Source: a virus
DNA: 62,723 nt
Direction: 5' to 3' (one strand)
Virus record (IMG/VR): IMGVR_UViG_3300028920_000026
Location: 128,001 to 190,723 of that record
Shown one piece after another: positions 1 to 62,723 of this stretch. The position numbers were made by a program, and so were the translations under genes. The notes under the pieces are model-generated. The model was not told the origin of the DNA, made no database searches, and saw only the letters and a program-made list of their open reading frames with translations. How positions within the stretch are numbered: the stretch's first letter is position 1; every line of letters starts with the position of its first letter.

Positions 1-177
1 TCCTGAGATTGTCGGCGATCTGATCCTTCAAGGAATACGTTACATCAAACACATTCTTGATACCTGGACGTAGAGGCGTCTTGACGCCGTACATCGTGGG
101 AGTAGGTTCGACGGCCCTTGCGTCCTGAAGTGTTGTTTCTAAGGTTTTACCTACGCTTCGAAAGCTAAACGTTCCCA

Positions 178-1794
178 CTATGCCTCTTCCTCGCTGCCAT
201 AACTGATTATCTTTTCGACATCAATCACAACCAAAACTGGTCGACGATAGGAAGTTCCAGTAGGATCATCGGACGCATCAGTGGGGCCATCCTCAGGCCC
301 AGCGAACGGATGATTGTAGTAGCCGTCCTGCGTCTTCTTTTCGAATTTGTACGTAACCCTTTTGATCGCCGAACCGACAAGCTTACCGTCTGCACCTTTG
401 TTTTCTGGATCGGGCGCACCTCCACCGATGCCGGGCGCATCTCCAGAGTTTCCTCCCCCATAATCAGAGAGGAACATCTCAACGTGAAGCGGATGTGGTG
501 AATTACCTTCGCTTCCGATGAGAACTACATCGCCTTTCTTGAAGGCTGGAATCTCCTTGTCGCCGCGTGACTTGTCAAAGAGTATAGCGTCACGTTCATG
601 AGCGATCCTCAGCAGGCTGCTGATTGCCGTACCTTCTCTATAGGGTTCAGTGAAGAACCTATCACCCTTTGCACCGGCCGCGATCAGCGCCCCTCTGACG
701 AAGAGGCCGCATGATGATGCGCCTGATGCTGCAAATAATGCCTTTTGCTTGGGTCTTCCAGGTTCTCCTCGTTGACCATTGTCAGTGTCTGCGTTGTCGC
801 CGTACGATGGGTCACCGTCGTTCTTGTATATAAGATTTGGGAAGAGACCCATCGTGTATTTTTCACGCGTATCATCGTTTCCGTACGATGTTCCCTCCAT
901 CGTCTCTGCAAACCTGACTACTTTGTCCCGTGGGCCATCTTCAGAATGTTTACCAGGAAACGGCGGAGGTTCGTAGCCAAATTCTTTGCCCATCGCGCCG
1001 ACCGCCCCACCAGACGCAGACCCCAGCGTAACTCCGATGAGGTCGATTGCTAGACATTCACCCGTTCTGATTGCAAGGACCTTTGTAGTTGCGATCTGAA
1101 GCAATGGGTTTGGACCGTTTGTAGCGGCAAACGCATCGAGGGCGAGCTCACATATCGACGCAAGGTTTAGCGTAAGCAGGTCGATCGCCAACACAGGGAA
1201 CTGACCGATCAAGCTGACGAAAATATTCGGTAGTGCGAGGATCGGGTTGATCGCAAGTGTCGGAAGGTCCGCCATGATCTCAGGGAGCGGGATCTCTGGT
1301 ATCTCTGGAATCGGAATCGCCGGAGGGATCTCGAGAAGTGACATGATGTCCGGCAGCTTTGCCGCGATGTCGGGCGGCATGATTTCGAGCTTTAACATCA
1401 GCCTAGGTAGGTTCAACATCAAACCTGGAAACTTCGGCAACGAGATGCTCGGCATCGGCAGGTTCAACGTTGCGGCGATGTGAATCGGGTCAAAGATGAT
1501 CGGCAGAAACGGTGTCTGCCCAGGCATGTTCAGCGTCTGCGCGACGCTTAGGTACGCGCCTAACGCCCACTTGTGCCAGTCAGCGTACGTTTCTTCATCG
1601 TGTAGATCAGGTATTGGGAATCCTAAAGGCGCTGGAGGAATCTCTGGACCACACGGTGTAAGGAACGGGACTGAGAACTCGCTGCCCAACCTCAGCTGTT
1701 CACAAACATCTTCGATGAATCTGAACTTTGCTCCTTCTGTGAGCTCAGCACCGCCGACCTCAAGGACCCCGGCGTCTTCTTGGGTCATTCCCAT
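178..1794 (-). CDS. Large protein with central Pro/Ile-rich (I-P-E-I-P) repeats and a C-terminal NlpC/P60-like cysteine peptidase domain; possible virion-associated cell-wall hydrolase
   Basis: 538-aa ORF. The C-terminal region ...ASSCGLFVRG...GDVVLIGSEG...HVEMFLSDYGGG matches the Cys...His...His layout of NlpC/P60 (CHAP-like) peptidases. The middle is low-complexity IPPAIPIPEIPEIPLPEI. Its start codon lies 1 nt from the stop of the next minus-strand ORF (operon packing). Confidence 0.45.
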   Translation of the reverse strand: MGMTQEDAGVLEVGGAELTEGAKFRFIEDVCEQLRLGSEFSVPFLTPCGPEIPPAPLGFPIPDLHDEETYADWHKWALGAYLSVAQTLNMPGQTPFLPIIFDPIHIAATLNLPMPSISLPKFPGLMLNLPRLMLKLEIMPPDIAAKLPDIMSLLEIPPAIPIPEIPEIPLPEIMADLPTLAINPILALPNIFVSLIGQFPVLAIDLLTLNLASICELALDAFAATNGPNPLLQIATTKVLAIRTGECLAIDLIGVTLGSASGGAVGAMGKEFGYEPPPFPGKHSEDGPRDKVVRFAETMEGTSYGNDDTREKYTMGLFPNLIYKNDGDPSYGDNADTDNGQRGEPGRPKQKALFAASGASSCGLFVRGALIAAGAKGDRFFTEPYREGTAISSLLRIAHERDAILFDKSRGDKEIPAFKKGDVVLIGSEGNSPHPLHVEMFLSDYGGGNSGDAPGIGGGAPDPENKGADGKLVGSAIKRVTYKFEKKTQDGYYNHPFAGPEDGPTDASDDPTGTSYRRPVLVVIDVEKIISYGSEEEA

Positions 1795-1797
1795 TTG

Positions 1798-3312
1798 TCA
1801 ATCTCCGCTCTTGACAAGGATCCTATCTGCCCACATTCCCTGGCCTTTGACACCTGTAACCATCTGGCCACCCATTGTCGAGATTGGACCTATACCGGTG
1901 ACCTTTCCCGTTTCTCTGTTGAGCGTACATGGGATGTCAGACACAAAGACGCCTTTGTCAGCTTTTTCGTCACCGAGCAGCATGGCACCCGATGCGCCCG
2001 GTCGAATGACAACATCACCGTTCGCTCGAAGCGCGATTGCAGCCCATTGTGATGTGTCTTCTGTTGCACGCATCCTACCGTTGTCGTCACGTTCGTACGA
2101 TGTGACGTAAAAGACCATGTCAGAGCGTGCAATCACCCTTACTTTGTCTGATTTTAGGACGATTGCACCGTCACCCGATGATTCTGACTTGAGTTCTTCC
2201 TCGTCGGCGCCCCTGTCCTTGACGGCTGACTTGTCATCACCCGCAAGGTACGATTCGTTGAATCCTTGAAGGTTGAAGTTTGTGTCGACCATCGTCGTGT
2301 TTGCAACAAAAACACGAGACCTATCATTTACGTAGTCAATGTCGCCTTCTGTTGCCGAACGTTCTGATGCCGACTTTGCGACCTCCTCTCGTTCGAGAGA
2401 GTTGATGACGACGGATCCGAGCGTCTTTTCTGTTTGTCCTCTGCCGACGACAATGTCGATAAGTCCGATGTTTTTACCTTTGATGTCAGCTGCGCTGACG
2501 TCTGGTTCGGGTCCTTTGTTTTCGTTCTCAACGTCGCCGTCAATGTGTGTAGGTCCTATCCTATCAGTGCCAAAGATGATCGCCTGGTTGTTTGAACCCT
2601 CAAGCACAAAGTCCGCTGGGCGCTTGCTCAACCTGGGAACTGCTTCGTATGACGTGAGCTTTGATGCGTTTGAACCCGTTAGTATCTGTTCGTACGCGTC
2701 GCTCCCGCCTGAGATGTACCTTGAGTCGACGGTCGCAAATCGCTCATCATCATCAGAACGATCGCCAGTCCCGTTGAGGAAATCATACTCTGGTTTTGCT
2801 GTACCGTCAGCGAGGTTCTTGCTAGACCCACCCTTTGCAAACTCAGGATCCCCGTCACGCGGTGCGTGACAATGGTTCACATCATCAGAGTGATCGAACC
2901 CAACGATGCGCCAAAGCCACCATCCAATGTCAGTGTCCTTTTGACCAGGAGAATCGTAGAACACCCAGACGTGTTCACCTGCCTTGCACGGCATCGCGAT
3001 GTGCGACGGCATGAACGGGAAGTAGAACATCGGAGGTTCCTGTGGACCACTCTCTGTCAGGACTCGTTGGCCGACGATCGTGTTTCGTGGAAGGACGTTC
3101 ACAAACTTCATGTTTGAAACCTTCAACACGTTTCGCAGGTATGCGACGTACTGTTCAGTCATCGACTTCGGATCAAGCACTTCAAGGATGACGACTTTTG
3201 TGAAGTTCGGCACGGGAGGTGCATTGGCGTTCTCGTAATACTTCGATTCGTCGTTTCGAAGTGCGGGCAGGCGACCTTCTGCTACCGCTTGTTCGATGTC
3301 TTCGTAAAGCAT
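1798..3312 (-). CDS. Hypothetical protein (504 aa), possibly a structural or baseplate-associated partner of the downstream peptidase protein
   Basis: Long uninterrupted ORF, tightly coupled to the 178-1794 ORF. No recognisable catalytic motif. Confidence 0.4.
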   Translation of the reverse strand: MLYEDIEQAVAEGRLPALRNDESKYYENANAPPVPNFTKVVILEVLDPKSMTEQYVAYLRNVLKVSNMKFVNVLPRNTIVGQRVLTESGPQEPPMFYFPFMPSHIAMPCKAGEHVWVFYDSPGQKDTDIGWWLWRIVGFDHSDDVNHCHAPRDGDPEFAKGGSSKNLADGTAKPEYDFLNGTGDRSDDDERFATVDSRYISGGSDAYEQILTGSNASKLTSYEAVPRLSKRPADFVLEGSNNQAIIFGTDRIGPTHIDGDVENENKGPEPDVSAADIKGKNIGLIDIVVGRGQTEKTLGSVVINSLEREEVAKSASERSATEGDIDYVNDRSRVFVANTTMVDTNFNLQGFNESYLAGDDKSAVKDRGADEEELKSESSGDGAIVLKSDKVRVIARSDMVFYVTSYERDDNGRMRATEDTSQWAAIALRANGDVVIRPGASGAMLLGDEKADKGVFVSDIPCTLNRETGKVTGIGPISTMGGQMVTGVKGQGMWADRILVKSGD

Positions 3313-3313
3313 C

Positions 3314-3712
3314 TCAGTTCTTCTTGCCGTTGTCTCTCTTGTTGATCATGTCGTAAATATCGTTGTGTGAAGGTCCATCATCCTTCGCTTGTGCCTTTGC
3401 AATGAGTTCAGCGAGCTTGATCATCTGGTCATTCGCTCGACCCATGCGTTCAAGGAACGTTGCCATCGTCTTGCCGTGAACGGCATGCTCGGAGCTTTTT
3501 TCCTGGCAGATCTTCACCAGAGTCACGTAGTTTGAGTACGCATTTTGTCTATCAGTCAGAGCGTTCTCGTAGATCTCAAGCCACAACAATCGCTTCTTTT
3601 CATCAAGGTCTTCAATGTCCTTTAACAGGGCATTGAAGTTGCCGAGACGCTTCTGCACCTCGGCAGGAGAAAGCATGACGTCAGTCAAAGAACATGAATC
3701 TTGCGTTGTCAC
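3314..3712 (-). CDS. Hypothetical protein (132 aa)
   Basis: ORF in the same-strand gene train. No motif recognised. Confidence 0.35.
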   Translation of the reverse strand: MTTQDSCSLTDVMLSPAEVQKRLGNFNALLKDIEDLDEKKRLLWLEIYENALTDRQNAYSNYVTLVKICQEKSSEHAVHGKTMATFLERMGRANDQMIKLAELIAKAQAKDDGPSHNDIYDMINKRDNGKKN

Positions 3713-4490
3713 CTTTTATCCTCCTATAGTGTCGCTTGATCGACTGCATCGTTGTTGTAAGTTGCTTGGGAGAAAGTCCAGAGATCTCACGTAGGTATAG
3801 CAGGATCGCACCCTTGTTGAGCAGGTCGAGCTCGTTGATGTTCTGAAAAATTGTGATGATCGCATTGATACAAATTAGCTCGTTCTCTGTTCGAGCCTTC
3901 TCCCTGATCTCACATAGAAGGTCGATGACAGACTGAGCCATTGCTTGCTTTTCGAGCAGCTCATCTTGTCCAGGAATCGTACAGTGTTCCTCGATGATCC
4001 TGGACTCATTTGCATTCAGAGCATCCGGATCGTCAAGGCTGACAGACCTGCGAACACGCGTCACGCGCTGCTTCGTCTTGATGATCAGCCAGTTCTTAGC
4101 GACCACATTGAAGTAGCTGAATGCATTCGTTCCACGAGTTGCATCGAACTTCCCGATCGTTTCAAACAGGAAGTTGACACAGTCGTTCTTGAGGTCCTCG
4201 TACGAATCGTGCATCGCACGGAACTTGTGAATGTTGATCAGGTTTTCAACAAGCTTTTCAAATGCAGGCATGATGTCCTGCACGTAGATGCCTTCCCTGT
4301 CCTTGTGATCATTGGACTGTTGGTACCTGACTATTGCATCCTGAGTTCCAGAATGGAAATAGAGCTTCTTCTCTCCGCCCTTGCGTCGACGCTGGATCTT
4401 ACGTCCCTTCGTTGGTACCGTGGAAGGCGTTTGTGTTTGGTCTGTCATCCGGCTCCTCTTCTGCTGCAAAATCGTCCAACAGGCTAGCAA
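3681..4490 (-). CDS. RNA polymerase sigma factor, sigma-70 family (region 2 plus a C-terminal region-4-like HTH); possibly a gp55-type phage late sigma
   Basis: The segment DLKNDCVNFLFETIGKFDATRGTNAFSYFNVVAKNWLIIK matches sigma-70 region 2 (FD..RG..FSTYA..WI). The C-terminal LLYLREISGLSPKQLTTTMQSIKRHYRRI resembles the region 4.2 HTH. An alternative ATG start (M15) lies at 4448. Confidence 0.5.
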   Translation of the reverse strand: MLACWTILQQKRSRMTDQTQTPSTVPTKGRKIQRRRKGGEKKLYFHSGTQDAIVRYQQSNDHKDREGIYVQDIMPAFEKLVENLINIHKFRAMHDSYEDLKNDCVNFLFETIGKFDATRGTNAFSYFNVVAKNWLIIKTKQRVTRVRRSVSLDDPDALNANESRIIEEHCTIPGQDELLEKQAMAQSVIDLLCEIREKARTENELICINAIITIFQNINELDLLNKGAILLYLREISGLSPKQLTTTMQSIKRHYRRIKGDNARFMFFD

Positions 4491-4752
4491 CCTCGTCGCG
4501 CGCTTCCTTCACGACCTTTACAAGAAGTACGACGATAGGTTCATTGCTAACGACCGGGTATTTTGAGACCTTGTCAATTTCAGCGTGGACCTTTATTAAG
4601 ACTTTCTTCGAACGTTCGAGAAAATCCTCCTCATCATTGCGCAGGTCCTCAAGCGAGAGCAAACGACCAGAAAGCCGCAAAGACGCGTTTGCTATAAAAA
4701 AAAGGAAGACCAACGTGATGATGTTTGTAACGATGAGGAGGGTGGTAAGCAT
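4399..4752 (-). CDS. Small membrane protein (one predicted N-terminal TM helix)
   Basis: An internal ATG at 4750-4752 overlaps the TAA stop of the upstream glycosyltransferase (TAATG). The hydrophobic stretch LLIVTNIITLVFLFFIANASL predicts one TM helix. Function unknown. Confidence 0.3.
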   Translation of the reverse strand: MLTTLLIVTNIITLVFLFFIANASLRLSGRLLSLEDLRNDEEDFLERSKKVLIKVHAEIDKVSKYPVVSNEPIVVLLVKVVKEARDEVASLLDDFAAEEEPDDRPNTNAFHGTNEGT

Positions 4753-5921
4753 TATGTCAGCTGCTCCTTGAATGTATCTTCGTATATGTTTGCGATCTTC
4801 TCGAAGCCGTACATGTTGAGCAGCTTGTTTTTGAGCGCCGCGGCCCATTCGTTCGGTTTTAACGAGTTATCGTAGAACTTTCGAACACGACGCTTGAAAT
4901 CAGCCTCAGAGGCTTCAGCCCACCTTGTACCAGGAACGAAGATCTTGTTGTCGATTCTTGAACTATGGATTTCCTTAAGATCATAGTGGACCTGAATAAA
5001 GCGTCCGTGCTTCATAAAGTCCATGTGTCCAGACCACGGTGTTGCGATAACAGGAAGCCCGCTGACCGCTGCTTCAAGGATAGGCAAACCATAACCTTCG
5101 CCACGAGTGATTGCAACGAGGGCTTTCACTGACGGGTGTCTGTAGATCGTGGCTACCTGTTCGTCCGTTAGGCTTCCATGTATGACATGGATTCGCGGGA
5201 ACTCTCCTACGCGGACCTCCTTGATCAGGTCTGTCGTCATCTGAAAGACGCGCTCGCGGTCAATTTTTGTGTTCCTTGCTGTGTTTGTTTTCAAAACAAT
5301 GCCCACATCAGGGTTGTCCTTGAACTCTTCACATAACCACCTGATCGTGAAGAAGATGTTCTTCCTGTCGTTGTATGGGTTCGTACCTGTGATTTGCCCA
5401 AACACCAGAAAGTTGTGTTTCGTTGACGTTTCACCGAGTGGACATTCAGGAAGCGCTTCATCCGGCAACGCGATCGAATCATGAAACGATTCTGGGATCA
5501 CATACATCGGAACTTTGACCTCGCCTGCATTCGTCAGAGACTTTGCCGAGTGTTCTGATGGGACGACGATTGCATCCATTGCATTGCAGTGATTCACCCA
5601 TTCTGGGCTTGCTCTGTCGGTTTCAACGGCCGCAGTGACACCAACGTTGAACTTTGCAATCTTGGGATCCCACTCGTTCGGCAGCTGGACCTGAAAACTA
5701 ACGTCTGCCTGCCCTTCCATCGGCTTAGAGAAGTTCATAAGTTTACCGATCAGCCCATTTTGGGCGTCCGGCGTGAGGTGCCATGGCGTGATCCCCCAAG
5801 GAAGTGCTCCGACGTAGAGGTCAATGTTGTTCCTTTCGACAAGCCATCGCGCGATCTGGCGCGAGTGCACCCCATAACCCGACTGCGTAAAAACCGGGCC
5901 TCTGATGAAAACCTTCTTCAT
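4752..5921 (-). CDS. Glycosyltransferase, GT4/GT1 (retaining GT-B) family
   Basis: The C-terminal EGYGLPILEAAVSGLPVIATPWSG matches the E-x7-E motif of GT4 enzymes. The start was trimmed to the ATG at 5919-5921, which overlaps the stop of the next GT. Confidence 0.65.
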   Translation of the reverse strand: MKKVFIRGPVFTQSGYGVHSRQIARWLVERNNIDLYVGALPWGITPWHLTPDAQNGLIGKLMNFSKPMEGQADVSFQVQLPNEWDPKIAKFNVGVTAAVETDRASPEWVNHCNAMDAIVVPSEHSAKSLTNAGEVKVPMYVIPESFHDSIALPDEALPECPLGETSTKHNFLVFGQITGTNPYNDRKNIFFTIRWLCEEFKDNPDVGIVLKTNTARNTKIDRERVFQMTTDLIKEVRVGEFPRIHVIHGSLTDEQVATIYRHPSVKALVAITRGEGYGLPILEAAVSGLPVIATPWSGHMDFMKHGRFIQVHYDLKEIHSSRIDNKIFVPGTRWAEASEADFKRRVRKFYDNSLKPNEWAAALKNKLLNMYGFEKIANIYEDTFKEQLT

Positions 5922-7159
5922 TAGAACTCCTTCGTCGTCCAGGGCGTGTAGCTCCAGTTTGCGATTGTGTGCTGCAGCGTCTCGTCCCAGCTTGTGACCA
6001 TCTGTTCGATCCTGTAGTCCCGGATGCAGTGTTCCCTGCACTTTTCGCCGAGCGCACGACGTTCGTCTGCACCGAATTCGTACATCTTCATGATCGCATC
6101 AGTGAACGTCTTGTTGCTGACAAAGTCCTCGTAGATGTACGGAATCATCTGGTTTCCAACACAACATCTGACCTCTGGATCGAGCGCGATTCCGTAGTTA
6201 AACCCATCGATGTGGTCCTCAACCTGTCTGCCAAGTCCACCAGTCTTGATCGCGATCGCTGGCGTACCTGCGAGCTTTCCTTCAAGGATCGGTAAACCGA
6301 AGCCTTCGTTGCACGATCTGTTCAGCTGTACGTCAGCGATGTTGTAGATGACATTCATCATGTCAAAGCCGATCCTGTCCTTCGAATAGGTGACGTTGTC
6401 CTTCACGCCCATCTTGTCTGTCACCTGGAACAGGTCGGAACCTTCCTTGTCTTTGGGATCGGTGTGAAGCAGCAACGTTGCCTTTCGATGACCATGATTC
6501 CTTTCAAGTTCATCGAGGAAGTCCTTCCACGATACGATGATGTCATTGACCATCTTACGACGAGCGTTCCTGCCGACGTACAGGGCGATGAAGTGATCCT
6601 CTCGTTCCTTGCCAAGCAGGTTGCGCTTGTGCATCTTGATGTCCTCTTCCGAGAGCGGCTTGTAGAGCTCTGACGGAACGGCATGAGGAACGTAGTGGGT
6701 GCGTTCTGGGAACCATGAACGCACCATCTCGTACGTTGGATAGTTGATGCAGTTGATCAGGTCGGTGCTTTCGTACAGCACACGGTTGAATTCTGGGCGT
6801 GGGTCATTGTCCCACAGGTGATTGTAGACGATGGGACAGATCTGGTGGATCTCGTCTTCCATCTCCCAGACCCACATGAAGAACCTCGGATCCGTGAACA
6901 GGAACAGCGCATCAGGCTTTTCTGAAACGAGTACCTGGCGCAGCATGTTCGGATTTCCGAACCCGTCGGTCGGCTTGATGATGAAGTCATCGTTCACGAC
7001 AACGGTTCTGTAGTCATCGTGTTTGATTGCCGCTCCGAAGCATCGAAACGAATAACGGCCTGTCTTCAACAGACCGTCGATCAACCACCTCGCCTGCGTA
7101 CCCACGCCGCTCGTAGAGAGAGGGTGGTCAGCCAACATCACGATCTTGGACTTTGGCAT
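5921..7159 (-). CDS. Glycosyltransferase, GT4/GT1 family
   Basis: The motif NEGFGLPILEGKLAGTPAIAIKTGG (E-x7-E) is present. The protein is 412 aa. Confidence 0.65.
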   Translation of the reverse strand: MPKSKIVMLADHPLSTSGVGTQARWLIDGLLKTGRYSFRCFGAAIKHDDYRTVVVNDDFIIKPTDGFGNPNMLRQVLVSEKPDALFLFTDPRFFMWVWEMEDEIHQICPIVYNHLWDNDPRPEFNRVLYESTDLINCINYPTYEMVRSWFPERTHYVPHAVPSELYKPLSEEDIKMHKRNLLGKEREDHFIALYVGRNARRKMVNDIIVSWKDFLDELERNHGHRKATLLLHTDPKDKEGSDLFQVTDKMGVKDNVTYSKDRIGFDMMNVIYNIADVQLNRSCNEGFGLPILEGKLAGTPAIAIKTGGLGRQVEDHIDGFNYGIALDPEVRCCVGNQMIPYIYEDFVSNKTFTDAIMKMYEFGADERRALGEKCREHCIRDYRIEQMVTSWDETLQHTIANWSYTPWTTKEF

Positions 7160-7243
7160 ACTATCTGCGTTCTCCTGGGCTCTCAGGACAGATAGTAACC
7201 ACTCAGCGTGAATGTTTTTATCTTGAGGAAGGAATTCTGCCGT

Positions 7244-8167
7244 TTATATCTGTCTGTAGATGGAATCGCAGTGCTCGGTCCCAAAATAATCGCACCACTT
7301 GCAACCCGTCCTGTCCTTGATTGCAATACCGCGGTGGAGCGTGACAAGCATATCTTTGACGAGTTTGCCAGCTCGTTCCGACGTAATGTCACCGACTGAG
7401 ACCGGGAAGAAATCACACAGCGTTCCAGGCTTTCCTTCCCTTTTTAGGATGACAAACGCACACCTGACGTCCTTGAAGTTTGCACCTGTCTTCTGACACC
7501 AGAAGCGTTTGTAGAGGATGAGCTGGTTCTTGGTCATCACGTCCTGCTTCTTTTCCTTGAACCAACCACGCGTCGAAGTCTTCCAATCGATGAGCCACGT
7601 AAGCCGCTTCTTGCCGCGCTTGTCAAGGCACGTGATCACACCATCGATGAAGCCTTTAAACGCGTGTTCGAAGCCCTCGACCTGCTCGTAGAGCTGGTGT
7701 TCAGCCTCAACGAACTCCCAGTTCGGAAAGTTGTCATCCATGAACGCAGGTATCTCTGCGAGGATTGCTCGAGCCTGCTTCTTCCACGTTTCCCGCCCCT
7801 GTACAATGACTCTACCACGAGGCGTCTTGATGTCAACCTTTGAGAACGATTGTTTCCATTTCTCGAGGTCATCACCCGAGAGGACGTCCGATGGTGGGTT
7901 TGCTCGCATCTTGTCCCACATTTTGTCGATCATGTCAGTCGCAATCTCGACCTTCATCTTGCGCGTTTCGAGGAAGTCCTGCAGCGCAGCGTGAATGGCT
8001 GTTCCAAACAGTGCATGGACGTTTTGAACATACTTGTCGAGCTTGTCGATCTGGGCAAGCTTGTGTGCCCAGGTACATCCAAACCACATCGAGAGTTCAG
8101 AAAACGAGACGTGAGGTTTTCCAGTCGGAAGATTCACAAGGTTCAGCTTTACCTTCTTTTTTGTCAT
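7244..8167 (-). CDS. Cas4/RecB-family PD-(D/E)xK exonuclease with a 4-Cys Fe-S signature
   Basis: Motifs FKGFIDGV ... LIDWKTS ... QLILYKRFW (D, D-x-K, QxxxY) are present. The cysteines are one N-terminal Cys (FGCTW) and the C-terminal CKWCDYFGTEHC. The start was trimmed to the ATG at 8165-8167 because the first 26 codons of the track ORF are simply the reverse translation of the tRNA gene. Confidence 0.55.
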   Translation of the reverse strand: MTKKKVKLNLVNLPTGKPHVSFSELSMWFGCTWAHKLAQIDKLDKYVQNVHALFGTAIHAALQDFLETRKMKVEIATDMIDKMWDKMRANPPSDVLSGDDLEKWKQSFSKVDIKTPRGRVIVQGRETWKKQARAILAEIPAFMDDNFPNWEFVEAEHQLYEQVEGFEHAFKGFIDGVITCLDKRGKKRLTWLIDWKTSTRGWFKEKKQDVMTKNQLILYKRFWCQKTGANFKDVRCAFVILKREGKPGTLCDFFPVSVGDITSERAGKLVKDMLVTLHRGIAIKDRTGCKWCDYFGTEHCDSIYRQI

Positions 8168-8184
8168 CGTTCGTCCCCTTTCAG

Positions 8185-8259
8185 CGCCTCCAGAGGGATT
8201 CGAACCCTCGACATTTCCGCGTTTTAAAGACGCGTGCTCTACCACTGAGCTACAGAGGC
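8185..8259 (-). tRNA. tRNA with anticodon 5'-UUA-3' (would decode UAA; ochre-suppressor-type), class I, no encoded CCA
   Basis: The minus-strand read is GCCTCTG-TA-GCTC-AGTGGTA-GAGC-A-CGCGT-CTTTAAA-ACGCG-GAAATGTC-GAGGG-TTCGAAT-CCCTC-TGGAGGC-G. The anticodon stem (CGCGT/ACGCG) is a perfect 5 bp and the loop is 7 nt (C32 U33 UUA A37 A38). The canonical D-arm has G18G19, and the T-loop is TTCGAAT. The acceptor stem has two G-U pairs. The variable region is 8 nt, which is slightly atypical. Confidence 0.6.
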
Positions 8260-8739
8260 GAAATGTTTCTGATAAAAGCGTTTTGAATTGATACTTCTGT
8301 GTGTTTGCCCCTTACCGATGTTTTTGCCCTTGTATGTGTCAGTTTGAGCATGACAATTTGGACAAATAAGACGTAGATTTTCTTTCTTATTGTTTGTGAT
8401 GTTACCATCAATGTGATCAATTTCAATGAGAATTAAACGTGACATCCATGTTGTATTTTTGCATATTTCGCACAAATGACCACGTTCTTTTATGAGACGT
8501 CTTTTTCTCGCAGCATCGGAACGCAACTCATCAAATGATTTTTGATGAGTTGCAATGTTATGAGAAATCAACGCACCCTTTGATTCAAACCTTAAGCCAC
8601 AAATTCTACATTGATGATTTGAACGTCTATATTCTTTGCGTTTTGGAATTTCTCCCTTTCGAACATGACCCGAAATGTGACCAGTAAGTTGTTCTTTTGA
8701 AGAACACTCTTGACCACAATGATGACATTTTAAGATCAT
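8239..8739 (-). CDS. HNH homing endonuclease with N-terminal C2H2-type zinc fingers
   Basis: The HNH core is EIDHIDGNITNNKKENLRLICPNCH. There are two CxxC...HxxxH fingers (CHHCGQ...H, CRICGL...H). The last 7 codons and the TAG stop lie inside the 5' end of the tRNA gene. Confidence 0.7.
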   Translation of the reverse strand: MILKCHHCGQECSSKEQLTGHISGHVRKGEIPKRKEYRRSNHQCRICGLRFESKGALISHNIATHQKSFDELRSDAARKRRLIKERGHLCEICKNTTWMSRLILIEIDHIDGNITNNKKENLRLICPNCHAQTDTYKGKNIGKGQTHRSINSKRFYQKHFASVAQW

Positions 8740-8743
8740 CTAC

Positions 8744-9076
8744 TCATTTTAACGCAAGTGAGAGCGATTTACAAATGGATTTCGCTGATGGTTCAAGCGC
8801 GATGGCCGTAAGTTGGTCGCCGATGTCTGGTTCATGGAACTGGGCGACTTTGTAGTCTCCCATCCTTGCCATCTCGACAAGTTCTTTTAAGAAATATTCG
8901 TTAGGAACCTCGAGCAACGCAATGTAGTTGCTACGCTCAAACCATTCACGATCGAGCTCAGGAAACTCTGCAGTGAATTGTCTAAGCGCATGAGCTGCCT
9001 GTACTGCCCGGTATCCCGGGGCGACCTCGCCCCGGGTCACTAGGTACAGCTTGTCGCCTTCCTTTATCCGCGCCAT
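8744..9076 (-). CDS. Peptidyl-tRNA hydrolase, PTH2 family-like
   Basis: The 110-aa product carries ...GYRAVQAAHAL... (compare the GK.AAQ..HA motif of Pth2). Downstream, W...ALLEVPNEYFLKELVEMARMGDYKVAQFHEPDIGDQLTAIALEP follows the Pth2 fold pattern (W..G..KVVLKV..E.EL..L...A...GL....DAG.T....GT.TVLAIGP). Confidence 0.5.
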   Translation of the reverse strand: MARIKEGDKLYLVTRGEVAPGYRAVQAAHALRQFTAEFPELDREWFERSNYIALLEVPNEYFLKELVEMARMGDYKVAQFHEPDIGDQLTAIALEPSAKSICKSLSLALK

Positions 9077-9079
9077 GGC

Positions 9080-9397
9080 CTACTCATTCATCCATTCAAG
9101 AATTCTTGAGTCGGTCACAAGGACCCTCGATGCGACCTCGCGAGCCAGTACCTTGACCTCCCATTCATTGAGGGATGTCTTCTTTTCCATCAGCCTGTAC
9201 GGTGTACCGCTGAGGAACCCTCTCGCGATGTGGATCGTCCTGCCGTCGCGCTTCTCATTCGTCTTGATCAGAGCGATCGCCTGAGCATCCTCGTGATCCT
9301 TGCGACTACGACAAACAAGCTTTGCGTGACGAAGCTCACGCACCTTTGCAACATGGCCCTTTAGTTCAGCCTTGAGCGTCAATTCTATATGCGACAT
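9080..9397 (-). CDS. Hypothetical protein (105 aa), basic
   Basis: ORF coupled to the Pth2-like gene (its stop lies 1 nt from the Pth2 start). No motif recognised. Confidence 0.35.
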   Translation of the reverse strand: MSHIELTLKAELKGHVAKVRELRHAKLVCRSRKDHEDAQAIALIKTNEKRDGRTIHIARGFLSGTPYRLMEKKTSLNEWEVKVLAREVASRVLVTDSRILEWMNE

Positions 9398-9596
9398 GAT
9401 AGTCCTCCAAAGTCAAACACAAACGAAACAAAACAGACGAGACTGGATTCGCTGTGTTTGGGAGGACTTCGAGCCCGAATTTACGAGTAACCAAGCATGT
9501 AACAAATCATATTGTAATCATACATTTACTTGTGTACACATCTAAAATACAGTTATGTTCTCTCGCTACTTTCATTTTGCAGCAGCGGCTTTGAAT

Positions 9597-10394
9597 TTAC
9601 CCATTTTCGCCCCCAAACAATTCGACGAATAGCCGATTTGCCTCGACTTCCTGGGCATCTTGTGCGGCATTCCATGCGACACTCCATGCGGAATTCGTGG
9701 CAGCGTATGCGGTGGTTGCGGCGGTTGCGGCGGTGGGAGCGGCGTGCCATGTGGGGTCTGCTGCGGCTGCTGCTGCAGCAAGGACTGCGGCTTCGGCGGC
9801 AACGGGCATAGTGGAGGTGACGCTGACGCGTCGTGCAGCAGACCATGCTGCATTCAACTTCTTATCGGTTGCTCTCCTCCATGCATACTGCTCGGCCACG
9901 TTGATTGTATTTTCTAATACTTTATGGTCCGTCTTAAACGCCAAGTGCAGAACAGACCTTGCACACCAAACAGCCCACAACCGCAGGAATCGATCGGTCT
10001 CCTCGCGCGTTGCAATCCAATCAGTATGCAGGATAGTCCCGCAAAGTTTTTTTATGCCAACGTTCACATTACCACTGATGCGGCTTGACGTGAGCAGCGG
10101 GTTGGAGGTATACTTCGCCCCAGTATCCAATGCATCGCGCAGCGTCAGCGAGCCGTGAAAGCCGCGCCCACAGAGCACCGCCGGTCCATCCACCCGTAGC
10201 GTTTTGCCAGCGACGATACGCCGACCATCGTCATGTGCCAGACGTAAGTCGCCTGAAACGAATCGCCATACGTTGTATTGAGGTATTGTCATTCTCATTC
10301 CTTTTCCAGAATAGACGAACACATTGATCATTAAAATTTCTTGCAATGTTCTGACGTTTGCAGAACCAACGTTAATCGTTTGGATTTGAGACAA
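9597..10394 (-). CDS. Hypothetical protein with an Ala/Thr-rich low-complexity C-terminus
   Basis: 265-aa ORF. The C-terminal AAEAAVLAAAAAAADPTWHAAPTAATAATTAYAATN is encoded by a local GC-rich repeat at about 9640-9860. Confidence 0.4.
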   Translation of the reverse strand: MSQIQTINVGSANVRTLQEILMINVFVYSGKGMRMTIPQYNVWRFVSGDLRLAHDDGRRIVAGKTLRVDGPAVLCGRGFHGSLTLRDALDTGAKYTSNPLLTSSRISGNVNVGIKKLCGTILHTDWIATREETDRFLRLWAVWCARSVLHLAFKTDHKVLENTINVAEQYAWRRATDKKLNAAWSAARRVSVTSTMPVAAEAAVLAAAAAAADPTWHAAPTAATAATTAYAATNSAWSVAWNAAQDAQEVEANRLFVELFGGENG

Positions 10395-10773
10395 GGTAAA
10401 CAGCGGTATTCCTACACCATCCGATCCTCTGAGACTTAGACGTGAGGACCTTATAGTAGGTCTTGTGATCCCTATGATCGGCTACTATGTCTATGATCGT
10501 CACCAGCTCGCCGTCCATGACTTTGCCAATGCAGCGCTCGCCTAACTTCATGACTTTTGACCTCTCGCGCATTGCTAACCTACTTGGGGTGCCCAAAAAT
10601 GTCTTCTGCGTTGCGGAATCAGCAACATCCAATTCCTCTTCAATGTCTGCCAAGAATCCCGGCGCTGGGAACAATCCAATGCAGTCCTTCTTACGCCCTT
10701 TGAATTCCTTTGTTGCGATACGACACAAGGAGCCTCTAGTGATCATGTGATCATTGTAAGGCTCCTTGGACAC
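10372..10773 (-). CDS. Hypothetical protein (133 aa)
   Basis: ORF only. Confidence 0.3.
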   Translation of the reverse strand: MSKEPYNDHMITRGSLCRIATKEFKGRKKDCIGLFPAPGFLADIEEELDVADSATQKTFLGTPSRLAMRERSKVMKLGERCIGKVMDGELVTIIDIVADHRDHKTYYKVLTSKSQRIGWCRNTAVYLVSNPND

Positions 10774-10788
10774 ACTTGCATTGTGTCG

Positions 10789-11211
10789 CTACGAACGCAT
10801 CTTAACTTCAATCGTCGACAGGTCGACTTCCTTTTGATCTGCCTGCTTTGCACGCTCTGCTCGTAGGTTGCGGAACCTGATCCCGCAGTAGATCATACCT
10901 CGGACAAGGACCGCTGCTGACTTTCTGAGCCCATGCAGCGCCTTTGGGACGACGACCGGAGACCCATGTCCCTGGTTGGATTCACCAGGATTGTCTGCCC
11001 AATCTGCTGCCGTTCTGTCCATGTAGACTCGAGCGAGGTTCAAGAACCTCGGCACGGTGCGTGCCTCGTCTGCTATGCGCCGTGGAAGGTCGTTTTGGTA
11101 CTCGAGTTCCGACCAGATCGCTTCGGTGGCCTGATCAAACTCTTCACGTGTGATTATTCGACTCATTGCTTGTTCTTTGCTGGATACAAGCACTTCGAAC
11201 ATGGACCACAC
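10789..11211 (-). CDS. Hypothetical protein (140 aa)
   Basis: ORF only. Confidence 0.3.
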   Translation of the reverse strand: MWSMFEVLVSSKEQAMSRIITREEFDQATEAIWSELEYQNDLPRRIADEARTVPRFLNLARVYMDRTAADWADNPGESNQGHGSPVVVPKALHGLRKSAAVLVRGMIYCGIRFRNLRAERAKQADQKEVDLSTIEVKMRS

Positions 11212-11981
11212 CTATGGCGTTCGCTCTGCCCAAAGAAGTCTGGTGGACAGACCATACGGCGATGTTCCTGAGAAAGGCCTTGCCACCACGAGTGATCCGT
11301 CATCTTTTCGAGCTTCTTGCCCGTCAGCTTGTCTTCACCGTCTCGAGCTCGCAGGTCGTAGTCTGGGAAGATGACTGACCCACTCGGCAGGTCGTCTGGA
11401 ACTGTTCCATCGCACGTGAGGTAGCAGATGCGAAGACCGGGCCAGCAGTCGTACAGTTCCTTTGCCTTTCTGTAGTTCCTTGAATCGGCAGAGAGGTTGA
11501 CTGCTAGATTCTTTGCGTCGAGGTCCTGCACAACGTCGAACGTTCGCGTGTAGATCCAGTGCCGCACGTTAGAAGAGAACTTTGCAACCTTTGCGATCCA
11601 ACGAGCGTGCCTGTCGTTCATTACGTCGCCGCTCACATGCCAGCGGAAACCGTCTGAGCAGTGTTCACCGATCCATGCTGCAAACGCTGCAGCTGTATCG
11701 TACATCGATGATTCTGACATGAGGATCCGGTGCATGACACGTTCGTTCTTGCAGTACTCGGCATACACCTCAGGCGCGTGCTTCTGCAGACCATACACGT
11801 AGCACGACTTCATGCAGTCCTCTGTTGCACCGGGACACGTTGAGATGTGTGGCAGGCTCAGCGCGTTCGGAACAGGCACCTCGTAAGAGCCATTGCCAAC
11901 AGTAATCTTGCTGTTCCCATCAACATAGAGCGAAAGCCCGTCACCGACATTGATCAGTTCCTTTACGTACGTCGTCGCCAT
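11163..11981 (-). CDS. Cys-rich hypothetical protein (272 aa)
   Basis: Long ORF with conserved-looking cysteine clusters (CPGATEDCMKSCY near the N-terminus; CGPCSKC at the C-terminus). No confident family assignment. Confidence 0.35.
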   Translation of the reverse strand: MATTYVKELINVGDGLSLYVDGNSKITVGNGSYEVPVPNALSLPHISTCPGATEDCMKSCYVYGLQKHAPEVYAEYCKNERVMHRILMSESSMYDTAAAFAAWIGEHCSDGFRWHVSGDVMNDRHARWIAKVAKFSSNVRHWIYTRTFDVVQDLDAKNLAVNLSADSRNYRKAKELYDCWPGLRICYLTCDGTVPDDLPSGSVIFPDYDLRARDGEDKLTGKKLEKMTDHSWWQGLSQEHRRMVCPPDFFGQSERHRCGPCSKCLYPAKNKQ

Positions 11982-12250
11982 TTCAAAACAACCTTCTTGA
12001 GAAGAATCCTCAACTTTTCAAAAATGCCCGCCTTGACGTCTGGAACTGTTCCACTTGAGAGCTTATCGCCTGAAGCTTCACCGGTAAGGCGGGCAAAGAC
12101 CTTTTCGAAGTTTTTGGAGTGACATTCCTCTGAGCAGAACCAAAGAGAACGTCCACGTCCACCTACCCAACAATTCTCATGTGGTCCAGTGATGAGCCTG
12201 CTGATGGAAAAATGTTTACCACAACCATTACACGGAAGATCATCAGTCAT
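11963..12250 (-). CDS. Small zinc-ribbon protein
   Basis: An internal ATG at 12248-12250 abuts the stop of the dehydrogenase gene. The protein carries CNGCGKH...C..EEC. Confidence 0.3.
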   Translation of the reverse strand: MTDDLPCNGCGKHFSISRLITGPHENCWVGGRGRSLWFCSEECHSKNFEKVFARLTGEASGDKLSSGTVPDVKAGIFEKLRILLKKVVLKWRRRT

Positions 12251-13226
12251 CTGAAACTGCGCGCCCAACCAGAAGTTCCCAGTCACGGTGTTCGGGAGGT
12301 CGAACCTCAAGGTTCTTCTTCATTGCGCCTTCAATAACGACAGGTTCTACACCGACCTGCCGCGCTACGTATGCAAGCGCGTTCATGTCCTTCGGGAAGC
12401 AGTGTCCCCCAAAGCCTCGAACATGCTTGCCGTCAACGACAACGGGACCAGGTACCGCCCAGTGCGAACCTCCGATGCGTTGATCGTACTTAACGTATTC
12501 AACGACCTTGTCGTAGTCAACGTTCAGGCCAAGCTTGTCAAGCGCGGTACAGATGTCGTACATCTCGTTTGCGAACGAGACCTTCGTGGCGAGAAAGCAG
12601 TTGATCGTGTACTTCACGAGCTCGGCCGTCGTCGAAGACGTCTTGATGATCGGAACCTTTGGGTACGCTGCTTGATACGTAAGCTTGACGTCATTGATCC
12701 AAGGACGCGGTCCACCGAGGATGATGCGTGTCTGGTTCAGAAAATCATCAATTGCATTCGCTTCAGTGAGAAATTCAGGATTGAAGATCACATGCAATCC
12801 GTATTTGTTGAACATCTCGTTCCAACGTTCCGTAGAACCAGGAGGACACGTTGATTTGACAACGGCAATGCGTTCACCGTCTACGCTTGCAAGCTCTTCA
12901 AGCACGGACTCAACGATGCGCGTATCTGCTGAACCATCCTTGCGCATCGGAGTAGGAACACCGACAAAGTAGATGCGAGTAAAGTCGATCTTTTCGTCGT
13001 TTTCGATCTTCTTGACAAACTCAGGTAGAGGCTTCACCTCATCGAAGCGCGGAACACCTTTTTTGTATGTCAAGGCGCCATTGATGATCTTGCCTCGGCG
13101 GCGTGGGTCAGCAACTTTTCCCGCCTTATCATAAGCATACACGTCAAATGCATGGCACATACCGACAGAAAGAGACCCACCCACAAAACCCTGTCCAATA
13201 CAGGCAATTGCTCGTTTGTTATTCAT
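12243..13226 (-). CDS. Nucleotide-sugar 6-dehydrogenase (UDP-glucose/GDP-mannose dehydrogenase family)
   Basis: The N-terminus has a Rossmann motif, IACIGQGFVGGS. NPEFLTEANAIDDFLNQTRIILGG matches NPEFLREG...DRIV.G. GFGGHCFPKD matches the catalytic-Cys motif GFGGSCFPKD. Confidence 0.65.
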   Translation of the reverse strand: MNNKRAIACIGQGFVGGSLSVGMCHAFDVYAYDKAGKVADPRRRGKIINGALTYKKGVPRFDEVKPLPEFVKKIENDEKIDFTRIYFVGVPTPMRKDGSADTRIVESVLEELASVDGERIAVVKSTCPPGSTERWNEMFNKYGLHVIFNPEFLTEANAIDDFLNQTRIILGGPRPWINDVKLTYQAAYPKVPIIKTSSTTAELVKYTINCFLATKVSFANEMYDICTALDKLGLNVDYDKVVEYVKYDQRIGGSHWAVPGPVVVDGKHVRGFGGHCFPKDMNALAYVARQVGVEPVVIEGAMKKNLEVRPPEHRDWELLVGRAVSDD

Positions 13227-13921
13227 ATCCTTGCATCCTTATGATTGAGTTCATGTAAAAACTCTCTGTAACCTTGGGTGGTTAACTCATCTTGAGTTAA
13301 CCAATTTAATTCGTAGTTGTTTTGAATACAAAATGTTTGAAGTGCTGATTTTTTCACACCAGCCTTAACATCATATCCTTTGACTTCTTCAATGATTTTT
13401 TGCTTTTTTGATAACCTTACAATCAAAAAGTCAGGAACATAATGTTTTGTCGATCCTTCAAACTCATACGCAATGCTAATTCCGTGTCGTTTTGTCCATG
13501 AAATAACATCATTATCATGATCAAGCTGATGCATACGAAACAGTTCAAGCGCGGAATCAGCATAAAACACTTCATTCATCTTTGTAGATTTGTACGTGCT
13601 CTTTCTACTATGAACAAAGTTATTCTTTATCCTTCCAGACGCGATCCCTTCTGATCTTTTCTTCGACATTACCTGTCGCGTTTCATCGGAATGTTGCTTT
13701 CCAAAGAAGGGATTATTCTCAGCGCTTTGGTTCCTATCAATTGTGCTTTTACCGATTATTTTTCGAGTCTCTTTGGTATGCTTCTTACCAAAGAAAGGAT
13801 TACCTGGTCCTTTATGAAGACAAGATCTGCAGACACGCTTGTATTTTTCAGCGTTGTGCATTGTTGCAGATGTTTTGTAACAAATCCTCTTATTACACTT
13901 TGGGCACAATCTTTCAAACAC
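13223..13921 (-). CDS. Homing-endonuclease-like protein: zinc ribbon + two NUMOD3 motifs + C-terminal PD-(D/E)xK nuclease domain
   Basis: The N-terminus has CPKCN...CRSC. Two NUMOD3-type repeats are present (NPFFGKKHTKETRKIIGKS and NPFFGKQHSDETRQVMSKK). The C-terminal ...ISWTKRHGISIAYEFE...YVPDFLIV...EEVKG is a paralog of the C-termini of the 45507, 49048 and 52421 ORFs. An ATGA overlap joins it to the dehydrogenase gene. Confidence 0.55.
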   Translation of the reverse strand: MFERLCPKCNKRICYKTSATMHNAEKYKRVCRSCLHKGPGNPFFGKKHTKETRKIIGKSTIDRNQSAENNPFFGKQHSDETRQVMSKKRSEGIASGRIKNNFVHSRKSTYKSTKMNEVFYADSALELFRMHQLDHDNDVISWTKRHGISIAYEFEGSTKHYVPDFLIVRLSKKQKIIEEVKGYDVKAGVKKSALQTFCIQNNYELNWLTQDELTTQGYREFLHELNHKDARI

Positions 13922-13951
13922 AAAATCAATTGTACGGAACGTACGTACTGT

Positions 13952-14575
13952 CTACAAACGTACAAAAAATGCAAGTTCGCCACCGACCTGCTCAGCCGGT
14001 GTCTTGAGCGGTCGTGTACCATACCTGTAGTTCACGCCTTCTACGCTGATAGCTACACCTGTTTCTTTTGATAGTTCAGCTGAAACGTCTTCATCGGATG
14101 CATTCGACCTGGGCTGCATGAAGTCGAACACAGACGGGTCCTTTTCTGTAGGCTTCGCTTGGACGGGTAGGACTACGTAGACGCCTATCTTTGCGACCTG
14201 TAACATGCGTTTCAGCATCTCAGGAGCGTTGTTTGAGTGTTCCAACGAATGGCACGTATACACGATGTCATAGCTGTTTTCACCAAACCTATCAACGATG
14301 TCGTGCATGTCCATCTTGACGATGTACTCCTCAGGGGCATCAAGGAGGTCGAGTCCAAGCGCTTCGTACCCAGCGTCGCGGAAGTCCTTGACCTCGCTGA
14401 AGTGCCTCGCTCCGACACAGAGGATCGACTGTGCATCTGGTGCGATCTTCTTGAGCACCTTGATGTCGTGGACGCGGACATCGTGCCGGTTGACAGTCCT
14501 GTGTCGCGTCTTCTCGTGGCGATCTACCTGGATTCGCGTGTACTCGTCGTGCGATCCGTAACTGTACCTCTTCAT
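13952..14575 (-). CDS. Class I SAM-dependent methyltransferase
   Basis: ILCVGARHFSEVKDF (motif I-like) and DIVYTCHSLEH (motif II/III-like) are present. The protein is 207 aa. Confidence 0.5.
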   Translation of the reverse strand: MKRYSYGSHDEYTRIQVDRHEKTRHRTVNRHDVRVHDIKVLKKIAPDAQSILCVGARHFSEVKDFRDAGYEALGLDLLDAPEEYIVKMDMHDIVDRFGENSYDIVYTCHSLEHSNNAPEMLKRMLQVAKIGVYVVLPVQAKPTEKDPSVFDFMQPRSNASDEDVSAELSKETGVAISVEGVNYRYGTRPLKTPAEQVGGELAFFVRL

Positions 14576-14588
14576 CCCGTCCTCCCAT

Positions 14589-15536
14589 TCAGCCGTTTAG
14601 GCATTGCTCGAACATCTTCCTGTATTGCGGCCACATGAGTTCGCGGCGCATGGTCCTGACGTTGTTGTACGCGACACCGATGTTTGGATCAGCATAAACG
14701 ACGTTCTCATGGATGCTTTCAGGCGCAAGCACCTGTTCAGCGATCCCGACGGGCGTGCTGACGATAGGTACACGCATCGCTGCAGCCTCGAGTATCGACT
14801 GCGGACCACCCTCGTGACGAGCAGTGACGAGATAGATGCTGCATGCCCTGTACATCGTTCTGATTGTCTCGAGTGGCGGGCGTTCGATGTACGTGTAGCC
14901 GATACCGACGCTATCGAGCCTGTTCATGATGTACTGACGACGCCATCCGCCGAGTAGCACACGCACCTTTTCAGGCGTTAATGATTCTTTAACGATGTGT
15001 TCTACAGCGTCACAGAACAGGTCTGGTCCTTTTTCGAGCTTCGGAGACTTCAGGTCGTGTCCCTCTGTGTCGCGCTGGAACGAACCAACGATGTACTCGT
15101 CCAGATTGAGGTTGAGTACTTCCCTTGCCACAAGCATGGCTTCCGTCTCCGTACCGACGACATCCGGTGGCGTCCAGAACTCGTCGTTGTACCAGTACCT
15201 CGTGACGACGATAGGCTTTGATGTCAGCCGCCTGATGAATTCTGCTGTCCTTTCATTGAAGCAGTGGTAGAGGTTCGTGACGGTGTCCCTCACGTAGAAG
15301 TCGCGCTTCTGCGCATGTCCAAACTTCTCAGGAACGATGTGATGGACAGTCGTGACGACCCTTTTTGACTGAAGATCGAACGGACTTACCTTGTCCCACG
15401 CCCAGTCTGCAAGCAACCAGATCACATCAGCTTCAGATGGACGATTGACGGCAATGTCTTGGTTTCCTTCGAACCATTCGTCGACCATGCGATCAACGAT
15501 CCAGTCCTCACCAGGAGGAAGCGCGTAGACCCTCAT
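14589..15536 (-). CDS. Glycosyltransferase (GT-B, GT4-like)
   Basis: VTARHEGGPQSILEAAAMRVPIVSTPVG is an E-x7-E-type motif. Confidence 0.55.
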   Translation of the reverse strand: MRVYALPPGEDWIVDRMVDEWFEGNQDIAVNRPSEADVIWLLADWAWDKVSPFDLQSKRVVTTVHHIVPEKFGHAQKRDFYVRDTVTNLYHCFNERTAEFIRRLTSKPIVVTRYWYNDEFWTPPDVVGTETEAMLVAREVLNLNLDEYIVGSFQRDTEGHDLKSPKLEKGPDLFCDAVEHIVKESLTPEKVRVLLGGWRRQYIMNRLDSVGIGYTYIERPPLETIRTMYRACSIYLVTARHEGGPQSILEAAAMRVPIVSTPVGIAEQVLAPESIHENVVYADPNIGVAYNNVRTMRRELMWPQYRKMFEQCLNG

Positions 15537-16513
15537 CGTGTGTTCTCCATGATCTTTGACAGTAAAAATTTTTCTAATTCACTGTCTGATAATGATTTTA
15601 CTTCAGAATAGTAGATCCTAATAAGCTTCATGTTCAACGATTTGAACAATTCATCTTGTACCTGATCTTTAGCTCGACGTTTTTGAGTATGTAAGTATTT
15701 TTTTGACGCTTTTGAAAGACCATGCCAAAATTCACCATCGTGTTCGATCCAAACATCAATTGATTTGATGTAAAAATCAACGGGATGTTTGTTGAACCAT
15801 TTTGGATGTTGAACATCATCATTTCCAAAAATTATCTGAAGTGCCTGCAGGATGCGTGCTTCAATCTTTGTTGTCTTAAACAGGTTGATACCTTTACGTT
15901 CCTTCGTTGCAAGCGCCTTTGCATTGACAACAGGATTTTGCATCGCATTTTTTGTTCCATATTTCTGTATGCACGTCGCCTCAATCTTTTCTTTTGCACC
16001 TGGCATTTGTGCAGGAGACTTCACACCGTGTTTTTCAAATGTTTCAAACGCTTTTTTGTGTGCCTTGTCTGCGAATTCTTTTACTTGAAGAGGATGTTCG
16101 ACTCCATAACGTTCTTTGAACGTTGAACGCATTGTGTTGATTGAAGATGTTCTGATCGTTTGATCACACATCGGATTTTCACCACCGTAACGTTCAACGC
16201 ATGTTTTACGACGTTTTTGTTCAATCATTGGTGATTGAATTGGACGCTCTGCGCCATAACGTTCAACATTTGTACGTTCCTGTGCATTGCACAACACTCC
16301 ACCTTTTTTACGAGCGTTTAATACACACCGTGTATTGCAAAAATGTAACCTAGACCTAGAACCTTTGAGACGATGTGTTCTCGTAAATTCCTGTTTGCAT
16401 TGATCACATTTATAAACATAGACGTTACGTTTGCATTTGCGTTGCGCTGAATTTACATATGTTTCCTTATCGATTCTTAAGAGCATACGATAGAATGTCC
16501 TCATACGCCTCAA
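15533..16513 (-). CDS. Putative homing endonuclease / DNA-binding protein with five tandem ERYG-type repeats and a C-terminal nuclease-like domain
   Basis: The N-terminus has a zinc ribbon, CDQCKQ...C. The repeats are VERYGAERPIQSP, VERYGGENPMCDQ, KERYGVEHPLQVKEF, FEKHGVKSPAQMPG and IQKYGTKNAMQNPVV. The C-terminal ...DFYIKSIDVWIEHDGEFWHG... resembles Vsr/PD-(D/E)xK-like nucleases. It is inserted between two glycosyltransferase genes. Confidence 0.4.
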   Translation of the reverse strand: MRRMRTFYRMLLRIDKETYVNSAQRKCKRNVYVYKCDQCKQEFTRTHRLKGSRSRLHFCNTRCVLNARKKGGVLCNAQERTNVERYGAERPIQSPMIEQKRRKTCVERYGGENPMCDQTIRTSSINTMRSTFKERYGVEHPLQVKEFADKAHKKAFETFEKHGVKSPAQMPGAKEKIEATCIQKYGTKNAMQNPVVNAKALATKERKGINLFKTTKIEARILQALQIIFGNDDVQHPKWFNKHPVDFYIKSIDVWIEHDGEFWHGLSKASKKYLHTQKRRAKDQVQDELFKSLNMKLIRIYYSEVKSLSDSELEKFLLSKIMENTR

Positions 16514-17453
16514 CTACGTATTTGATGTCAACAATAGAACCCATTGCGTATCGTTGCGCGGAATCAAAATCCTTCCAGACGATGTCTTGCTCGACGATAA
16601 TGTCCGGTGGATTATCGTAGTCACGAAGAGTATAGTCATATGCAACTTGTTCCTGTAGCAAAATTCCATTCACTCCTACGAGTTCACGAGTGCCTCCGTC
16701 TGATGTGTGGATAACAGGACATCCACACCCAAGTGATTCAACGACTGTATTCGGTGAATGATCCAACCACGCAAGATGAATCATATAGTCTGCCTGTGAA
16801 TAGACCTGTAGGCATGCCTCGTGAGAGATGCTGCCGGCGTAGAAGATCGATGGTTTGATGTATCTATCGACGGATCTTAACGCCGCAGCGTCAGCGTTGT
16901 TTCCCAGGATCAGCAACCCGGCGTTTGGAAATTTCGTACGCTTCAGGTGTTGAAAAAATTCAACGTTTGCCTTGAGGCGCTTCTGAGGGTGCCAGTTCGA
17001 TGAACAGACAAAAAGCTTATCAAAATCATTGCGTAGGTTCTGAAGTGATACCTGTTGTTGCTGTGTGAGGGCTGTTCTGATCTCGAGCGGATCGATCCCG
17101 TTGTGAATCACTGCGTCGTATTTGTGCTCGCCCCACCAACCTGTGACCTGCTTCCTGTTGAACTCCGACTGAAACACGACCGCCGTTGCAGCATCATAGG
17201 TCCTCTTGATGCCCACGTTCTTCACAGAAAACTCGTCTGGTTTGAACCAGATACCATCAAGACGTTGCACGAATGGTTTGCTCGTGTCCAACCGTGGGCT
17301 CTGTTCGATGAACACGATTGCAACATCGTAGTCATCTGGATCTGCGAGAATGTGTCCACGGTTTGCAAGCGCCTTAGCGAGGCGCTTTGCGAACGAGTTT
17401 GGTCCCGATCGCGATGACATGTCTACGTTGTCAAAGTAGATTTTCAATTCCAT
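16467..17453 (-). CDS. Glycosyltransferase (GT-B fold, GT1/GT4-like)
   Basis: 328-aa ORF. GCGCPVIHTSDGGTRELV resembles the C-terminal donor-binding region of GT-B enzymes. Confidence 0.45.
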   Translation of the reverse strand: MELKIYFDNVDMSSRSGPNSFAKRLAKALANRGHILADPDDYDVAIVFIEQSPRLDTSKPFVQRLDGIWFKPDEFSVKNVGIKRTYDAATAVVFQSEFNRKQVTGWWGEHKYDAVIHNGIDPLEIRTALTQQQQVSLQNLRNDFDKLFVCSSNWHPQKRLKANVEFFQHLKRTKFPNAGLLILGNNADAAALRSVDRYIKPSIFYAGSISHEACLQVYSQADYMIHLAWLDHSPNTVVESLGCGCPVIHTSDGGTRELVGVNGILLQEQVAYDYTLRDYDNPPDIIVEQDIVWKDFDSAQRYAMGSIVDIKYVVEAYEDILSYALKNR

Positions 17454-17828
17454 GATCCTGACGTTAGTTGTTGTAATTCATCATTTACGTAGACCTACAT
17501 ACGTCCACTATCAATCTCTTGACGACCGTAAGTGTTTCGTGCTAGTTCCCTCGCTGCATTGCGTTCCTTGATAAAACGAGCGCTAACATACATCAGGCAT
17601 GGAAACCTTGCCTTGTCTATTGATGACGTGTTGCGCATTGTTCTATAACGTTAGCACTAAAATAAGAACATCGATGAATTCCTTGAGAATCATGTTCAAG
17701 CTGTTTCTGGCGGTACCAGTCGGCCTTGTCAAATTTCCCAATGGACCTTAAAAAGAGTTCGTGTTTTTCGAGCACTGAGATTGTTGACATTAAATGATCT
17801 CTTGAGCGTTCAAATGGGTAGAGATTCC

Positions 17829-18215
17829 TTATGAACGTTTCTTGATTACTGCAACAATTTCCGCGAGTACTGGCGTTCCATGCAGGAGGACACCACACAG
17901 GGCGAGCTCTGACGTGGGCATGTCATCATGTTTCACACGTTCAGTAAAGATGTTCGGATTGAGCTCATCTCTTCCATTGATGGAAACCATATCATAGTAT
18001 GCCTGCGCGACAAAGTTGATGCCCTTGTCTGTGATGCCGTTCTTCAGTGTTGGAATCATCAGGACTATCTCTTGAAGCGCAAGAAAGATGTCCTGATAGA
18101 TCAGTGTACAGCTTTCCTTGTCGGATGGGTCATGACCCCGATGCTTTTGTAACTTTGCCTCAATCGCCCTCTTGACGGCGTCTTCAATCTGCTTATGTGT
18201 GATCTGCGTTCCCAC
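17829..18215 (-). CDS. Hypothetical protein (128 aa)
   Basis: ORF within the glycosyltransferase cluster. Confidence 0.3.
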   Translation of the reverse strand: MGTQITHKQIEDAVKRAIEAKLQKHRGHDPSDKESCTLIYQDIFLALQEIVLMIPTLKNGITDKGINFVAQAYYDMVSINGRDELNPNIFTERVKHDDMPTSELALCGVLLHGTPVLAEIVAVIKKRS

Positions 18216-19203
18216 TTGTCACCGCCTTTATGAATTCACAGTATCGTTCGATGCACGTTTGCCAATCGATGAGCGTGTCCTTGCTTGGAACGGTCCATGA
18301 ACCAGCAGTGAGCTTTTCAACTAGTTCTTCAAACGAATCATACAACAAACACTCATCATTGCCAACAAATTCCGGCCCAGCGCCTCCGTCTCGACGGACG
18401 AATGTAGGCATGTCGCATGCAATCGCCTCTAGAACGTGGTTCGGTCCTGGTTCTGCACGTGACGCAGAGACGTACACATCATACCTACCGAGCTCGTTAC
18501 CAAGGGCTTTTCCATAAAGCGGCTTGATGACCTTTGTATTCTTGAACGTACCTCGATCTCGTCCGATGTAGGTGAATGTGAAGCCTGGATTCTGTCCGAT
18601 CCACTCATCAAGTTGATTGTAGATGTCAAAACCCTTCAATTCATGGTTCGACCAATGATGGGTTACGATGTTGTTTTTATCATTGTCGATCGCGTCTTGG
18701 CATCGAAAGACATCGCGGTCCACGCCATTCCTGACGACGGTCGTTTGCTTGCACGCCCACCCGTCGTTCCTTGTGAAGTAGTCTTTGATGTACTCGCTTA
18801 CAAAGATCGTTCCGTCGATGTACCTGCTTGCAGTACGCCAGTTTGCATCAACGTGGTTTGTTCCCTTTCTTGCATCGTTCTCGTTGACACGAAGAAACAG
18901 CGGAACATTGATTCCGAACTGTGACTGGAACATCTTGTACTGCACGAGCTGCTGCAGCCCAGCACCAAGCGTCTGCTGATCAGTCTCCAGCCCGATCAAG
19001 AGCGCGGCGTCAGGTGCAGTGTTGTGATCCTGTGGACTGATGATCTCAACGTCAAACTTTTCGGCGTATTTGAAAAGGGCCTTGACAAACATGTTTCCGC
19101 CGCCCCACGGCCCTCGAACAGGCGCTCTATTCACGTAGAGTTTCATTGTCATGCGTCTTTGTTGTCCATTGATGTCACAAGCTTGGTGTAATATTCCTGC
19201 CAC
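18193..19203 (-). CDS. Glycosyltransferase (GT4-like)
   Basis: EPGPNHVLEAIACDMPTFVRRDGGAGPEFVG is an E-x7-E-like donor-binding motif. Confidence 0.5.
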   Translation of the reverse strand: MAGILHQACDINGQQRRMTMKLYVNRAPVRGPWGGGNMFVKALFKYAEKFDVEIISPQDHNTAPDAALLIGLETDQQTLGAGLQQLVQYKMFQSQFGINVPLFLRVNENDARKGTNHVDANWRTASRYIDGTIFVSEYIKDYFTRNDGWACKQTTVVRNGVDRDVFRCQDAIDNDKNNIVTHHWSNHELKGFDIYNQLDEWIGQNPGFTFTYIGRDRGTFKNTKVIKPLYGKALGNELGRYDVYVSASRAEPGPNHVLEAIACDMPTFVRRDGGAGPEFVGNDECLLYDSFEELVEKLTAGSWTVPSKDTLIDWQTCIERYCEFIKAVTSGNADHT

Positions 19204-19206
19204 TTG

Positions 19207-19485
19207 CTAATCGTCGTTCCTTGCCATGTCACGCATCGTGTTTAGAGATTCCTCGCCATCGATCCAGACGAGTGCCTGGACGAATCCTAACCATCTCATT
19301 GCCTTTTCGATGTGATCCTCTGCAACGAATTCAACGATCCTGTCACACATCCACGCCGCATGCGGGTAGACCTCGTCGGGATCTGGATGTCCGACCTCGT
19401 CGTACGATTCAACAGGCATCTGCTGAGGGTTTGGAAGGAGTGTCTTATAGTGAGCAGCTAGCTCGAGAACCTTTTCTTTTGTCAT
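19207..19485 (-). CDS. Hypothetical protein (92 aa)
   Basis: Small ORF coupled between two glycosyltransferase genes. Confidence 0.3.
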   Translation of the reverse strand: MTKEKVLELAAHYKTLLPNPQQMPVESYDEVGHPDPDEVYPHAAWMCDRIVEFVAEDHIEKAMRWLGFVQALVWIDGEESLNTMRDMARNDD

Positions 19486-20243
19486 ATTACGTATCCTCTG
19501 CGACGAAGGAATTGAGCCTCGTCGCGTTGGAACCTTGCATCATCTGTTTGGTACGTTTCCGGTACATCTTCGATGGTATAGTGGTACATCACACGTGGTA
19601 GAAATACGCGCTTGCCGGCATTTCTTAACACTGGCAAGTAGATCGCTTGGTCACCCGCACGCTGAATGTATTCTCCATCCTCACCGCGAAAGTTTTCGTC
19701 ACATACATCGTTGAGCAAACGCTTTTTGAACGTCTTTAGGTGGCTTGTGACCCAAGGATGTACGTATGGATCTGCATCGTCAGGAAGCGGTCCACTGATA
19801 TTCTTGTCACTGTAACCCCACCTGTGTGCTGTCCACAACGCATTGCACTTAGTATCATTGTACGCTTCATTGATGATGTGCAATGCGTCGAGGTCGACCA
19901 ACCAATCGTCTGCGTCGATGCGACAGACGATGTCCTCATCGCAGCACGCTTCGTTTATTCCGTAAATGACATTTGCAACTTCCCACTTCTTTTCGCTGTT
20001 CCACTTCACTTTTAAGTGTCGACAACCTTGATCACGTAGCGATCTGAACCTCGTGATGACTCGAGCCTCCTCCTCGCGTTCGTTAGGACTCGAAAGATCA
20101 TCTATGAGATAGAGCATCCACTTTGAATAAGACTGCCCGTACAGCGAATGTAGTAGCCTAGGAAGCGTCGCACTAGCATTGTACATCGGCGCGATGAAGA
20201 CGAATCTATTCTCACGTCGTGTGATGTCTGTGAAGTTTACCAT
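19482..20243 (-). CDS. Glycosyltransferase family 2 (GT-A fold)
   Basis: FIAPMYNASATLPRLLHSL...LIDDLSSP matches the GT2 N-terminal pattern, and RIDADDW is the DXD motif. ATGA coupling links it to the upstream gene. Confidence 0.6.
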   Translation of the reverse strand: MVNFTDITRRENRFVFIAPMYNASATLPRLLHSLYGQSYSKWMLYLIDDLSSPNEREEEARVITRFRSLRDQGCRHLKVKWNSEKKWEVANVIYGINEACCDEDIVCRIDADDWLVDLDALHIINEAYNDTKCNALWTAHRWGYSDKNISGPLPDDADPYVHPWVTSHLKTFKKRLLNDVCDENFRGEDGEYIQRAGDQAIYLPVLRNAGKRVFLPRVMYHYTIEDVPETYQTDDARFQRDEAQFLRRRGYVI

Positions 20244-20938
20244 GGCATCTCGAGGTCAGATGATTGTACGACGAACTGTCCATAGTTGACTGTCTTATCA
20301 ATCCTGTCGTCAGGATATAGCTGTCTGTCCATGACAACGAGTTCGGCATCGAGTCCGGACTGTGCGACAGCCCTACGAACATCTTCACTGTTGTGATCAT
20401 CGATGATTATGAACTTAGCCCAGCGATTCTTTACAAGTTCAATGTCAGCGCTGATGCCATTGAATGATGAATCTCCATCAACAATCACGATATCAAACTT
20501 TTCAGGTTCCTTGAGTTCATGTGTAAGCACAGCATCGCTGGTACCGCGAAAGAACTTGATGAGCTTGAACCAGTCACCTGGAAACGTTTTCGTCATCATG
20601 TCGCAGTATTCTTTTGTGATCTGTGGATCGATCGTACAGATCGATCCATCGTAACCTGCGTCCGACATTGCTCGAGCTGCGCACAGAGTCGAATATCCAC
20701 GACCGGTTCCGATTTCAAGCACACTCTTGCACTCAAACTGCCTGATCATGTAGTAAAGAAGGATACCGCGCTCGTAGTTTGCGCGAAAGAACGCTCCGCG
20801 GGCTGCGTAGTCTGGATTATCGCGGTCTCGTTGTTGTTTCGCGGTCAGTTCACCGATGAAGTCAAAATCACCGAGGTTTACGCCGGCAAGCGTAACGTCG
20901 AACTCTACTAGCTTATCCTTGATGTTTGTCGTCTTCAT
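20237..20938 (-). CDS. Class I SAM-dependent (sugar O-) methyltransferase-like
   Basis: VLEIGTGRGYSTLCAARAM is motif I and FDIVIVDGDSS is the acidic motif. The start was trimmed to the ATG at 20936-20938, which overlaps the TGA stop of the upstream GT2 gene (ATGA). Confidence 0.55.
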   Translation of the reverse strand: MKTTNIKDKLVEFDVTLAGVNLGDFDFIGELTAKQQRDRDNPDYAARGAFFRANYERGILLYYMIRQFECKSVLEIGTGRGYSTLCAARAMSDAGYDGSICTIDPQITKEYCDMMTKTFPGDWFKLIKFFRGTSDAVLTHELKEPEKFDIVIVDGDSSFNGISADIELVKNRWAKFIIIDDHNSEDVRRAVAQSGLDAELVVMDRQLYPDDRIDKTVNYGQFVVQSSDLEMPW

Positions 20939-21876
20939 TCGTCTATCTCCGAAACAGGTCCCTCGACCATGACCTTGCTCTGTGGGTACTTTAGCGGGTC
21001 TCCAGAACTGTCGAGAGGAAGTTCCCAACCCGCTGGAAACGCGACCATTCCGAACGACACAGGGTGCGAAAGCTGCATCAACAGATCCCATGTGTCGTTT
21101 ACGAGTGGATTGTAAACAAGGCGTTCGCCATTTACAGCACCCTGGTAGTACCCGTAGCGCTTGCCGCCTCTCATGAATGCGTATCCACCTCGAGGATCGT
21201 TCCAGATCGGGAGGAAGATAGGAACATGGTGTGTTGCTGAGATTGGTGTATGTTCGTTGTGATAGTCGATCTGTTTTTTGACAGCCTGGTCGTACCAATC
21301 CTCAGAACGTCCCCAGTACTCCTGCGTCTGGGGCCAGTTTGTCGGGTATGGTCCGAGTTCATCGAACACGTTTGTCTTGAAGAACCCCATCGTGTGGAAG
21401 TGGTCGTCGGTGTACCTCCAGAACCTGTGTCCTGCGAACGATGCTTCGTCCTTGACAACCTTTGATTTGAGCGTTGAACACCTGACTCCGTTCGCAGTCA
21501 AACACATGTATGGGCTCTGTCGGAGCGCCTTGGCATACTGTTCGATCGCACCAGTGGGTCCGATGTACTGTAGGTCGTCCTGCAAGAACAGAATGATGTC
21601 GTGTTTTGCACGTTCGATGATGATGTTCTTTGCGATGTATTCGTCGTTCGTCCAGTTCGATTCACCGTACGCACCGCGAACGATTGCCTCATTAATCCAC
21701 ACACGTTTACATTCATATATGTGTTTGTGTAGGACTTGGTGAACCAGCTGTTCTGTTGAGCAGTTGTCGACGATGACGACCTGATGCATTCCACAAATTA
21801 CTTCGTCGCGAAGCGATTCAAGCAGGACGTCTAAGTACTTGCCCCTGTTGAAGCTCGTGATGCCGATCGTGATCAT
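20935..21876 (-). CDS. Glycosyltransferase family 2-like
   Basis: MITIGITSFNRGKYLDVLLESL is a GT2-type N-terminus, and VDNCS is an acidic motif. The start was trimmed to the ATG at 21874-21876, which overlaps the stop of the upstream GT. Confidence 0.5.
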   Translation of the reverse strand: MITIGITSFNRGKYLDVLLESLRDEVICGMHQVVIVDNCSTEQLVHQVLHKHIYECKRVWINEAIVRGAYGESNWTNDEYIAKNIIIERAKHDIILFLQDDLQYIGPTGAIEQYAKALRQSPYMCLTANGVRCSTLKSKVVKDEASFAGHRFWRYTDDHFHTMGFFKTNVFDELGPYPTNWPQTQEYWGRSEDWYDQAVKKQIDYHNEHTPISATHHVPIFLPIWNDPRGGYAFMRGGKRYGYYQGAVNGERLVYNPLVNDTWDLLMQLSHPVSFGMVAFPAGWELPLDSSGDPLKYPQSKVMVEGPVSEIDE

Positions 21877-23819
21877 CTCATGAGTTCCGGTTGGCTCATC
21901 TCTATCTTGATGTGAGGTAGGCACTGACCTTCCCACTTTCTATGGAAGATCCACCCACCAGTCTCTGTGGCGAGTGCCTTTGCCTTTTTAGCAATCATCT
22001 CGTCAGTCACTTCTGACCACGGAACGTCAAAGAAGTTGTTGTTTTCTGCAGTGTCTTCAACCGATTTGTTGAAAAGCGCGTTCCAGTGGTTCTGCCAATA
22101 GTCACGGTACAGCTTGATCTTGCGTTCGATGTCGTACCAGCTGTAGTGGAACACGCCAGGGAGATCTTGCAGGATCTTGTTTAGAAGGCCTTCGTACTGA
22201 CCTTTTGCGGTTGGATCACTGAAAAGTACAGCTCTTCGCAACTTCTCGAAGTCTTGGGTCCAAAAGTTTAGGTGTGGAATCGGATCGCCTGTTTCTGTAT
22301 GGATCATATCGCATCCGTCGGTTCCTTCAAGGGCATACAACTCGCCGCTATCGTCATACATTCGAAGTTGCTTTGGAATTCCGTGCGTGATGTACGGTTT
22401 GTTTCGTGAAAGGCGCCACTTCCACGGTGTCGCATCAACACGTACCTTGTCAGACCCACCCCAATACTCGACAACAGGTAGACACACGATATCAATGCCC
22501 TTCGTGATCGACCTGCATAGCTCCTTGACCTTCGACGCATGAGATTCGTGTACGACCTCATCGCTGTCCTGCTGCCAACAGAACTCTTGTGTACACATCT
22601 TTCGTGCCTCTGCCTTCTGCACGCCGTCAAAGACCGCGTGGCGAGGATGAGACCAATCACGTTTGATTTGCTTGACATTTACCCTATTGATGATGTTCCC
22701 ATCATTCTGATGAACATGTTCTGCTGCAATGCGCAATAATACTTCCCACGTTCCGTCAGTCGATCCACCGTCAACAACACAGACTTCGTCACAGAACTGA
22801 AGCATTGACCTGATCGATTGCTCGAACGGATATTCTTGGGAAACACAGTTGTATGTTGTCGTGTAACCGGAGATTGTGGGCTCGTACTCGATGAACGCCT
22901 TGATGCAGTTCCAAAACACCCCACGAGCTGCATAGAGGTATTGCTCGATTGACTCAATGTCGTCGGTTGCAAACCATTCTTCGTCCTTGTGTTGAACGTT
23001 TGAATTAAGTTCAAGTTCGCAGCCAAGAAGTTTGGCTTCAATAACCATCCTGGGACACGTGTCGCCTCCTTCAGGGAGGTAGACGAATCCCTTTGCGGTT
23101 GCGAGTTTCTCGAGTACTTCGTTATATGGAACATTCCACAGCTGTTCGTGTTCGTATCCTTTTTTAAGACAGAAATCCCTGGCTGCCTTGGCAGCCTTGA
23201 TCCAACTGGGAGAATTGAGGGTGATCCACTTCTTTCGCTCTTTTCCTGAATGCTTCTCGCGAAGCAGCTTGATGCTCGCGAACGTTGCATCGTCGAAGAC
23301 AGAACTGAGGACTACGTTGTCCTTTTCTTCGAGGAATGGGAAGCGATCGTGATATCGCTTCATCTGGGTTTCAGACATCCAAAAAATTCCCATTGCACCG
23401 TAGTAGAATGCAGATGTCATCTTTCCATGCATCTGGTTTGCGCAGTCGCACGGTACGCCTTCCTGGTGCATATGAAGCTCAGTTGACCTGAACCGACAGA
23501 ACTTGTAGTCGTACTCAAGCACGGCGTACTGCATGTTCCCGACGATGGATGGGATCAACCTGATGTCCATCTGTGTCCAGTTACCGAATATCCAGAACCT
23601 GTCGTGTCCCTTTTGCAGAAGTTCGATCGTGACGTCCTTTGATTTGACTCTAAACACTTTGAACGGGCTGGAGTCTATGAGTGCTTGTGTCGTGAGTTCA
23701 GCTCCACCGACGTATTCATCAACGAACATGTCTGCAACAAAGATGATCTGGACATCGGGTGGGATCTCGTTCTTTGGAGGTTCAGGTACGGCAAATGGGC
23801 TTTCAAATGGTGTGAACAT
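21873..23819 (-). CDS. Large multidomain glycosyltransferase (contains a GT2/GT-A domain)
   Basis: 648 aa. FCDEVCVVDGGSTDGTWEVLLRIAAE is the GT2 (D)DGSTDGT signature. Additional N-terminal domains are uncharacterised. Confidence 0.55.
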   Translation of the reverse strand: MFTPFESPFAVPEPPKNEIPPDVQIIFVADMFVDEYVGGAELTTQALIDSSPFKVFRVKSKDVTIELLQKGHDRFWIFGNWTQMDIRLIPSIVGNMQYAVLEYDYKFCRFRSTELHMHQEGVPCDCANQMHGKMTSAFYYGAMGIFWMSETQMKRYHDRFPFLEEKDNVVLSSVFDDATFASIKLLREKHSGKERKKWITLNSPSWIKAAKAARDFCLKKGYEHEQLWNVPYNEVLEKLATAKGFVYLPEGGDTCPRMVIEAKLLGCELELNSNVQHKDEEWFATDDIESIEQYLYAARGVFWNCIKAFIEYEPTISGYTTTYNCVSQEYPFEQSIRSMLQFCDEVCVVDGGSTDGTWEVLLRIAAEHVHQNDGNIINRVNVKQIKRDWSHPRHAVFDGVQKAEARKMCTQEFCWQQDSDEVVHESHASKVKELCRSITKGIDIVCLPVVEYWGGSDKVRVDATPWKWRLSRNKPYITHGIPKQLRMYDDSGELYALEGTDGCDMIHTETGDPIPHLNFWTQDFEKLRRAVLFSDPTAKGQYEGLLNKILQDLPGVFHYSWYDIERKIKLYRDYWQNHWNALFNKSVEDTAENNNFFDVPWSEVTDEMIAKKAKALATETGGWIFHRKWEGQCLPHIKIEMSQPELMR

Positions 23820-23963
23820 GCTGTCATGATTCTAGCGCATCAATTCTGGATGTTCAAAGAAATTTTGTTTGTCAAAACGCCACGTGCGGTAGTAAGATCT
23901 TCTTTTAGTAGATCAGATCTAGAAATCAAATTTCAGCAGTCAGAAAGAATAGAAAGAACAGAA
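23820..23963. promoter_or_regulatory. AT-rich divergent intergenic control region at the minus/plus strand switch
   Basis: About 145 bp of non-coding DNA sits between the start of the minus-strand GT gene (23819) and the plus-strand chaperonin gene (23964). AT-rich runs are present (aaattttgtttgtcaaaa; agaaagaatagaaagaacagaa). Confidence 0.35.
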
Positions 23964-25178
23964 ATGAGAAATAAAAATGGCGCGACAGCGCGCGTGTGTG
24001 TACATGAAGACCTCGCGGTGCTGAAGAAAAGGGTCACAGCTGACCTCGCCAAGTTCGTACAGTCTGGCCTCGTACTTTCGCTTGGAAGGATAGTCGCGCC
24101 AGAAAGTGCATTGTTGGACTTCAAAAACGTTGATGACTTTGGACGACGTCTTATTGAATTTATCGAAACAGCCGCGGTCGAAGCAGAGCGGTACAGTCCT
24201 GGAGCGTTTGCAAGGGTCATCGCTTCTGTCAACAACAAAGCGAGCGTCGACGAGTGGCAAGCGGCGCTCGACAACGGTGCTGATCGTCCAACAGACAAGG
24301 ACATTGATTGGCTCATTGATGAATTCGGAGAAGGCACACCGAAAGACGCGCTACGTGAGGTCATCGATCTCGTTGGGTTCGGAGGACGCGTCTGCGTAGA
24401 ACAAGCAAACGGTCAGGACGTCATTGTCGAACAAGGTAATGGCTTTACGTTTCCTGTCGGTACGCACGACATATTCGTCGGAAGGTACAGGAACCCGCGA
24501 GTGTTCGTTGTCGACGGGTACATTGAAAGCGTTGCTGAGGTGACAACGTTGCTCGAGCAGTCACACGCATCGAAGGAATATCTCGTTATCTTTCACCGTG
24601 GGATGCACGCCGACGTTACAAACACACTCGCAGTAAATTGGAGGAGAGGTACGCTGCGATGCATCCCAGTTCATGTACCTTTCGACGTAGAAGGGATCAA
24701 CACTCTGAATGATATAGCAGTCGCTTGTGACTCCGATGTTACGTCTTCGAACAAGGGAGAGCTGATCAGTACCGTCGATTATGCGTCGCTTGTTTACGTT
24801 GAAGAGATCATTGCTTGGTCAAACAAGCTTTCAATCATGAACGACTCAAACGTTTCTCGTGTTGCTGCTCATGTGCAAGAGCTCAATCGCAGGCGTTGCG
24901 CCATAAACGAAGACGTCATCAAGGAATTGTACGACAAACGCATACGTTCGTTGTCGTCGAACGTCGTCACGCTAAAGCTACCCGTGTGGTCGGGCTACAG
25001 GTACACGAGGTACAGGGTCGATGAGTTCCTGAGGGCATACAGATGCCTTGTTGATCATGGAACAGTCGTCGTCAACGAGAAGAAGCACCTCGCTACAACT
25101 GCGCTTGCGATGGTACGCTACGTTCCTGTGCTCAAGAGACAGCTTGAAGAACTGGGTGCTATCATTAGCTTATCGTGA
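23964..25178 (+). CDS. GroEL-like chaperonin (divergent, about 405 aa)
   Basis: NTLAVNWRRGTLRCIPVHVPFDVEGINTLNDIAVACDSDVTS aligns with the GroEL apical-domain segment [42 protein letters not shown]. The preceding EYLVIFHRGMHADV matches GroEL PLLIIAEDVEGEAL. The start was set to the ATG at 23964. Confidence 0.45.
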   Translation: MRNKNGATARVCVHEDLAVLKKRVTADLAKFVQSGLVLSLGRIVAPESALLDFKNVDDFGRRLIEFIETAAVEAERYSPGAFARVIASVNNKASVDEWQAALDNGADRPTDKDIDWLIDEFGEGTPKDALREVIDLVGFGGRVCVEQANGQDVIVEQGNGFTFPVGTHDIFVGRYRNPRVFVVDGYIESVAEVTTLLEQSHASKEYLVIFHRGMHADVTNTLAVNWRRGTLRCIPVHVPFDVEGINTLNDIAVACDSDVTSSNKGELISTVDYASLVYVEEIIAWSNKLSIMNDSNVSRVAAHVQELNRRRCAINEDVIKELYDKRIRSLSSNVVTLKLPVWSGYRYTRYRVDEFLRAYRCLVDHGTVVVNEKKHLATTALAMVRYVPVLKRQLEELGAIISLS

Positions 25179-25953
25179 GCTTCTCGAGCTTCGCTGGATC
25201 AAGTCCTGCATCGATGAGGTGCTGAGCAAAGCTCAATTCGTCGCCTTCAGCCTTCCAGAGGAGTGCGACCTTCCTTGCAACACCCTTTAGCGCTTCTTCG
25301 CTCGCTTTACCCTTCTGGGTCTCCGCGCTGCTGTCCTCGGGAGGTTGCTCTTGCTCAAGGCTTTTTGCCACGTTCTCAAAATCAACGCGATCAAGCTCGT
25401 CTGTAATCTCGACGATCCTGTCGAATGATAGTAGTGGAACGTCAAGGACATCTTCAGGAGCGATGTCAATAACGTTTGAAAAACCTTTCATCGCTCCGGC
25501 AATAGCGGAGTAGATGCCTTGGGCGACCTTCATCGCTGCGTCTGTGATCGCCTTGCGTTCGTCGCTCCCCAGTTCTTCTTCGTCACTGCGTCTTGCGTCT
25601 GTGATTGCCGTATAGGCATCGATCAATGTACCGCCAGTGTCCATTGCTGATTTGAATGCCTCTTGGTTTTTTTCTGCGGCGGCTGAAACAGCACCGGCAA
25701 TAGCGTCCATCGCTCCGACGAGGCCACGAGCTGCGTTTAGCGCAGCGGCTACGTTTGTTCCACGTTGGATGTTGCCGACGATCTGTGCTGTGATGTTCGA
25801 TAGCTCCTCGCTGAGCGGGTCCTGAAGTTTGTCGAGTTCCTTGGAGACGGCGCTTAGGGCGGCGTTTACCTGGTTCACGTCTGCCTTCGCTTCGTTGAGC
25901 GTCCGAAGCGCTCGACGTTCAATACGACGGAATTTTAGAGTATGACGTGTCAT
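25165..25953 (-). CDS. Hypothetical coiled-coil protein (262 aa)
   Basis: Ala/Glu-rich predicted coiled coil. It is an opposite-strand gene embedded in the plus-strand block, convergent with the chaperonin gene. Confidence 0.35.
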   Translation of the reverse strand: MTRHTLKFRRIERRALRTLNEAKADVNQVNAALSAVSKELDKLQDPLSEELSNITAQIVGNIQRGTNVAAALNAARGLVGAMDAIAGAVSAAAEKNQEAFKSAMDTGGTLIDAYTAITDARRSDEEELGSDERKAITDAAMKVAQGIYSAIAGAMKGFSNVIDIAPEDVLDVPLLSFDRIVEITDELDRVDFENVAKSLEQEQPPEDSSAETQKGKASEEALKGVARKVALLWKAEGDELSFAQHLIDAGLDPAKLEKLTIS

Positions 25954-26002
25954 GACGTTTACTTACAATATCTAGGAAGTTAAGATTGCTTTCGGAGTTT
26001 CT

Positions 26003-26269
26003 ATGACTAACAATGGCAACGAAATCATCAAGAGGTTTTCTCAGGTCGCCATCACGGTGAAGGATGACACCCAACGGGCGATCGTGAACGCAGTTCGCTC
26101 GAAGAAAATCACCCTCGACGCTAAGTCGCTTCAGTTGGTTCTGCAGGTCATTGACGCAAGCATTACGACAACATGGGGCAATTCGGAACGTATCCTCAAG
26201 AAGACCATTGACGAGCAGCTCGATGTTGTGTTTGGAGATGGCTTCGCCGCAGGATCAAAAAAAAGCTGA
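26003..26269 (+). CDS. Hypothetical protein (88 aa)
   Basis: ORF only. Confidence 0.3.
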   Translation: MTNNGNEIIKRFSQVAITVKDDTQRAIVNAVRSKKITLDAKSLQLVLQVIDASITTTWGNSERILKKTIDEQLDVVFGDGFAAGSKKS

Positions 26270-26323
26270 GCAACGACCCAAAACCGAAATCACAAAAGAA
26301 GAGAAGGCCACGAACGTTCTAGC

Positions 26324-26815
26324 ATGGCTGTTTCGAGCGATCAAGAGTTTTCTATGGCGTCTGGTCACAAGCATTTAGTAAGTTGCAGGTGTTCGTTACC
26401 GCAGTTTAAGAACATGGATGACCCACCGTTTCACAAGTTTATCGTGTTCTCAGTCATAGACGATAACGAAAACATAGCATCTAGTTATGCACAGTGTAAC
26501 AATTGCGGCGTGATCCACAGGATCACAGACATCTGTAGGTCAGAGATCGTCAACAGAGAGGACCTCATGACGCTTCCAAGCATCGATGATGTCAGGCTCG
26601 GGATGAATGATCAGCTCGCGGCAACGCTTGATAGGTACAAGGCTGACCTACCGACGTGGCAGGCGGTACAGTACATTATCGACAACGAACGATGGGGTGA
26701 CTTTGTGACGTTGACGTCCGACGAACTTGAAGGTGAGCGTCAAGTGAAGTATATCCAGATCCTGGGCAGGAACATCTTCAAGATCAAGACACACACCCAA
26801 GGAGCGACAGTATGA
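26324..26815 (+). CDS. Hypothetical Cys-containing protein (163 aa)
   Basis: ORF carrying CRCS...CNNCG. It is coupled to the next ORF by an ATGA overlap. Confidence 0.35.
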   Translation: MAVSSDQEFSMASGHKHLVSCRCSLPQFKNMDDPPFHKFIVFSVIDDNENIASSYAQCNNCGVIHRITDICRSEIVNREDLMTLPSIDDVRLGMNDQLAATLDRYKADLPTWQAVQYIIDNERWGDFVTLTSDELEGERQVKYIQILGRNIFKIKTHTQGATV

Positions 26816-27102
26816 CGATAGACGAAGCAAGGATGGATGAGTTCATGACGGAACGTATGGCGTTCGAGAATACTCGGGCGCGAGGCATCGTCCGAGAGAT
26901 CCTGAACTTTGGCGTAAACGATAGGATGATCTTGATCATCATCTCGTCGCTAGCGGCGAACCTTGAGCGCGTCGAACACATGAAGATGATCACGAAGTGC
27001 GTTCGAGAGTTTGAATCGTCTGAAACATTCCTCCTTGACAAGATTGAAGAGAGCGAAAAGGTTGGTTACGTTTTAGGAGAGGACGACGAAGTTGTGGGGT
27101 AG
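26812..27102 (+). CDS. Hypothetical protein (96 aa)
   Basis: ORF translationally coupled to its neighbours. Confidence 0.3.
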   Translation: MTIDEARMDEFMTERMAFENTRARGIVREILNFGVNDRMILIIISSLAANLERVEHMKMITKCVREFESSETFLLDKIEESEKVGYVLGEDDEVVG

Positions 27103-27340
27103 GGTTCCACATCCTCGTGTGTTTGTCTATCTGAATGGCAACCTGTTGTTCGAGCAGACGAAGGAATGTTCAGGCGACTATACACTCAATTCTGCGGCAG
27201 GTCCAAACATCGTAGATTGTTTGCGATTTCAGTTTCCGTTGAAAAAGACAGACCACATCCAGGTTGTCATGGGGGACATTAGGTTTTGTGCTGAGCTTCC
27301 AAGGAACTTTCAGCCACGCGAAAGGATAGACGATGGGTAG
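27092..27340 (+). CDS. Hypothetical protein (82 aa)
   Basis: ORF overlapping its neighbours by a few nt. Confidence 0.3.
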   Translation: MWGRVPHPRVFVYLNGNLLFEQTKECSGDYTLNSAAGPNIVDCLRFQFPLKKTDHIQVVMGDIRFCAELPRNFQPRERIDDG

Positions 27341-27938
27341 GAAGGCCGTTGGCACCAAGAACAACAAACCGTCAGGTTCTGGGATGAAGCGAGCGATGGC
27401 AGCAGCGTTCAAGATCCCGATGATGAAGAACAACGACTCGCGGTTGGTCTACCTTAGCGGTGACGTCACCGAAGACTCGATCTCTGAGATCCAGGAACAG
27501 CTGCTTGACCTCGCATCCGCCAGCCGTGATCCGATCCATCTAGTTGTGTCGACATACGGTGGCGCTGTACACGAAATGTTCTCGCTGTACGACGTGATGA
27601 AGTTCATCCCGGCACCCGTTTATACGGTCGGCCTCGGCAAAGTCATGTCAGCCGGAAGCCTCATCCTTGCTGCGGGCGAGAAGGGACACAGGATGATCGG
27701 CGCTTCAACGCGTGTCATGATTCACTCGCTGTCTGCTGGTTTCTTTGGGAACCTATTTGAACTGGTGAACGAGATTGATGAAATCAAGCGTCTTCAAGAC
27801 ATGTACGTCTCAAAGATGGTAGCAGAGACGAAGATGTGCAAGAACGACGTAAATGCGATGCTGAAGACGAAAGTCGATTCGGTGTTCTCTGCACAGCAGG
27901 CCGTAGAACTCGGTATCGTTGACAAGATCATTACCTAG
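27333..27938 (+). CDS. ClpP-family serine protease (possible prohead protease)
   Basis: LVVSTYGGAVHEMFSLYDVM and GKVMSAGSLILAAGEKGHRMIGASTRVMIHSL match the ClpP active-site regions around the Ser and His. Confidence 0.65.
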   Translation: MGRKAVGTKNNKPSGSGMKRAMAAAFKIPMMKNNDSRLVYLSGDVTEDSISEIQEQLLDLASASRDPIHLVVSTYGGAVHEMFSLYDVMKFIPAPVYTVGLGKVMSAGSLILAAGEKGHRMIGASTRVMIHSLSAGFFGNLFELVNEIDEIKRLQDMYVSKMVAETKMCKNDVNAMLKTKVDSVFSAQQAVELGIVDKIIT

Positions 27939-27956
27939 CTGTGTAGATTCCTGCGT

Positions 27957-29657
27957 TTGTTGGTACATTTGGGATGTATGCCCAGACATGACTACAGGAC
28001 GCACTTTCCGTTCCCAACAATCAGGCCACAGCAGGTAGAGGCGATTGAGTTTACGCTCAATGCCTTCGAATCAGGTAAAAAGTACGTTGTTCTCGAGATG
28101 GGGACCGGATGTGGGAAGTCCGCAGTAGGTGTGTGTATTTCACGGTACCTTCAGCGTTCTCTTACGTATATGTCCGACTTTGCCATGCAGGATGTTTCGG
28201 TAAGGGGGAGCGTAGGTTCGTGGTTTCTGACAACACAGAAGATCCTGCAGGAGCAATACGTAAGGGACTTCGGCAGGAACACGAAGCAGGCTCCGGGTAT
28301 CAGGTCGATCAAGTCGTCAACGAGCTACAACTGTCAGCTTCAGGTGACCGAAGATGATGACAGTAAGATCTCGTGTGGTGAGGTCCATAGGTTGATGTCG
28401 GCGAATGCGATCTTCAAGATGCTGTACGCTCCTTGCATGGATCGTTGCTGCTACAAGGAGGACAAGAAGAGGTTTCTCGAGGCGCTAGAAAGCGTGACCA
28501 ACTACTCGTACTTCTTCACAGAATCTCAGTACGCAAAGCAGATTCAGGGTCGCGAGCTGCTCGTGCTCGATGAGGCACACACAATTGAAGGCCAGCTTGG
28601 AGGCTTTGTTGAAGTGACGATCAGCGAACGCTTTGCGAAGGACGCCTTGAACGTGAAGATGCCAAAGACGTTCAAGGACATCAAGGCTGCTGTACGTTGG
28701 GTTAAGAACAAGTACATGCCTGCTCTCCGCGACGAGGTCATTCGTATGGGCAAGATGCTCGAGGAGATGGGTGACGCTGCAAAGAAGGTTACATCGTTCA
28801 AGGATTACGCCCAGCGCCATGATATGCTCGATAAGCACATGTGTAAGGTCGGTCGTATGCTGAAGGTTTTCATAGAGGATAACTGGATCATGAACCTGAT
28901 TCCCGCTGAGGGTCGTAAGCTCCGCAAGATCCAGTTCAAACCTGTTGATGTGAGCACGTTTGCGTTAGATCACCTCTTTGCGTTTGCTGACAAGGTCCTA
29001 ATGATGTCTGCAACGATCCTTGATAAGGGTGTGTTCTGTAGGTCGCTTGGCCTTGACGAGTTAGATGTAGCATTCCTGAGGATTGGGTCTCCGTTCGATG
29101 TAAAGAACAGACCGATACACGTGATGCCTGTCGGTTCGATGGCAAAGGCGGCGATCGAGAAGACGCTTCCAAAGATGGCAGAGGCGGTTGAGTTCATCCT
29201 CGAACAACATGACGGTGAGAAGGGTATTATCCATTGTGTAAATTTTAGAGTTGCAAACTACATCGTTGAGAACGTAGCGAACAACCGTCTCGTGACGCAC
29301 ACGTCGCAGAACAGGGAACAGATCCTGCGCCTGCACGAGGAGAGTGACGTACCGTCTGTTCTCGTTTCTCCGTCGATGATGGAAGGAGTTGACCTAGCAG
29401 GCGACAAGAGCAGGTTCCAGATCATTTGCAAGGTCCCATTCCCATTTCTCGGTGACGATGTTGTCAAGAAGCGAATGGCAAAGGACAAGATCTGGTACGA
29501 CTATAGGACGGTGATGATGGTCGTTCAGGCTCTGGGTCGCTCGATCCGTCACGAGAACGATCATGCTGTATCGTATGTTCTTGATGCCGATTGGGGTAGG
29601 TTCTATCATCGATCGAGGCGAATGTTTCCCGATGAGATTCTAAAGGCAATTCAGTGA
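27957..29657 (+). CDS. XPD/Rad3/DinG-family (superfamily 2) DNA helicase with an Fe-S cysteine cluster
   Basis: Walker A is EMGTGCGKSA. The DEAH box is LVLDEAHTIEG. The four-Cys insert is C..C...C..CC, between positions 28320 and 28460. The C-terminal ALGRSIRHENDHAVSYVLDADW is the motif VI region. Confidence 0.65.
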   Translation: MLVHLGCMPRHDYRTHFPFPTIRPQQVEAIEFTLNAFESGKKYVVLEMGTGCGKSAVGVCISRYLQRSLTYMSDFAMQDVSVRGSVGSWFLTTQKILQEQYVRDFGRNTKQAPGIRSIKSSTSYNCQLQVTEDDDSKISCGEVHRLMSANAIFKMLYAPCMDRCCYKEDKKRFLEALESVTNYSYFFTESQYAKQIQGRELLVLDEAHTIEGQLGGFVEVTISERFAKDALNVKMPKTFKDIKAAVRWVKNKYMPALRDEVIRMGKMLEEMGDAAKKVTSFKDYAQRHDMLDKHMCKVGRMLKVFIEDNWIMNLIPAEGRKLRKIQFKPVDVSTFALDHLFAFADKVLMMSATILDKGVFCRSLGLDELDVAFLRIGSPFDVKNRPIHVMPVGSMAKAAIEKTLPKMAEAVEFILEQHDGEKGIIHCVNFRVANYIVENVANNRLVTHTSQNREQILRLHEESDVPSVLVSPSMMEGVDLAGDKSRFQIICKVPFPFLGDDVVKKRMAKDKIWYDYRTVMMVVQALGRSIRHENDHAVSYVLDADWGRFYHRSRRMFPDEILKAIQ

Positions 29658-29753
29658 CGTCTCTGACGTAAGTCCACGCACACCCAGGGCAACAAATATT
29701 TACTGTCGATTTTTGAGACGTATATTTATGCTCGAGTGAAAGGAGGCCATCAC

Positions 29754-29981
29754 ATGGCTGCAGAAACAACCAATCCCGTCATTGCAAAGTGGGACGAGAT
29801 TAAGGTACTCGTTGCCGACCTCGAACTCGATGTTGTCAAGAATGCTCGTGGTACTGCCGCAGCCGGCGTCCGTGCCCGAAGGGGCCTGCGTCAGCTAAAG
29901 GTGAAGGCCACCGAGTTTGTTAAGATGACTGTCGAGCGCGACAAGGCAAAGAAGGCCGACAAACCCGAAAAGTCTGAGTAG
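29754..29981 (+). CDS. Small basic Lys/Ala-rich protein (histone H1-like or other nucleic-acid-binding protein)
   Basis: The ATG at 29754 is preceded by a perfect Shine-Dalgarno, AAGGAGG, with a 7-nt spacer. The product is about 75 aa, with AAAGVRARRGLRQLKVKATEF...KAKKADKPEKSE. A strong terminator follows. Confidence 0.4.
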   Translation: MAAETTNPVIAKWDEIKVLVADLELDVVKNARGTAAAGVRARRGLRQLKVKATEFVKMTVERDKAKKADKPEKSE

Positions 29982-30013
29982 AGACGACTTCGCACATCAA
30001 AATGCGACACGAT

Positions 30014-30044
30014 GAGCCCCAGCAATGGGGCTTGTCTGTTTTTT
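30014..30044 (+). terminator. Rho-independent terminator
   Basis: The GC-rich hairpin GAGCCCCA-GCAA-TGGGGCTT is followed by TGTCTGTTTTTTGG, immediately after the small basic protein gene. Confidence 0.5.
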
Positions 30045-30080
30045 GGCTACAAGGATACTTAGAATTGAGGAAAGATAGCG

Positions 30081-30473
30081 ATGCCAGCACCCAGAGCAGT
30101 TCTTGAAGCACTCGAAAAGTTTGGACTTCGTTCCGACAAGGCATATTCACTCGTCCGTTCGGATGGCACGCTTAGGCCAGTAGGATTTAATTCCGAAGAC
30201 ATTCTAATTGTCGCTCCAGATCTAGAGGGTGAACCTGTGAATCCTGAGCCTGTGAAGCCAGCTGTAGTGCAAGAAGAGGCACAGGTTGTTGAGGTTGCAG
30301 AGGAACCTGCTCTTGAACCTGTTGTTGAGGAGCTCGTCGAGAAACCTACGCTCGTCGAGGAGCCGAAGACAGAAGCAACACCTGAACCGGTGAAGCCTGC
30401 GCCTGCTCCTGAAAAGGAAGTGCCGAAGCGAAAGCCGCGTCGCAAGAAGGCTCAGCAGGCGGATGATGCCTGA
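30081..30473 (+). CDS. Hypothetical acidic Pro/Glu/Val-rich protein (130 aa)
   Basis: The N-terminal about 50 aa are structured-looking, followed by a PEP/VKP-repeat low-complexity linker and a basic KRKPRRKK tail. Confidence 0.35.
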   Translation: MPAPRAVLEALEKFGLRSDKAYSLVRSDGTLRPVGFNSEDILIVAPDLEGEPVNPEPVKPAVVQEEAQVVEVAEEPALEPVVEELVEKPTLVEEPKTEATPEPVKPAPAPEKEVPKRKPRRKKAQQADDA

Positions 30474-30733
30474 TCGACCACAGCGTCTCTGAACCTCTGA
30501 ATGATGCTCTTCTCGACCTGACAGATCCTCATCCTAGTCAGGTCGAAGATGTTGCCAACCTTCTCAAGGGTGAGCGGGCCGCTCGCGGCAGCGATGAGAC
30601 AGCAGTTGTGTGACTCCTCGTGTGGAATCCAATCACGACAGCTGCGTCTGTTGCAGTGCACGTTGTGCCTCTTGTGTTCTGCGAAGCACGTTGTATTGAC
30701 TACAGGAAGTTTCCTTTCATTGTGGCCTGACAT
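30452..30733 (-). CDS. Stand-alone sigma-70 region 4 (4.1/4.2 HTH) domain protein with a Cys/His-rich N-terminus
   Basis: LTLEKVGNIFDLTRMRICQVEKSIIQRFRDA aligns almost residue-for-residue with the sigma-70 region 4.2 sequence [29 protein letters not shown]. The N-terminal 45 aa contain C/H residues (CFAEHKRHNVHCNRRSCRDW...HNCC). Confidence 0.45.
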   Translation of the reverse strand: MSGHNERKLPVVNTTCFAEHKRHNVHCNRRSCRDWIPHEESHNCCLIAAASGPLTLEKVGNIFDLTRMRICQVEKSIIQRFRDAVVDQASSAC

Positions 30734-30810
30734 GAGGTTTATGCCTTTCGTGTGATATAGAATCTACTTTGCGTCTACGTTTATGTACAAGGACGAAGAC
30801 AGGAAGACAA

Positions 30811-32217
30811 ATGAAGAAGACGTACGTTCTCGACACCAATGTCCTGCTCGGTGATCCGAATGCTCTCAACGCGTTCGATGACAATGATTTAATCATTCCT
30901 CTTGTCGTGCTTGAGGAACTTGACAGGCACAAGAACAGACAGGACGATGTTGGCGCATGTGCACGTCAGGTGAATAGGATGCTCGACATGATGAGAAAGT
31001 TGGGTAAACTGATCGACGGCGTTGAGACCAAGGGTGGAGGTACGGTCAAAGTTGTTAGCGCGAATGATACGTCAAAACTACCTGCGGAGCTCGACGCATC
31101 AAAAGTTGACAACAAATTGCTAGCATTCATGTTGGCGACGATCGATAAACTTCATCACGCGTCGCTTGATCGTCACAGGACGATCCTCGTTTCACGTGAC
31201 ATCAATGTACGTATCAAGTGCGATGCCTTGGGTATTTTGTGTCAGGACTACAAAAAACTTAGGGTTGCGTCATCGATTGAAGAATTTTACAAGGGCGTTG
31301 TGACGCATGATGTATCGGAAGAGTATATCGATAGATTTTATGATGATGACGGTGCCGTCCCACTTGATGAGTGGGGTGAGCTGTTTCCTAATCAGATCAT
31401 CGTGATCAAGTTTGTTGAAGGTGATCGTACGATCAAGAGTGCAATCGCTCGCGTCATAGATCACCCAGAATTCGTGAACATGCAATGGCTACAACCCATC
31501 AAGAAGACAGAGAAGTGTTTTGGTCTGTTGCCTCGCAACAAGGAACAGAACTTTTCACTTGATCTACTGTTTGATCCAGAGGTAAAGCTTGTGACGCTTG
31601 TCGGACCATCTGGAACAGGAAAAACGCTTATGGCACTTGCCGCGGGTCTCGAGCAGCATACGCATCTCGGCATAAACGAGTGCAAGCGCTATGAAAGGCT
31701 CGTTGTTACGCGTTCTGTACAACCTGTAGGTCGTGACCTTGGATACCTTCCTGGAACGATGTACGAAAAGATGGAGCCTTGGCTTGCTCCTGTACGCGAC
31801 AATCTTGATTTTCTTATGTCAAGGAACGGTAAAAAGCAACAATCACCTCAGAAGAACGGTTCAAAGGGACAAAGGCTTGATCCATATTTTTCATTAATGA
31901 TGGAGAAGGGCCTGATTGAAGTTGAGGCGGTTTCGTACATGCGAGGTCGATCGATTTCAGATTCGTACATTGTCATCGATGAAGCACAGAACTTAACCGT
32001 CCATGAATTGAAGACGATCATCACTCGTGTCGGTGAAAACACGAAGATCGTGTTGACAGGGGACGTTGAACAGATTGATAATGTGAACGTTGATGTCTTT
32101 ACAAATGGATTGACGTATGCCATCGAGAGGTTTAAGAGGTCAAAGATTGCGGGTCACGTAACCCTACTGAAAGGTGAAAGATCGGCTCTTGCGACCGAAG
32201 CGTCAAGAATTCTTTGA
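30811..32217 (+). CDS. phoH: PIN-domain + PhoH-like ATPase fusion (PhoH2-type)
   Basis: The N-terminal YVLDTNVLLGDP...IIPLVVLEELD is a PIN motif. The central LVGPSGTGKTLMALAAGLEQ is the PhoH Walker A, and IVIDEAQNLT is Walker B. The start was set to the ATG at 30811. Confidence 0.7.
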   Translation: MKKTYVLDTNVLLGDPNALNAFDDNDLIIPLVVLEELDRHKNRQDDVGACARQVNRMLDMMRKLGKLIDGVETKGGGTVKVVSANDTSKLPAELDASKVDNKLLAFMLATIDKLHHASLDRHRTILVSRDINVRIKCDALGILCQDYKKLRVASSIEEFYKGVVTHDVSEEYIDRFYDDDGAVPLDEWGELFPNQIIVIKFVEGDRTIKSAIARVIDHPEFVNMQWLQPIKKTEKCFGLLPRNKEQNFSLDLLFDPEVKLVTLVGPSGTGKTLMALAAGLEQHTHLGINECKRYERLVVTRSVQPVGRDLGYLPGTMYEKMEPWLAPVRDNLDFLMSRNGKKQQSPQKNGSKGQRLDPYFSLMMEKGLIEVEAVSYMRGRSISDSYIVIDEAQNLTVHELKTIITRVGENTKIVLTGDVEQIDNVNVDVFTNGLTYAIERFKRSKIAGHVTLLKGERSALATEASRIL

Positions 32218-32296
32218 CAGAGGACTGTTTGGATTAGTTCGCATCCTCTGAAGTCGGTACCGTCTATGTACGCTGCCGTATATTTGTGCTAGACGG

Positions 32297-33304
32297 ATGG
32301 GAATCTTAGATAACAAATCGCGTGTGTTCGATGTCTTGTTGACGCAGCAGGGACGTCAGCAGGTCGTTGATGGAAAAATGCGCATCGAGTATGTGACGTT
32401 TACAGACGACGGCACCTTCTATAAGGCGGATATCGCGAGTGGATCGGCTGACGCAACGACGAGGTTGTACCTTGAGTGTTGTAACCTTCCGCAGGACATG
32501 ATTACGTTCGAGGCGAACGATGCAGGAAGGCTAAACTCATTCAAGAACCTTGGTGGCATTGAAGTAAGAGACGGTAGGATTGTTTCATCATCAATCACAG
32601 CAGCAAGCGGTTCTATTGTTACCGGCTCCAACGAGAACCTTACTGTGTTGACAGGATCAGTGTTTGCGTCAACAGCTGGATCGTTATTAGCATCATCAAT
32701 CGATAACTTCCGTCAGCTTCGCATCCTTGGAACACAAGGCAAACTTCTCGATAGCGAAAAGTTTGAGATGTCGCATAATCAGGTGACGTTTTCGATCACA
32801 GATGATAGACCAATCCCATCAAACATGCGAGAGTATAACCACCTTTCGCGTCTTGAAGGGTTGTTTAGTGACCCACGACTTTCGCGAGCAATCAACTACA
32901 AGTACCTTCCGCCGGTCAATAAGAATGTCGATAGAACCATCGATACGACCGATCCTGTAGCAATCCCAGATGAATTGAAGATTGCACATTTCAAACCATG
33001 GGGCCTCGTCGATCCTCTTGACATAGATGATGTTGTTGTTGAACTTGCGTACTATGAGCAGACGGGTTACATGCGTGAGGTCAAGTTTGATCCAACGTCT
33101 CGTAACAATACGATTGTAGGACAGTTCTTTGAACTGACAAATAATGAACTCAAAAAGCTCGATATCATTGATTTTGGTCGGCATCCGTGGCAGGACGATG
33201 ACGATCGAGTGAAATGGTTGCACGTCTTCTTTGTTGGAAAGGTCATGACCGACGACAACGGTGATGATACATTCATTCACATTTTTACTCTTGTCTTCAA
33301 GTGA
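32297..33304 (+). CDS. Hypothetical protein (335 aa)
   Basis: ORF only. It precedes the giant-ORF trio. Confidence 0.35.
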   Translation: MGILDNKSRVFDVLLTQQGRQQVVDGKMRIEYVTFTDDGTFYKADIASGSADATTRLYLECCNLPQDMITFEANDAGRLNSFKNLGGIEVRDGRIVSSSITAASGSIVTGSNENLTVLTGSVFASTAGSLLASSIDNFRQLRILGTQGKLLDSEKFEMSHNQVTFSITDDRPIPSNMREYNHLSRLEGLFSDPRLSRAINYKYLPPVNKNVDRTIDTTDPVAIPDELKIAHFKPWGLVDPLDIDDVVVELAYYEQTGYMREVKFDPTSRNNTIVGQFFELTNNELKKLDIIDFGRHPWQDDDDRVKWLHVFFVGKVMTDDNGDDTFIHIFTLVFK

Positions 33305-33310
33305 GGCACA

Positions 33311-35827
33311 GTGTTCTATAGGGCGCCAAGAAGAAGAAACATTATCTCGATTGATGAGGATACGTTTGCCACGCTTGAACACATCTATGAGCAACCGTAC
33401 AACCCGTCGTATCCAGATACGAAGCACAAGTGGTATCGTTTCAAGTTTAGGTACAAGGTACCTGTACGCGATGTGTTCAAACACAACGTCTTTACAGTAA
33501 GGGTACGTGTCCTAACGAGGACCCTTGCGTTCAGGCAGATGGTCGCTCGTACGAGAGGACGCGTCCTAACACGCCAATTGATCAATAGGATTCGTTGGCA
33601 GATGACGTACGCAAAGAACCTACGATCTCAGCAGTCTCAATTTGTTGTAGCAGCGCGAAACAGCGACATAAGCGCACATGTGAACAATGATGCGTTGTCT
33701 GATCTTCGTCGCGGCGCACAACCAGAGGATATCAGGTCATTTCGCAGCAAGAGGCTCATAAATCGTCGTGTATCTGACATCCAAGAACGCGGTGAACGTC
33801 GTCCTGTGCTCGGTGGTTACGCCTGGCAGGACATAAATAACCGCGATCAAGTGACGTCAGATGACTTTACGAGCCAGTTCTTTTCGAAGATGCTCATGTA
33901 CGATATGATCATCAAGCGTGGTCTCGATCCTAGCTACGTTGCAAACATGAGTCACAGGACGATGTCTTCACGGCAGGCTGTTGGTGGCCTAGTAAGAAGG
34001 CAACGTTCTCGCGCGTTGACAACCGATTCTGAATACAACGCTCAGACACGTCTAATGTACGGGTATGTTTTCAACACAGACGATATGACAACTGTACGCC
34101 AGACTGATGAAGTGTCCGAACAAACAATGCAGATTCAGACGTTTGAAACAGACGTACAGACACACTACGAGATTCCAGTAAACATGACGCTGTACAGCGA
34201 AAAGATGAGGATCGGAAACGATGACAATACGACGCTTGTTGTAAAGTTTGACCTCATCAGCAACAGGACCGGCATGATAGTCGATGAACTGATTGCTCCG
34301 CTGGATGTTGAGAAACATGTTGAAAATTACAGAATTCCAAATGAACCGCCCGAGCTGCGTATCGCAAGAGCGGAAGACCTGTCAAAGTTCACACTTGAAA
34401 TAACACAACGTGATCCAAAGGCGACGCGAGTCAGAGTGTTGCAGAAAAAGATTCATAGAAATTCGCCTGTCATCAATGATTACGCAACGATCGGTGACTT
34501 TGAAATAGACAAGCGACTGAAGACAGTCAGGGTTCCTGTCATCACACCTGTAAACGATTACACGATCTACAGGGTTATTTCAATGGGAACAGCGGATCAG
34601 CTTAGCTACGAGTTTACGAACGTCGTGTTAAGACCGTCGAAAGTCTACCCAGTTAAGGCTGTATCACTTGTCACTGCGTTTGCTGAGGCTGGGATTTCGC
34701 TAGAGCTGAGGAATATTCCTACAGATGTTGTTTCGATCCAATTCCTCGTTAAGGACAAGACGATCCATGAGAGGAACTGGAGAAACGTTGGCCCTCCGTT
34801 TGTTGTTGATGATTCAATACGAAACCTTGATTTCATGACGGTGACAGATCCGACCGTGAAACATCAACATGTTTACGAGTATACTGTCAAGATGTTCTAC
34901 CTTGCAGGGTCGACAGAACTTGCGGGACATGCTCTGATCGAATTCGTCAAACCAGAATCAAATGTTGTAACAACTGAGATTTCGAACATTGAGATCGCTC
35001 AGGATGATATACCGAACGTAACGTTCCAAATGACGACAGAACTTCTTGATTCTAATCTTGACATTCTGACAGGTTTGATGAAGCTGCGTGAGATCGAAAA
35101 GTACTTCACTGATTCGATTGCAGACGAACGAGACCTGTTCAAACAGCTCGTTGCTCACAACGTCCAGCGCGTCAATATCACGACGGGTGAACGTGAGGAC
35201 TTTGGCGTGATCTCTGATACAATTTTCAATGATGATAGATCAAGGAGGTCAAACGCAGTCAAACCCTTGGACGTTAGAATGAAATACAGGTACGAGGTTT
35301 ATCCTCTATTGAGGTCGCCTGAATCACTTTTTGAGCGCCTGTCGAAGAACAAGGTTGATGAAGTAACGAAGAAGCCGTACAGGTACAATCCTGCAAAGTT
35401 TCTTCATCCTGTAACATTGAATCGTGGAATGATAGTGACGCCACTTGGCAGGAAGACGCTGTTTGCAAAGCAGGAGATGTCACACGGTATTGTTGGAAAC
35501 GTTGAAACTATTGACGTTGATTTTGAGAGGCCTCCTGCAACGATCAATAACATTGATGCTGGACGTATCGATTATGATACCGTAAGGGTCGATTGGCAGA
35601 TTGACGGTCAAATATCACAGATCGATCACTTCATTGTTATGAAGGAAACGCTTGGATCAAGGACGATTATTGGAAAGGTGCATTCGGAGTTTACGGACAA
35701 CAATGCGTACTTCCTTCACAGGATCACAGGTGATGATTCTGCGCAGTTTAGATACGTCATCGTTCCGGTGTTCAACGACTACACGATCGGCATGAAGCAG
35801 GAAAGTAACTACATCGAGGTACAATGA
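33311..35827 (+). CDS. Giant hypothetical protein 1 of 3 (838 aa), probably beta-rich/FN3-like and possibly a virion component
   Basis: Uninterrupted 2.5-kb ORF. The C-terminal region has Ig/FN3-like patterns (RVDWQIDGQISQIDHFIV...FRYVIVPVFNDYTIG). Its stop overlaps the next start (ATGA). Confidence 0.4.
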   Translation: MFYRAPRRRNIISIDEDTFATLEHIYEQPYNPSYPDTKHKWYRFKFRYKVPVRDVFKHNVFTVRVRVLTRTLAFRQMVARTRGRVLTRQLINRIRWQMTYAKNLRSQQSQFVVAARNSDISAHVNNDALSDLRRGAQPEDIRSFRSKRLINRRVSDIQERGERRPVLGGYAWQDINNRDQVTSDDFTSQFFSKMLMYDMIIKRGLDPSYVANMSHRTMSSRQAVGGLVRRQRSRALTTDSEYNAQTRLMYGYVFNTDDMTTVRQTDEVSEQTMQIQTFETDVQTHYEIPVNMTLYSEKMRIGNDDNTTLVVKFDLISNRTGMIVDELIAPLDVEKHVENYRIPNEPPELRIARAEDLSKFTLEITQRDPKATRVRVLQKKIHRNSPVINDYATIGDFEIDKRLKTVRVPVITPVNDYTIYRVISMGTADQLSYEFTNVVLRPSKVYPVKAVSLVTAFAEAGISLELRNIPTDVVSIQFLVKDKTIHERNWRNVGPPFVVDDSIRNLDFMTVTDPTVKHQHVYEYTVKMFYLAGSTELAGHALIEFVKPESNVVTTEISNIEIAQDDIPNVTFQMTTELLDSNLDILTGLMKLREIEKYFTDSIADERDLFKQLVAHNVQRVNITTGEREDFGVISDTIFNDDRSRRSNAVKPLDVRMKYRYEVYPLLRSPESLFERLSKNKVDEVTKKPYRYNPAKFLHPVTLNRGMIVTPLGRKTLFAKQEMSHGIVGNVETIDVDFERPPATINNIDAGRIDYDTVRVDWQIDGQISQIDHFIVMKETLGSRTIIGKVHSEFTDNNAYFLHRITGDDSAQFRYVIVPVFNDYTIGMKQESNYIEVQ

Positions 35828-38800
35828 GCAAGAAGAACACAAAGGGGTTCAGGCGCTCGCTTTCATCGTATACGCCTACGACGAAGATCAAGCTTGACTC
35901 GTCATACACGACGGGATACAACCTTGCGAACATCCAACCTCATGGCCTTGATCAAGTAACACTGCAAAACCTTGCGACTGGACTTCGTGATTACAAGCCG
36001 CCAGCAAAGGGAATCATGTCAACTGGCAGGCGCAAGAATCCGATTGCGTACTGGAGGTATGGTCGCAAAAACACCGTTACGCTCAGCCAGAAGAGGTTGA
36101 TGCCAAACGCCGCGCAGCGAGCGGCGGCAAGAAAATTTGACGCGATTGAGGACATCTCTGGCATCACACGTCAGCGTCCAGAGATTGTGATGGTAACAGA
36201 GTTCCATCCTGTGTTTGAAAAGGATAGGACAATCGAGGAGAACAAGTTCGCGTCGCAGTGGAACGTACGATCGTACGCAAAGTCCCAATTGACTGAACAT
36301 GGTCGGTTGATTGATGCGAGGTTCAATCTTGATTCATTGAACGTGCAGGGGATGCGTAGAACATTTAGAAGGTTATGGAAGCGAGCGAAGCGCAACAAGG
36401 CGCTTATGCAAAGGTTGAAGCGTCAGCGCAGGACGTTTGGTAACAAAATCAAGAGGCTTCGTACGACAGCGAACTTCATGATCCAGATGCTTCGTGTGAT
36501 GGAAAATACAAAGGAGCTGTTTGACCTTCGAGATCTTAGACATACCGCGGAATACAGCCAAAATCTTCACAGTGATTACAAGGAAGGTCAGGTCATTGTT
36601 CCTGATGACCAGTCACAGTACACACGTAACGAGTTGCTTGACTTTACAGAGAAGAACCTACCGGCAAATACATCGATTGCTCGAACGATGGAGCAGTACG
36701 GTTTTACGCGAACGGCGGTTGATTCAAAGTTTACGTCAACAAAGATCTGGTGCCAGTCAGTTCTTGAGTACAGGCACATGCTCGAGTACCATTCAGCGCA
36801 GCTATTGGATAGAGAATCATGGGCAAACAAGCGTGATCAACATCCGACTGCACTTGCCGCTCCGACGTATTTCAGACTCGATATAGCAAACAGAACTTCT
36901 GGCTTGACGCTCCCGACGATGCGTGCGATCGCGAATACCGAACCGTCGCTTGCAGACATTAATGCAGTGACAAATAATATCACACAAGCGTATCTGAAGA
37001 TGAACTGGGGCATTGCAAACAATACCACTCGTATTGCTGCATGGCTGTGGCTGTTTAGCAAGGAGTTTAGGTTCAGCAATGGCCTTGCGAAGCAGGAGGT
37101 CCGCGACGCGCTCAAGAACGGGTTCAGATACAATGTTTCAAACGGTCAAAATGCAGACGTGTTTGAAAGTGTCTTTGGGCTCAGAACGTATGCTATTGAC
37201 CAGGTTCCGGCAACGATTGGAAGGGACCTCTTTTCGTTGGCATACGAGCGACCTGATACCTCAACGGCGGTCATGAATTTTGAATCGAAGTACCTAGAAG
37301 GGACATCAGGAATTCTTTCACCGGGTAGTGAATACTATGTTGACGATGTGCTCGATAATTTTGGACAGACCGTCAGGCCTTCTAAATCGATTGATACGGC
37401 TGACAAAACAAACTATGAATTCGACACAACGAGGCTAAAGGCGTTTGTGAAGCGTCTTGATGAAACACGCACAGCGTTTGAAGCAGTATCAAATGGAATG
37501 AACTTTATGGCTCACTGGCGTGGTGACGATAGAAAGTCCGTCAGTTCGGAACGCGCCATTGCACATCCACCGACGTTCTATAGTTGGATGACGAACAAGT
37601 TCGTCAATATGTCGAAACACGAACTCGACAAGAAGTATGCAGAGGACAACATGACGGGCGTCCTTTCGCTTGCCGCGAAGGACGTAAGATTAAAGTCATC
37701 ATTGTTCATGTTGCTAATGCTAAGAATGTTTCGGGAGAAGCCTCAGACATCTCGCGCTCCCGAGGCGTCAAGAGGGTTGCAGATCGGAAGAGGCAACTTT
37801 ACGACGATTAGACAGGCAGCAAATGTTGTCGTCTCGAAGGTCAAGGCGAACGTTAAGAAGGTTCGTGTCATCAGGACGTCGAATATAAAGGCGTACACGT
37901 CTAAGACGTATACTATGTCATCGGCACAGCTTGCGACGATGTTGGCAAACGGCTCGTCACCGACGTGGGAAAAGATCGAGGAAATATTCAGGTCGATCTA
38001 CAACGCGATGGTTGATCGTGGCGAGGTGATCATTGGTGACAGGACTCGCTACGCTGGTGTCCTTGATACGATGATGATGATGATCGCATTTGAGGTGCTG
38101 ATATCAATCTTTGAAAAGTACTCAAAGCTGCGCGTAAATACCACGACACGCTACGCGCTCTTCCCAGGATACAGGACAGACAGGACAAGTTACACAACAT
38201 CATCTGATGTTATCTTTTTCGATAGCGTAAAGATAGATGCATCAGCGACACGACATGAATTCACTAAAGTCATATCGCGTTTGTTTGTCGAGAGACGTAG
38301 GATGATCATGGGATACGTCGCGCTCTATGCGTCGATGAATACCATCAGAGGAAACCTACAGGCATTTATAAACTACCTCGAATCGCGCAAGACAAAGGAA
38401 CACGTACAGAGGTTAATTGGATTTACGCCCGGATTTGAGGATCCTCGGTTTATGCGACTCATCTTCAACGAACAGCAGATGATGCTGTTTGCATCATCGA
38501 TCTATGATACGACGACGATGTTGAAGAAGTTTTACAGGTCACCTGACATCGATGCAGACGGCGATAGGGATGTTGACGATGCGTTTGATGTATTGGATGA
38601 AAGCATCGTTTCGCCGCACGTAAGAAGGTTGTTTATGGCGACGTTCGGCGATACGCAATTCGCCCAACGTGAAGGAAACAACAAGCAGATCATTACCATA
38701 GGTTTTCCACTTGGTTTCGTCGAAGCATTCAATCAATCGGTCAACACAGATAAGGCAACTGCAACGTCGTTTGATAAGAAACAAAATGATATCATCAAGC

Positions 38801-39978
38801 TGAACGTCTATAAAGTTGATATGCGACATCCAGAGGTGATATTCAAACCGCAGACGTTCTTGTTTGAGATGTCAAGGTTTCCAGTCCGTGTCGGCGAGGC
38901 ACACCTGAAGGTGAAACCAACAGCAACATTCGATGATGTTGTCAATGCAATTGCGACTCGAGACTTGCTGCAGGATCCACACCAGAACGGTGACACAATC
39001 TACTATGGCAATACGTCAGATGCTGACATCATTTCTGATGGACATCAACCATCGTCAGCTCAGGTCAAACAGGCGTTGGCAGACGAGACGTATGACTTTC
39101 TTGATGATGAAGAAAAGCATGAGATCCTGACAAACACAGCGCTCAGCTACATGCTTGAGATCTACATCAAAGCCTTGACAAATCTGAATGTGGGTGAGTA
39201 TGCATTTTTCATGCGTCCCGAGGACGCGGTGAGGAAGGTCAACGCTGAAGTTGTTGATGACATGGTTAGATACGTGTTGGATGACATCATTGAGGACAAG
39301 AGCAAGCGTAGTCCCAAGAGACCAACCAGCATCACTCGTCCGAAGAGGCCAAGAAAATCTAGCCATGGGAAGCGTAATGCTCGCCTGTTTACGTCTGGCA
39401 ACTGGAGTTCGACAAAATCACGAAGCGGTGTTGCTGGAACTGCAAAACGCGACATTTCACCACGTACAGAACAGATTATTGCCTCGAAGGCTGGAGACGC
39501 TCGTGACCTTGCACCTGCGTCAATCAATGAGCTTGTTGGGAAGGCAACGGTCAAAGACATCCCTAAACTCTTGACGGAACTTCGAGCAATGAATGCGATT
39601 GCGAATACGTACAGCCCAATGTCCGATCCAGAGGCTGCTGCTAGGTCATACTTCTCACCGAGGATGTATGACAGGGTGTTCAATATCGTCGTAGATCCAG
39701 ATGATTTTGAGATCGATATTGACAAGACCATGGCGACTCCATACGGCAAGGCCGTCATGGAAGAACTCATCAGGGACGGTGAGGTTGAAGACATCAGGTT
39801 GAAGCTTTATAGGCGCTCACGGTATAGAAGGATGATCAACAGGTACAGGCGCTACTACCTCGCCCGAGGAAGCTGGAAGCCGATCTATAGGCAGCGATCA
39901 CGTGACAAGGGTGAAGGTGATATCATCTTTGAAAAGTATTTTATCACCGTTGAGACGTATGGAGAGGACGTCATATGA
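35824..39978 (+). CDS. Giant hypothetical protein 2 of 3 (1384 aa)
   Basis: Uninterrupted 4.15-kb ORF. It lacks polymerase, ATPase or protease motifs. The C-terminus is basic (KRPRKSSHGKRNARLF) and carries RYRR repeats. It is coupled by ATGA overlaps on both sides. Confidence 0.4.
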   Translation: MSKKNTKGFRRSLSSYTPTTKIKLDSSYTTGYNLANIQPHGLDQVTLQNLATGLRDYKPPAKGIMSTGRRKNPIAYWRYGRKNTVTLSQKRLMPNAAQRAAARKFDAIEDISGITRQRPEIVMVTEFHPVFEKDRTIEENKFASQWNVRSYAKSQLTEHGRLIDARFNLDSLNVQGMRRTFRRLWKRAKRNKALMQRLKRQRRTFGNKIKRLRTTANFMIQMLRVMENTKELFDLRDLRHTAEYSQNLHSDYKEGQVIVPDDQSQYTRNELLDFTEKNLPANTSIARTMEQYGFTRTAVDSKFTSTKIWCQSVLEYRHMLEYHSAQLLDRESWANKRDQHPTALAAPTYFRLDIANRTSGLTLPTMRAIANTEPSLADINAVTNNITQAYLKMNWGIANNTTRIAAWLWLFSKEFRFSNGLAKQEVRDALKNGFRYNVSNGQNADVFESVFGLRTYAIDQVPATIGRDLFSLAYERPDTSTAVMNFESKYLEGTSGILSPGSEYYVDDVLDNFGQTVRPSKSIDTADKTNYEFDTTRLKAFVKRLDETRTAFEAVSNGMNFMAHWRGDDRKSVSSERAIAHPPTFYSWMTNKFVNMSKHELDKKYAEDNMTGVLSLAAKDVRLKSSLFMLLMLRMFREKPQTSRAPEASRGLQIGRGNFTTIRQAANVVVSKVKANVKKVRVIRTSNIKAYTSKTYTMSSAQLATMLANGSSPTWEKIEEIFRSIYNAMVDRGEVIIGDRTRYAGVLDTMMMMIAFEVLISIFEKYSKLRVNTTTRYALFPGYRTDRTSYTTSSDVIFFDSVKIDASATRHEFTKVISRLFVERRRMIMGYVALYASMNTIRGNLQAFINYLESRKTKEHVQRLIGFTPGFEDPRFMRLIFNEQQMMLFASSIYDTTTMLKKFYRSPDIDADGDRDVDDAFDVLDESIVSPHVRRLFMATFGDTQFAQREGNNKQIITIGFPLGFVEAFNQSVNTDKATATSFDKKQNDIIKLNVYKVDMRHPEVIFKPQTFLFEMSRFPVRVGEAHLKVKPTATFDDVVNAIATRDLLQDPHQNGDTIYYGNTSDADIISDGHQPSSAQVKQALADETYDFLDDEEKHEILTNTALSYMLEIYIKALTNLNVGEYAFFMRPEDAVRKVNAEVVDDMVRYVLDDIIEDKSKRSPKRPTSITRPKRPRKSSHGKRNARLFTSGNWSSTKSRSGVAGTAKRDISPRTEQIIASKAGDARDLAPASINELVGKATVKDIPKLLTELRAMNAIANTYSPMSDPEAAARSYFSPRMYDRVFNIVVDPDDFEIDIDKTMATPYGKAVMEELIRDGEVEDIRLKLYRRSRYRRMINRYRRYYLARGSWKPIYRQRSRDKGEGDIIFEKYFITVETYGEDVI

Positions 39979-41924
39979 GCATCTCGCAACCATCGAAGGA
40001 AGTTTACGTTGTAGAGGTACCTGACTGCAAGGACTTTGAAGCATCGTTTACGTACAACTACTTTGAGCCTTCAGAAAGTGTCAGTGAATTTGCAGGTATT
40101 CCGTTGAAATACAGACAGAGGCCGACAGAGCAACGCGATGCGAGCTTTCAGAACTTTGCAGACACACGTGTTCCTCGTTGGGTTGCGCTGCGATGGTCGC
40201 TACCACGTTTACGCGTAAGAGGACTGTTTAGGATTGAGGAAGAACAGAGGGGCGATCAGTTTGACGTGGCGCCGTACAAGGACCTGATCAGAGGGAACCT
40301 TGACAAGATTCTATCAGAAGAGGCGTTTGCGTCTGAGAACTTTGTGTCGCTCGTGTTTCAGGACGGGCAAATGGACGAAACTATGTTCTTTGCTGCATCG
40401 GGTTCGTACGTCCAGCACACGATCGATGAGCCAGATGACAGGACAGACAGCACTCGTCGCGCGGCACTTCGGGCTTCGATGATAGCCCCAGCCGATGTGA
40501 ATCCAACGTTCATCAACGAGGCACTGGCACAACCTACCCTCGGTGAGGGCATCAAGTACCACAAGAACGTAAGCGACCTTAGACAAAACAGACGTACAGG
40601 TATCATTACCAGGCTTCTAAGGAAGGTCACAGCAGGTGCTCAGATCAATACACGCCTACTGTCTACGATGCTAAAGCAGGCGAACATAAGCCCATCGACT
40701 GATGCTGGTGATTTTGACGTCCTTCGTGATCTTGCTGATTCGTATGAGTCTACAGCAAATGCCCATGCAACAGATGATGTAGACGATACTAATTTTAAGC
40801 TGTACCTTCCTTACGTAGACGGCCGCGTCGACGAGTCGGGTTCTGGCAGGACACCACAAAGGTTTGCAAAGCTTGTTGGATACATCGTTGACAAGAACGA
40901 GGTGTTGAGTGATGGTACGTTCGTTGAAAAGGATCCGATCATCATTGAGAACCCTCGTGTCAAGGAGACGATTGACTTTGGTATCAGGTACAACGCAATG
41001 TACACGTACCAGGTCAGGGTAATCTACATGTTGACGGTTCCATCAATTGATGAAGAGACTGGTGACGTTGCAATATTGAAGATTCTTGTGAGCTCGCGTC
41101 CTACACACCTTGAGTACGTCCCAACGACAGAGGAGATCACACCGCCCCCGCCGACAGACATCAACTTTACGTGGGACTATAGACGACTCAATAGAGAAGG
41201 CAAACCTGGGAGCCTAATGATACACTGGACGTTTCCGCCAAACCCCCAGCGCGACATCAAGAGGTTCCAGGTATATAGGAGGAAGTCGGTCGAACACGCA
41301 TTCGAACTTGTCAAGATGTACGACTTTGACGATTCTCTGCAGCAGATTCCGTACAAAGAAGAGTATGATGAGCAGCAGATCGAGTACATTGACTCTCCGG
41401 CGACGTGGTGGTACGATGATGATTTTGTGAAGACATCACGTTTCATCTATACCGTCTGTTCGATGGACGCTCATGGGTACGTATCGGACTACGGTGCGCA
41501 GTTTGAGATTTGGTTTGATCTGTTTGAAAACAGCATCAAGAAGAGACTCATCAGTCACATGGGTGCTCCGGCAGCGTATCCAAACCTGTACATTGAGCAG
41601 GACCTTTTCGTTGATACGATCAGGGTGTCAGGTGAAAAGTCAAAGACGATGGCAGTGTACTTCAATCCAGAATACTACAGGCTGTACGACGACCACGACA
41701 AGAACATTCCTGTGTTTACTACGACGCAGGACGGTGGAAGTTATAGGTTGCAGTTCATCAACATGGACAACCAGAAGGATCAGGTTTTGACGATTTCAGT
41801 GGACGACATCGTCAAGAGGACGAAGGCCGAATACGTTGATGAAACCATCGATTCAAAGGCACTAGATGCTGCCGCCGCCACCCGTGCGGCGAGAGCCTGT
41901 AACCTACGTAAGACATACAGCTGA
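39975..41924 (+). CDS. Giant hypothetical protein 3 of 3 (649 aa)
   Basis: Uninterrupted ORF. ITPPPPTDINFTWDYRRLNREGKPGSLMIHWTFPPNPQRDIKRFQVYRRKS resembles an FN3-like module. Confidence 0.4.
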   Translation: MSISQPSKEVYVVEVPDCKDFEASFTYNYFEPSESVSEFAGIPLKYRQRPTEQRDASFQNFADTRVPRWVALRWSLPRLRVRGLFRIEEEQRGDQFDVAPYKDLIRGNLDKILSEEAFASENFVSLVFQDGQMDETMFFAASGSYVQHTIDEPDDRTDSTRRAALRASMIAPADVNPTFINEALAQPTLGEGIKYHKNVSDLRQNRRTGIITRLLRKVTAGAQINTRLLSTMLKQANISPSTDAGDFDVLRDLADSYESTANAHATDDVDDTNFKLYLPYVDGRVDESGSGRTPQRFAKLVGYIVDKNEVLSDGTFVEKDPIIIENPRVKETIDFGIRYNAMYTYQVRVIYMLTVPSIDEETGDVAILKILVSSRPTHLEYVPTTEEITPPPPTDINFTWDYRRLNREGKPGSLMIHWTFPPNPQRDIKRFQVYRRKSVEHAFELVKMYDFDDSLQQIPYKEEYDEQQIEYIDSPATWWYDDDFVKTSRFIYTVCSMDAHGYVSDYGAQFEIWFDLFENSIKKRLISHMGAPAAYPNLYIEQDLFVDTIRVSGEKSKTMAVYFNPEYYRLYDDHDKNIPVFTTTQDGGSYRLQFINMDNQKDQVLTISVDDIVKRTKAEYVDETIDSKALDAAAATRAARACNLRKTYS

Positions 41925-41955
41925 ACATAACCGTTTCCAGTTGTACAATAGTGGC

Positions 41956-42357
41956 ATGGAAGAGCTAGAACCAGGGACGCTGGATGTGTTGGAGGGCGAT
42001 GGTTATCCCGGTTCGCTCGTCTGTCACTGTGACGATGAATGCTCACGAGGTGTCATCGTTTCTGAAAGATCAACGGGTATCGGTGTCATGTGGTCGGTCG
42101 AGCCGCACATCACAGATTTGTCGATCATCAAGGCAAGACTAAAAAAGGTCATGAATGATTACATTCGCAACGTCAATGATGATGCCATGATGAAAAATCT
42201 GATGTGGAGGTTTCAGTCAGAGCTTGATGTATTCCAAGCCCATCGCCGCATCCACGGTTTTACCGTCGATTTAAACCTTCAAAAGAGACAATTCTTGGTG
42301 AATATCCAACCGGTCGCAAGCATTCAGTACATGACGATGACCATCGACATAAGGTAG
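41956..42357 (+). CDS. Hypothetical protein (about 133 aa)
   Basis: The ATG at 41956 lies just after the stop of the 649-aa ORF. The product contains CHCDDEC. Confidence 0.3.
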   Translation: MEELEPGTLDVLEGDGYPGSLVCHCDDECSRGVIVSERSTGIGVMWSVEPHITDLSIIKARLKKVMNDYIRNVNDDAMMKNLMWRFQSELDVFQAHRRIHGFTVDLNLQKRQFLVNIQPVASIQYMTMTIDIR

Positions 42358-42613
42358 GATATGGAAAATAAACCACAGAAGATTGATCAACTTGCGCGTC
42401 ACAGGTGGACGATTCACGTTGATAGTGAAATTACCATTGACGGCGGAAAGCATCGGCGAAAGAACAGGAATCATTTTGCAAAAGAGTAAGGGTCAATTTG
42501 TGCAATTTGAGATTGGGTTTGCGTTTGTTGAGCAAAAATGCAGATTGGGTAAGGGGATCCTTTACAATTCAAGGAAGTAGTATGACAAAGTTTTGCGCAA
42601 CTACGAAAGAGTC

Positions 42614-43297
42614 ATGATCGTCTATAGTCTGACATCCAGAACCTCCGGAAAGTCGTACGTCGGAAAGACGATCAGGGCGCTTGACCAGCGTTGGCGTGAA
42701 CACGTTTACCATGCCATGAACGATTCTACCGAGATGCCTCTGTATGCCGCGATCAGGAAGTACGGGTCAGACGACTTTACCAAGGAGGTCCTCGCCGAGG
42801 CCGCGTCGGAAGAAGAGCTGAACGAGCTCGAGGTCAGGAATATCGCGGAACTCGGGACGTTCGTCAACGGTTACAACGCGACCCGAGGAGGCGACGGGAT
42901 AAGTGGGTACAGACACACCTCTGAGACAAAGAAGAGGTTTTCTGAGATGAGGAAGGGGTCAGGAAACCACAACTGGGGTGGGTTGAGCGAAGAACATGGG
43001 AGAAATATGGCTCGAGCAAAGGTTGGGATAGGCACGGGTCCAAGGCCACATGCTATGGGATGGCATCACACAAATGAAGCAAAAGAAAAGATCAGTAAAA
43101 ATTCGTCTTCTCAGCCGCGGACCCCAATTTCTGTACGCCAGCTAGATAGTATTGGTCAGGTTCTAGCAACGTATCCTTCTATGAGTCTAGCATCGCAAGC
43201 AGTTGGTGGCCGAGGTCGTGGGATCAAGGCGTGTTGTGAAGGTAGACAAGGGACTTATCTTGGATACCGTTGGGAGTTCGCAAATCCTAAAAGGTGA
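42614..43297 (+). CDS. GIY-YIG homing endonuclease with NUMOD3 DNA-binding repeats
   Basis: MIVYSLTSRTSGKSYVGKT...RWREH...NGYNATRGGDG is a GIY-YIG domain of the I-TevI/Seg type. It is followed by HTSETKKRFSEMRKG... and HTNEAKEKISKNS (NUMOD3-like repeats). Confidence 0.7.
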   Translation: MIVYSLTSRTSGKSYVGKTIRALDQRWREHVYHAMNDSTEMPLYAAIRKYGSDDFTKEVLAEAASEEELNELEVRNIAELGTFVNGYNATRGGDGISGYRHTSETKKRFSEMRKGSGNHNWGGLSEEHGRNMARAKVGIGTGPRPHAMGWHHTNEAKEKISKNSSSQPRTPISVRQLDSIGQVLATYPSMSLASQAVGGRGRGIKACCEGRQGTYLGYRWEFANPKR

Positions 43298-44019
43298 ATA
43301 ATATGGGTTGGTTAGATCATTCGACCAATAATCTGATTCTCGACGCAGTTCTTACAGACATCGGTCGTCAGTTTCTCGCGAGGAACGATGGATCGTTTTC
43401 GATCCACAAGTTTGCCTTGGGCGACGATGAGGTCGACTATGGCATCATCCAGAAGTACGGTCGCACCGTGGGCAAGGAGAAGATCGAAAAGAACACTCCT
43501 GTTTTTGAGGCGCTGACCAACCAGGCGCACGCACTCAAGTACAAGCTGGTGTCTGTCAGCAACCCAAATCTGCTTCGACTCCCCAGCTTCACGCTGTCGG
43601 GCGACTCGAACGTCGACGGGTTGAACTCGGCCGTTACGCTAGGTAGGACGACACAGAAGACGGCGTCCGTCACGATCGAACAGACGATCAAGAATGAAAC
43701 GCAGATCGATGTCGAGCTTCGCGATCAGACGTTTATCATCGAGCTTCCGAACCTGTTCGTTGAGATCCTGAACGATACACCTGAAAACATCGACGAACAG
43801 CAACGTGCGATGTACATCGTACCCAGAGCCCCTGCCGAAAACAGCTTTGGTGGTTCAACTGTACAGTTTACTCTCTCTGTGAAATCGCTTACGGATGCGA
43901 CGTTTACGACGTACGGAACGACCGCAAACAAGAACAAGATCAATGCCTTCCTGAAAGTCACAGGCGTCCAATCAGGAGCCGTCCAAGATATTTCATTGGT
44001 GATCGACAAGACGCTGTAA
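43294..44019 (+). CDS. Hypothetical protein (241 aa), possibly structural
   Basis: An ATGA overlap joins it to the GIY-YIG gene. The product is beta-rich. No motif recognised. Confidence 0.35.
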   Translation: MNNMGWLDHSTNNLILDAVLTDIGRQFLARNDGSFSIHKFALGDDEVDYGIIQKYGRTVGKEKIEKNTPVFEALTNQAHALKYKLVSVSNPNLLRLPSFTLSGDSNVDGLNSAVTLGRTTQKTASVTIEQTIKNETQIDVELRDQTFIIELPNLFVEILNDTPENIDEQQRAMYIVPRAPAENSFGGSTVQFTLSVKSLTDATFTTYGTTANKNKINAFLKVTGVQSGAVQDISLVIDKTL

Positions 44020-44035
44020 TAAGGTTTGTTTTACC

Positions 44036-44212
44036 ATGTGGCAAAAAGTAAATTCAAAAGAACCGCTTCAGTTTGACGATGTTCCAAAGATCATCTTTGC
44101 TGCTGTTACTATTGACGAAACGAACGTTAACATTGAAATGTTTGCAAACGTTTCAAAGCTTTCACCAGAAACGAGGCTTCTGGTTCGTCGTGAATTGGGA
44201 ATGGTGAAGTAA
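44036..44212 (+). CDS. Small hypothetical protein (58 aa)
   Basis: An ATG-initiated ORF fills the gap between two larger genes (MWQKVNSKEPLQFDDVPKII...). It is not in the supplied track, probably because it is under 60 aa. Confidence 0.25.
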   Translation: MWQKVNSKEPLQFDDVPKIIFAAVTIDETNVNIEMFANVSKLSPETRLLVRRELGMVK

Positions 44213-44214
44213 GA

Positions 44215-45456
44215 ATGGCAACCTTTAAAGAAATCCTCCCGTCAGACATCAAGACCGCTAGGTCGTTTCTTAACCAACTGATCGATGTTCTGCAAGAGGA
44301 CATTAGCGCGTCTGTTTCACGTAGGAAGTACCAAGTCTTCGTCACCGGTGGCGTCGGTCCGGGCGTCACCAGCTCTCTGTACCAGACAGTCTATGATCAG
44401 GACTTCACGCTCCAGACGGCAAACCCGATCTTTGATGTGACGTTCGGATTACGTCCTGATGGCGATACAGTAGCAACGTCTCAGACAGGCACGGACGCAG
44501 CAGGCAAGGAGCTCTTTCCATCGTCATCGCTCATGATGCGAGAGAAGATGGACATCTATAGGCAGTACGCCAAGGCGCTGCTCGGTGATTCGACCGCTGT
44601 CTTTACGAGTCCGTTTGATAGCAACGATGTTGGTGACCAGATTGATGTTCCATTGATGATCTCCTTCAAGCGACTGTTTGCAAGGGATCAGATCAAGCGT
44701 GAAACGTTCGCGATGAAGTTCTATCAGACGGCATCAGCCGTTGGTCCAAACGCCCAAGAGATCCCACCAGATGATGGTGATACGCAGGTCGGATATATTA
44801 CAAACCTAAACAGGACGTCGATCTCTGGATCTGCGATCTATACGGACGTCGGATCGTCAACGAACAAGCTTACGACGTTTGGAGGCCAGGTCGGTAACAT
44901 TGTCGATTCTGCAAATACGTCACGTAACGTCGGCCTGATGTTCTACGACAGGGGTATCGCGGTCTTCGATCTTGAGAAGATCACTTCTGCGAGTCAGTTC
45001 ATGTCAGGTGTCATCGACGGGATGACGCCTTCGGGCCTGCAGGTGCTCGGCGGTGCAAGCACCCCGACGTCTGGAACCGCAAAGTTTGTTCCTGACTTTG
45101 TCGTCTCAGCGAGCATCGACAATGTCATCGATCACGTGTGTTCAGCTAGGTTCCAGTCGGGTTCAAACACCGCGCTTACGTTTCAGAACGTTACAAACAT
45201 CAACTCGACGCTCATCTTCTGCAGGACGTCGGCAGACGAGTTCAACTATTCGGCGAATCCAACGTTCGTTGACAACGATAACAGGATTGTTGTCATCGAT
45301 CAAGGCCAAGAAGATACACAGCAGTCGTTCACCTTTGTGACGTCTGTCGGTCTGTATGACGCAAACGACAACCTGCTCGCTGTTGCAAAGCTTTCGCGAC
45401 CCGTTGAAAAGTCGCCCGAGAGAGACTTTACCCTAAGAGTTCGACTTGACTTTTAG
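44215..45456 (+). CDS. Hypothetical structural protein (413 aa) sharing a C-terminal domain with the 845-aa protein
   Basis: The C-terminus, FVTSVGLYDANDNLLAVAKLSRPVEKSPERDFTLRVRLDF, is clearly homologous to the C-terminus of the 46497-49034 ORF, FVYITGINFHDDNMNVVMKAQLAQPITKRFRDKLAFKVKIDF. Confidence 0.4.
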   Translation: MATFKEILPSDIKTARSFLNQLIDVLQEDISASVSRRKYQVFVTGGVGPGVTSSLYQTVYDQDFTLQTANPIFDVTFGLRPDGDTVATSQTGTDAAGKELFPSSSLMMREKMDIYRQYAKALLGDSTAVFTSPFDSNDVGDQIDVPLMISFKRLFARDQIKRETFAMKFYQTASAVGPNAQEIPPDDGDTQVGYITNLNRTSISGSAIYTDVGSSTNKLTTFGGQVGNIVDSANTSRNVGLMFYDRGIAVFDLEKITSASQFMSGVIDGMTPSGLQVLGGASTPTSGTAKFVPDFVVSASIDNVIDHVCSARFQSGSNTALTFQNVTNINSTLIFCRTSADEFNYSANPTFVDNDNRIVVIDQGQEDTQQSFTFVTSVGLYDANDNLLAVAKLSRPVEKSPERDFTLRVRLDF

Positions 45457-45506
45457 GATGTTTTTTTACTGGTATACAGAGCAATACGCTGAATTACTAT
45501 CTGTAC

Positions 45507-46478
45507 ATGCCGATGTACGGTTACGTATGCAAGAAGTGTGGTACAGAATTTCAATCGCCTAAGAAAGGTAAGAAGTACTGTTCACATGAGTGTTTCGCTC
45601 ACCGCTTTGATCCTGTGACGAAGACGTGCGAGACCTGTGGATGTGAATTCACGGTCGCGTATAGGTTTAGAGGTCAGAAGACGTGTGGTAAGGAGTGTGC
45701 AAAGTCGGTGATCTCAAAGACGTTGAACGCGCGTGAGGTGAAACAGTGCCTTGCGTGTGGGAAGGACTTTGAGGTTGTGCAATCGTACAAGGACGATGCA
45801 AAGTACTGTTCGTACGAGTGTTTTCTCTCGACTCGAGCAACTCGTCAGCCAAATGTAACAAAGGTCTGTGAGTATTGTGATCAGGAATTTGTTGTTCCGT
45901 TTGTGAAGAATAACAGGCGATTCTGTAACAAGAGCTGTGCAAACAGCGGTGAAAATAATGGGTCTTTTGGACTAACTGGATCTTTACATCCAACATCAAA
46001 TGTTTCAAGTTGGAATAAAGGTAAGACAAAGTACGATGATTCTCGGTTACGAATGCTAGGCGAAAAGATATCAACGATCATAGCTGATAAGATCGTTAGT
46101 GGAACATGGTCACCGCCTTCTACGGGATTCAAAGGCGAACACTACACCGGCATAAAGAACGGTGGTGAAGAGGTTTACCTACGTTCATCGTTTGAAAGTG
46201 CTGTTGCTCGAAGTCTAGACGAGGACGATGATGTTGTATCGTGGGTTCACGAACCGTTCAGGCTTCCGTACATGTTCGATGGTAGCATTCACAATTACGT
46301 ACCTGATTTTCTTGTTTTCTTTAGAGATTGTACCGAACTGTGGGAAGTCAAACCAAAGATGTTGACTGAAACTGTGCAGAATATCGCTAAACGTGAGGTT
46401 GCTACTGCATGGTGTACTTCAAACAAGACAACATATAGAGATGTTACAGAAGATGACATTGGCTTGCTGTCATGTTAG
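45507..46478 (+). CDS. Homing-endonuclease-like protein: five tandem zinc-ribbon repeats + C-terminal PD-(D/E)xK nuclease domain
   Basis: The repeats have the form C..CG..F.......YCS.EC (CKKCGTEF...YCSHECF; CETCGCEF...CGKECA; CLACGKDF...YCSYECF; CEYCDQEF...FCNKSCA). The C-terminal VVSWVHEPFRLPY...YVPDFLVFF...ELWEVKP is paralogous to the 13223, 49048 and 52421 ORFs. Confidence 0.5.
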   Translation: MPMYGYVCKKCGTEFQSPKKGKKYCSHECFAHRFDPVTKTCETCGCEFTVAYRFRGQKTCGKECAKSVISKTLNAREVKQCLACGKDFEVVQSYKDDAKYCSYECFLSTRATRQPNVTKVCEYCDQEFVVPFVKNNRRFCNKSCANSGENNGSFGLTGSLHPTSNVSSWNKGKTKYDDSRLRMLGEKISTIIADKIVSGTWSPPSTGFKGEHYTGIKNGGEEVYLRSSFESAVARSLDEDDDVVSWVHEPFRLPYMFDGSIHNYVPDFLVFFRDCTELWEVKPKMLTETVQNIAKREVATAWCTSNKTTYRDVTEDDIGLLSC

Positions 46479-46496
46479 AAGGGATACTTACACGAG

Positions 46497-49034
46497 ATGG
46501 CAATCGTCACGCTGACAAAGGATGACTTCGACTCATATTCGGTGCTGACGACTCCGACGCGCTACTTTAGGTCGAGTTCGCTTGGCGGTGTGACAGGGTC
46601 AGTCTACGTCTATGCGAGGCACTCTGACGTTGAGAAGGAACTTGCACCGCTCGATGCGTTTAGGGACGCGACACACGATGACTCTGACATAGCGGCGTTG
46701 GTGAAGCAGATCCAAACGTTCGGTCGCTTTATCATGAAGAACCCAACGTATCCTGAGCAGTGGAGACCTGCGTTCAACGCGGCGCTCGAAACGTACCTTA
46801 CAAAGGTGAACGAGCTGGGTACGTCAGCGCGCAAGTTCAAGGCAATGGAGGTAAACAGGTTCGTGCCTGGGACAAGGTGGTCTCAGAACATGAGCAGGAA
46901 GCTAACTGTCAAGAACACGCTTAACAAGTACTACAGGGTTCTCTATCCGAGCGCGCAGTGGGCGTTTACGAACTATAACAGCCTGAACTTCTTTTCATCA
47001 TCCCAAGTTCCGAATTCGTCGGCGCTCATCTACCCGATGAGGTCAGCTCCTGCTGAACATACCGGATACGCGACAGGATCGTACATTCCGAGTGGCGCAT
47101 TTTCGCTTGATTTCTACATTAATCCGAGGTACAAGTCGTTCGAGGGAGACGCCGGTCCTGTCATCGTCCCTGGGACGATCATGCATGTTCCTGATGTGTT
47201 TGCGGTCTCGATGATTACGGGTTCGCTCCGTGATGAGCGTAGCCGTGTCGATTCCTGGCGCCTTATGCTACAGGTAAAACACTCGACAAATATCAATCCG
47301 TCGATGGCGCAGACGAACGTCGGTGGAAATTATCCGTATGACATGATCTTCATGTCTGATAACAACGTGTTTCGTCACAATAGGTGGTACCATGTCGTCG
47401 TCAGGTGGGGGACTGATGCTGTGAACAATGGTACTGGTTCGTTTAATATTGACGGTGTCGATAGGGGTAAGTTTGTCATTCCGTCGGGAACGATCGCACT
47501 CGAACTTCCGGCGTCTGGTTGGCAGGAACCGGCAGCACTGTTTATCGGCAACTACTTTGAACCTTTTGATGGCGCGATCGACAATCAGGCATTGACGTTC
47601 TTTGGTACCGACACCGCGCTTCGAGAGGGGTTGGACGAGCTCGATGATGTCCTGAATCAGAACGAACCGAATGACTATCAGATGAGGTTTCCGCTCGTTG
47701 CTGAGATGCATGATGTTGCGATCAAGCGTCACTATATGGACGATGTTGATATTGCGGCGTCCGCGTCTGTTGGTCCGATGGCGATCGATTCGGGAAGCAA
47801 GGGAATCGCGTTCTATCTTCCACCGTTCTTCGTTCAGGAATCTTCATTTAGACAGTACGTTACTGACCGTGGAGGGATTCTACAGACACCGTTCTTTGAG
47901 ATCGACGGTACGACAGACGATCCGTTCAACGTGGCGATGGCATTTGGTGTCAACGGCCATTACATGAACCTTGAGAACTATGTTCGAGACTTTGCATCAG
48001 ACAACAACCCAAGGCTTCATCAGTTGTCGGGAACGGCGATCTCGTACACGACTCAGGCACGTGAGGCCAACGAGTTTCTATACGATGATCCGTATGTTCG
48101 AAAGCGAAATTTGACAATCCTGCCGTGCGACGATGGAAACTTCAGGCCGAGCTACGAGCTTCTCATGTCAGAGAGCCTGAATACGAAGTTTGTAAATGAC
48201 CTTGGATACGAGGATCACAGCCTTGTAAGCCTAGACAACCTGCTGCTTGATCAGTCGCTTATATTCGGTACAGATTTTGATTCGATCAATGGAGATGATT
48301 CAAAGTCGGATGATAAGGTTGAGGCGTTCGTAAACGAGCAGATCGGTTTTACGCCTGAACAACCTGGTATCTCTCCGGGAGCTGCGTTTAACACATACAT
48401 CAGGGCGATCAACGATTCGATCGCGTCTGGCAACTATGGAGCAGGCGTCCAGGCAGGTGCTCCGCTGACGATCTTCAACAGGACACGTGATTCCAGCAGC
48501 AATCAGGTCACGTTCTTCGACTTCAGCAACCTGTTCTACGGCGATCGCATCGTGCCAGGGACGTTTACGATCAAGGATCCGTCTATCACGGGTTCTGGCG
48601 GACACGTTTCGCTGACGTTGAAGGATGATGGTTTCGGAAACCTCTACAGGGCAGACTGCCAGACGAGCGCATCAACGTGGTGCAACGTCGGTAACATCTA
48701 CTACAACGAGGGCATTGTCGTCGTCAAGAATCCGAGTGCGTACTTCTTTGGCAAAGAAGAGTACGAGATGTCGTTCAAGGGTGAACGTCGAGTCCACGTT
48801 TTGAACGTGAACGTTGTAGTTGGAAAGAACGAATTCAACTCATCATCCAATCCAAACTGGATGCCTGTCTCTGCGTCAGCATCAACAACAGACCCAGACC
48901 AGGACTTTGTCTATATCACAGGTATCAACTTCCATGATGACAACATGAACGTTGTTATGAAGGCACAGCTAGCACAACCGATCACGAAGAGGTTTAGGGA
49001 TAAGCTTGCGTTCAAGGTGAAAATCGATTTTTAG
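46497..49034 (+). CDS. Large hypothetical structural protein (845 aa)
   Basis: Long ORF. Its C-terminal about 40 aa are homologous to the C-terminus of the 44215-45456 ORF. Confidence 0.4.
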   Translation: MAIVTLTKDDFDSYSVLTTPTRYFRSSSLGGVTGSVYVYARHSDVEKELAPLDAFRDATHDDSDIAALVKQIQTFGRFIMKNPTYPEQWRPAFNAALETYLTKVNELGTSARKFKAMEVNRFVPGTRWSQNMSRKLTVKNTLNKYYRVLYPSAQWAFTNYNSLNFFSSSQVPNSSALIYPMRSAPAEHTGYATGSYIPSGAFSLDFYINPRYKSFEGDAGPVIVPGTIMHVPDVFAVSMITGSLRDERSRVDSWRLMLQVKHSTNINPSMAQTNVGGNYPYDMIFMSDNNVFRHNRWYHVVVRWGTDAVNNGTGSFNIDGVDRGKFVIPSGTIALELPASGWQEPAALFIGNYFEPFDGAIDNQALTFFGTDTALREGLDELDDVLNQNEPNDYQMRFPLVAEMHDVAIKRHYMDDVDIAASASVGPMAIDSGSKGIAFYLPPFFVQESSFRQYVTDRGGILQTPFFEIDGTTDDPFNVAMAFGVNGHYMNLENYVRDFASDNNPRLHQLSGTAISYTTQAREANEFLYDDPYVRKRNLTILPCDDGNFRPSYELLMSESLNTKFVNDLGYEDHSLVSLDNLLLDQSLIFGTDFDSINGDDSKSDDKVEAFVNEQIGFTPEQPGISPGAAFNTYIRAINDSIASGNYGAGVQAGAPLTIFNRTRDSSSNQVTFFDFSNLFYGDRIVPGTFTIKDPSITGSGGHVSLTLKDDGFGNLYRADCQTSASTWCNVGNIYYNEGIVVVKNPSAYFFGKEEYEMSFKGERRVHVLNVNVVVGKNEFNSSSNPNWMPVSASASTTDPDQDFVYITGINFHDDNMNVVMKAQLAQPITKRFRDKLAFKVKIDF

Positions 49035-49047
49035 GATTGCCAATGCT

Positions 49048-50055
49048 ATGAGGGTGATGTATAATTCCCTCATGCTCATCGAGATCAAGGAACTTCCTCG
49101 TTCCAAACCTGGAGCTCGTGGTCTTCCACCTCGAATCTGCATCCTTAAATGTGATATCTGTGGAAAGACGTACGAAAAGAAGTATGCTAAATCTCAGGTC
49201 AAAGCCAAGATTCATCGTTGTTCATTGAAGTGTGCATATGCTGCTCGCGGTCCCGGATCTCGCGGCGGTGAAGTTGTAGTCAGAAACTGTGCTCACTGTG
49301 GTAAAGAACTTCCACTGATGACAAAGGGAAGCATCTCTAGCGAGCATAGCTTCTGTGGTAAATCATGCTACGCAAAGTGGCGGTCAGAACATCCAGAAGT
49401 CTATGCTGCAAATACCGCCGCGATGCATACGCCTGAAGTAGCTACAAAGATATCGCAGAGGGTTCAAGAACGTATGCAGCAACCTGGTTATGTTCATCCT
49501 ATGCAGGGTAAACATCATACTCAAGAGACGAAGGATGCGATCTCGCGGCATCATAGAGATACAGGTTGTCTCAATGGCGAGAAGAACGGGATGTTTGGAC
49601 GTAGGCATACGAAGCAAGCGCGTGAGAAAATGTCAAACGCCGTATCACGCCGCATTATTGAAGGACGAATGATTGCGTATGGTTCTAAATGGAATGTGCA
49701 TGGACATTTTTATGCAAAGAAATGTTCAAATTACGATGAATGTTTCTATCGATCTAGCTGGGAACTTAAGTTCATGCAGTGGCTCGATGCGAATGATGCA
49801 GTTGAATCGTGGGAATATGAATCGGTTCGTATTCCGTACTGCTACAACGAACACAAACGTTGGTACGTTCCTGACTTTCTCGTGACGTATATCGATGGGA
49901 CACGTAGGATGTACGAGATCAAACCTGCTGAGTTTGTTTCTACGGAACGTGCCGTGTTGAAGGAAGCCGCTGGTAGGAAGTTTTGTGTTGAGAATAACAT
50001 ATATGAATATGTTGTGTTGACAGGAGATTCATTGTGCCAGATGGAAGTTACTTAG
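49048..50055 (+). CDS. Homing-endonuclease-like protein: zinc ribbons + NUMOD3-like repeats + PD-(D/E)xK nuclease domain
   Basis: Zinc-ribbon segments are CDICGK...CSLKCA and CAHCGK...CGKSC. The repeats are HTPEVATKISQR, HHTQETKDAISRHH and RHTKQAREKMSNAVS. The C-terminal RSSWELKFMQWLD...ESWEYE...YVPDFLVTY...YEIKP is paralogous. Confidence 0.5.
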   Translation: MRVMYNSLMLIEIKELPRSKPGARGLPPRICILKCDICGKTYEKKYAKSQVKAKIHRCSLKCAYAARGPGSRGGEVVVRNCAHCGKELPLMTKGSISSEHSFCGKSCYAKWRSEHPEVYAANTAAMHTPEVATKISQRVQERMQQPGYVHPMQGKHHTQETKDAISRHHRDTGCLNGEKNGMFGRRHTKQAREKMSNAVSRRIIEGRMIAYGSKWNVHGHFYAKKCSNYDECFYRSSWELKFMQWLDANDAVESWEYESVRIPYCYNEHKRWYVPDFLVTYIDGTRRMYEIKPAEFVSTERAVLKEAAGRKFCVENNIYEYVVLTGDSLCQMEVT

Positions 50056-50065
50056 TTTAAGAGAA

Positions 50066-51220
50066 ATGTCGTTTCTTCTTCGTAGTTTTGTTAAAAATGT
50101 TCTACTACAGGAACGTCGTAGGGATGACCTTGCTAAATTAAGTGAGTTAGCAGGTGATCGTAACCTGTTCATAACGTTCCGTAATCATTTAACTTTAAAT
50201 ACGAACGTCAGTACACAGTACGCAACACCTCTTGGATTGTACGCATATCCATTGACGGTTGATATTGTTCGTCAACTGAAAAATGATGAGTTACCATTTG
50301 CAACAGAGATGAAGTACGTTGTGTTGTTTGAATGTACTTCACCACAATCATTGCTAAAGCTGCAACACATCAATTCGATAGATGATGCACTTGATGTATT
50401 TTCAAGAGTTGCAACTGATATTGAAATCGATGATGTTCGTGTTGATCTTGAAGCGTCCGGTAAGAATCCAGCGGAGGGGCTTTGGGCGTTGTTGTACTCG
50501 TACGCAAACATGCGAAGAGGAAAATATCGCTTCAACAAAGTGACATCAACGTTTTTTGACAAGTTTAGTGTGTCATATGACTTGACATCAGGTCACGGTC
50601 GTTCTGTTACAACTTTGCTAAAGCGTGCAGGTTATTCTGGGATTGTTGATTACGGTGATGGAATCATTCATCACAATGAACCCACGCAGGCTGTGTTCTT
50701 TAATGTTCCGGATTTGAAGATTGTTGAAGCGTTTGACAATCCTCTCATTGTTGGGCGTGAATTTATAAAGAACGATAGTGTTAATGTACGTAGCTTTGAA
50801 ACATTGATCTCTCAATTGAAGAATCAATCAAAAGGTATCATCGTAAGAACGTTCAAGACAATGAACGTAATTGGGTTGTTGTCAGATCCATCTAAGATCT
50901 ACCAAATAAATTGGAAAAAGATCAGCCCTGCTATAACGCAGCTTCTTCTAAATCATCCTGAGGTGCTTGATATTGACGGCACGATGGATCGATTATTGCT
51001 TGGGTTCGATATTGATAGGTTACCAGATCTCGTCAAAAGAAAGTTCATGAGCTTTAACGTAATAACAGATATGCTTGCGCAGCAAGGTCAATTGTTAAGT
51101 GCCCAACAGGCGTTGCGTTTGTATGATGCAGCTGGCAATAAAAAGAAGGAACTTATTGTTCGCTACATTGATAAGCTGTGTTATGAACCTGATGAATTCG
51201 ATAAGATGATGAGCAAATGA
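50066..51220 (+). CDS. Hypothetical protein (384 aa)
   Basis: ORF only. An ATGA overlap joins it to the next gene. Confidence 0.35.
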   Translation: MSFLLRSFVKNVLLQERRRDDLAKLSELAGDRNLFITFRNHLTLNTNVSTQYATPLGLYAYPLTVDIVRQLKNDELPFATEMKYVVLFECTSPQSLLKLQHINSIDDALDVFSRVATDIEIDDVRVDLEASGKNPAEGLWALLYSYANMRRGKYRFNKVTSTFFDKFSVSYDLTSGHGRSVTTLLKRAGYSGIVDYGDGIIHHNEPTQAVFFNVPDLKIVEAFDNPLIVGREFIKNDSVNVRSFETLISQLKNQSKGIIVRTFKTMNVIGLLSDPSKIYQINWKKISPAITQLLLNHPEVLDIDGTMDRLLLGFDIDRLPDLVKRKFMSFNVITDMLAQQGQLLSAQQALRLYDAAGNKKKELIVRYIDKLCYEPDEFDKMMSK

Positions 51221-51792
51221 GCAAAAATCCCATTGTAGATGCATGCAAGTTCTGTATGTTTGCACATGATTTTGATGTTGGTGATTCAAGGTTTTTACCA
51301 AACATCGATCAGATGTTCGTGATCAACAGGTATTTCTATCGTCCGGAAGCTGCGATCTTCAAAAAGAAGCGCCGTGTTGGGATGTCAACGTTGTTTATGT
51401 TGCTAGCGATGTATGAATGTATAAACGGAGCAAGGGTCCATGTTTATGCATCGACACCACAGATGGCTGCGTACAATGCTAGGATGTTTGAAGCGTTTGT
51501 GTCGACAACGTGTTTATCGCAGTCATTTGGAAGGGCGTTGACGACAAAGTCGTTTTCAAACGGCGCATTTATCGATTTTAAGGTCGCAACAGTACCAAAC
51601 CTACGTGGTGTTTGTGGAGACGTAGCGTTCATTGACGAGGCGCAGTCCCTTAGGGAAGAGTGCTTCATTAAGGAAGCCCTGAAGAATCGTGTAGCAAACA
51701 ATATATCCGTGTCATGGACAATTGATGATCAAGGCAACACGATTCCTGTGCCCGATAAATACGCTCAGCTCGTATGCAGCCTTACAGAGTAA
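51217..51792 (+). CDS. Terminase large subunit ATPase-domain paralog (191 aa, lacks the nuclease domain)
   Basis: KRRVGMSTLFMLLAMYE...VHVYASTPQMAAYNARMF...GAFIDFKVATVPNLRGVCGDVAFIDEAQSL aligns with the authentic TerL at 59163, SRQLGLSTVAAAYAVWL...ILVIATKLQTATNF...GSQIKAIPTSEDAGRSEALSLLIVDEAAFI. These are the Walker A-like, coupling and Walker B segments. Confidence 0.45.
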   Translation: MSKNPIVDACKFCMFAHDFDVGDSRFLPNIDQMFVINRYFYRPEAAIFKKKRRVGMSTLFMLLAMYECINGARVHVYASTPQMAAYNARMFEAFVSTTCLSQSFGRALTTKSFSNGAFIDFKVATVPNLRGVCGDVAFIDEAQSLREECFIKEALKNRVANNISVSWTIDDQGNTIPVPDKYAQLVCSLTE

Positions 51793-51818
51793 CAAAGGCA
51801 TAATAACAAAGGAACGCG

Positions 51819-52409
51819 TCAATGACGTTTAGAACCCATCGGAAGGTTTCGCTTGTCACTTGCATTCCAGGGTGTCTTACCACCTATCGCACCGGGTCCA
51901 GTTCCCAATCCCAATCCACCGCTGCTAAAGCCAGTTCCGCCTCCGCCCATGCCTGCGAATGGGCTTGTACCGTGAGCAGCTGACATTGCACCTCTGAAGT
52001 GTCTTTGTGGTTGGCGCCCCTGGAATGAAAGACCCCAGCCGATGAGTTCCTGCTTGACGCTTTTGATAAGTGCTTGGCTCGGCAACGCTCCTTCGACGCC
52101 TCGTTTGTTGAAGTCGATGTTTCTTGCGAGTGCCTGAAGCTCTGCTGTTGAGTACGAGTCCTCATCGTTGTCCATTTTGTACTCGACAAACGTCGCAACG
52201 TCATTGAACTCAGGCATCTCCATGAGCTCGAGTACGTCCTCTTCGAATGCTAGGTCTCCTGATGCCTGTGTCTGCCTGATGCTCCCGCCACGTTTGATAC
52301 GATCATCGTGTTTTGCTGCGTCTTCCTCAGCGGTACGAGATCGTTCACCGTACCAAGGCTGGCTCTCAATAATGGCCTCAATGAATTCACGAAGTAGGTC
52401 GACGCTCAT
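51819..52409 (-). CDS. Hypothetical acidic protein with a Gly-rich C-terminal tail (196 aa)
   Basis: This is the only minus-strand ORF in this part of the plus block. Its C-terminus is GMGGGGTGFSSGGLGLGTGPGAIGG. Confidence 0.35.
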   Translation of the reverse strand: MSVDLLREFIEAIIESQPWYGERSRTAEEDAAKHDDRIKRGGSIRQTQASGDLAFEEDVLELMEMPEFNDVATFVEYKMDNDEDSYSTAELQALARNIDFNKRGVEGALPSQALIKSVKQELIGWGLSFQGRQPQRHFRGAMSAAHGTSPFAGMGGGGTGFSSGGLGLGTGPGAIGGKTPWNASDKRNLPMGSKRH

Positions 52410-52420
52410 GAAGCATATTT

Positions 52421-52828
52421 ATGCCCGTGGCCGTGAAGCGACGTCGACGTAGGAAAAGAAAGTACCATCGAGGCATTCATACCTCGACGAAGCTTCTGAA
52501 CGCTCCAGTAAAGTATAGGTCCGGGTGGGAGCTAAAGTACATGCAGTGGCTAGACGAGAATGATGATGTTGAATCGTATGAGTACGAAGCGATGTACATC
52601 GAATACGTCAGCAACAAGAGGACAGGACGTGTGCGGAGATATCTACCTGACGTTTATGTGCACATGGTAGACGGGTCGCACAGGCTCGTAGAGATCAAAC
52701 CCTCGTCCAAGGTCAACAAATCCACCAACAAGAAGAAGTTGGACGCGGCACGAGGATGGTGTCAGGCACACGGTGTAATGCTGGAAATTGTTACTGAGGT
52801 CACACTAAAAGGTCTAAACATCCTATAA
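52421..52828 (+). CDS. Stand-alone PD-(D/E)xK nuclease-domain protein (homing-endonuclease-like paralog)
   Basis: YRSGWELKYMQWLDENDDVESYEYE...YLPDVYVHM...VEIKP has the same domain as the C-termini of the 13223, 45507 and 49048 ORFs. The N-terminus is basic (VKRRRRRKRKYHRG). Confidence 0.45.
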   Translation: MPVAVKRRRRRKRKYHRGIHTSTKLLNAPVKYRSGWELKYMQWLDENDDVESYEYEAMYIEYVSNKRTGRVRRYLPDVYVHMVDGSHRLVEIKPSSKVNKSTNKKKLDAARGWCQAHGVMLEIVTEVTLKGLNIL

Positions 52829-52838
52829 AAGATTAAAT

Positions 52839-53615
52839 TTGGGTGACTTACATATGGTTATGTTTATCAGCGTAGGAAAACTTCGATCGTTGGTATTGAG
52901 TGTTCTTTCAGAGGGTCGCCTCGAGCAGGTAAAGGAACGATTTTTTGAGATCGAGGATGTTATTGACGTTCTTTCACAGAATGATCCATCACACAGCAAC
53001 AAGTATCTAGCCTGGATGGCTCGTCAGGTGATGCATGGGTTCACCGTAGAAAAAGTCATTGAATCTATCAATCGATTTCACTCTAATATTAGGAGGATGT
53101 CTCCTGAACTTAGGGACATAAACGTATTTCATGATGTTGACGCACTAGATGATGAGGTCATGAAGGTTGCAACCGTGCTGACTCGTCGTCAGATGGATGC
53201 AGCTGCGCGCCAAGAGGCGCCAGTTATCTACAGTGATGGTCCAATCATACTCAGGCGTATCCTCTCACATGCTGCGTCTAGCAAGTATGGGAAGGGTACA
53301 AAGTGGTGCATATCTTCTCGTTGGAACGATGAAGATTGGAAAGCTTACGCGCGTACATGGAACATTTATGTTCTTATCAATTCAAATAATTCAAGAAAGA
53401 TTGCAATCATTGCGAACAAGAACGGCGATTCCGAGTGGGAAGTCTATGATGAACAAGATGAGCACTTTGAGATAGATGTAGACGATGACGTATATAGGGC
53501 GATGGGCCTTGTAAACATTGCCATTAATCGAACGTTTGATGATGATGTTTCTGATATCATCAAGAATTGGGGTTGGATAGATGCGATACAGAATGACATT
53601 GAGCAAAGCACCTAA
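52839..53615 (+). CDS. Hypothetical protein (258 aa)
   Basis: ORF only. Confidence 0.35.
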   Translation: MGDLHMVMFISVGKLRSLVLSVLSEGRLEQVKERFFEIEDVIDVLSQNDPSHSNKYLAWMARQVMHGFTVEKVIESINRFHSNIRRMSPELRDINVFHDVDALDDEVMKVATVLTRRQMDAAARQEAPVIYSDGPIILRRILSHAASSKYGKGTKWCISSRWNDEDWKAYARTWNIYVLINSNNSRKIAIIANKNGDSEWEVYDEQDEHFEIDVDDDVYRAMGLVNIAINRTFDDDVSDIIKNWGWIDAIQNDIEQST

Positions 53616-53729
53616 ACTTGTTGTTCGTTGGACAATATTGCGTGCATACGCTGGATATCGATGTCATTTATCATATAAATGTAGGTAGACTTGCCAGATC
53701 TAGGCGTATGTTGTACCTTTGATTTCACT

Positions 53730-54299
53730 ATGATACCTGAACTCGTGCTTGGGCTCGACGTATCGACGAGCGTGACAGGAATTGTTGTCCTTGAGAATGT
53801 TGGCGACTTTGAACCGAAGAAACACGTCGTTCACTGGACGCCGTGCGAGCTTGCAAAGCACAAGTCATTCTGGGACAAGACAAGAGTCCTATACGATGCG
53901 TTGGACGATGTTCGTAGGATGTATGCGTTGGACGTCGGTGCAATCTACGTTGAGGAACCCATGAAGCGCTTTGCGCAGGGGTTCTCGTCAGCTCAAACTG
54001 TGAGCATTCTCCAACGCATGAACGGTATCGCCTGTTACATTGCGTATACGATGTGGAACGTTGAACCAACGTATGTCAACGTTTCGTCGGCTCGAAAGGC
54101 GGCGGGTGTCAAAGTCGTTCAGACAAAGAAGGATCCACAGAATAGGAACGCCAAACAACAGACGTTTGATCACATGTTGGCGAACGATCTGAATCACGTG
54201 CAGTGGCCACAGAAGAAGTCCGGTGTTCCCAAGGACTTTGCATACGACGTCGTCGATGCATATGTTATTGCCCGTGGAGGCATGTTGCTGAACAAGTAA
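53730..54299 (+). CDS. RuvC/YqgF-fold Holliday-junction resolvase-like nuclease
   Basis: The N-terminal LVLGLDVSTSVTGIVVLE has the RuvC-like first catalytic-Asp context. YVEEP supplies an acidic Glu. The C-terminal YDVVDAYVIARGG supplies the terminal Asp. The start was set to the ATG at 53730. Confidence 0.4.
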   Translation: MIPELVLGLDVSTSVTGIVVLENVGDFEPKKHVVHWTPCELAKHKSFWDKTRVLYDALDDVRRMYALDVGAIYVEEPMKRFAQGFSSAQTVSILQRMNGIACYIAYTMWNVEPTYVNVSSARKAAGVKVVQTKKDPQNRNAKQQTFDHMLANDLNHVQWPQKKSGVPKDFAYDVVDAYVIARGGMLLNK

Positions 54300-54323
54300 A
54301 GGCGCATAGCGTATTTTTGATAT

Positions 54324-55271
54324 GTGCTCTCTTTGACGGAGAAGATCGATTTTATAAGAAGGGTGTTTGGATCGTATCAGCTTCAACGCAACGAGAAGAA
54401 CATTGCCGTCAAGTGCCCGCTGTGTGGAAACACGTCATCAGACAAGAAGAAGCTCGTCATCAGATTAGAGGATGATCTTTGCCATTGTTGGGTCTGTGGC
54501 TATAAGGCAAGGTCGCTTGTTCACCTTCTCAAAAAGTTTTCAAGGGACGATCTTAGAGAGTACGTTGACAAGTTCTACGACGGCAAGAAGAACGTAGACA
54601 TCGATGATGTTGAAAAGAGGATTATCAGGCTTCCTGACGACTTCAGGCTTCTTGTTCTATCGAAGGACGATAATGATCCAGATACAAAAGCGGCGATCAA
54701 GTACTGTCAACGACGTGGATTATCAGACAGAGATCTTTGGTTTTACAAGCTTGGGATCTCCAACGATCGTCGTTGGTATAGGAGGGTGATCGTTCCGAGT
54801 TTTGACCGCGAGGGAAAGTTGAATGATTTTGTGGGTCGAACGATCGGGAAGAACGTTCTTCCAAAGTACGATTCGCCTGGACATGACAAACTAGGAAACA
54901 TCTTTAACGAGCTGTACGTTGATTGGTCAAAGCAGCTTGTTCTATGTGAAGGTCCGTTCGATGCGATGAAGTGTGGTGACAATGTTGTTCCGCTTCTTGG
55001 AGCAGAATTGAACGAAGAATCCTTGTTGTTCGAACGCATTGTTGTAAACAATACACCTGTAGCGCTCGCCTTGGACGCCGACATGGAAGAGAAGATACCG
55101 CTGATCGTTAAGAAACTAGAAGAGTACGACGTATCAGTTGTTGTCGTACGTGTCGATGATGATCCAGGGGCACTTACTCGTGAACAGTTTGCCGTTGCTC
55201 TTCGAGATGCACGTCCGCTGACGTGGTTCAACAGCATACAAGAGAAGCTACAACGTGCTGTGTTAGCATAA
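54324..55271 (+). CDS. DNA primase (zinc-binding domain + Toprim), T4 gp61/DnaG-like
   Basis: Zinc ribbon: CPLCGN...CHCWVCG. Toprim: LVLCEGPFDAMKCGDNVVPLLG (E...D.D). It lies in the replication-gene cluster. Confidence 0.55.
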   Translation: MLSLTEKIDFIRRVFGSYQLQRNEKNIAVKCPLCGNTSSDKKKLVIRLEDDLCHCWVCGYKARSLVHLLKKFSRDDLREYVDKFYDGKKNVDIDDVEKRIIRLPDDFRLLVLSKDDNDPDTKAAIKYCQRRGLSDRDLWFYKLGISNDRRWYRRVIVPSFDREGKLNDFVGRTIGKNVLPKYDSPGHDKLGNIFNELYVDWSKQLVLCEGPFDAMKCGDNVVPLLGAELNEESLLFERIVVNNTPVALALDADMEEKIPLIVKKLEEYDVSVVVVRVDDDPGALTREQFAVALRDARPLTWFNSIQEKLQRAVLA

Positions 55272-55284
55272 TTTAGGAGAACAT

Positions 55285-58200
55285 ATGATCAGGATTGCTC
55301 ACCTCGCTGACGTTCACTATAGAGGGCTTGCACGTCACGATGAGTACAGACAGGTTTTTGATGCGTTTGCCGAGGACGCATTGGCTGCGTCTGTTGATAG
55401 GGTCTACGTTGCAGGCGACATCTTCCACACAAAGACGACGGGCATAAGTCCAGAATACATCCAGGAGATCTCTCGTTGGATGACACAGCTCTCGTCAGTC
55501 GCAGAGACACATCTGATTCTTGGCAACCATGATGGGAACCTGATCAACCTCTCGCGTCAGGATGCCGTTACGCCAATCTTTGACCTCGTTAAGCAACACG
55601 GTACGAAGAATCCCATTCGCCTCTGGAAATGGAGCGGCGTTTACGATTTCGCGCCGGGGATGAAGCTGTGCCTGTTTAGTATCTTTGACAAGGAGACCTG
55701 GGACAAGGTCAAGCCCGTCCCTGGCTACGTCAACATTGCAACTTATCATGGACCAGTAAGCGGTGCACGAACGGAATCTGACTGGGTCGTTGAGGGTGAT
55801 GTCTCGCTTGAGATGTTTAAAGAGTATGATTTTGTTTTTCTCGGAGACATTCACAGGCTTCAGTATCTCTGCTACAGGATGATCAAAGGAGAAGAACGAC
55901 CTTGGATTGCATATCCTGGTTCGGTATTACAGCAGAACTATGCGGAGGCAATCGATCATGGGTACCTGCTTTGGGAGATTGAGGATGCAAGAGACTTTGA
56001 CGTTTCGTTTAGAAAGCTTCCTAATCCACGTCCGTTCATCACTGTCAACTGGAGGGGGAATGTTGAATCTACTGTTGAGCAGGCTCGTGGTTTTGGTGAT
56101 GGCGTTCGTGTCCGCGTCAGAAGCGATAGACACATAGCGCAAGGTGATTCTGACGCATTATCGACGGCCTTGAGGAGCGAAGCCGGTGCATCAGAGATCA
56201 CGTTCAAGTCAGACGTTGTTGTCGGCAATCCTGTTTTCAAAGGAGAAGACAACCAAACACTCGTCAGAGATGACTTCAGGAATGCAGATGTTGTTCTGGG
56301 CCTTGTGCGGTCGTTCCATTCGAGCACGTCTTTCAATGATGATGACATCGACCGCATGCGCAGCCTCATCAACGGGTACATCCATACGATTACCAATGGT
56401 GATGATGTCACGCGTCATACAACGTGGTCGTTGCGTGAGTTCAGGTTCGACAACCTATATGGGTACGGAGAAGGAAATGTCATCAACTTCGACAAGCTAA
56501 ACGGAATCACAGGTATTTTCGGTCCAAATAGGACAGGAAAGTCGTCGATCCCAGGCGGCATCATGTATACCTTGTTCAATACGTCTGATAGAGGAATGAT
56601 CAAGAACATCGACATTTGCAACGTCAGGAAGCCTTACTGCTACGGCAAGGTGAGGTTCTCTGTAGATGGTGTCGATTACATTGTTGAACGTCAGACGTCG
56701 AAGCACGAGACGAAGAAAAAGGGCGTGTTCAATTCAATCACGGCATTGAACATCTGGAAGGTCGAGCAGGACGGATCGCTGAACGATCAAGTCTGTGACA
56801 GCAGGAACAATACAGAGAAGGCGCTGCGTAAGATACTTGGAACAGCCGAGGACTACCTCCTTACAGGATTGTCATCGCAGGGTGAGACCGATTCGTTCGT
56901 CAAGTATAGGTCGACTGCACGCTGGCGTGTGTTGGCGAGGTTCCTCGATATTGACATCTTTGCAAGGATGGAACACTTGGTAAAGGAGGACATCAAGGGA
57001 TTCAAGGCACAGCTTCGCAACTTTCCAGAAAGGAACTGGGGAGAGCTCGCGAGGGATGCCCGTCGTCGTCTAGAGGAATGTACTGAATCGATCGAAGGAA
57101 AGGTTGATGAGCTTCAAAAGGTAAACGCTCGTCTTGCTGATGTGAACGCGCTTCTTACGGCGCACGGATCAAAAGTTGTTGTTACGCCTGTTCAGGTTGA
57201 ACAGTTGAGAATGAAGCTCGAGTCCGATGAAGCGCAGCTGCTTGATAATAAGGAGGAGCTAAAAACGCTTCGTTCAGAAAACAAAGCGAATGAGAAGAAA
57301 CTTTCAAAGATCGATGATCTTCTAGCTCAGCATGATATCACAGCGCTTCGTGCGAAGGTCGATGAAATTGGAACAGCACGAACTCGTGTAAGTGACCTCA
57401 AACATGCATTAGAACGTCACGATTCGACGCTTGCATCAAAGAAGCGTTCCGCAAAGTTGCTTGAGACAGTGCCCTGCGATGACAAGTTTCCTACATGTAG
57501 GTTCATTAAAGATGCTCATGAGGATAAGGCAAAGATAGCAGAGCAGGAGAGGGTCGTGCAGGAGGCGCACCAGCTTCTTGTAGAGGCACAGGAAATGTTT
57601 AAGTCGATGTTGGAGGACGACATCGAAGGACGTCTGAAGAAGCTTGAGGCACTTCGTGATCGTCGGTCGAAGCTCGAACTCGCGATCTTGCGCAAGAAGA
57701 ACGAGATTGACAGGCTCGAACACGCATTACGGGCAACGGAAGAAAAGGTCGAGCAGGACATGTCGACGTTGCAGGAGCTCGAGTCGGCGCTGAACGACGA
57801 AGAGAATTCTGAGATTGTTCAGCTTCGAACTGAGTCTGACAACATCAGAGAGCGCATCGATGAGATCGATAACGAGAGGTTTGCCCTTGCGACAAGAAAA
57901 GGCAGGATTGAGTCAGAGATCACGAATATGCTGACAGAGAAGCGCACTCGCGATGAGATCCTCGGAAACATGAGGATTCACGAGCTGCTGGCGATAGCAT
58001 TTTCGAAGAAGGGTATTCCACGCACAATCATCACGAGCCAGCTTCCTGTCATCAATATTGAGATTGCAAAGCTTCTCAGCGGTGTTACGAACTACAAGAT
58101 CGAGTTTGAGGTCGAAGACGGTACAGATCGCCTAGAGATGTACATTGACTACGGAGACTCACGTAGGATCATCGAGCTCGGTAGTGGTATGGAGAAGCTC

Positions 58201-58455
58201 GTTGCGTCGATTGCAATTAGGGTCGCGTTGATCAACGTATCGAGCCTCCCACGCCCAGACGTCTTCTTCATAGACGAGGGCTTCGGTGCCCTTGATTCTC
58301 TGCAGATCGAGACAGGCACACGTCTCGTTCGTGTGCTAAAAGATTACTTCAAGAATGTGCTGATCATCAGCCACGTCGATGCGGTCAAAGAGATCGTTGA
58401 CGGGTTGATTGAGATCACGAAGGACGAGCAAGATTCACGCGTTGTGTATGATTGA
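55285..58455 (+). CDS. Fused Mre11/SbcD-like phosphoesterase + Rad50/SbcC-like ABC ATPase (single 1056-aa polypeptide)
   Basis: The N-terminus has calcineurin-like motifs I-V (IAHLADVHYRG; VYVAGDIFH; ILGNHDG; ATYHGPVSG; VFLGDIHRL). The C-terminal part has Walker A, GIFGPNRTGKSS, a long coiled coil (about 56900-57900), a signature-like SGMEKLVASIAIRVAL, Walker B/D-loop VFFIDEGFGALD, and the H-loop ISHVD. Confidence 0.65.
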   Translation: MIRIAHLADVHYRGLARHDEYRQVFDAFAEDALAASVDRVYVAGDIFHTKTTGISPEYIQEISRWMTQLSSVAETHLILGNHDGNLINLSRQDAVTPIFDLVKQHGTKNPIRLWKWSGVYDFAPGMKLCLFSIFDKETWDKVKPVPGYVNIATYHGPVSGARTESDWVVEGDVSLEMFKEYDFVFLGDIHRLQYLCYRMIKGEERPWIAYPGSVLQQNYAEAIDHGYLLWEIEDARDFDVSFRKLPNPRPFITVNWRGNVESTVEQARGFGDGVRVRVRSDRHIAQGDSDALSTALRSEAGASEITFKSDVVVGNPVFKGEDNQTLVRDDFRNADVVLGLVRSFHSSTSFNDDDIDRMRSLINGYIHTITNGDDVTRHTTWSLREFRFDNLYGYGEGNVINFDKLNGITGIFGPNRTGKSSIPGGIMYTLFNTSDRGMIKNIDICNVRKPYCYGKVRFSVDGVDYIVERQTSKHETKKKGVFNSITALNIWKVEQDGSLNDQVCDSRNNTEKALRKILGTAEDYLLTGLSSQGETDSFVKYRSTARWRVLARFLDIDIFARMEHLVKEDIKGFKAQLRNFPERNWGELARDARRRLEECTESIEGKVDELQKVNARLADVNALLTAHGSKVVVTPVQVEQLRMKLESDEAQLLDNKEELKTLRSENKANEKKLSKIDDLLAQHDITALRAKVDEIGTARTRVSDLKHALERHDSTLASKKRSAKLLETVPCDDKFPTCRFIKDAHEDKAKIAEQERVVQEAHQLLVEAQEMFKSMLEDDIEGRLKKLEALRDRRSKLELAILRKKNEIDRLEHALRATEEKVEQDMSTLQELESALNDEENSEIVQLRTESDNIRERIDEIDNERFALATRKGRIESEITNMLTEKRTRDEILGNMRIHELLAIAFSKKGIPRTIITSQLPVINIEIAKLLSGVTNYKIEFEVEDGTDRLEMYIDYGDSRRIIELGSGMEKLVASIAIRVALINVSSLPRPDVFFIDEGFGALDSLQIETGTRLVRVLKDYFKNVLIISHVDAVKEIVDGLIEITKDEQDSRVVYD

Positions 58456-58458
58456 TGC

Positions 58459-58749
58459 ATGCGCATCTCGCGTTGTCGTGTTCGTACCGACAAAGAAACG
58501 CACATAACGGTCACAATCGACCGTGAAATATGCACCGTTCCAGTGGTTTGCCCACTGTGCAGGTCGGTCATGCGTTCATGGGACGACGAGGTCGCATGGA
58601 ACGAGCTGAGCTGCTGTGATGCGTGCGCTCAAAAATGGGCCCGACAGGACAAGGAGCGTTGGGTTGCAGGATGGCGTCCTGATCCTCAGGAGGTTCAAGA
58701 TGCCGTTCGTGATCGTCCACGATTGTTTCTTGCTCAGCAGATATCATGA
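58459..58749 (+). CDS. Small zinc-ribbon protein (96 aa)
   Basis: CPLCRS...CCDAC. ORF between the Mre11-Rad50 gene and the terminase genes. Confidence 0.3.
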   Translation: MRISRCRVRTDKETHITVTIDREICTVPVVCPLCRSVMRSWDDEVAWNELSCCDACAQKWARQDKERWVAGWRPDPQEVQDAVRDRPRLFLAQQIS

Positions 58750-58782
58750 GAGCGAGATACCTATCTGTGGAGATACAGGAAC

Positions 58783-59166
58783 ATGCCTGCAAAGATCGAT
58801 TACAACGCCCTTGGACAGGCGCTTGATACGACTTGGGGTCGTAGCTCGACGCCGCTCACATCGTCAACATCAGTGAAGATGCAACTTGCTGGCGAAGGCA
58901 CCATCAAGGTAAACTACGCATCGATCGTTAGCTTTAGAAACCAACGAGAACTTCAACAGACTCGTGCAAGGTATGTTGATGAGGCCCGCTGCATCATCAA
59001 TGCAACGATAAACGATGTCAAGAAAACGTACAAGGAACTGACGGGTAAGAGCATCAAGACGTCTGAAGTGACGGCGGATGACTCGCTTGAGGTTATTGGT
59101 CTTGCAGTGCATAATCCCATCAAGAGAGCGTATGCACGACGTACTGCAATATTTGAGATCGCATGA
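58783..59166 (+). CDS. Possible small terminase subunit (127 aa)
   Basis: Its position is immediately upstream of, and translationally coupled (ATGA) to, the large terminase. The size is consistent. No sequence motif recognised. Confidence 0.3.
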   Translation: MPAKIDYNALGQALDTTWGRSSTPLTSSTSVKMQLAGEGTIKVNYASIVSFRNQRELQQTRARYVDEARCIINATINDVKKTYKELTGKSIKTSEVTADDSLEVIGLAVHNPIKRAYARRTAIFEIA

Positions 59167-60797
59167 CCAAGAAGCAACAGGTTGTAGAGATCCTCAAGTG
59201 TGGCAGAGATCCATCGTACTTTATCAACAATTACGTCAAGATCCAGCATCCCATTCGAGGGTTGATTCCGTTCAAGACGTACAAGTTTCAGGATCAGTGT
59301 CTTCTTGACTTTGAGAAATACCAGTTCAACATAACATTGAAGTCTCGCCAGTTGGGACTTTCGACAGTAGCGGCGGCATATGCTGTGTGGCTTGCGATAT
59401 TTCATCGTGAGAAGAACATCCTTGTCATTGCAACGAAGCTTCAGACGGCAACAAACTTCATCAAAAAGGTGAAAGTTGCACTTGCAGGTCTACCAGACTG
59501 GTTAAAGCTTCCGAAAGAGGTCGGTATTGCAAAGACTGAGGTTACGTTTGACAACGGCTCACAGATCAAGGCGATCCCAACGTCAGAGGACGCAGGTCGT
59601 TCAGAGGCGTTGTCGCTCCTCATTGTCGATGAGGCGGCGTTTATTCGTGACTTTGGAGAGATCTGGACAGGTTTGTATCCCACGTTGTCAACGGGTGGTC
59701 GAGCCATCATCATCTCTACGCCAAACGGCGTTGCGGGTGTAGGCGCTCAGTACTATAGGATGTGGACAGAGGCAGAGGCCGGTCAGAACGACTTCAATCC
59801 AATCAGGCTCGAGTGGACGATTCATCCAGAGCACGATAAAGAGTGGTTCGATAAACAAGCCCGCCAGCTTGGTGATCCCAAGAGGATCGCTCAGGAGCTT
59901 CTCTGTGACTTTCTTGCGTCTGGTGATACGTTCCTACAACCCGACGATCTAGCATGGGTACGTTCACAGATCAAAGAACCTATCTCTCGTGAAGGTTATG
60001 CACACAACGTTTGGGTCTGGTCAAAGCCACACCCTGACGCCAAGTACGTCATGTCTGGTGACGTTGCTCGTGGCGATGGAAACGACTATTCAACGTTCCA
60101 CATCATTGATGTAGCAACATGTAATATCGTTGCTGAATTCATGGGTAAGCTTCCTCCCGATAGACACGGCGAACACATGGCCGAGTGGGGGAAGAAGTAC
60201 AATGATGCTCTCCTTGCCGCAGAACTAAACACGTATGGGTATATGACGAACGTCAAGCTTCGTGACATGGGTTATCCACACCTCTTCTACAAGAAGTGTA
60301 ACATGGATCCTTGGTTATACCTTGCGAGCGATGATGAGCTGCCAGGGTTCGACAACCAAAAGAAGACGCGTACGCAAATTCTGTCAAAGCTTGAGGAGTC
60401 GATCAGGAACAGAACATTCCATTCACATTCACGTAGGTTGTACGAACAGCTCAACACGTTTGTCTGGAACAATGGCAAGGCGATGGCGTCATCTGATAGC
60501 CACGATGACCTTGTGATCAGCGCTGCTATCGGTTGTTGGATTGTTGACGGTGGTGACAAGGTAACAGAGGCAACGCTTGCAATGACAAAGGCGATGCTTG
60601 CGTGTTCTCATAGGGAACAGGGCGTACGCCACGAGAAGCTTGCACAGATCGACAACGTTAAGCCCCTGGTGAATCCAGCGTTGTTGGGCATGAATCCACA
60701 CAGTGTTTACAGACCACGCGACCCGTCACAGGTGAGTCGTAATGCACGAGTAGCACCGGGAGCGTTGAACGACTTCAACTGGCTTTTGGGTAGATAG
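59163..60797 (+). CDS. terL: Terminase large subunit (T4 gp17-like ATPase + nuclease)
   Basis: The N-terminus, YFINNYVKIQHPIRGLIPFKTYKFQ, is followed by Walker A-like LKSRQLGLST and Walker B LLIVDEAAFI. The C-terminal nuclease region contains acidic residues (HIIDVA...SDSHDDLV). Confidence 0.75.
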   Translation: MTKKQQVVEILKCGRDPSYFINNYVKIQHPIRGLIPFKTYKFQDQCLLDFEKYQFNITLKSRQLGLSTVAAAYAVWLAIFHREKNILVIATKLQTATNFIKKVKVALAGLPDWLKLPKEVGIAKTEVTFDNGSQIKAIPTSEDAGRSEALSLLIVDEAAFIRDFGEIWTGLYPTLSTGGRAIIISTPNGVAGVGAQYYRMWTEAEAGQNDFNPIRLEWTIHPEHDKEWFDKQARQLGDPKRIAQELLCDFLASGDTFLQPDDLAWVRSQIKEPISREGYAHNVWVWSKPHPDAKYVMSGDVARGDGNDYSTFHIIDVATCNIVAEFMGKLPPDRHGEHMAEWGKKYNDALLAAELNTYGYMTNVKLRDMGYPHLFYKKCNMDPWLYLASDDELPGFDNQKKTRTQILSKLEESIRNRTFHSHSRRLYEQLNTFVWNNGKAMASSDSHDDLVISAAIGCWIVDGGDKVTEATLAMTKAMLACSHREQGVRHEKLAQIDNVKPLVNPALLGMNPHSVYRPRDPSQVSRNARVAPGALNDFNWLLGR

Positions 60798-60822
60798 TTA
60801 ATACGTTGAGAGGCGTAACAAC

Positions 60823-61191
60823 ATGGACAAGAAGACCGCTGGAAAGAATAGCACCGTGAAGATCACGATCAGTGAGAAGCGGATGCGTGAAATCATCAGT
60901 GAAGAACTTGCTGCTGTCATCAAGGAGGCCGGCAAGTCTGTCATCACCGAGGACATGCAGACCGAAGATGAGCAGAAGAAGTCTCACGAGATCTCTGCCG
61001 CAGCGAGCACGCTCCATGATGCGATCGAGTCTTTCGAAGGTGAAGACCTTCCTGACGTACCGTCGGAGCTCGCGTCAGCGCTCCAGTCCGCAAAGTCGGT
61101 GTTGGCAAACATGGCTGATAGTCCAGGTCAGTATAAGGGCGGTGCGCCGGTAGCAGACAGTGGCGCTCCTGTTGAAGGAGAGAGGTTCTAA
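60823..61191 (+). CDS. Hypothetical acidic helical protein (122 aa) between terminase and portal
   Basis: ORF; Glu/Asp-rich. Its position suggests a head-assembly accessory or scaffold-like protein. Confidence 0.3.
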   Translation: MDKKTAGKNSTVKITISEKRMREIISEELAAVIKEAGKSVITEDMQTEDEQKKSHEISAAASTLHDAIESFEGEDLPDVPSELASALQSAKSVLANMADSPGQYKGGAPVADSGAPVEGERF

Positions 61192-61260
61192 CCTATACGA
61201 AGTTCGACTTGATTTTACCATCGAGTATAGCTTGCTCGTAAATGGGCTGGCGAGGTCAAG

Positions 61261-62723
61261 ATGCCAAAAAAGACATCAGTTTCGTTATTCAGGCGCCTTA
61301 ATCGGCTGTTCAGGAGCGGTCCGCAGATCAGAAGAAAAATTCGCACGTCTGACACGACGATGGCGGTCCCCGACAAGACAAAGTCGTCGGGTGTTCTGCT
61401 GTTTCAAAAGTCGATGTCACCGACGTATGCGACCATCACGTCAAACGCGTACAACCTGAGTGAGAGGTTGATGCGTTATCAAGATTTTCAAGAAATGGAA
61501 TACACTCCTGAACTGGCAGCGGCACTCGACATTTATGCTGATGAGTCAGTGCCTCAGGATGAGAAGGGACGCATCCTTCACATCTACTCGGAGAACGAGA
61601 AGATCAAGGAGGTGCTTGAGGACCTCTTCTACAACGTTTTGAACGTTGACTTCAACCTGCGTCCGTGGGTCAGGAACCTCGTCAAGTATGGAGACTTCAT
61701 CCTCTACAACGACGTGCATCCTGAGTACGGCGTTATGAACGCGTTCCCGATTCCGGTGAACGAGATCGAACGTGAAGAGAACTACGACAGAGAGGATCCA
61801 TTTGCGGTCAGGTTCAGATGGGTCACGCTTGGGAACAGGACGCTCGAAAACTGGGAAATTTCACACTTTAGGCTTCTTGGAAACGACATGTTCCTGCCGT
61901 ATGGTTCGTCGGTTATCGAACCTGCCCGCCGCATCTGGCGTCAGCTGATCCTCATTGAGGACGCGATGTTGGTCTACAGGGTGGTCAGGGCACCAGAACG
62001 TCGTGTCTTCTATATTGATGTTGCAAACATCCCTCCTGACGAGGTTGAGAACTACATCAACCAACAGAAACAACAGTTGCGTTCGTCGCAGGTTATCGAT
62101 CGTGAAAGCGGTCGAGTAGACCTTAGATACAACCCGCTCTCTGTAGATGAGGACTACTTCATCCCAGTTCGTGGGACGGAGTCAGGAACGAAGATCGATA
62201 CGTTGACGGGTGGACAGAACACCGCTGCCGTCGAGGACGTCGAGTACATTCAGAAGAAGATGATTGCCGCGTTGAAGATCCCAAGGGCGTACCTCGGATA
62301 CGACGACATGCTTTCGTCAAAGGCGACACTTGCACAGGAGGACATTCGCTTTGCGCGTACGATTAATACAATTCAGAAGACAATCATTGCCGAGCTGAAC
62401 AAGATCGCAATCATTCATCTGTACGCACATGGCTATACAAACGAGGATCTCATGGACTTCAACCTTAGGTTGACGTCTCCTTCAACGGTCGCTGAACAGC
62501 AGAAGCTTGAGCTCTGGCGAGCGCGTTTTGAGATCGCAGGTGCTGCCCCCGAGAACATGTTGCAACCCAAGTGGTTGATGAAGAACATCCTCAATATGAC
62601 AGATAAAGAGATCAGAGAGAATGCAGCAGGCGGCGGCGGAGGCGCTGGTGGAGGAGGCGGGGGAGGTAGCCTTGCTGGTGACCTCGGCGGTGGAGAAGAT
62701 ATCTTTGGTGGCGGCGACGAAAG
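61261..62723 (+). CDS. Portal protein (T4 gp20-like), 3' partial (runs off the window)
   Basis: The ATG at 61261 opens a frame that stays open to the window end (487 codons). It was not in the track because no stop is reached. The translation (...LLFQKSMSPTYATITSNAYNLSERLMRYQDFQEMEYTPELAAALDIYADES...) has the length and composition pattern of gp20-family portals. The last about 35 aa are Gly-rich. Confidence 0.65.
   Translation, partial: MPKKTSVSLFRRLNRLFRSGPQIRRKIRTSDTTMAVPDKTKSSGVLLFQKSMSPTYATITSNAYNLSERLMRYQDFQEMEYTPELAAALDIYADESVPQDEKGRILHIYSENEKIKEVLEDLFYNVLNVDFNLRPWVRNLVKYGDFILYNDVHPEYGVMNAFPIPVNEIEREENYDREDPFAVRFRWVTLGNRTLENWEISHFRLLGNDMFLPYGSSVIEPARRIWRQLILIEDAMLVYRVVRAPERRVFYIDVANIPPDEVENYINQQKQQLRSSQVIDRESGRVDLRYNPLSVDEDYFIPVRGTESGTKIDTLTGGQNTAAVEDVEYIQKKMIAALKIPRAYLGYDDMLSSKATLAQEDIRFARTINTIQKTIIAELNKIAIIHLYAHGYTNEDLMDFNLRLTSPSTVAEQQKLELWRARFEIAGAAPENMLQPKWLMKNILNMTDKEIRENAAGGGGGAGGGGGGGSLAGDLGGGEDIFGGGDE

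Follow-up and report, generated by a model that had tools for sequence, protein, structure and literature searches.

A conserved phage-borne core of soluble glycosyltransferases with a GT-B+GT-A fusion, and its possible role in glycosylation of virion proteins

A block of glycosyltransferase (GT) genes with a core as conserved as PhoH was found in the genome of an uncultured bacteriophage. The window, i.e. the whole analyzed stretch of 62,723 nucleotides, is a part of this genome, which is approximately 330 kb in size (the exact window proteins are present on a 331-kb contig). Our best guess, which we offer tentatively, is that this enzymatic set glycosylates structural proteins of the phage in the cytoplasm and independently of any exporter, and remodeling of the host envelope is considered as the main rival.

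Eight GT genes with nine GT domains lie on the minus strand between positions 4752 and 23819, as do all other features for which coordinates are given below. Five of them encode GT-B/GT4-like enzymes, two encode GT2 enzymes and one a 648-aa GT-B+GT-A fusion. All eight positions named for these enzymes in the original prediction matched Pfam GT families; its estimate of at least nine holds for domains, while its count of ten genes has to be reduced to eight. Relatives were studied in 79 IMG/VR loci, with gene-by-gene presence counted in 49 of them. The block begins with the bifunctional fusion (21873..23819), a hallmark of the lineage. Its N-terminal domain is GT-B, GT4-like, with the D-x7-E motif, and its C-terminal domain is GT-A/GT2 (Glycos_transf_2, 29 bits at residues 321–462) with the motifs DGGSTDGT and DSD. 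The GT2 gene 20935..21876 (313 aa; Glycos_transf_2, 33 bits), joined to its neighbors by ATGA overlaps at both ends, is a variable member with a homologue in 5 of 49 loci, while the GT2 gene 19482..20243 (253 aa; 41 bits) belongs to the core and was found in 40 of them with identity up to 68%. The GT2/GT-A assignment proposed for these three genes is thus supported by the profiles and by the DAD and DSD motifs in two of the domains.

Other core members are GT-B/GT4-like. The gene 18193..19152 (319 aa, 32/49 loci) has borderline Pfam scores (Glyco_trans_1_2, 26.9 bits; Glycos_transf_1, 26.2 bits) and carries the E-x7-E motif as EPGPNHVLE. The gene 16467..17453 (approximately 327 aa, 37/49 loci), expected to be GT-B-like, scored 53 bits with Glycos_transf_1 and has the D-x7-E variant, and the gene 14589..15536 (315 aa; Glyco_trans_1_4, 48 bits) has homologues with 46% identity in 30 of 49 loci. 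The block ends with a conserved pair connected by a TAATG junction: 5921..7159 (412 aa; Glycos_transf_1, 41 bits) and 4752..5921 (389 aa; 30 bits). In the relative L088 they have homologues with 62% and 58% identity, respectively, and for 5921 more distant ones (26–32%) were registered in immuto, Mel-JY01, RM378 and LR756508, for 4752 (29–34%) in immuto and Mel-JY01. The E-x7-E motif is indeed present in all four genes for which it had been predicted (4752, 5921, 14589 and 18193), and the anticipated tight coupling is seen as six ATGA overlaps and one TAATG junction.

Both predicted class I SAM methyltransferases have Pfam matches. The product of 20237..20938 (Methyltransf_24 and Methyltransf_3) is a family-3, cation-dependent, CCoAOMT-like O-methyltransferase, its matches in PDB being family-3 O-methyltransferases, and the gene is kept in 25 of 49 loci. 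A 353-aa model of this gene was rejected; the real one encodes 233 aa. The second enzyme (13952..14575, 207 aa) matched only weakly (Methyltransf_11, 25.5 bits, which is above the cut-off; Methyltransf_23, 25 bits) and, having no homologue in any of the 79 loci, is specific for this phage among the loci examined. The gene 12243..13226 encodes a homologue of NDP-sugar 6-dehydrogenases. Its affiliation with this family was correctly recognized from the GFGGHCFPKD motif with its Cys, and is supported by GxGxxG and NPEFL as well as by the N-terminal NAD-binding and central catalytic domains of UDPG_MGDP_dh. It is, however, shortened: the C-terminal UDP-binding domain is missing both in Pfam and in the PDB alignment, which ends near residue 313 of 444, while an NCBIfam model was matched at positions 2–295 of 413. 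Among the best 120 homologues listed, most are 304–352 aa long and none contains PF03720; the structure model (pLDDT 89.6) matched only dehydrogenases of 425–467 aa. Uronic acid in the product, suggested on the basis of this sole dehydrogenase lacking the UDP-binding domain, was therefore an overstatement. A 128-aa protein with no Pfam family (17829..18215) is conserved within the cassette: in 28 of 49 loci its homologue is flanked by the same two genes for GTs.

About one third of the span is occupied by genes unrelated to the pathway. The NUMOD3/TnsA-like homing endonuclease (13223..13861; NUMOD3, 55 bits) is missing at that site in relatives and is an insertion, while the zinc-finger protein of the DUF7487 family (15533..16486), for which just 2 of 79 loci have a homologue, is probably a mobile insertion. 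The Cas4/RecB-like PD-(D/E)XK nuclease (7244..8167; PDDEXK_1) is a conserved anchor of synteny immediately before the GT pair; a PD-(D/E)XK gene also precedes the pair in the loci L059–L077 and L088, in Flavobacterium phage immuto and in Microcystis phage Mel-JY01; in Rhodothermus phage RM378 a gene annotated as "similar to DNA polymerase I" is in this place. An HNH endonuclease, a PTH2-like gene, a tRNA and GP88 are also within the span. The nuclease, PTH2-like, tRNA, GP88 and DUF7487 genes and both endonucleases (HNH and NUMOD3/TnsA-like) did not figure in the original prediction.

The block is phage-borne, as had been proposed. It is neither a host fragment nor a chimeric assembly: the same gene order is found in 79 viral contigs (up to 369 kb), genes of TerL, SbcCD, ClpP, helicase and PhoH flank the block, and GC content is even. 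More than 2,700 homologues of the fusion GT exist; in the same loci its identity (55.6%) equals that of PhoH (55.5%) and exceeds that of the helicase (46.9%). At least four other GT genes of the window type are kept in unchanged order in 29 of 49 loci, and a 309-kb relative is collinear across the entire span 4752–23819. The conserved core consists of the fusion, the GT2 gene 19482, the GT-B genes 18193, 16467 and 14589, and the pair 5921/4752. It is probably inherited vertically within the backbone of a large lineage of uncultured jumbo phages, behaving like an essential gene set. The sugar-nucleotide and tailoring periphery, in contrast, is hypervariable: here it is represented by the extra GT2, the second methyltransferase and the two-domain dehydrogenase, in relatives by dehydratases, aminotransferases, nucleotidyltransferases, acetyl- and carbamoyl-transferases and further GT families.

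None of the ORFs of the whole window has more than two predicted membrane helices, and among 1,422 ORFs of the relatives' cassettes (79 loci) a single one has at least three. An initiating polyprenyl-phosphate transferase, flippase, polymerase or ABC permease was not found in the cassette either, so that the expected lack of export genes holds for both. The anticipated multi-enzyme glycan pathway, made up of soluble Leloir-type GTs, is supported. The conclusion about cytoplasmic assembly drawn from the absence of an exporter was, nevertheless, too strong, because the window covers only 62.7 kb of the 331-kb genome and the host could supply one.

A single pathway is suggested by the location of nine GT domains, two methyltransferases and the dehydrogenase homologue on one strand, and by the translational coupling at their junctions. 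In the infected cell soluble GTs dependent on nucleotide sugars would build in the cytoplasm an oligosaccharide of up to approximately nine sugars, two O-/SAM-methyltransferases would decorate it, and the sugars would be placed directly onto one or more virion proteins without lipid carrier or export. The acceptor is the most conjectural part of this scheme. The conserved enzymatic core favors a conserved acceptor encoded by the phage over variable host glycans, and the ClpP-like protease and chaperonin-like genes adjoining the cassette also speak for virion proteins. No recognizable structural gene was seen adjacent to the block, and large ORFs downstream of it have no family assignment. Particles of chloroviruses, mimiviruses and some mycobacteriophages are glycosylated in the cytoplasm without lipid carrier or export, and capsid glycans of chloroviruses combine a conserved core with variable decoration, which is mirrored by the core and periphery of the cassette. 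Among the viral proteins matched by fold are GT fusions with several domains, from giant viruses and from uncultured phages. Virion glycosylation in mycobacteriophages (Freeman et al. 2023, as cited in the moraphage paper) is a precedent for virus-encoded GTs, and the particle of Xanthomonas phage XacN1 was found to contain glycoproteins.

Against virion proteins stands the usual interpretation of such clusters as modifying host LPS or O-antigen, which is the standard view for multi-GT clusters of cyanophages and pelagimyophages. Soluble GTs may extend or rebuild a lipid-linked glycan of the host (LPS core or O-antigen, capsule or exopolysaccharide precursor on undecaprenyl phosphate), borrowing its initiating transferase, flippase and ligase, so that superinfection is blocked or the progeny is spared trapping on debris. 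Sub-threshold NCBIfam matches to exopolysaccharide and teichuronic-acid enzymes, and hypervariable tailoring genes resembling the diversity of O-antigen loci, agree with that, and the missing exporter is not decisive, since the host has one. Genes for surface conversion are, however, usually accessory and host-specific, whereas conservation of the core GTs reaches that of replication genes in a deep lineage presumably infecting different hosts. Hardly any membrane protein is encoded in the 79 cassettes, and in 185,579 species genomes the fusion GT was met on just two contigs, both from MAGs, so that it was not acquired recently from an LPS locus of a host. We consider envelope remodeling somewhat less probable than glycosylation of virion proteins.

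It is improbable that the product formed during infection is a free oligosaccharide, a glycolipid or a glycosylated small molecule (compatible solute, signal or metabolic sink). By structure and family, several GT-B domains are closest to enzymes of small molecules (sucrose-phosphate synthase, BshA, MshA and trehalose-P synthase), and the O-methyltransferase belongs to the CCoAOMT type acting on small molecules. But such GT-B matches are common to the GT4 fold in general, nine GT domains together with a varied assortment of deoxy- and amino-sugar enzymes are more in keeping with a heteropolysaccharide, and the literature searched offered no precedent.

Even less credible is hypermodification of DNA, in which an oligosaccharide on hydroxylated or hydroxymethylated pyrimidine would protect from restriction. 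Of the targets left open by the original prediction (DNA, virion proteins and host glycan) it is the least likely. GT4-like GT-B and GT-A enzymes, with the same folds as here, do glycosylate DNA (T4 alpha/beta-GT, polyarabinosyl-5hoC of RB69/DLP3, 5hmC glycans of Pyle et al.), producing up to trisaccharides, uronic acids included, and the 5921/4752 pair is preceded by a nuclease gene, its RM378 counterpart being among replication genes. But nine GT domains are far above any known DNA glycan. Known clusters of this kind have no more than three successive GTs and adjoin a thymidylate-synthase (ThyA) homologue or a C5-MT/5mYOX pair with nucleotide kinases, none of which was found here; for ThyA this concerns the window and 1.6 Mb of cassette flanks (tblastn, E>3, limited sensitivity). 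Immuto has a homologous nuclease-GT-GT unit and, in the part of its genome inspected, four further genes annotated as GTs, yet published LC-UV-MS of its DNA gave dA, dC, dT and fdPreQ1 and reported no glycosylated nucleoside, which argues against a DNA target, the homology covering three genes at 23–30% identity. In both immuto and Mel-JY01 the PD-(D/E)XK homologues (23–28%) and the GT pair stand before genes for a GT2, a methyltransferase and other GTs; aminotransferase genes were noted in immuto alone. These two cultured phages and RM378, also cultured, differ from the studied one in genome size (130–190 kb) and lack the fusion, 14589, 16467 and 18193 (tblastn).

A close analogy in organization is provided by clusters for PBCV-1 capsid glycans and mimivirus fibrils, where soluble virus-encoded GT-A and GT-B enzymes, multi-domain fusions, methyltransferases and sugar-nucleotide enzymes form glycans with a conserved core and variable decoration and need no genes for lipid carrier or export. 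Unlike our phage, these viruses have eukaryotic hosts and a known acceptor (major capsid protein or fibrils), and their GTs show no sequence orthology to those of the window. Among tailed phages, mycobacteriophage GTs are reported, according to the paper citing Freeman et al., to O-glycosylate capsid and tail proteins of the virion, and glycosylation of these proteins by its own GTs is thought of XacN1 as well; XacN1 and mycobacteriophage Maravista have two GTs each, compared with eight GT genes here, and three window GTs gave no tblastn match to XacN1 or mycobacteriophages. Large aquatic myophages share with our phage many GT genes and sugar-nucleotide enzymes, UDP-glucose 6-dehydrogenase included, with putative functions. 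The 15-gene cluster of cyanophage P-SSM2, the host-recognition cluster of pelagimyophages and four core GT orthogroups of moraphages (200–307 kb, mostly freshwater, with PhoH) are examples; RM378, which carries a 5921-like GT, is a reference phage in the moraphage paper. Thus, contrary to the first supposition, the locus is not exceptional in kind. Clusters of cyanophages and pelagiphages are, however, described as sporadic and hypervariable, unlike the core in our phage with its PhoH-like degree of conservation, and the papers on cyanophages, pelagimyophages and moraphages make no mention of the GT-B+GT-A fusion or of the two-domain dehydrogenase.

The glycan genes at 4752–23819 belong to an uninterrupted series of minus-strand genes, which runs from 23819 to 178 with no strand switch. 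Pfam scanning of all ORFs of at least 90 aa within positions 1–25200 registered nine glycosyltransferase (GT) domains in eight genes, all on the minus strand. Thus, the original prediction of at least nine glycosyltransferases stands if domains are counted, while its number of genes has to be reduced from ten to eight. Matches to the Glycos_transf_1 clan characterize four GT-B/GT4-like enzymes, encoded at 4752–5921 (30.1 bits versus a cut-off of 26.4), 5921–7159 (40.8 bits), 14589–15536 (47.9 bits) and 16467–17453 (53.5 bits); the GT4-like product of 18193–19152 is borderline, being over the threshold for Glyco_trans_1_2 only (26.9 versus 25). Glycos_transf_2 was found in the GT2/GT-A enzymes 19482–20243 and 20935–21876, and in residues 321–462 of the 648-aa product of 21873–23819, which combines an N-terminal GT-B and a C-terminal GT-A domain and is called here the fusion GT. 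The GT4-like enzymes conform to the two-Rossmann-domain GT-B fold, with E-x7-E motifs in their C-terminal domains (EGYGLPILE, EGFGLPILE, EGGPQSILE, EPGPNHVLE) or the D-x7-E variant (16467 and the N-domain of the fusion GT). The GT2 enzymes join an above-threshold Glycos_transf_2 match to a DxD-type metal/nucleotide motif, seen as DAD and DSD in two of the three domains. All these motifs lie where they had been predicted, and the expected tight coupling of genes is also real, with six ATGA junctions and one TAATG.

Both methyltransferases are genuine as well: 20237–20938 (minus strand, 233 aa in agreement with the public gene call) encodes a family-3 O-methyltransferase by Pfam with CCoAOMT-like PDB matches, and 13952–14575 (minus strand) a weaker class I SAM methyltransferase by Pfam. 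Sequence search of the PDB gave no match for the latter or for GT2 19482. Since every GT and methyltransferase of the cassette stayed below the NCBIfam thresholds with matches at the superfamily level only, a specific sugar or acceptor cannot be assigned to them.

That the locus is phage-borne, as had been claimed, was corroborated by the genes sharing its window: a T4-type large terminase (TerL), a ClpP-like protease, PhoH, fused SbcD-SbcC, a late-sigma-like protein, a weak chaperonin homologue and a helicase sharing approximately 30% identity with the helicases of Bacillus phage G and 0.6–0.7-Mb uncultured phages. A host fragment or a chimeric assembly was checked for and excluded by even GC content across the window (0.42–0.53), the same gene order in viral loci and near absence of the fusion GT from cellular genomes. 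Among 185,579 bacterial and archaeal species, represented by one genome each, the fusion GT is missing except for two MAG contigs, one of 13 kb from a Gammaproteobacteria MAG with the same neighbour genes and another of 45 kb from a Bdellovibrionales MAG, in which just the C-domain is present; both look like binned phage DNA. The exact proteins are also recorded on two public contigs, a Logan contig of 142.8 kb and another contig of 331 kb. The SbcCD gene (55285–58455, plus strand, 1,056 aa) encodes an N-terminal SbcD-like calcineurin-like phosphoesterase followed by SbcC-like SMC/AAA_23 ATPase segments. Between the helicase and PhoH genes there is a 75-aa product with an Hc1 domain (29754–29981, plus strand; chlamydial histone-H1-like, PF07432), whose position is conserved in a relative from groundwater (L083, 3186–3413).

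Search in a collection of 5.8 billion proteins revealed 2,711 homologues of the fusion GT at E≤1e-5, the best 120 of which are 56–68% identical to it and many belong to contigs of 150–350 kb. Comparison of the window proteins with 79 IMG/VR loci of relatives by tblastn disclosed a recurrent order, in which genes for PhoH, helicase, ClpP, a 163-aa protein and a chaperonin-like protein precede the fusion GT, followed by the O-methyltransferase, GT2 19482, GT-B 18193, a 128-aa protein (17829), GT-B 16467 and GT-B 14589. At least four further GT genes of the window types are kept in 29 of the 49 loci that contain the full-length fusion GT and at least 8 kb downstream. Median identity in loci with all three genes is 55.6% for the fusion GT, 55.5% for PhoH and 46.9% for the helicase; by these sequence values the cassette GTs evolve as backbone genes do. 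One 309-kb relative is collinear over the entire span, down to the PD-(D/E)XK nuclease gene, GT 5921 (62%) and GT 4752 (58%). In a more distant group (L060–L077) the N-domain of the fusion GT is a standalone protein and all GT types of the window are contiguous, in the order PhoH, PD-(D/E)XK, 5921, 4752, the N-domain of 21873, 19482, 16467, 14589 and dehydrogenase. This contiguity makes it look as if a single ancestral cassette had been parted by insertions into the two GT sub-clusters of the window. Megablast of the 19-kb block and tblastn of the fusion GT and GT 14589 found no match among 50,697 phage records, so the lineage has no sequenced isolate in this collection.

Approximately one third of the span 4752–23819 is occupied by non-glycan genes, including those for a PTH2-like protein and several family-less ORFs. 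A Cas4/RecB-like PD-(D/E)XK nuclease (7244–8167) and an HNH/C2H2 endonuclease (8239–8739), both on the minus strand, flank a well-formed tRNA (8184–8259, minus strand, 63.7 bits in Rfam) with anticodon UUA, i.e. an ochre (UAA) suppressor. Recoding of TAA, hinted at by this tRNA, was rejected for the window: 18 of 63 genes have TAA as a stop and read-through lengths look random. The GP88-family protein (11163–11981, minus strand; PF17338, 95 bits), with Cys clusters CPGATEDCMKSC and CGPCSKC, has no homologue in the 79 loci. Inside the GT run there are genes for a NUMOD3/TnsA-like homing endonuclease (13223–13861) and a DUF7487 protein (15533–16486), both on the minus strand and read as insertions since relatives have no or almost no counterpart there. 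At least six genes resembling those of homing endonucleases (HNH, GIY-YIG, NUMOD3, TnsA-like, DUF7487) are present in the 62.7 kb, three on the minus strand (8239–8739, 13223–13861, 15533–16486) and three on the plus strand (42593–43297, 45507–46478, 49048–50055); two of them split the GT cassette, and the three minus-strand ones are missing or nearly so in the 79 loci. The 265-aa ORF 9597–10394 (minus strand), family-less and with an unusual alanine/threonine-rich C-terminal tail AAEAAVLAAAAAAADPTWHAAPTAATAATTAYAATNSAW, is overlapped by three other ORFs (93–153 aa) on both strands and its coding status is uncertain. A promoter-like candidate ACGTATATTTRTGC upstream of three plus-strand genes was dropped, as it was not enriched versus shuffles.

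The periphery of the cassette varies. After clustering of 1,422 cassette-region ORFs from the 79 loci and scanning of cluster representatives for families, tailoring enzymes of types missing from the window were registered: NDP-sugar 4,6-dehydratase/epimerase (53 of 79 loci), DegT aminotransferases (21 + 9 loci), sugar-1-phosphate nucleotidyltransferases (7 + 5), Glyco_trans_1_2 (10), extra GT2 (8), carbamoyltransferase, GFO/IDH/MocA oxidoreductase, GNAT acetyltransferase, GT11 and DUF2334 (7 each), GT15 and HAD-cupin (6 each) and MptE/CST-I-like proteins (5). In relatives (L088 11551–13942; L083 13841–14532) a pair of NAD+ salvage genes, NAMPT and Nudix, adjoins the dehydrogenase, and genes for Endonuclease VII and an Acb5-family protein lie within the GT cassette; the Nudix gene of L089 has a cytidylyltransferase-like domain in addition. 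Based on these genes, counter-defence functions seem to have been inserted into the block in relatives.

The sugar dehydrogenase deserves separate consideration. The 327-aa product of 12243–13226 (minus strand), a homologue of NDP-sugar 6-dehydrogenases, consists of an NAD-binding domain (PF03721, 80.9 bits; GxGxxG as GQGFVG) and a central domain (PF00984, 79.8 bits), in which GFGGHCFPKD, NPEFL and K..N..K align to UDP-glucose dehydrogenase 3vtf. The C-terminal UDP/GDP-binding domain (PF03720) is absent and the protein ends about 50 residues past the catalytic Cys. It covers positions 2–295 of 413 in the NCBIfam model, scoring 186.4, slightly below the cut-off of 189.8, and its alignment reaches residues 24–313 of a 444-aa archaeal enzyme. 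The model structure (pLDDT 89.6) has as its top-ranked matches exclusively three-domain dehydrogenases of 425–467 aa. The 120 best-listed homologues, many on contigs of jumbo size, are mostly 304–352 aa long, with four of 404–478 aa, and none of the 120 contains PF03720; in one relative no separate PF03720-type ORF was found within 10 kb. Thus, the two-domain dehydrogenase is a real conserved family and not a truncation artefact. An extra beta-hairpin is inserted in this family at approximately residues 36–64, with all catalytic motifs kept. Judged from its domain composition, the enzyme is a relative rather than a canonical member of the UDP-glucose/GDP-mannose 6-dehydrogenase family, since the C-terminal domain is missing. 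Use of UDP-sugars by such a protein is in doubt, and the uronic acid proposed for the glycan should therefore be treated as a hypothesis only.

In a hydropathy scan, three or more predicted membrane helices were not reached by any ORF of the entire 62.7-kb window, and by only one of the 1,422 ORFs of relatives' cassettes (L062, 7 helices, no Pfam match). By this helix test neither the window nor the cassettes of 79 relatives encode an initiating polyprenyl-phosphate glycosyl-phosphate transferase of WecA/WbaP type, a flippase, a polymerase or an ABC permease. The predicted lack of an exporter and of a polyprenyl-phosphate transferase was, therefore, confirmed for the window, which represents 62.7 kb of the 331-kb genome, and extended to the cassettes of its lineage. 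Wzx/Wzy- or ABC-dependent O-antigen and capsule loci, in contrast, contain both the initiating transferase and a flippase, polymerase or permease. Soluble virus-encoded GTs with no lipid-carrier or export parts are one feature of virion glycosylation systems, and the cassette has this composition. Together with the conserved core, the variable periphery and the multi-domain fusion enzymes, this suggests phage structural proteins as the acceptor, a reading we favour only tentatively.

Remodelling of the host envelope is the usual interpretation of GT clusters in cyanophages and pelagimyophages, and soluble GT4/GT2 enzymes are able to use lipid-linked intermediates and export of the host. However, the core is conserved in the manner of backbone genes throughout a deep lineage, and cellular genomes lack the fusion GT; this target is thus rated somewhat less likely than structural proteins. 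A soluble or lipid product is improbable. As for phage DNA, its known glycans consist of one to three sugars attached to 5hmC or 5hoC, and GT4-like and GT-A enzymes do glycosylate these bases elsewhere; the responsible clusters have at most three GTs and lie next to the genes that create the acceptor hydroxyl, either for a ThyA homologue or for C5-MT together with 5mYOX. No Pfam family of ThyA-like dCMP/dUMP hydroxylases/hydroxymethylases or of C5-MT and 5mYOX was detected among the window ORFs scanned, and tblastn with a provisional E. coli ThyA sequence yielded no match under E=3 over 1.6 Mb of flanking DNA, a search of limited sensitivity as distant homologues can escape BLAST.

More telling, indirect evidence comes from the cultured Flavobacterium phage vB_FspM_immuto, which has three genes in common with the block, PD-(D/E)XK followed by two GTs (30% identical to 5921 and 29% to 4752). 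In the stretch viewed, another four genes annotated as GTs come next, accompanied by aminotransferases, a methyltransferase and an epimerase. Yet LC-UV-MS of its nucleosides registered dA, dC, dT and fdPreQ1 replacing dG, without any report of a glycosylated nucleoside (PMC10516641), so that hypermodification of DNA is the least probable of the targets considered. The PD-(D/E)XK gene stands upstream of the GT pair also in Microcystis phage Mel-JY01, on which, as on the source run SRR8554435, no literature was found, and Rhodothermus phage RM378 carries a 5921-like GT. Since immuto and Mel-JY01 share part of the module, the question of its function is directly testable.

Clusters of this kind are already known: cyanophage P-SSM2 has one of 15 genes, "at least eight GT families" are described for jumbo phages, pelagimyophages possess GT-rich host-recognition clusters including UDP-glucose 6-dehydrogenase, and freshwater moraphages (200–307 kb) have four core GT orthogroups. 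RM378 is a reference phage in the moraphage paper, and the lineage studied here may be moraphages or their sister group. GT clusters recur in large aquatic phages and are habitually tagged as "LPS genes", or even taken as grounds for rejecting contigs as non-viral. What is new is that the core shows, in thousands of contigs, the conservation of a replication gene, that the lineage has the GT-B+GT-A fusion for a hallmark, that an ancient gene-GT-GT unit is shared with cultured phages, and that there is a family of two-domain dehydrogenases, whose shortened form is an enzymological puzzle in its own right. The cassette is no sporadic island but part of the backbone of a very large, uncultured lineage of jumbo phages, and its conservation equals that of PhoH. 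A groundwater virome study (PMC12960796, Methods) regarded contigs over 100 kb with glycosyltransferase or nucleotide-sugar genes as probable genomic islands and discarded them; filtering of this kind would drop the entire lineage described here, relatives of which were assembled, among other sites, from the Hainich groundwater investigated there. Given its backbone-like conservation, a phage-intrinsic role has to be considered seriously, for instance in coating the particle with glycans, and such a coat would bear on adsorption, evasion of grazing or host recognition, and persistence in water.

Precedents for virion glycosylation come from chloroviruses, mimiviruses, mycobacteriophages and Xanthomonas phage XacN1. 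One can further imagine, as a rather unlikely combination of features, that the cassette is a self-contained system by which an abundant, globally distributed lineage of jumbo phages glycosylates its virion proteins independently of lipid carriers, building a conserved inner and a fast-evolving outer glycan, and that the two-domain dehydrogenase, having lost its nucleotide-binding domain, would oxidise to uronic acid a hexose that has been built into the glycan rather than a UDP-sugar. If so, the jumbo-phage cassette would be the bacterial-virus counterpart of the glycosylation systems of chloroviruses and mimiviruses.

What the first reader, a model, noticed from the sequence alone, without database searches (positions are those of the whole stretch)
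8185..8259. Single phage tRNA with anticodon UUA: an ochre (UAA) suppressor in a genome that appears to use the standard code
The minus-strand tRNA folds canonically. It has a 7-bp acceptor stem, the D-arm GCTC/AGTGGTA/GAGC, a perfect 5-bp anticodon stem CGCGT/ACGCG, the 7-nt loop CUUUAAA, the T-arm GAGGG/TTCGAAT/CCCTC, and discriminator G. The anticodon positions 34-36 read 5'-UUA-3', which pairs with the UAA stop codon and not with any sense codon. The long intact ORFs across the window show stop codons are not globally reassigned. So this looks like a dedicated suppressor. Possible roles are programmed readthrough of particular UAA-terminated genes, late-stage code switching as seen in some large phages, or counter-defence against host translation shut-off. 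It lies inside the accessory glycan locus, flanked by an HNH endonuclease and a Pth2-like hydrolase.
Basis: seen in the sequence. Interest (0 to 1): 0.8.

Follow-up and report, generated by a model that had tools for sequence, protein, structure and literature searches.

The report
Phage ochre tRNA beside PTH2 hydrolase
A real, evolutionarily conserved tRNA that reads the UAA stop codon sits next to a peptidyl-tRNA-hydrolase-like gene in a 331-kb phage that otherwise uses the standard genetic code. The same gene pair recurs in many giant phages, which gives a concrete handle on the unsolved question of why such phages carry stop-reading tRNAs.

Summary
ARAGORN and Rfam both call a canonical tRNA at 8185-8259 (-) with anticodon UUA in the 7-nt loop CUUUAAA. 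It is not a sequencing error. The same tRNA, with compensatory stem changes and an unchanged loop, lies at the same position in three related phages.

The window is about 19% of a 331-kb T4-like jumbo phage, so "single tRNA" holds only for the roughly 83 kb I could see. The genome is not TAA-recoded, and late structural genes are intact in the standard code.

The main new result is a conserved pairing. The tRNA belongs with the upstream PTH2-like gene (8744-9076). In 62 of 85 independent PTH2-like loci from jumbo phages, the first tRNA within 2.5 kb downstream has a stop-type anticodon (CUA, UUA or UCA-like). Lak megaphages show the same pairing, as do two other uncultured huge phages and, at 2.5 kb, the cultured phage pT24. 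Relatives that lack PTH2-like at this locus lack the tRNA.

TAA-suppressor tRNAs without TAA recoding are already published for Lak phages, so this is a new member of a known, unexplained kind. None of the five papers I checked for it mentions the PTH2 linkage.

Best guess, at modest confidence: a weak or conditional UAA/UAG decoder that works together with the hydrolase.

The parts
8185..8259 (-). tRNA with anticodon 5'-UUA-3' (anticodon at 8227-8225; loop 8229-8223, CUUUAAA). Class I body, 8-nt variable region at 8217-8210, discriminator G at 8185, no encoded CCA.
   Evidence: ARAGORN. Rfam tRNA model 63.7 bits, E=1.7e-11. Cloverleaf MFE fold. In an alignment of 9 phage UUA tRNAs, 18 of 21 pairs show compensatory changes and UUUAAA is invariant.
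8744..9076 (-). PTH2-like (peptidyl-tRNA hydrolase 2 superfamily) gene, 110 aa. It is the conserved partner of the tRNA.
   Evidence: Pfam PF01981 at 22.2 bits, just below the 23-bit cutoff. 45 of 51 homologues carry precomputed PF01981. The family profile hits solved Pth2 structures (2zv3 E=1.8e-8, also 1wn2, 1rzw, 1q7s). It directly precedes the UUA tRNA in L002 and L004 and lies 261 nt upstream in L099.
8239..8739 (-). HNH homing-endonuclease gene (166 aa, with N-terminal C2H2 zinc fingers). It is inserted between the PTH2-like gene and the tRNA, and its last 21 nt and stop codon lie inside the tRNA 5' part (8239-8259).
   Evidence: PHROG HNH families down to E=5.7e-26 and Pfam HNH/zf-C2H2. 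The gene is absent from this position in L002 and L004, where 17-30 nt separate PTH2-like and the tRNA.
7244..8167 (-). PD-(D/E)XK exonuclease gene starting 17 nt downstream of the tRNA. It is the syntenic anchor used to find relatives.
   Evidence: Pfam PF12705, E=2.6e-13. Homologues at 53-69% identity have the UUA tRNA just upstream (L002, L004). The L099 exonuclease is 54% identical.
9080..9397 (-). 105-aa ORF of unknown function immediately upstream of the PTH2-like gene. It clusters with (mostly longer) ORFs found upstream of PTH2-like genes in 13 loci. A promoter-like site lies at 9546-9511 (-).
   Evidence: All-vs-all clustering of neighbour ORFs. No Pfam or PHROG hit. Consensus promoter scan only, which is weak evidence.

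Best explanation
The feature is a genuine, selectively maintained stop-codon-reading tRNA: an ochre type that reads UAA and, by U34 wobble, probably UAG. It is one allele of a conserved jumbo-phage cassette made of a PTH2-like hydrolase gene plus one or two tRNAs with stop-type anticodons.

Proposed mechanism (all steps inferred):
1. It is transcribed with the neighbouring - strand genes.
2. It is cut out by RNase P/Z, receives CCA, and is charged by a synthetase that tolerates the UUA anticodon. Lys and Gln are the precedents.
3. On the ribosome it competes poorly with RF1 and RF2. The result is low-level or conditional readthrough, not a change of code.
4. The linked PTH2-like enzyme handles the acyl/peptidyl-tRNA by-products of that activity, or otherwise services this tRNA.

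Shown here: the structure, conservation of the anticodon loop, synteny, co-occurrence and co-loss with PTH2-like, and the absence of TAA recoding.

Not shown: expression, charging, decoding, the role of the hydrolase, and the biological beneficiary.
For: - The tRNA is canonical by two callers.
- The UUA loop is conserved with compensatory stem changes. This holds in syntenic relatives L002, L004 and L099 and in 9 aligned UUA tRNAs, where 18 of 21 pairs covary and UUUAAA is invariant. All keep U33, A37 and A38, the context expected for reading U-starting codons (own knowledge: MiaA substrate, 'extended anticodon').
- The cassette recurs. Of 85 unique PTH2-like loci, 62 have a stop-type tRNA as the first tRNA within 2.5 kb downstream, and 91 of 116 tRNAs in those loci are stop-type.
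- The same adjacency is seen in Lak-A1, B3 and B5 (UUA), LR745208 (UUA) and LR756500 (CUA). In cultured Tenacibaculum phage pT24 a tRNA-Sup (CUA) lies 2.5 kb upstream.
- Co-loss: relatives without a functional tRNA at the exonuclease locus (L003 remnant, L005, L006, L007) also have no PTH2-like gene there.
- tRNA bodies of different stop classes are up to 83-85% identical, so the anticodon switches between stop codons but stays a stop anticodon.
- A tRNA-binding-domain gene (PF01588) lies between PTH2-like and the tRNA in 13 loci.
- A weak rather than recoding role fits the normal use of TAA as a terminator and the Lak report of a universal TAA-suppressor tRNA without TAA recoding (PMC8346664).
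Against: - No expression, charging or readthrough data exist for this tRNA.
- In an E. coli cell-free screen, all 20 phage tRNA(UUA) tested gave near-background UAA suppression, whereas 90 of 162 CUA tRNAs were active on UAG (PMC12636597).
- The cognate stop is not avoided by the phages. TAA ends 25% of window genes, and loci with UCA-like tRNAs use TGA for 72% of stops. An efficient suppressor would therefore hurt the phage.
- No readthrough target or stop/anticodon co-variation was found in neighbouring genes.
- A quarter of cassette tRNAs have 8-9-nt anticodon loops, which are poor triplet decoders.
- The amino-acid identity could not be assigned.
- This particular copy shows possible wear: a 3-nt variable-loop insertion, an HNH gene overlapping its 5' end, and a G57/U57 polymorphism between assemblies.
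- The PTH2-like family lacks the canonical GK lysine and the DAGxT threonine in profile alignments, so its chemistry is uncertain.
Confidence: 0.4

Rival explanations
1. The tRNA has a non-decoding role. It would be a dedicated substrate, cofactor or decoy for the PTH2-like, tRNA-binding and other neighbouring proteins, for example as an acyl carrier or as bait for host toxins that target tRNA. The stop anticodon would be kept only because it is the one class that cannot mis-insert an amino acid at sense codons.
For: - Any of the three stop anticodons is acceptable among homologous cassette tRNAs.
- 8-9-nt loops are tolerated.
- Cognate stops are not avoided.
- 0 of 20 phage UUA tRNAs were active in a cell-free suppression assay.
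- Neighbours in other loci are tRNA-care or counter-defence-type genes: tRNA_bind, SpoT-like HD_4, Macro, and NAMPT with NMNAT-Nudix.
Against: - The decoding-optimised loop context (U33, A37, A38) is strictly kept in the UUA set.
- No non-ribosomal process is known that needs such a tRNA.
- The window phage lacks the tRNA_bind and HD_4 neighbours.
- Related CUA tRNAs of phages do decode UAG (PMC12636597).
Confidence: 0.2
2. The tRNA serves dedicated readthrough or local recoding of one or a few genes in the roughly 250 kb of the genome outside what I could read. Those targets would carry in-frame or terminal TAA/TAG.
For: - Only about 24% of the 331-kb contig was visible.
- This is the classical role of phage suppressor tRNAs in recoded phages.
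Against: - The late structural genes that are normally the recoded ones are intact.
- There is no coverage gain with TAA or TAG as sense, either in the window or in 9 other UUA loci.
- No conserved TAA-ended orthologue was found.
- TAA recoding has not been found in surveys of more than 10,000 jumbo phages (PMC13037316) or in Lak phages.
Confidence: 0.12
3. In this particular phage the tRNA is a decaying or neutral passenger. The cassette would be functional elsewhere but be eroding here.
For: - The HNH insertion splits the cassette and overlaps the tRNA 5' end.
- The variable loop carries a 3-nt insertion.
- The only SNP in 18 kb between two assemblies hits T-loop position 57, G in the window versus U.
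- Sister phage L003 has already lost the anticodon arm.
Against: - All stems, the invariant tRNA nucleotides and the anticodon loop are intact, and Rfam scores it at 63.7 bits.
- The sequence is identical in an independent sample.
- The PTH2-like gene is intact.
Confidence: 0.1
4. The cassette provides RF-independent termination or rescue. The tRNA would recognise the stop codon and the hydrolase would release the peptide, so that stop codons stay stop codons.
For: - This would explain why cognate stops are used freely, and are even dominant (TGA 72% in UCA-like loci).
- It would explain why the tRNA and the hydrolase are inherited together.
Against: - There is no precedent. Pth2 enzymes act on free peptidyl-tRNA, not on ribosome-bound peptidyl-tRNA (own knowledge).
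- In UUA loci the cognate stop is the rarest one (13%).
- The catalytic motifs diverge from canonical Pth2.
Confidence: 0.05

Closest known systems
Universal TAA-suppressor tRNA of Lak megaphages (Crisci et al. 2021, PMC8346664)
   Same: It is a UUA-anticodon tRNA in a huge phage in which TAA is not recoded and whose function is unknown. I additionally find it 570-680 nt from a PTH2-like gene in Lak-A1, B3 and B5, as the only tRNA within 4 kb on either side.
   Different: Lak phages are TAG-recoded (code 15) and encode RF2 and many tRNAs. The window phage is a T4-like jumbo phage with no recoding in the visible part. Its tRNA lies downstream of PTH2-like rather than upstream, and its body is only distantly similar.
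Amber/opal suppressor tRNAs of standard-code cultured jumbo phages (XacN1 CUA, RsoM2USA CUA, Atu_ph07 UCA)
   Same: These are suppressor tRNAs in jumbo phages with the standard code and no identified target. The same genomes also encode peptidyl-tRNA hydrolases.
   Different: Their anticodons are CUA or UCA, not UUA. In XacN1 they sit in large tRNA arrays. Those papers did not note any linkage to the hydrolase.
Suppressor tRNAs of stop-codon-recoded phages (crAss-like, Lak, 'gemstone' clades; Borges et al., bioRxiv 10.1101/2021.08.26.457843)
   Same: They are phage-encoded tRNAs with stop anticodons. They are thought to be expressed so as to alter termination during infection.
   Different: Those phages have in-frame TAG or TGA in late genes and a marked gain in coding density under the alternative code. 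Here neither is seen.
Laboratory ochre suppressors of E. coli and T4 (supG/supL/supN = tRNA-Lys UUA; supB = tRNA-Gln UUA; T4 psu ochre alleles). Cited from my own knowledge.
   Same: They have the same anticodon and a class I body. They read UAA and UAG weakly because both release factors compete at UAA.
   Different: Those are single-step mutants of sense tRNAs selected in the laboratory. This one is a natural gene kept across diverged phages, and its isotype could not be assigned.
PTH2 genes of jumbo phages and of tRNA arrays in cluster C mycobacteriophages (Iyer et al. 2021, PMC7824862; Morgado & Vicente 2018, PMC5966550)
   Same: It is the same protein family. It was reported as a jumbo-phage translation or rescue gene and as a core gene of cluster C tRNA arrays.
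   Different: Neither paper links it to stop-anticodon tRNAs ('suppressor' occurs 0 times in both). In the environmental jumbo phages the neighbouring tRNA is specifically stop-type and is usually the only tRNA nearby.

Membership tests
Elongator tRNA (Rfam RF00005) | Cloverleaf with conserved U8, G18G19, U33, T54-Psi55-C56, G53-C61, and a score above the gathering threshold | tested here: met
   63.7 bits against a gathering score of 29, with the full model matched. ARAGORN call. MFE cloverleaf.
Ochre suppressor tRNA | Anticodon 5'-UUA-3' at positions 34-36 of a 7-nt loop | tested here: met
   The loop is CUUUAAA in both callers. It is invariant in 9 aligned phage UUA tRNAs.
Ochre suppressor tRNA | The tRNA is aminoacylated and inserts an amino acid at UAA (and UAG) in vivo | not testable with these tools
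   No expression or charging data exist. Isotype assignment by similarity is inconclusive. 0 of 20 other phage tRNA(UUA) were active in an E. coli cell-free system.
Stop-codon-recoded (alternative-code) phage | In-frame cognate stop codons inside conserved genes, and a gain in coding density when that stop is read as sense | tested here: not met
   Coverage is 0.91 in the standard code versus 0.90 with TAA as sense. No on-strand genes are merged by TAA. Structural genes are intact. Only about 24% of the genome was seen.
Stop-codon-recoded (alternative-code) phage | Cognate stop depleted as a terminator | tested here: not met
   TAA ends 16 of 63 window genes, equal to TAG.
Lak-type TAA-suppressor tRNA without TAA recoding | A UUA tRNA conserved across a clade of huge phages in which TAA still terminates genes | tested here: met
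   Conserved in the window, L002, L004 and L099. TAA is a normal stop. Published for Lak.
PTH2-like + stop-anticodon tRNA cassette (defined here) | A PTH2-like gene and a stop-anticodon tRNA on the same strand within about 2.5 kb | tested here: met
   In the window they are 484 nt apart, and the gap is filled by the HNH insertion. 62 of 85 independent loci meet the criterion. Co-loss in L003 and L005-L007.
Pth2 peptidyl-tRNA hydrolase (PF01981) | Profile-level sequence similarity to Pth2 | tested here: met
   The window protein scores 22.2 bits, below the 23-bit cutoff. The family profile hits solved Pth2 structures at E=1.8e-8 to 7.6e-6, and 45 of 51 homologues carry PF01981.
Pth2 peptidyl-tRNA hydrolase (PF01981) | Conserved catalytic residues (the Lys of the GK motif; the Asp and Thr of DAGxT, as I recall them for archaeal Pth2) | tested here: inconclusive
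   In profile-to-PDB alignments the GK lysine aligns with Gln, and DAGxT aligns with an invariant E-P-D. His29, Glu82 and Asp84 are invariant in the phage family. No structure or activity test was done.

The most novel reading that the evidence does not exclude
The PTH2-like gene and the stop-anticodon tRNA(s) form a two-part phage device that acts at stop codons. It could give controlled readthrough with a dedicated hydrolase that clears or regulates the tRNA's acylated forms, or it could give release-factor-independent termination. The device would be ancient and widespread in jumbo and mega phages, with an anticodon that flips freely among UAA, UAG and UGA readers. It would be the standing raw material from which stop-codon recoding (as in Lak) repeatedly evolved.
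Probability: 0.2. Interest if true: 0.8.

Novelty: new member of a known kind. Interest (0 to 1): 0.55.

Why it matters
Why phages that keep the standard code carry suppressor tRNAs is an open question. It has been raised for XacN1, RsoM2USA, Atu_ph07 and Lak phages. TAA is the one stop codon never seen recoded in phages.

This locus adds three things:
- A natural ochre tRNA whose anticodon loop is held constant while the rest of the molecule drifts.
- A recurrent genetic partner, the PTH2-like hydrolase, often with a tRNA-binding-domain protein.
- Cultured phages that carry a PTH2-like gene with a stop-type or odd-loop tRNA nearby (Tenacibaculum pT24; less clearly the cluster C mycobacteriophages), in which the pair can be deleted and assayed.

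If the pairing is functional, it explains an orphan feature of giant-phage genomes. It may also show how code change starts. It would supply natural tRNA-plus-enzyme parts of interest for genetic-code engineering.

Tried and rejected
1. An early lead was that ORFs 52839-53615, 53691-54299 and 54324-55271 (all TAA-ended, same frame) might be one TAA-interrupted gene. Rejected: a TGA intervenes before the third ORF, and the three are an unknown protein, a RuvC-like resolvase and a primase, the latter two with full-length family matches.
2. The exonuclease is followed in frame by a glycosyltransferase across a TAA. This is a chance frame coincidence. It is not conserved in L002, L004 or L099, and similar cases exist for TGA and TAG.
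3. Tandem stops after TAA (TAA-TGA) looked enriched. They are by-products of TAATGA start/stop overlaps.
4. An exact-pattern search for the tRNA and a single-protein search with the exonuclease in IMG/VR found nothing. A megablast of the locus against phage genomes found nothing.
5. Isotype assignment by BLAST to E. coli tRNAs, and by nearest neighbour among 129 phage tRNAs, was inconclusive, with top hits at 0.72-0.77 spread over Asn, Arg, Lys, Thr and Phe. My impression that L004 resembles tRNA-Lys is supported only by an 85% match over 34 nt.
6. I tested whether any conserved neighbour gene's stop codon co-varies with the cassette anticodon. None does.
7. A degenerate D-arm/loop pattern in IMG/VR gave 11 hits. 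Only L012 and L018 were canonical UUA tRNAs, and L008 had an 8-nt loop. Eight hits were tRNA 5' halves followed by non-tRNA sequence, probably introns.
9. I first took L099 ORF 5946-6869 for the exonuclease. It is not. The exonuclease is 5038-5949.
Full report
OBSERVATION

ARAGORN reports exactly one tRNA in the 62,723-bp window, at 8184-8259 on the minus strand, labelled tRNA-Stop with anticodon tta. The Rfam tRNA covariance model independently matches 8185-8259 (-) end to end at 63.7 bits. The gathering score is 29 and E=1.7e-11. The minimum-free-energy fold of the single sequence is the cloverleaf, at -28.8 kcal/mol with z=-2.84 against shuffles.

The sequence reads GCCUCUG UA GCUC AGUGGUA GAGC A CGCGU CUUUAAA ACGCG GAAAUGUC GAGGG UUCGAAU CCCUC UGGAGGC G. 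The anticodon U34-U35-A36 is at window 8227-8225, flanked by U33 and A37-A38. The discriminator is G. No CCA is encoded.

Infernal models it as an insertion. Compared with relatives it is a 3-nt insertion into a 5-nt variable loop. It does not change the anticodon register.

WHAT THE WINDOW IS

The exonuclease next to the tRNA is found, 100% identical, on a 331,213-bp contig (ENA ERZ27252253 k141_1101516) and on a 142,810-bp Logan contig. The window corresponds to positions 170,590-233,312 of the former, in reverse orientation.

The flanks carry a T4-type large terminase, a 675-aa ORF next to it (portal-sized, no family match), a Peptidase_S77 prohead protease, a Gp23 capsid protein, a gp25-like baseplate protein and very large tail proteins. 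This is therefore a T4-like jumbo phage. It is only distantly related to sequenced phages: its helicase is about 30% identical to those of other jumbo phages.

No further tRNA occurs in the window or within 10 kb on either side, about 83 kb in total. The remaining three quarters of the genome could not be read. "Single tRNA" is therefore unproven.

IS THE CODE STANDARD?

Yes, as far as can be seen.

- A greedy ORF map covers 91% of the window in the standard code. Coverage is 90% with TAA as sense, 92% with TAG as sense and 90% with TGA as sense, so no alternative code helps.
- TAA terminates 16 of 63 genes. TAG terminates 16 and TGA 31.
- TAA-ended genes are complete proteins. The head-closure protein, RuvC-like resolvase, primase and glycosyltransferases all show full-length family matches.
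- No pair of on-strand genes is bridged solely by TAA in a way that suggests one interrupted gene.
- An early lead of three same-frame TAA-ended ORFs at 52.8-55.3 kb dissolved on inspection.
- The late structural genes, which are the ones recoded in code-switching phages, are intact.

Surveys report no TAA recoding in phages. This holds for more than 10,000 jumbo phage genomes (PMC13037316).

IS THE ANTICODON SELECTED?

Yes.

- Phage contig L002 (exonuclease 69% identical) has a tRNA(UUA) in the same place, directly upstream of the exonuclease. So does L004 (53% identical).
- IMG/VR contig L099 (324 kb; PTH2-like gene 63% identical, exonuclease 54% identical) has one between those two genes.
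- The acceptor, anticodon and T stems all differ from the window's copy by compensatory changes. The loop stays CUUUAAA.
- In an alignment of nine phage UUA tRNAs, 18 of 21 base pairs show double compensatory substitutions and the six bases UUUAAA are invariant.
- The identical tRNA occurs in a second, independent assembly.

A sequencing error or a fresh point mutation is excluded.

THE PARTNER GENE

In L002 and L004 the gene that ends 17-30 nt upstream of the tRNA is the orthologue of window ORF 8744-9076 (alignment A1).

That ORF scores just under Pfam's PTH2 threshold, at 22.2 against 23 bits. However, 45 of its 51 database homologues carry PF01981. A profile of the family hits solved Pth2 structures at E=1.8e-8, including 2zv3, 1wn2, 1rzw and human Bit1 1q7s.

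In the window, a 166-aa HNH homing-endonuclease gene (8239-8739) has been inserted between the PTH2-like gene and the tRNA. Its last 21 nt and stop codon lie inside the tRNA's 5' part.

THE CASSETTE IS WIDESPREAD

I used the PTH2-like alignment, which carries no information about tRNAs, to fetch 119 loci from JGI metagenomes and IMG/VR. Of these, 97 are unique. Many come from contigs of 100-530 kb.

- Among 85 unique loci with at least 500 nt of downstream sequence, the first tRNA within 2.5 kb downstream has a stop-type anticodon in 62. These comprise 32 CUA, 10 UUA, 1 UCA, 18 with an expanded loop built on UUCA, and 1 built on UCUA.
- Seven loci have a sense tRNA first. Sixteen have none, and in several of these little sequence is held downstream.
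- The median distance is 383 nt, and 81 of 91 stop-type tRNAs are on the same strand as the PTH2-like gene.
- Overall, 91 of the 116 tRNAs in these loci are stop-type.
- In the two loci that contain ordinary tRNA arrays (L051, L066), the tRNA nearest downstream of PTH2-like is still the CUA one.

Published genomes show the same thing.

- Lak-A1, Lak-B3 and Lak-B5 each have a UUA tRNA 570-680 nt upstream of their PTH2-like gene. It is the only tRNA within 4 kb on either side.
- The uncultured huge phage LR745208 has a UUA tRNA 123 nt downstream of PTH2-like. LR756500 has a CUA tRNA about 785 nt downstream.
- The cultured Tenacibaculum phage pT24 has an annotated tRNA-Sup (CUA) 2.5 kb upstream.
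- In cluster C mycobacteriophages (Myrna, Catera) the PTH2-like gene sits inside a large ordinary tRNA array. The next tRNA downstream has a 9-nt loop containing UCUA. That case is ambiguous.
- Two PTH2-like loci checked in published genomes had no tRNA within 4 kb on either side: the uncultured phage LR756504 and the cultured Stenotrophomonas phage RAS14.

Two further observations bear on the pairing.

- Relatives of the window phage that lack a functional tRNA at the exonuclease locus also have no PTH2-like gene in the fetched 3-21 kb. These are L005, L006 and L007 with no tRNA, and L003 with a remnant that has lost its anticodon arm. This is a co-loss pattern.
- tRNA bodies with different stop anticodons are up to 83-85% identical. 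The window tRNA's closest cassette relatives include CUA tRNAs at 78-79%, as close as the UUA tRNA of L099 at 75%. The cassette therefore keeps "a stop anticodon" rather than a particular one.

In other loci, recurrent neighbours are a tRNA-binding-domain protein (PF01588; 13 loci, placed between PTH2-like and the tRNA), a SpoT-like HD_4 hydrolase (13 loci), a Macro-domain protein (17 loci), and an NMNAT-Nudix protein (Pfam hit) plus a 468-aa family that I read as NAMPT by eye (11 loci each). This is a tRNA-care and counter-defence type neighbourhood. The window phage itself lacks these extra genes.

WHAT THE DATA SAY ABOUT MECHANISM

Four negative results constrain the models.

1. There is no recoding of the cognate stop in any class of locus. 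Mean standard-code coverage is 0.82-0.86, with no meaningful gain under alternative codes.
2. The cognate stop is not avoided. TGA ends 72% of genes in loci with UCA-like tRNAs, TAG ends 23% in CUA loci, and TAA ends 13% in UUA loci and 25% in the window.
3. No conserved neighbour gene has a stop codon that tracks the anticodon. No orthologue keeps TAA across the UUA phages.
4. In a published E. coli cell-free screen, all 20 phage tRNA(UUA) gave near-background UAA suppression, while 90 of 162 CUA tRNAs were active on UAG (PMC12636597).

Together these exclude an efficient, general ochre suppressor and a code switch.

The strict retention of U33, A37 and A38 around a stop anticodon, across deep divergence, argues that the anticodon is used on the ribosome.

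I therefore favour, at about 0.4, a weak or conditional decoder of UAA that competes with release factors. From established wobble rules it probably also reads UAG. UAA is recognised by both RF1 and RF2, which would keep readthrough there low. The linked PTH2-like enzyme would deal with acyl- or peptidyl-tRNA products of that activity.

An aside on Lak phages: 13 of 51 genomes lack a CUA tRNA yet are TAG-recoded, while all 51 have the UUA tRNA. That fits a UUA tRNA contributing to UAG reading. This is inference only.

The rivals are listed in the Rival explanations section with their own confidences. They are a non-decoding role as partner, substrate or decoy of the neighbouring proteins; targeted readthrough or local recoding in the unseen 250 kb; erosion of this particular copy; and release-factor-independent termination.

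The amino acid carried is unknown. There is no G3:U70 pair and no long variable arm, so the anticodon-independent synthetases AlaRS, SerRS and LeuRS are unlikely (own knowledge). Similarity-based isotype assignment fails.

The PTH2-like family aligns Gln to the canonical GK lysine and an invariant Glu-Pro-Asp to the DAGxT motif. Its chemistry may therefore differ from that of classical Pth2.

COMPARISON WITH WHAT IS KNOWN

Suppressor tRNAs without an identified target are on record for the standard-code jumbo phages XacN1, RsoM2USA and Atu_ph07. Crisci et al. 2021 reported that 51 of 51 Lak genomes encode a TAA-suppressor tRNA although TAA is not recoded. The basic phenomenon is therefore published, and the window's tRNA is a new member of it in a different, T4-like, non-recoded lineage.

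PTH2 in jumbo phages, and in cluster C tRNA arrays, is also published.

None of the five papers I checked for it mentions the specific, recurrent pairing of PTH2-like genes with stop-anticodon tRNAs. The word "suppressor" is absent from both PTH2 papers, and "hydrolase" is absent from the Lak paper and from the 2025 screen. That pairing is the part worth following up.

VERDICT

The feature is real and conserved. It is not a code change. It is a new member of a known but unexplained class, with a newly recognised partner gene. Interest is 0.55.

Noticed in passing
window 8201 (tRNA T-loop position 57): This is the only difference between the window and the ENA 331-kb contig over 18,167 aligned bases. 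The window and the Logan contig have G (UUCGAAU); the ENA contig has T (UUCUAAU), a pyrimidine at the normally purine position 57. One further SNP lies at window 62709.
   Followed up: partly
window 8239-8259; also Catera NC_008207 93327-93821 (L139 5554-6048): The HNH endonuclease ORF ends inside the 5' part of the tRNA, with a 21-nt overlap. RNase P processing of the tRNA would therefore remove the HNH stop codon from the same transcript. Mycobacteriophage Catera shows the same layout of an HNH CDS overlapping a tRNA.
   Followed up: partly
L003 5657-5716: At the position of the UUA tRNA, a sister phage (exonuclease 67% identical) has a tRNA-like remnant. It keeps the acceptor, D and T arms but has no anticodon arm, and ARAGORN does not call it. 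No PTH2-like gene is nearby.
   Followed up: partly
L019-L137, e.g. L021 2624-2698, L024 4984-5132, L036 4347-4420, L062 4677-4749, L136 4451-4526: About a quarter of the tRNAs next to PTH2-like genes have 8-nt anticodon loops: A[C/U]UUCAA[G/C], or loops containing UCUA or CUUA. ARAGORN calls them '(tc)', '(ttca)', '(tcta)', '(ctta)' or 'Glu(ttc)'. Infernal places an insertion in the loop. They could be stop+1 quadruplet decoders or impaired decoders.
   Followed up: partly
L025, L062, L088, L091, L060, L074, L120, L124 and others: Many cassettes carry two stop-anticodon tRNAs in tandem. Often one is of ordinary length (72-78 nt) and one has a long, class II-like variable arm (85-94 nt). Long-arm UUA versions also exist.
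   Followed up: no
L022, L023, L106, L112 and others (neighbours of PTH2-like genes): Recurrent neighbours are a tRNA_bind (PF01588) protein, a SpoT-like HD_4 hydrolase, a Macro-domain protein, an NMNAT-Nudix protein, a 468-aa family I read as NAMPT (not scanned against Pfam) and a dual-specificity phosphatase. This looks like a translation-care and counter-defence island.
   Followed up: partly
L009, L010, L011, L013-L017 (IMG/VR tRNA arrays): These hold tRNA 5' halves that end in ...CUUUAAA and are followed by non-tRNA sequence. ARAGORN does not call them. They probably have an intron in the anticodon loop. They are not UUA tRNAs.
   Followed up: no
L008 5192-5268: A phage tRNA with an 8-nt loop CUUUAAAG (ARAGORN anticodon 'ttaa') and an encoded CCA. 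It is a possible quadruplet reader of UUAA or UAA+1.
   Followed up: no
window 13223-13921, 42593-43297, 45507-46478, 49048-50055: The window has an unusually high density of homing-endonuclease-type genes besides the HNH: NUMOD3 with TnsA-like N domain, and GIY-YIG with NUMOD3.
   Followed up: no
L141 15954-16457 (about 4.7 kb beyond the window's right end): A peptide deformylase gene lies among the head-morphogenesis genes. It is another translation-related gene in this phage.
   Followed up: no
window 30769-32217, 27333-27938, 55285-58455: A PIN-PhoH fusion protein, a ClpP protease homologue, and a single 1056-aa ORF combining SbcD-like and SbcC-like regions.
   Followed up: no
window 4752-7159 and 11163-23819: A large block of glycosyltransferases (GT1 and GT2), a UDP-glucose dehydrogenase-like gene (12243-13226) and O-methyltransferases surrounds the cassette. 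The block is conserved in relatives L002-L007.
   Followed up: no

Follow-up and report, generated by a model that had tools for sequence, protein, structure and literature searches.

Homing endonucleases are usually divided into the LAGLIDADG, GIY-YIG, HNH and His-Cys box classes, together with PD-(D/E)xK enzymes of the I-Ssp6803I type and Vsr-like enzymes of the EDxHD type. In the last two, represented by I-Ssp6803I and I-Bth0305I, a restriction-endonuclease-like fold is used for homing. Genes of the EDxHD family are known from "fractured genes", where they lie between the halves of split inteins and encode an N-terminal DNA-binding part and a C-terminal nuclease (PMC2677866, PMC3239194). 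A nuclease with a different role is gp4 of phage T4, predicted in 2005 to be a PD-(D/E)xK enzyme resembling TnsA and T7 endonuclease I (EndoI) (PMC1189080); according to its citation in PMC7824862, it was later reported to be a nuclease needed in morphogenesis (Benler 2020).

The DNA analyzed here, called the window, is a stretch of 62,723 nucleotides from a ∼331-kb jumbo phage of the T4 superfamily (IMG/VR record IMGVR_UViG_3300028920_000026, positions 128,001 to 190,723). Four of its genes, A to D, have a nuclease domain in common, and this one fold would serve two roles in the same phage: D would be a gp4-type nuclease, and A, B and C would be free-standing genes of the homing-endonuclease type. 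The probability given to this joint reading is about 0.7.

Four genes and their shared nuclease domain

An earlier note, made from the sequence alone, had proposed four ORFs with a common C-terminal domain of the PD-(D/E)xK type, three of them with zinc ribbons and/or NUMOD3 repeats and one, at 52421, standing alone, in the company of a GIY-YIG (42614) and an HNH (8239) endonuclease gene. All of this was borne out. The window holds exactly four ORFs with the domain, which spans ∼105 aa, at the positions first noted, and a six-frame HMM scan of the window returned these copies and no fifth. The genes and their relevant neighbors are the following:

8239..8739, minus strand: C2H2 zinc-finger and HNH endonuclease gene
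12243..13226, minus strand: UDP-glucose dehydrogenase gene, conserved neighbor of A
13223..13921, minus strand: gene A, encoding 232 aa; a single Cys4 zinc ribbon and a pair of NUMOD3 units, joined to a PD-(D/E)xK nuclease of TnsA/gp4-like type
13271..13591, minus strand: nuclease domain of A (aa 111-217), tetrad E126/D164/E179/K181
13664..13810, minus strand: two NUMOD3 units of A (about aa 38-86), PF07460 with E 7.7e-15 in two stretches
13820..13906, minus strand: zinc ribbon of A (aa 6-34), CPKC-x21-CRSC
42614..43297, plus strand: free-standing homing endonuclease gene, GIY-YIG with NUMOD3
45507..46478, plus strand: gene B, encoding 323 aa; zinc ribbons in a tandem array of four (aa 8-144), a NUMOD3-like unit of degenerate sequence, and a TnsA/gp4-like nuclease (aa 216-323), tetrad E230/D267/E280/K282
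46497..49034, plus strand: conserved gene for an 845-aa product, with B upstream and C downstream; marker of the synteny backbone
49048..50055, plus strand: gene C, encoding 335 aa; a pair of zinc ribbons (aa 35-107), a pair of NUMOD3 units (∼aa 147-200) and a TnsA/gp4-like nuclease (aa 223-334), tetrad E239/D276/E290/K292
52421..52828, plus strand: gene D, encoding 135 aa; a TnsA-like nuclease standing alone after a basic N-terminus, tetrad E37/D77/E91/K93

The shared domain is Pfam PF08722 (Tn7_TnsA-like_N), C-terminal and with an intact E...PD...ExK tetrad in all four proteins. The E-values are 3e-5 for A (24.9 bits, slightly under the Pfam gathering cutoff of 26.5), 1e-11 for B, 3e-10 for C and 1.5e-14 for D, and TnsA is the best match of the catalytic domain in structure as well as in Pfam. 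Compared pairwise by BLASTP, the domains match with E-values of 1e-11 to 1e-24, except for A-D at 0.03, and their identities are 44% (C-D), 36% (B-C), 33% (A-C), 32% (B-D), 29% (A-B) and 24% (A-D). Because identity is just 24-44%, the paralogs are judged to be old and not recent duplications, in agreement with the earlier note.

In A, B and C, DNA-binding modules account for a further 110-220 aa beyond the nuclease domain. Zinc-ribbon units number one in A, four in B and two in C, with none in D, while NUMOD3 (PF07460) is significant in A and C (4e-9 in the latter) and degenerate in B. The complete succession of zinc ribbon, NUMOD3 and nuclease is spanned by PHROG 15427, annotated "endonuclease". 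Among the PADLOC defense-system models, the sole match is the generic "HEase", via NUMOD3.

Other affiliations were tried and set aside. The motif of the four proteins is the canonical E...PD...ExK, whereas the EDxHD family has a histidine base; membership in this Vsr-like family was rejected, since the EDxHD motif on a Vsr-type core was not found. The I-Ssp6803I family gave no Pfam match in the four proteins. T7 endonuclease I was rejected with Phage_endo_I (PF05367) scores of 15-22.5 bits, below the cutoff of 29.1, and the BPTD_3080 restriction enzyme on score thresholds and context.

Gene D and the head-completion nuclease gp4

Gene D matches gp4 in 1,819 GenBank phage records, and its best matches, at 31-34% identity, are annotated as gp4, head completion or head closure. 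With RB49 gp4 the similarity extends over the full length (33% identity, E 9e-17), the best PHROG is phrog_218 "head closure" (E 2e-25), and one source names a D homologue (P0080) "Straboviridae/Kyanoviridae head completion nuclease". A short ortholog occupies the syntenic position in seven of the eight IMG/VR loci (L007 is the exception) and in all of L011-L019, with 46-56% identity in closer relatives and 39% in L014. Across 59 sequences, the residues E37, D77, E91 and K93 do not vary. The gene lies near those for a RuvC-like resolvase, an SbcCD fusion and the large terminase.

Proteins of the gp4 type occur in Straboviridae, Kyanoviridae and group-2 jumbo phages. T4 gp4 and D agree in size, in consisting of a single domain of TnsA/EndoI-like fold, in the E/D/ExK residues and in being a single core gene. 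They differ in setting: gp4 lies beside gp2 in T4-like phages, while D has no adjoining gp2 homologue. Gene 52854 was considered as a homologue of gp2, the DNA end protector, and rejected for want of any similarity. On this comparative evidence D is an ortholog of T4 gp4 and a conserved core gene, with a nuclease activity assigned by homology. It would be a small, vertically inherited enzyme of the TnsA/EndoI type, with a single PD-(D/E)xK domain and a dependence on Mg2+. By homology to T4 gp4, it would act on DNA in the course of packaging or afterwards, allowing filled heads to be completed.

The earlier note had regarded every copy as a free-standing insertion between unrelated genes. This description suits A, B and C, which are present or absent at fixed sites, but fails for D as a syntenic gp4 ortholog. 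Compared with gp4, the other three carry additional zinc-ribbon/NUMOD3 modules, are dispensable and have a patchy distribution.

Genes A, B and C at their sites

A megablast search of GenBank phages with both regions returned nothing, and the genome is without a close cultured relative. Relatives that lack the insertions were compared, as the earlier note had suggested, and each of the three genes proved to be present in some and absent from others at a fixed intergenic site.

Gene A ends with a stop codon that overlaps the beginning of the UDP-glucose dehydrogenase gene. At its other end, the GTG start at 13921 is supported by homologues that open with MF.R.C, and C6, C9 and C34 hardly vary in the A-type alignment; the A-type catalytic tetrad is invariant across 20 sequences. 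Relatives of the locus were found via the dehydrogenase gene, and a search via gene 14589 found none. Two A homologues (P0135 and P0136) have the identical site upstream of the dehydrogenase gene, and three further distinct contigs (L024/L028, L025 and L026) carry A upstream of it. It is absent from 11 loci with an equally similar dehydrogenase (57-62%): in five of these, glycosyltransferase genes occupy its site, and the remaining upstream ORFs have no or weak Pfam matches, with an endonuclease in none. The dehydrogenase gene is likely to contain, or to adjoin, a putative target site of A. A full-length A-type profile matches no fewer than 196 clusters (50% identity level, E ≤ 1e-30), and in a neighbor-joining (NJ) tree of the ∼105-aa domain, a deep polytomy, A-type domains group with a Bacillus phage endonuclease.

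Gene B occupies the spacer between the genes at 44215-45456 and 46497-49034. The sole further copy found is in L011, at the same site and with 64% identity; none was found at that site in the other distinct relatives examined. The product of gene 46497 is presumed to be structural, with a weak Laminin_G_3 match.

Gene C probably starts at Met9 (nt 49072), as judged from the family consensus, and the C-type catalytic tetrad is invariant across 44 sequences. All C homologues examined lie directly downstream of a gene 46497 homologue. When mapped on the tree of gene 46497, C is present in five lineages and absent in at least five, and one clade with 97% bootstrap mixes members with and without it. 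Identities of gene 46497, C and D to their homologues are 51/45/56, 44/37/46 and 39/34/39%, respectively. The divergence of C thus tracks that of its flanks, a pattern that vertical descent with recurrent loss would fit as well as active homing. In this lineage, the C-type copy stands right beside gp4.

The idea that the copies are independent insertions needs an adjustment. A and C are not peculiar to this genome, as they have homologues at the same sites in several diverged relatives. Further copies of the family are found at other sites, such as upstream of SbcCD in L005.

A relative of the same build is lodged in a split intein. In Tequatrovirus PD112 and its relatives, a zinc-ribbon/TnsA-like gene lies between intein halves that split gp17, the terminase; a NUMOD3-like segment, which Pfam did not detect, can be recognized in it by eye. 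The intein interrupts gp17 at IYIDE|CAFIPNF, and among the best matches listed the junction formed by splicing is contiguous at 100%; 498 records contain it with at least 99% identity. The cultured T4-like coliphages with a family member inside the terminase split intein include PD112, HY03 and phiR1-RT, and Thanatos-2 has a fused version. Neither the window nor the loci with a split terminase yielded a group I intron. The gp17 arrangement mirrors that of EDxHD genes between split-intein halves.

Homing and its alternatives

How are A, B and C to be read? Three traits of free-standing homing endonuclease genes were found. All three proteins are bipartite, joining DNA-binding modules to a nuclease with intact catalytic residues; each of the three genes has one site, flanked by conserved genes, which it occupies in some related genomes and not in others; and, through the PD112-type genes, the family has members with inteins in essential genes. 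In the bipartite build with NUMOD3 and zinc-finger modules they resemble the GIY-YIG (Seg/I-TevI) and HNH (Mob) enzymes, and with GIY-YIG and HNH homing genes they have in common the intergenic siting by conserved genes, the patchiness and the several copies per genome. GIY-YIG copies in relatives occur at varied intergenic sites, including equivalent spacers, and the 42614 gene shows that the NUMOD3 module pairs with another nuclease cassette in this very genome. The difference is in the cassette, which is a TnsA/gp4-like PD-(D/E)xK domain instead of GIY-YIG or HNH, and in its position, C-terminal as in the EDxHD family but N-terminal in GIY-YIG enzymes. A restriction-endonuclease-like fold would here be used for homing, as it is in I-Ssp6803I and I-Bth0305I.

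The mechanism can be envisaged as follows. At the N-terminus, the Cys4 zinc ribbons and NUMOD3 helices would together bind a specific, extended DNA site, and a flexible linker would tether the catalytic domain, which is predicted to cut nearby, perhaps through both strands. In a mixed infection with a relative without the gene, the genome that carries it would serve to repair the cut beside the empty site, and the repair would copy the endonuclease gene and flanking markers into the empty site. There would be one site per type: upstream of the UDP-glucose dehydrogenase gene for A, between 44215 and 46497 for B, and downstream of 46497 for C. TnsA cuts a single strand and works with a partner, and T7 endonuclease I is a dimer, properties that sit ill with a double-strand break by a monomeric fusion and count against the homing reading.

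The alternative that survives best, though clearly the less probable one, is that A, B and above all C have been domesticated as sequence-targeted accessory nucleases, which serve the phage and are not selfish. Possible roles would be to aid gp4 and the terminase in DNA processing, or to cut the genomes of competing phages. The invariant catalytic residues of C in 44 diverged homologues imply sustained selection for activity, C is always beside the gp4 gene and diverges in step with its flanks, and there is a precedent in the HNH nucleases adjoining terminase that function in packaging (discussed in PMC10448857). However, the five or more related lineages without C keep gp4 and the flanking genes, so that C is dispensable; A belongs to a cluster for sugar metabolism that is unconnected with packaging; and the NUMOD3/zinc-ribbon modularity, together with the split-intein site of the relative, are hallmarks of homing endonucleases.

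It is very improbable that all four genes are plain, immobile duplicates of gp4 made within this genome, where the N-terminal modules would have been acquired once. Such an origin would account for the single domain common to all, and C and D are more similar to each other (44%) than D is to T4-type gp4. Yet the paralogs are no more than 24-44% identical, and every type has homologues of its own in other phages, including Bacillus phage Moonbeam (Herelleviridae) and T4-like coliphages. The NJ tree, moreover, suggests that the A, B and C types go with homologues from unrelated phage families and not with D, and presence or absence at fixed sites differs among relatives.

That the four proteins belong to a heteromeric, Tn7-like transposase as its TnsA-type subunits is scarcely credible despite the Pfam and structural match, as they stop right after the catalytic domain without the C-terminal TnsC-binding domain of TnsA, have no TnsB/DDE or TnsC partner among neighboring genes and no transposon context, and score 16-40 bits against the NCBIfam TnsA_like cutoff of 110.

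Returning to the homing reading of A, B and C, what is new in it? The earlier note had suggested that the family may be poorly described. This does not apply to the domain, because orthology of D with T4 gp4 makes it a known family, and its TnsA-like fold was known as well; it does apply to the use of a TnsA/gp4-type catalytic cassette in homing-endonuclease-like genes, which is undescribed in the literature searched. No paper combining TnsA/PF08722 with homing, NUMOD or terminase was found, which is weak evidence, as subscription journals were mostly outside the search. The combination is present in databases and seems to be uncharacterized.

A broader proposal is offered tentatively. The essential head-completion nuclease gp4 and the large, unnamed family of zinc-ribbon/NUMOD3 endonucleases may be evolutionary siblings, and their cassette may constitute a further, unrecognized homing class, active in cultured coliphages where it would break the terminase gene inside a split intein. 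Either a selfish endonuclease would have been domesticated to serve in morphogenesis, or gp4 would have been repeatedly duplicated and fused to DNA-binding modules, giving rise to new homing endonucleases. In the catalytic domain, B and C have a mean identity to D of 33-35% and A of 27%; gp4 proteins of different phage families average 33.5%, about equal to B and C against D. Since the NJ tree is a deep polytomy, no direction is claimed, from gp4 to the endonuclease genes or the reverse.

For annotation, D-type genes should be named gp4 head-completion nuclease and not "transposase", "head closure" or "Holliday junction resolvase". For phage biology, the finding points to another modular homing cassette, the TnsA/gp4-like PD-(D/E)xK domain, and the idea is directly testable in the cultured T4-like coliphages with the split terminase. 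It would link selfish endonucleases to an essential enzyme of virion maturation, and so bears on how phage nucleases are domesticated, or lost to selfish elements.

Four genes with a common nuclease domain

The window is densely coded phage DNA (62,723 bp, 48.7% G+C) for which no close relative was found among GenBank phages; a 331,213-bp contig on record encodes identical proteins, and the sequence thus comes from a jumbo phage. An earlier note had described four ORFs with a common nuclease-type C-terminal domain, three of them with DNA-binding modules and the fourth reduced to the domain itself. This description holds: a six-frame HMM scan of the window returned exactly four copies, in genes A to D below, the C-terminal ~105 residues of each match PF08722 (Tn7_TnsA-like_N, Pfam), and the E...PD...ExK tetrad is kept in all four.

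Genes A to D: coordinates, strand, length, PF08722 E-value, tetrad and DNA-binding modules
A, 13223-13921 (-), 232 aa; 3e-5; E126/D164/E179/K181; one Cys4 zinc-ribbon unit, significant NUMOD3
B, 45507-46478 (+), 323 aa; 1e-11; E230/D267/E280/K282; four Cys4 zinc-ribbon units, degenerate NUMOD3
C, 49048-50055 (+), 335 aa; 3e-10; E239/D276/E290/K292; two Cys4 zinc-ribbon units, significant NUMOD3
D, 52421-52828 (+), 135 aa; 1.5e-14; E37/D77/E91/K93; no zinc ribbon

The domains are 44% identical between C and D (E 1e-24), 36% between B and C, 33% between A and C, 32% between B and D, 29% between A and B, and 24% between A and D. As for their nuclease nature, which the note had referred to structure and profile searches, the answer is favorable. 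Of the AlphaFold models built from family alignments, that of D has a pLDDT of 92.7 and that of C 84.5 (> 93 in the nuclease domain), with TnsA again the top structural match to C (Foldseek E 4e-6); a profile search of PDB sequences gave weak matches only, to T7-type endonuclease I and TnsA. The domain thus belongs to the canonical PD-(D/E)xK nucleases, in their TnsA/T7 endonuclease I (EndoI) type.

Gene D and the head-completion nuclease

The note had also taken each gene for a free-standing insertion, and here D differs from the others: it is no insertion and, to judge from its homologs, encodes the head-completion nuclease known in T4 as gp4. Its best PHROG is 218, "head closure", and by tblastn it matches 1,819 GenBank phage records, the best being gp4, head completion or head closure genes of Straboviridae and cyanophages at 31-34% identity (RB49 gp4: 33%, E 9e-17, aligned only from D residue 30 on). 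In one source a homolog bears the name "Straboviridae/Kyanoviridae head completion nuclease". D is a core gene, inherited vertically. Eight IMG/VR relatives were collected via gene 46497 (46497-49034, an 845-aa protein gene between B and C), and seven have a D ortholog, 46-54% identical, between the gene 46497 homolog and a RuvC-like gene; the ortholog is also present in all further loci examined. E37, D77, E91, and K93 do not vary across 59 sequences, and the neighborhood in the window comprises a RuvC-like resolvase gene (53730), a fused SbcCD gene (55285), and the large terminase gene (59163). A 2005 study (PMC1189080) predicted that T4 gp4 is a TnsA/EndoI-like PD-(D/E)xK enzyme, and this virion-associated TnsA-like nuclease is described as typical of group-2 (T4-like) jumbo phages (PMC7824862); the non-specific DNase activity of T4 gp4 is described as needed for packaging and morphogenesis (Benler et al. 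2020, as cited in PMC7824862).

Other features of this region deserve mention. Residues 1-18 of D (52421-52474) belong to a conserved poly-basic stretch with which the gp4-type proteins of this lineage open (consensus KRKRKRK..YHRG); it is modeled at low confidence, and a role in DNA binding or capsid targeting is a guess. GenBank labels of D homologs vary: "transposase", "Tn7-Tnp-TnsA N domain-containing protein", "Holliday junction resolvase", "head closure", and "hypothetical protein". Directly downstream of D, gene 52854-53615 has two homologs at different positions in one related locus, L002 (6810-7430 and, reverse, 21852-22301), and is a movable or duplicated accessory gene; its candidacy as a gp2 homolog was rejected. 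The SbcD-like phosphoesterase and SbcC-like ATPase form one 1,056-aa gene in the window (55285-58455), are also fused in L014 and L017, and are two genes in L012 (9414-12649). In L011 (10845-13005) a 193-aa NUMOD3-containing ORF separates them, possibly a further case of a gene split at the site of a homing endonuclease.

Genes A, B, and C as putative mobile endonuclease genes

For A, B, and C, the claim of insertion is supported. They behave like free-standing homing endonuclease genes, patchily present at fixed sites, and the comparison with relatives proposed earlier yielded gene-less loci for all three. C has 44 homologs of the same zinc-ribbon/NUMOD3/PF08722 build, which in every context examined (L011, L012/13, L014-16, L017-19) lie directly downstream of the gene 46497 homolog and upstream of gp4; L001-L008 are without it. 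On the gene 46497 tree the distribution of C is patchy, and a clade at 97% bootstrap mixes L001, without C, with L011 and L012, which have it. B occurs elsewhere only in L011 (64% identity, same spacer), being absent from the other loci examined, including L012, the sister of L011. Homologs of A, 41-57% identical, lie directly upstream of a UDP-glucose dehydrogenase gene in L024/L028, L025, and L026, and 11 loci with an equally similar dehydrogenase (57-62%) have no endonuclease gene there; the ORF at that place is a glycosyltransferase in five, the rest having no or a weak Pfam match. Further domain copies occupy other sites, e.g., upstream of SbcCD in L005, and equivalent spacers in relatives are filled by GIY-YIG+NUMOD3 genes. 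In the window itself, the GIY-YIG gene at 42614 has the DNA-binding modules of A-C as well, a modularity that is classic for phage homing endonucleases.

Is C still mobile? Its identity tracks that of its flanks (gene 46497/C/D: 51/45/56%, 44/37/46%, and 39/34/39%), so that its distribution could equally well result from long vertical descent with repeated loss or from ongoing homing, and C could conceivably be a domesticated accessory gene. If A, B, and C are homing endonuclease genes, their zinc ribbons and NUMOD3 helices would recognize an extended DNA site, near which the tethered PD-(D/E)xK domain would cut with Mg2+; in a mixed infection, repair from the gene-carrying genome would then copy the endonuclease gene and its flanks into the gene-less one.

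Several observations concern the surroundings of such genes. In L034 (5963-6724), a distant TnsA-like ORF of 254 aa (weak Pfam DUF7487; domain HMM E 7e-7) directly follows the UDP-glucose dehydrogenase gene, on the side opposite to A; such insertions may cluster around this gene. After C come three genes without a family match (50066-51220, 51217-51792, and 51819-52409(-), in the interval 49048-52409) and without a tblastn match in the relatives examined, which have a short ORF or nothing between gene 46497 (or the C homolog) and gp4; the three look like ~2.3 kb gained in this lineage next to the endonuclease gene. The genes flanking B (44215-45456 and 46497-49034) have homologous C-terminal ~90 aa, ending in RVRLDF and KVKIDF, and the same sequence at their stop codons (ttttagga). 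They appear paralogous, and their products are presumably structural. No PHROG matches either of them, and the one Pfam match is a weak Laminin_G_3 in gene 46497. Finally, a tRNA gene (8185-8259 (-); 63.7 bits in Rfam) runs into the final 21 nt of an HNH endonuclease ORF (8239-8739 (-)), recalling T4 segB in its tRNA cluster.

Split terminase genes and kinship with gp4

The nuclease half of C also matches an additional "endonuclease" gene in some T4-like coliphages. In Tequatrovirus PD112 (NC_054928.1; 115-2706 of locus L009), the terminase large subunit gene (gp17) is in two pieces around a 199-aa gene with a zinc ribbon, a TnsA-like domain, and a NUMOD3-like segment seen by eye, for which Pfam gives no NUMOD3 match. 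The upstream piece ends ...IYIDE/CVAKDTKV... and the downstream piece reads ...VESHN/CAFIPNF..., placing the break at IYIDE/CAFIPNF, with split intein parts of ~39 aa (N) and ~107 aa (C). The conceptually spliced junction peptide is contiguous and 100% identical in the best matches listed, all of them intact T4-like terminase genes, and 498 records have it at >=99% identity. Here a free-standing endonuclease gene interrupts a split intein, as in the "fractured genes" of Dassa et al. 2009, who had seen a terminase locus split at precisely this unusual point and reported GIY-YIG and Vsr-like endonucleases only (PMC2677866). In Shewanella phage Thanatos-2 (MT457553.1; 467-3567 of locus L010), the endonuclease is fused in-frame to the upstream (N-terminal) terminase piece. 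GenBank labels these loci as two "terminase large subunit" genes plus "endonuclease" or "hypothetical protein".

A full-length A-type profile matches 196 clusters (50% identity) at E <= 1e-30 and 3,844 at E <= 1e-10, and Bacillus phage Moonbeam (Herelleviridae) has an A-type "endonuclease; contains NUMOD3 domain". Mean domain identity of the D lineage is 33.5% to T4/PA5oct gp4, 35.3% to the C type, 32.7% to the B type, and 27.3% to the A type, so that the distance of C- and B-type cassettes from gp4 equals that between gp4s of different phage families, and the A type is farther away. A neighbor-joining tree keeps apart the D orthologs, C(+B), A, T4-type gp4, and terminase-associated endonucleases; the branching order among groups is not fixed, and therefore no direction of evolution between gp4 and the endonuclease types is claimed.

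Is this, as the note suggested, a poorly described family? The gp4 family and the domain fold are already known, and in databases the fusion proteins go under "endonuclease" (PHROG 15427) or "TnsA-like endonuclease N terminal/NUMOD3 motif" (JGI). No paper on the cassette in homing endonucleases was found in the literature searched, which takes in a minority of subscription journals. The 2012 PD-(D/E)xK catalogue enters PF08722 only as "transposase" and, among homing endonucleases, has just the Vsr-like and I-Ssp6803I ones (PMC3424549), and the cassette is absent from a 2023 survey of homing endonuclease genes in phages (PMC10448857). The interest of the finding is moderate, and it lies mainly in a cassette that can be tested in cultured coliphages and in its link to an essential morphogenesis enzyme.
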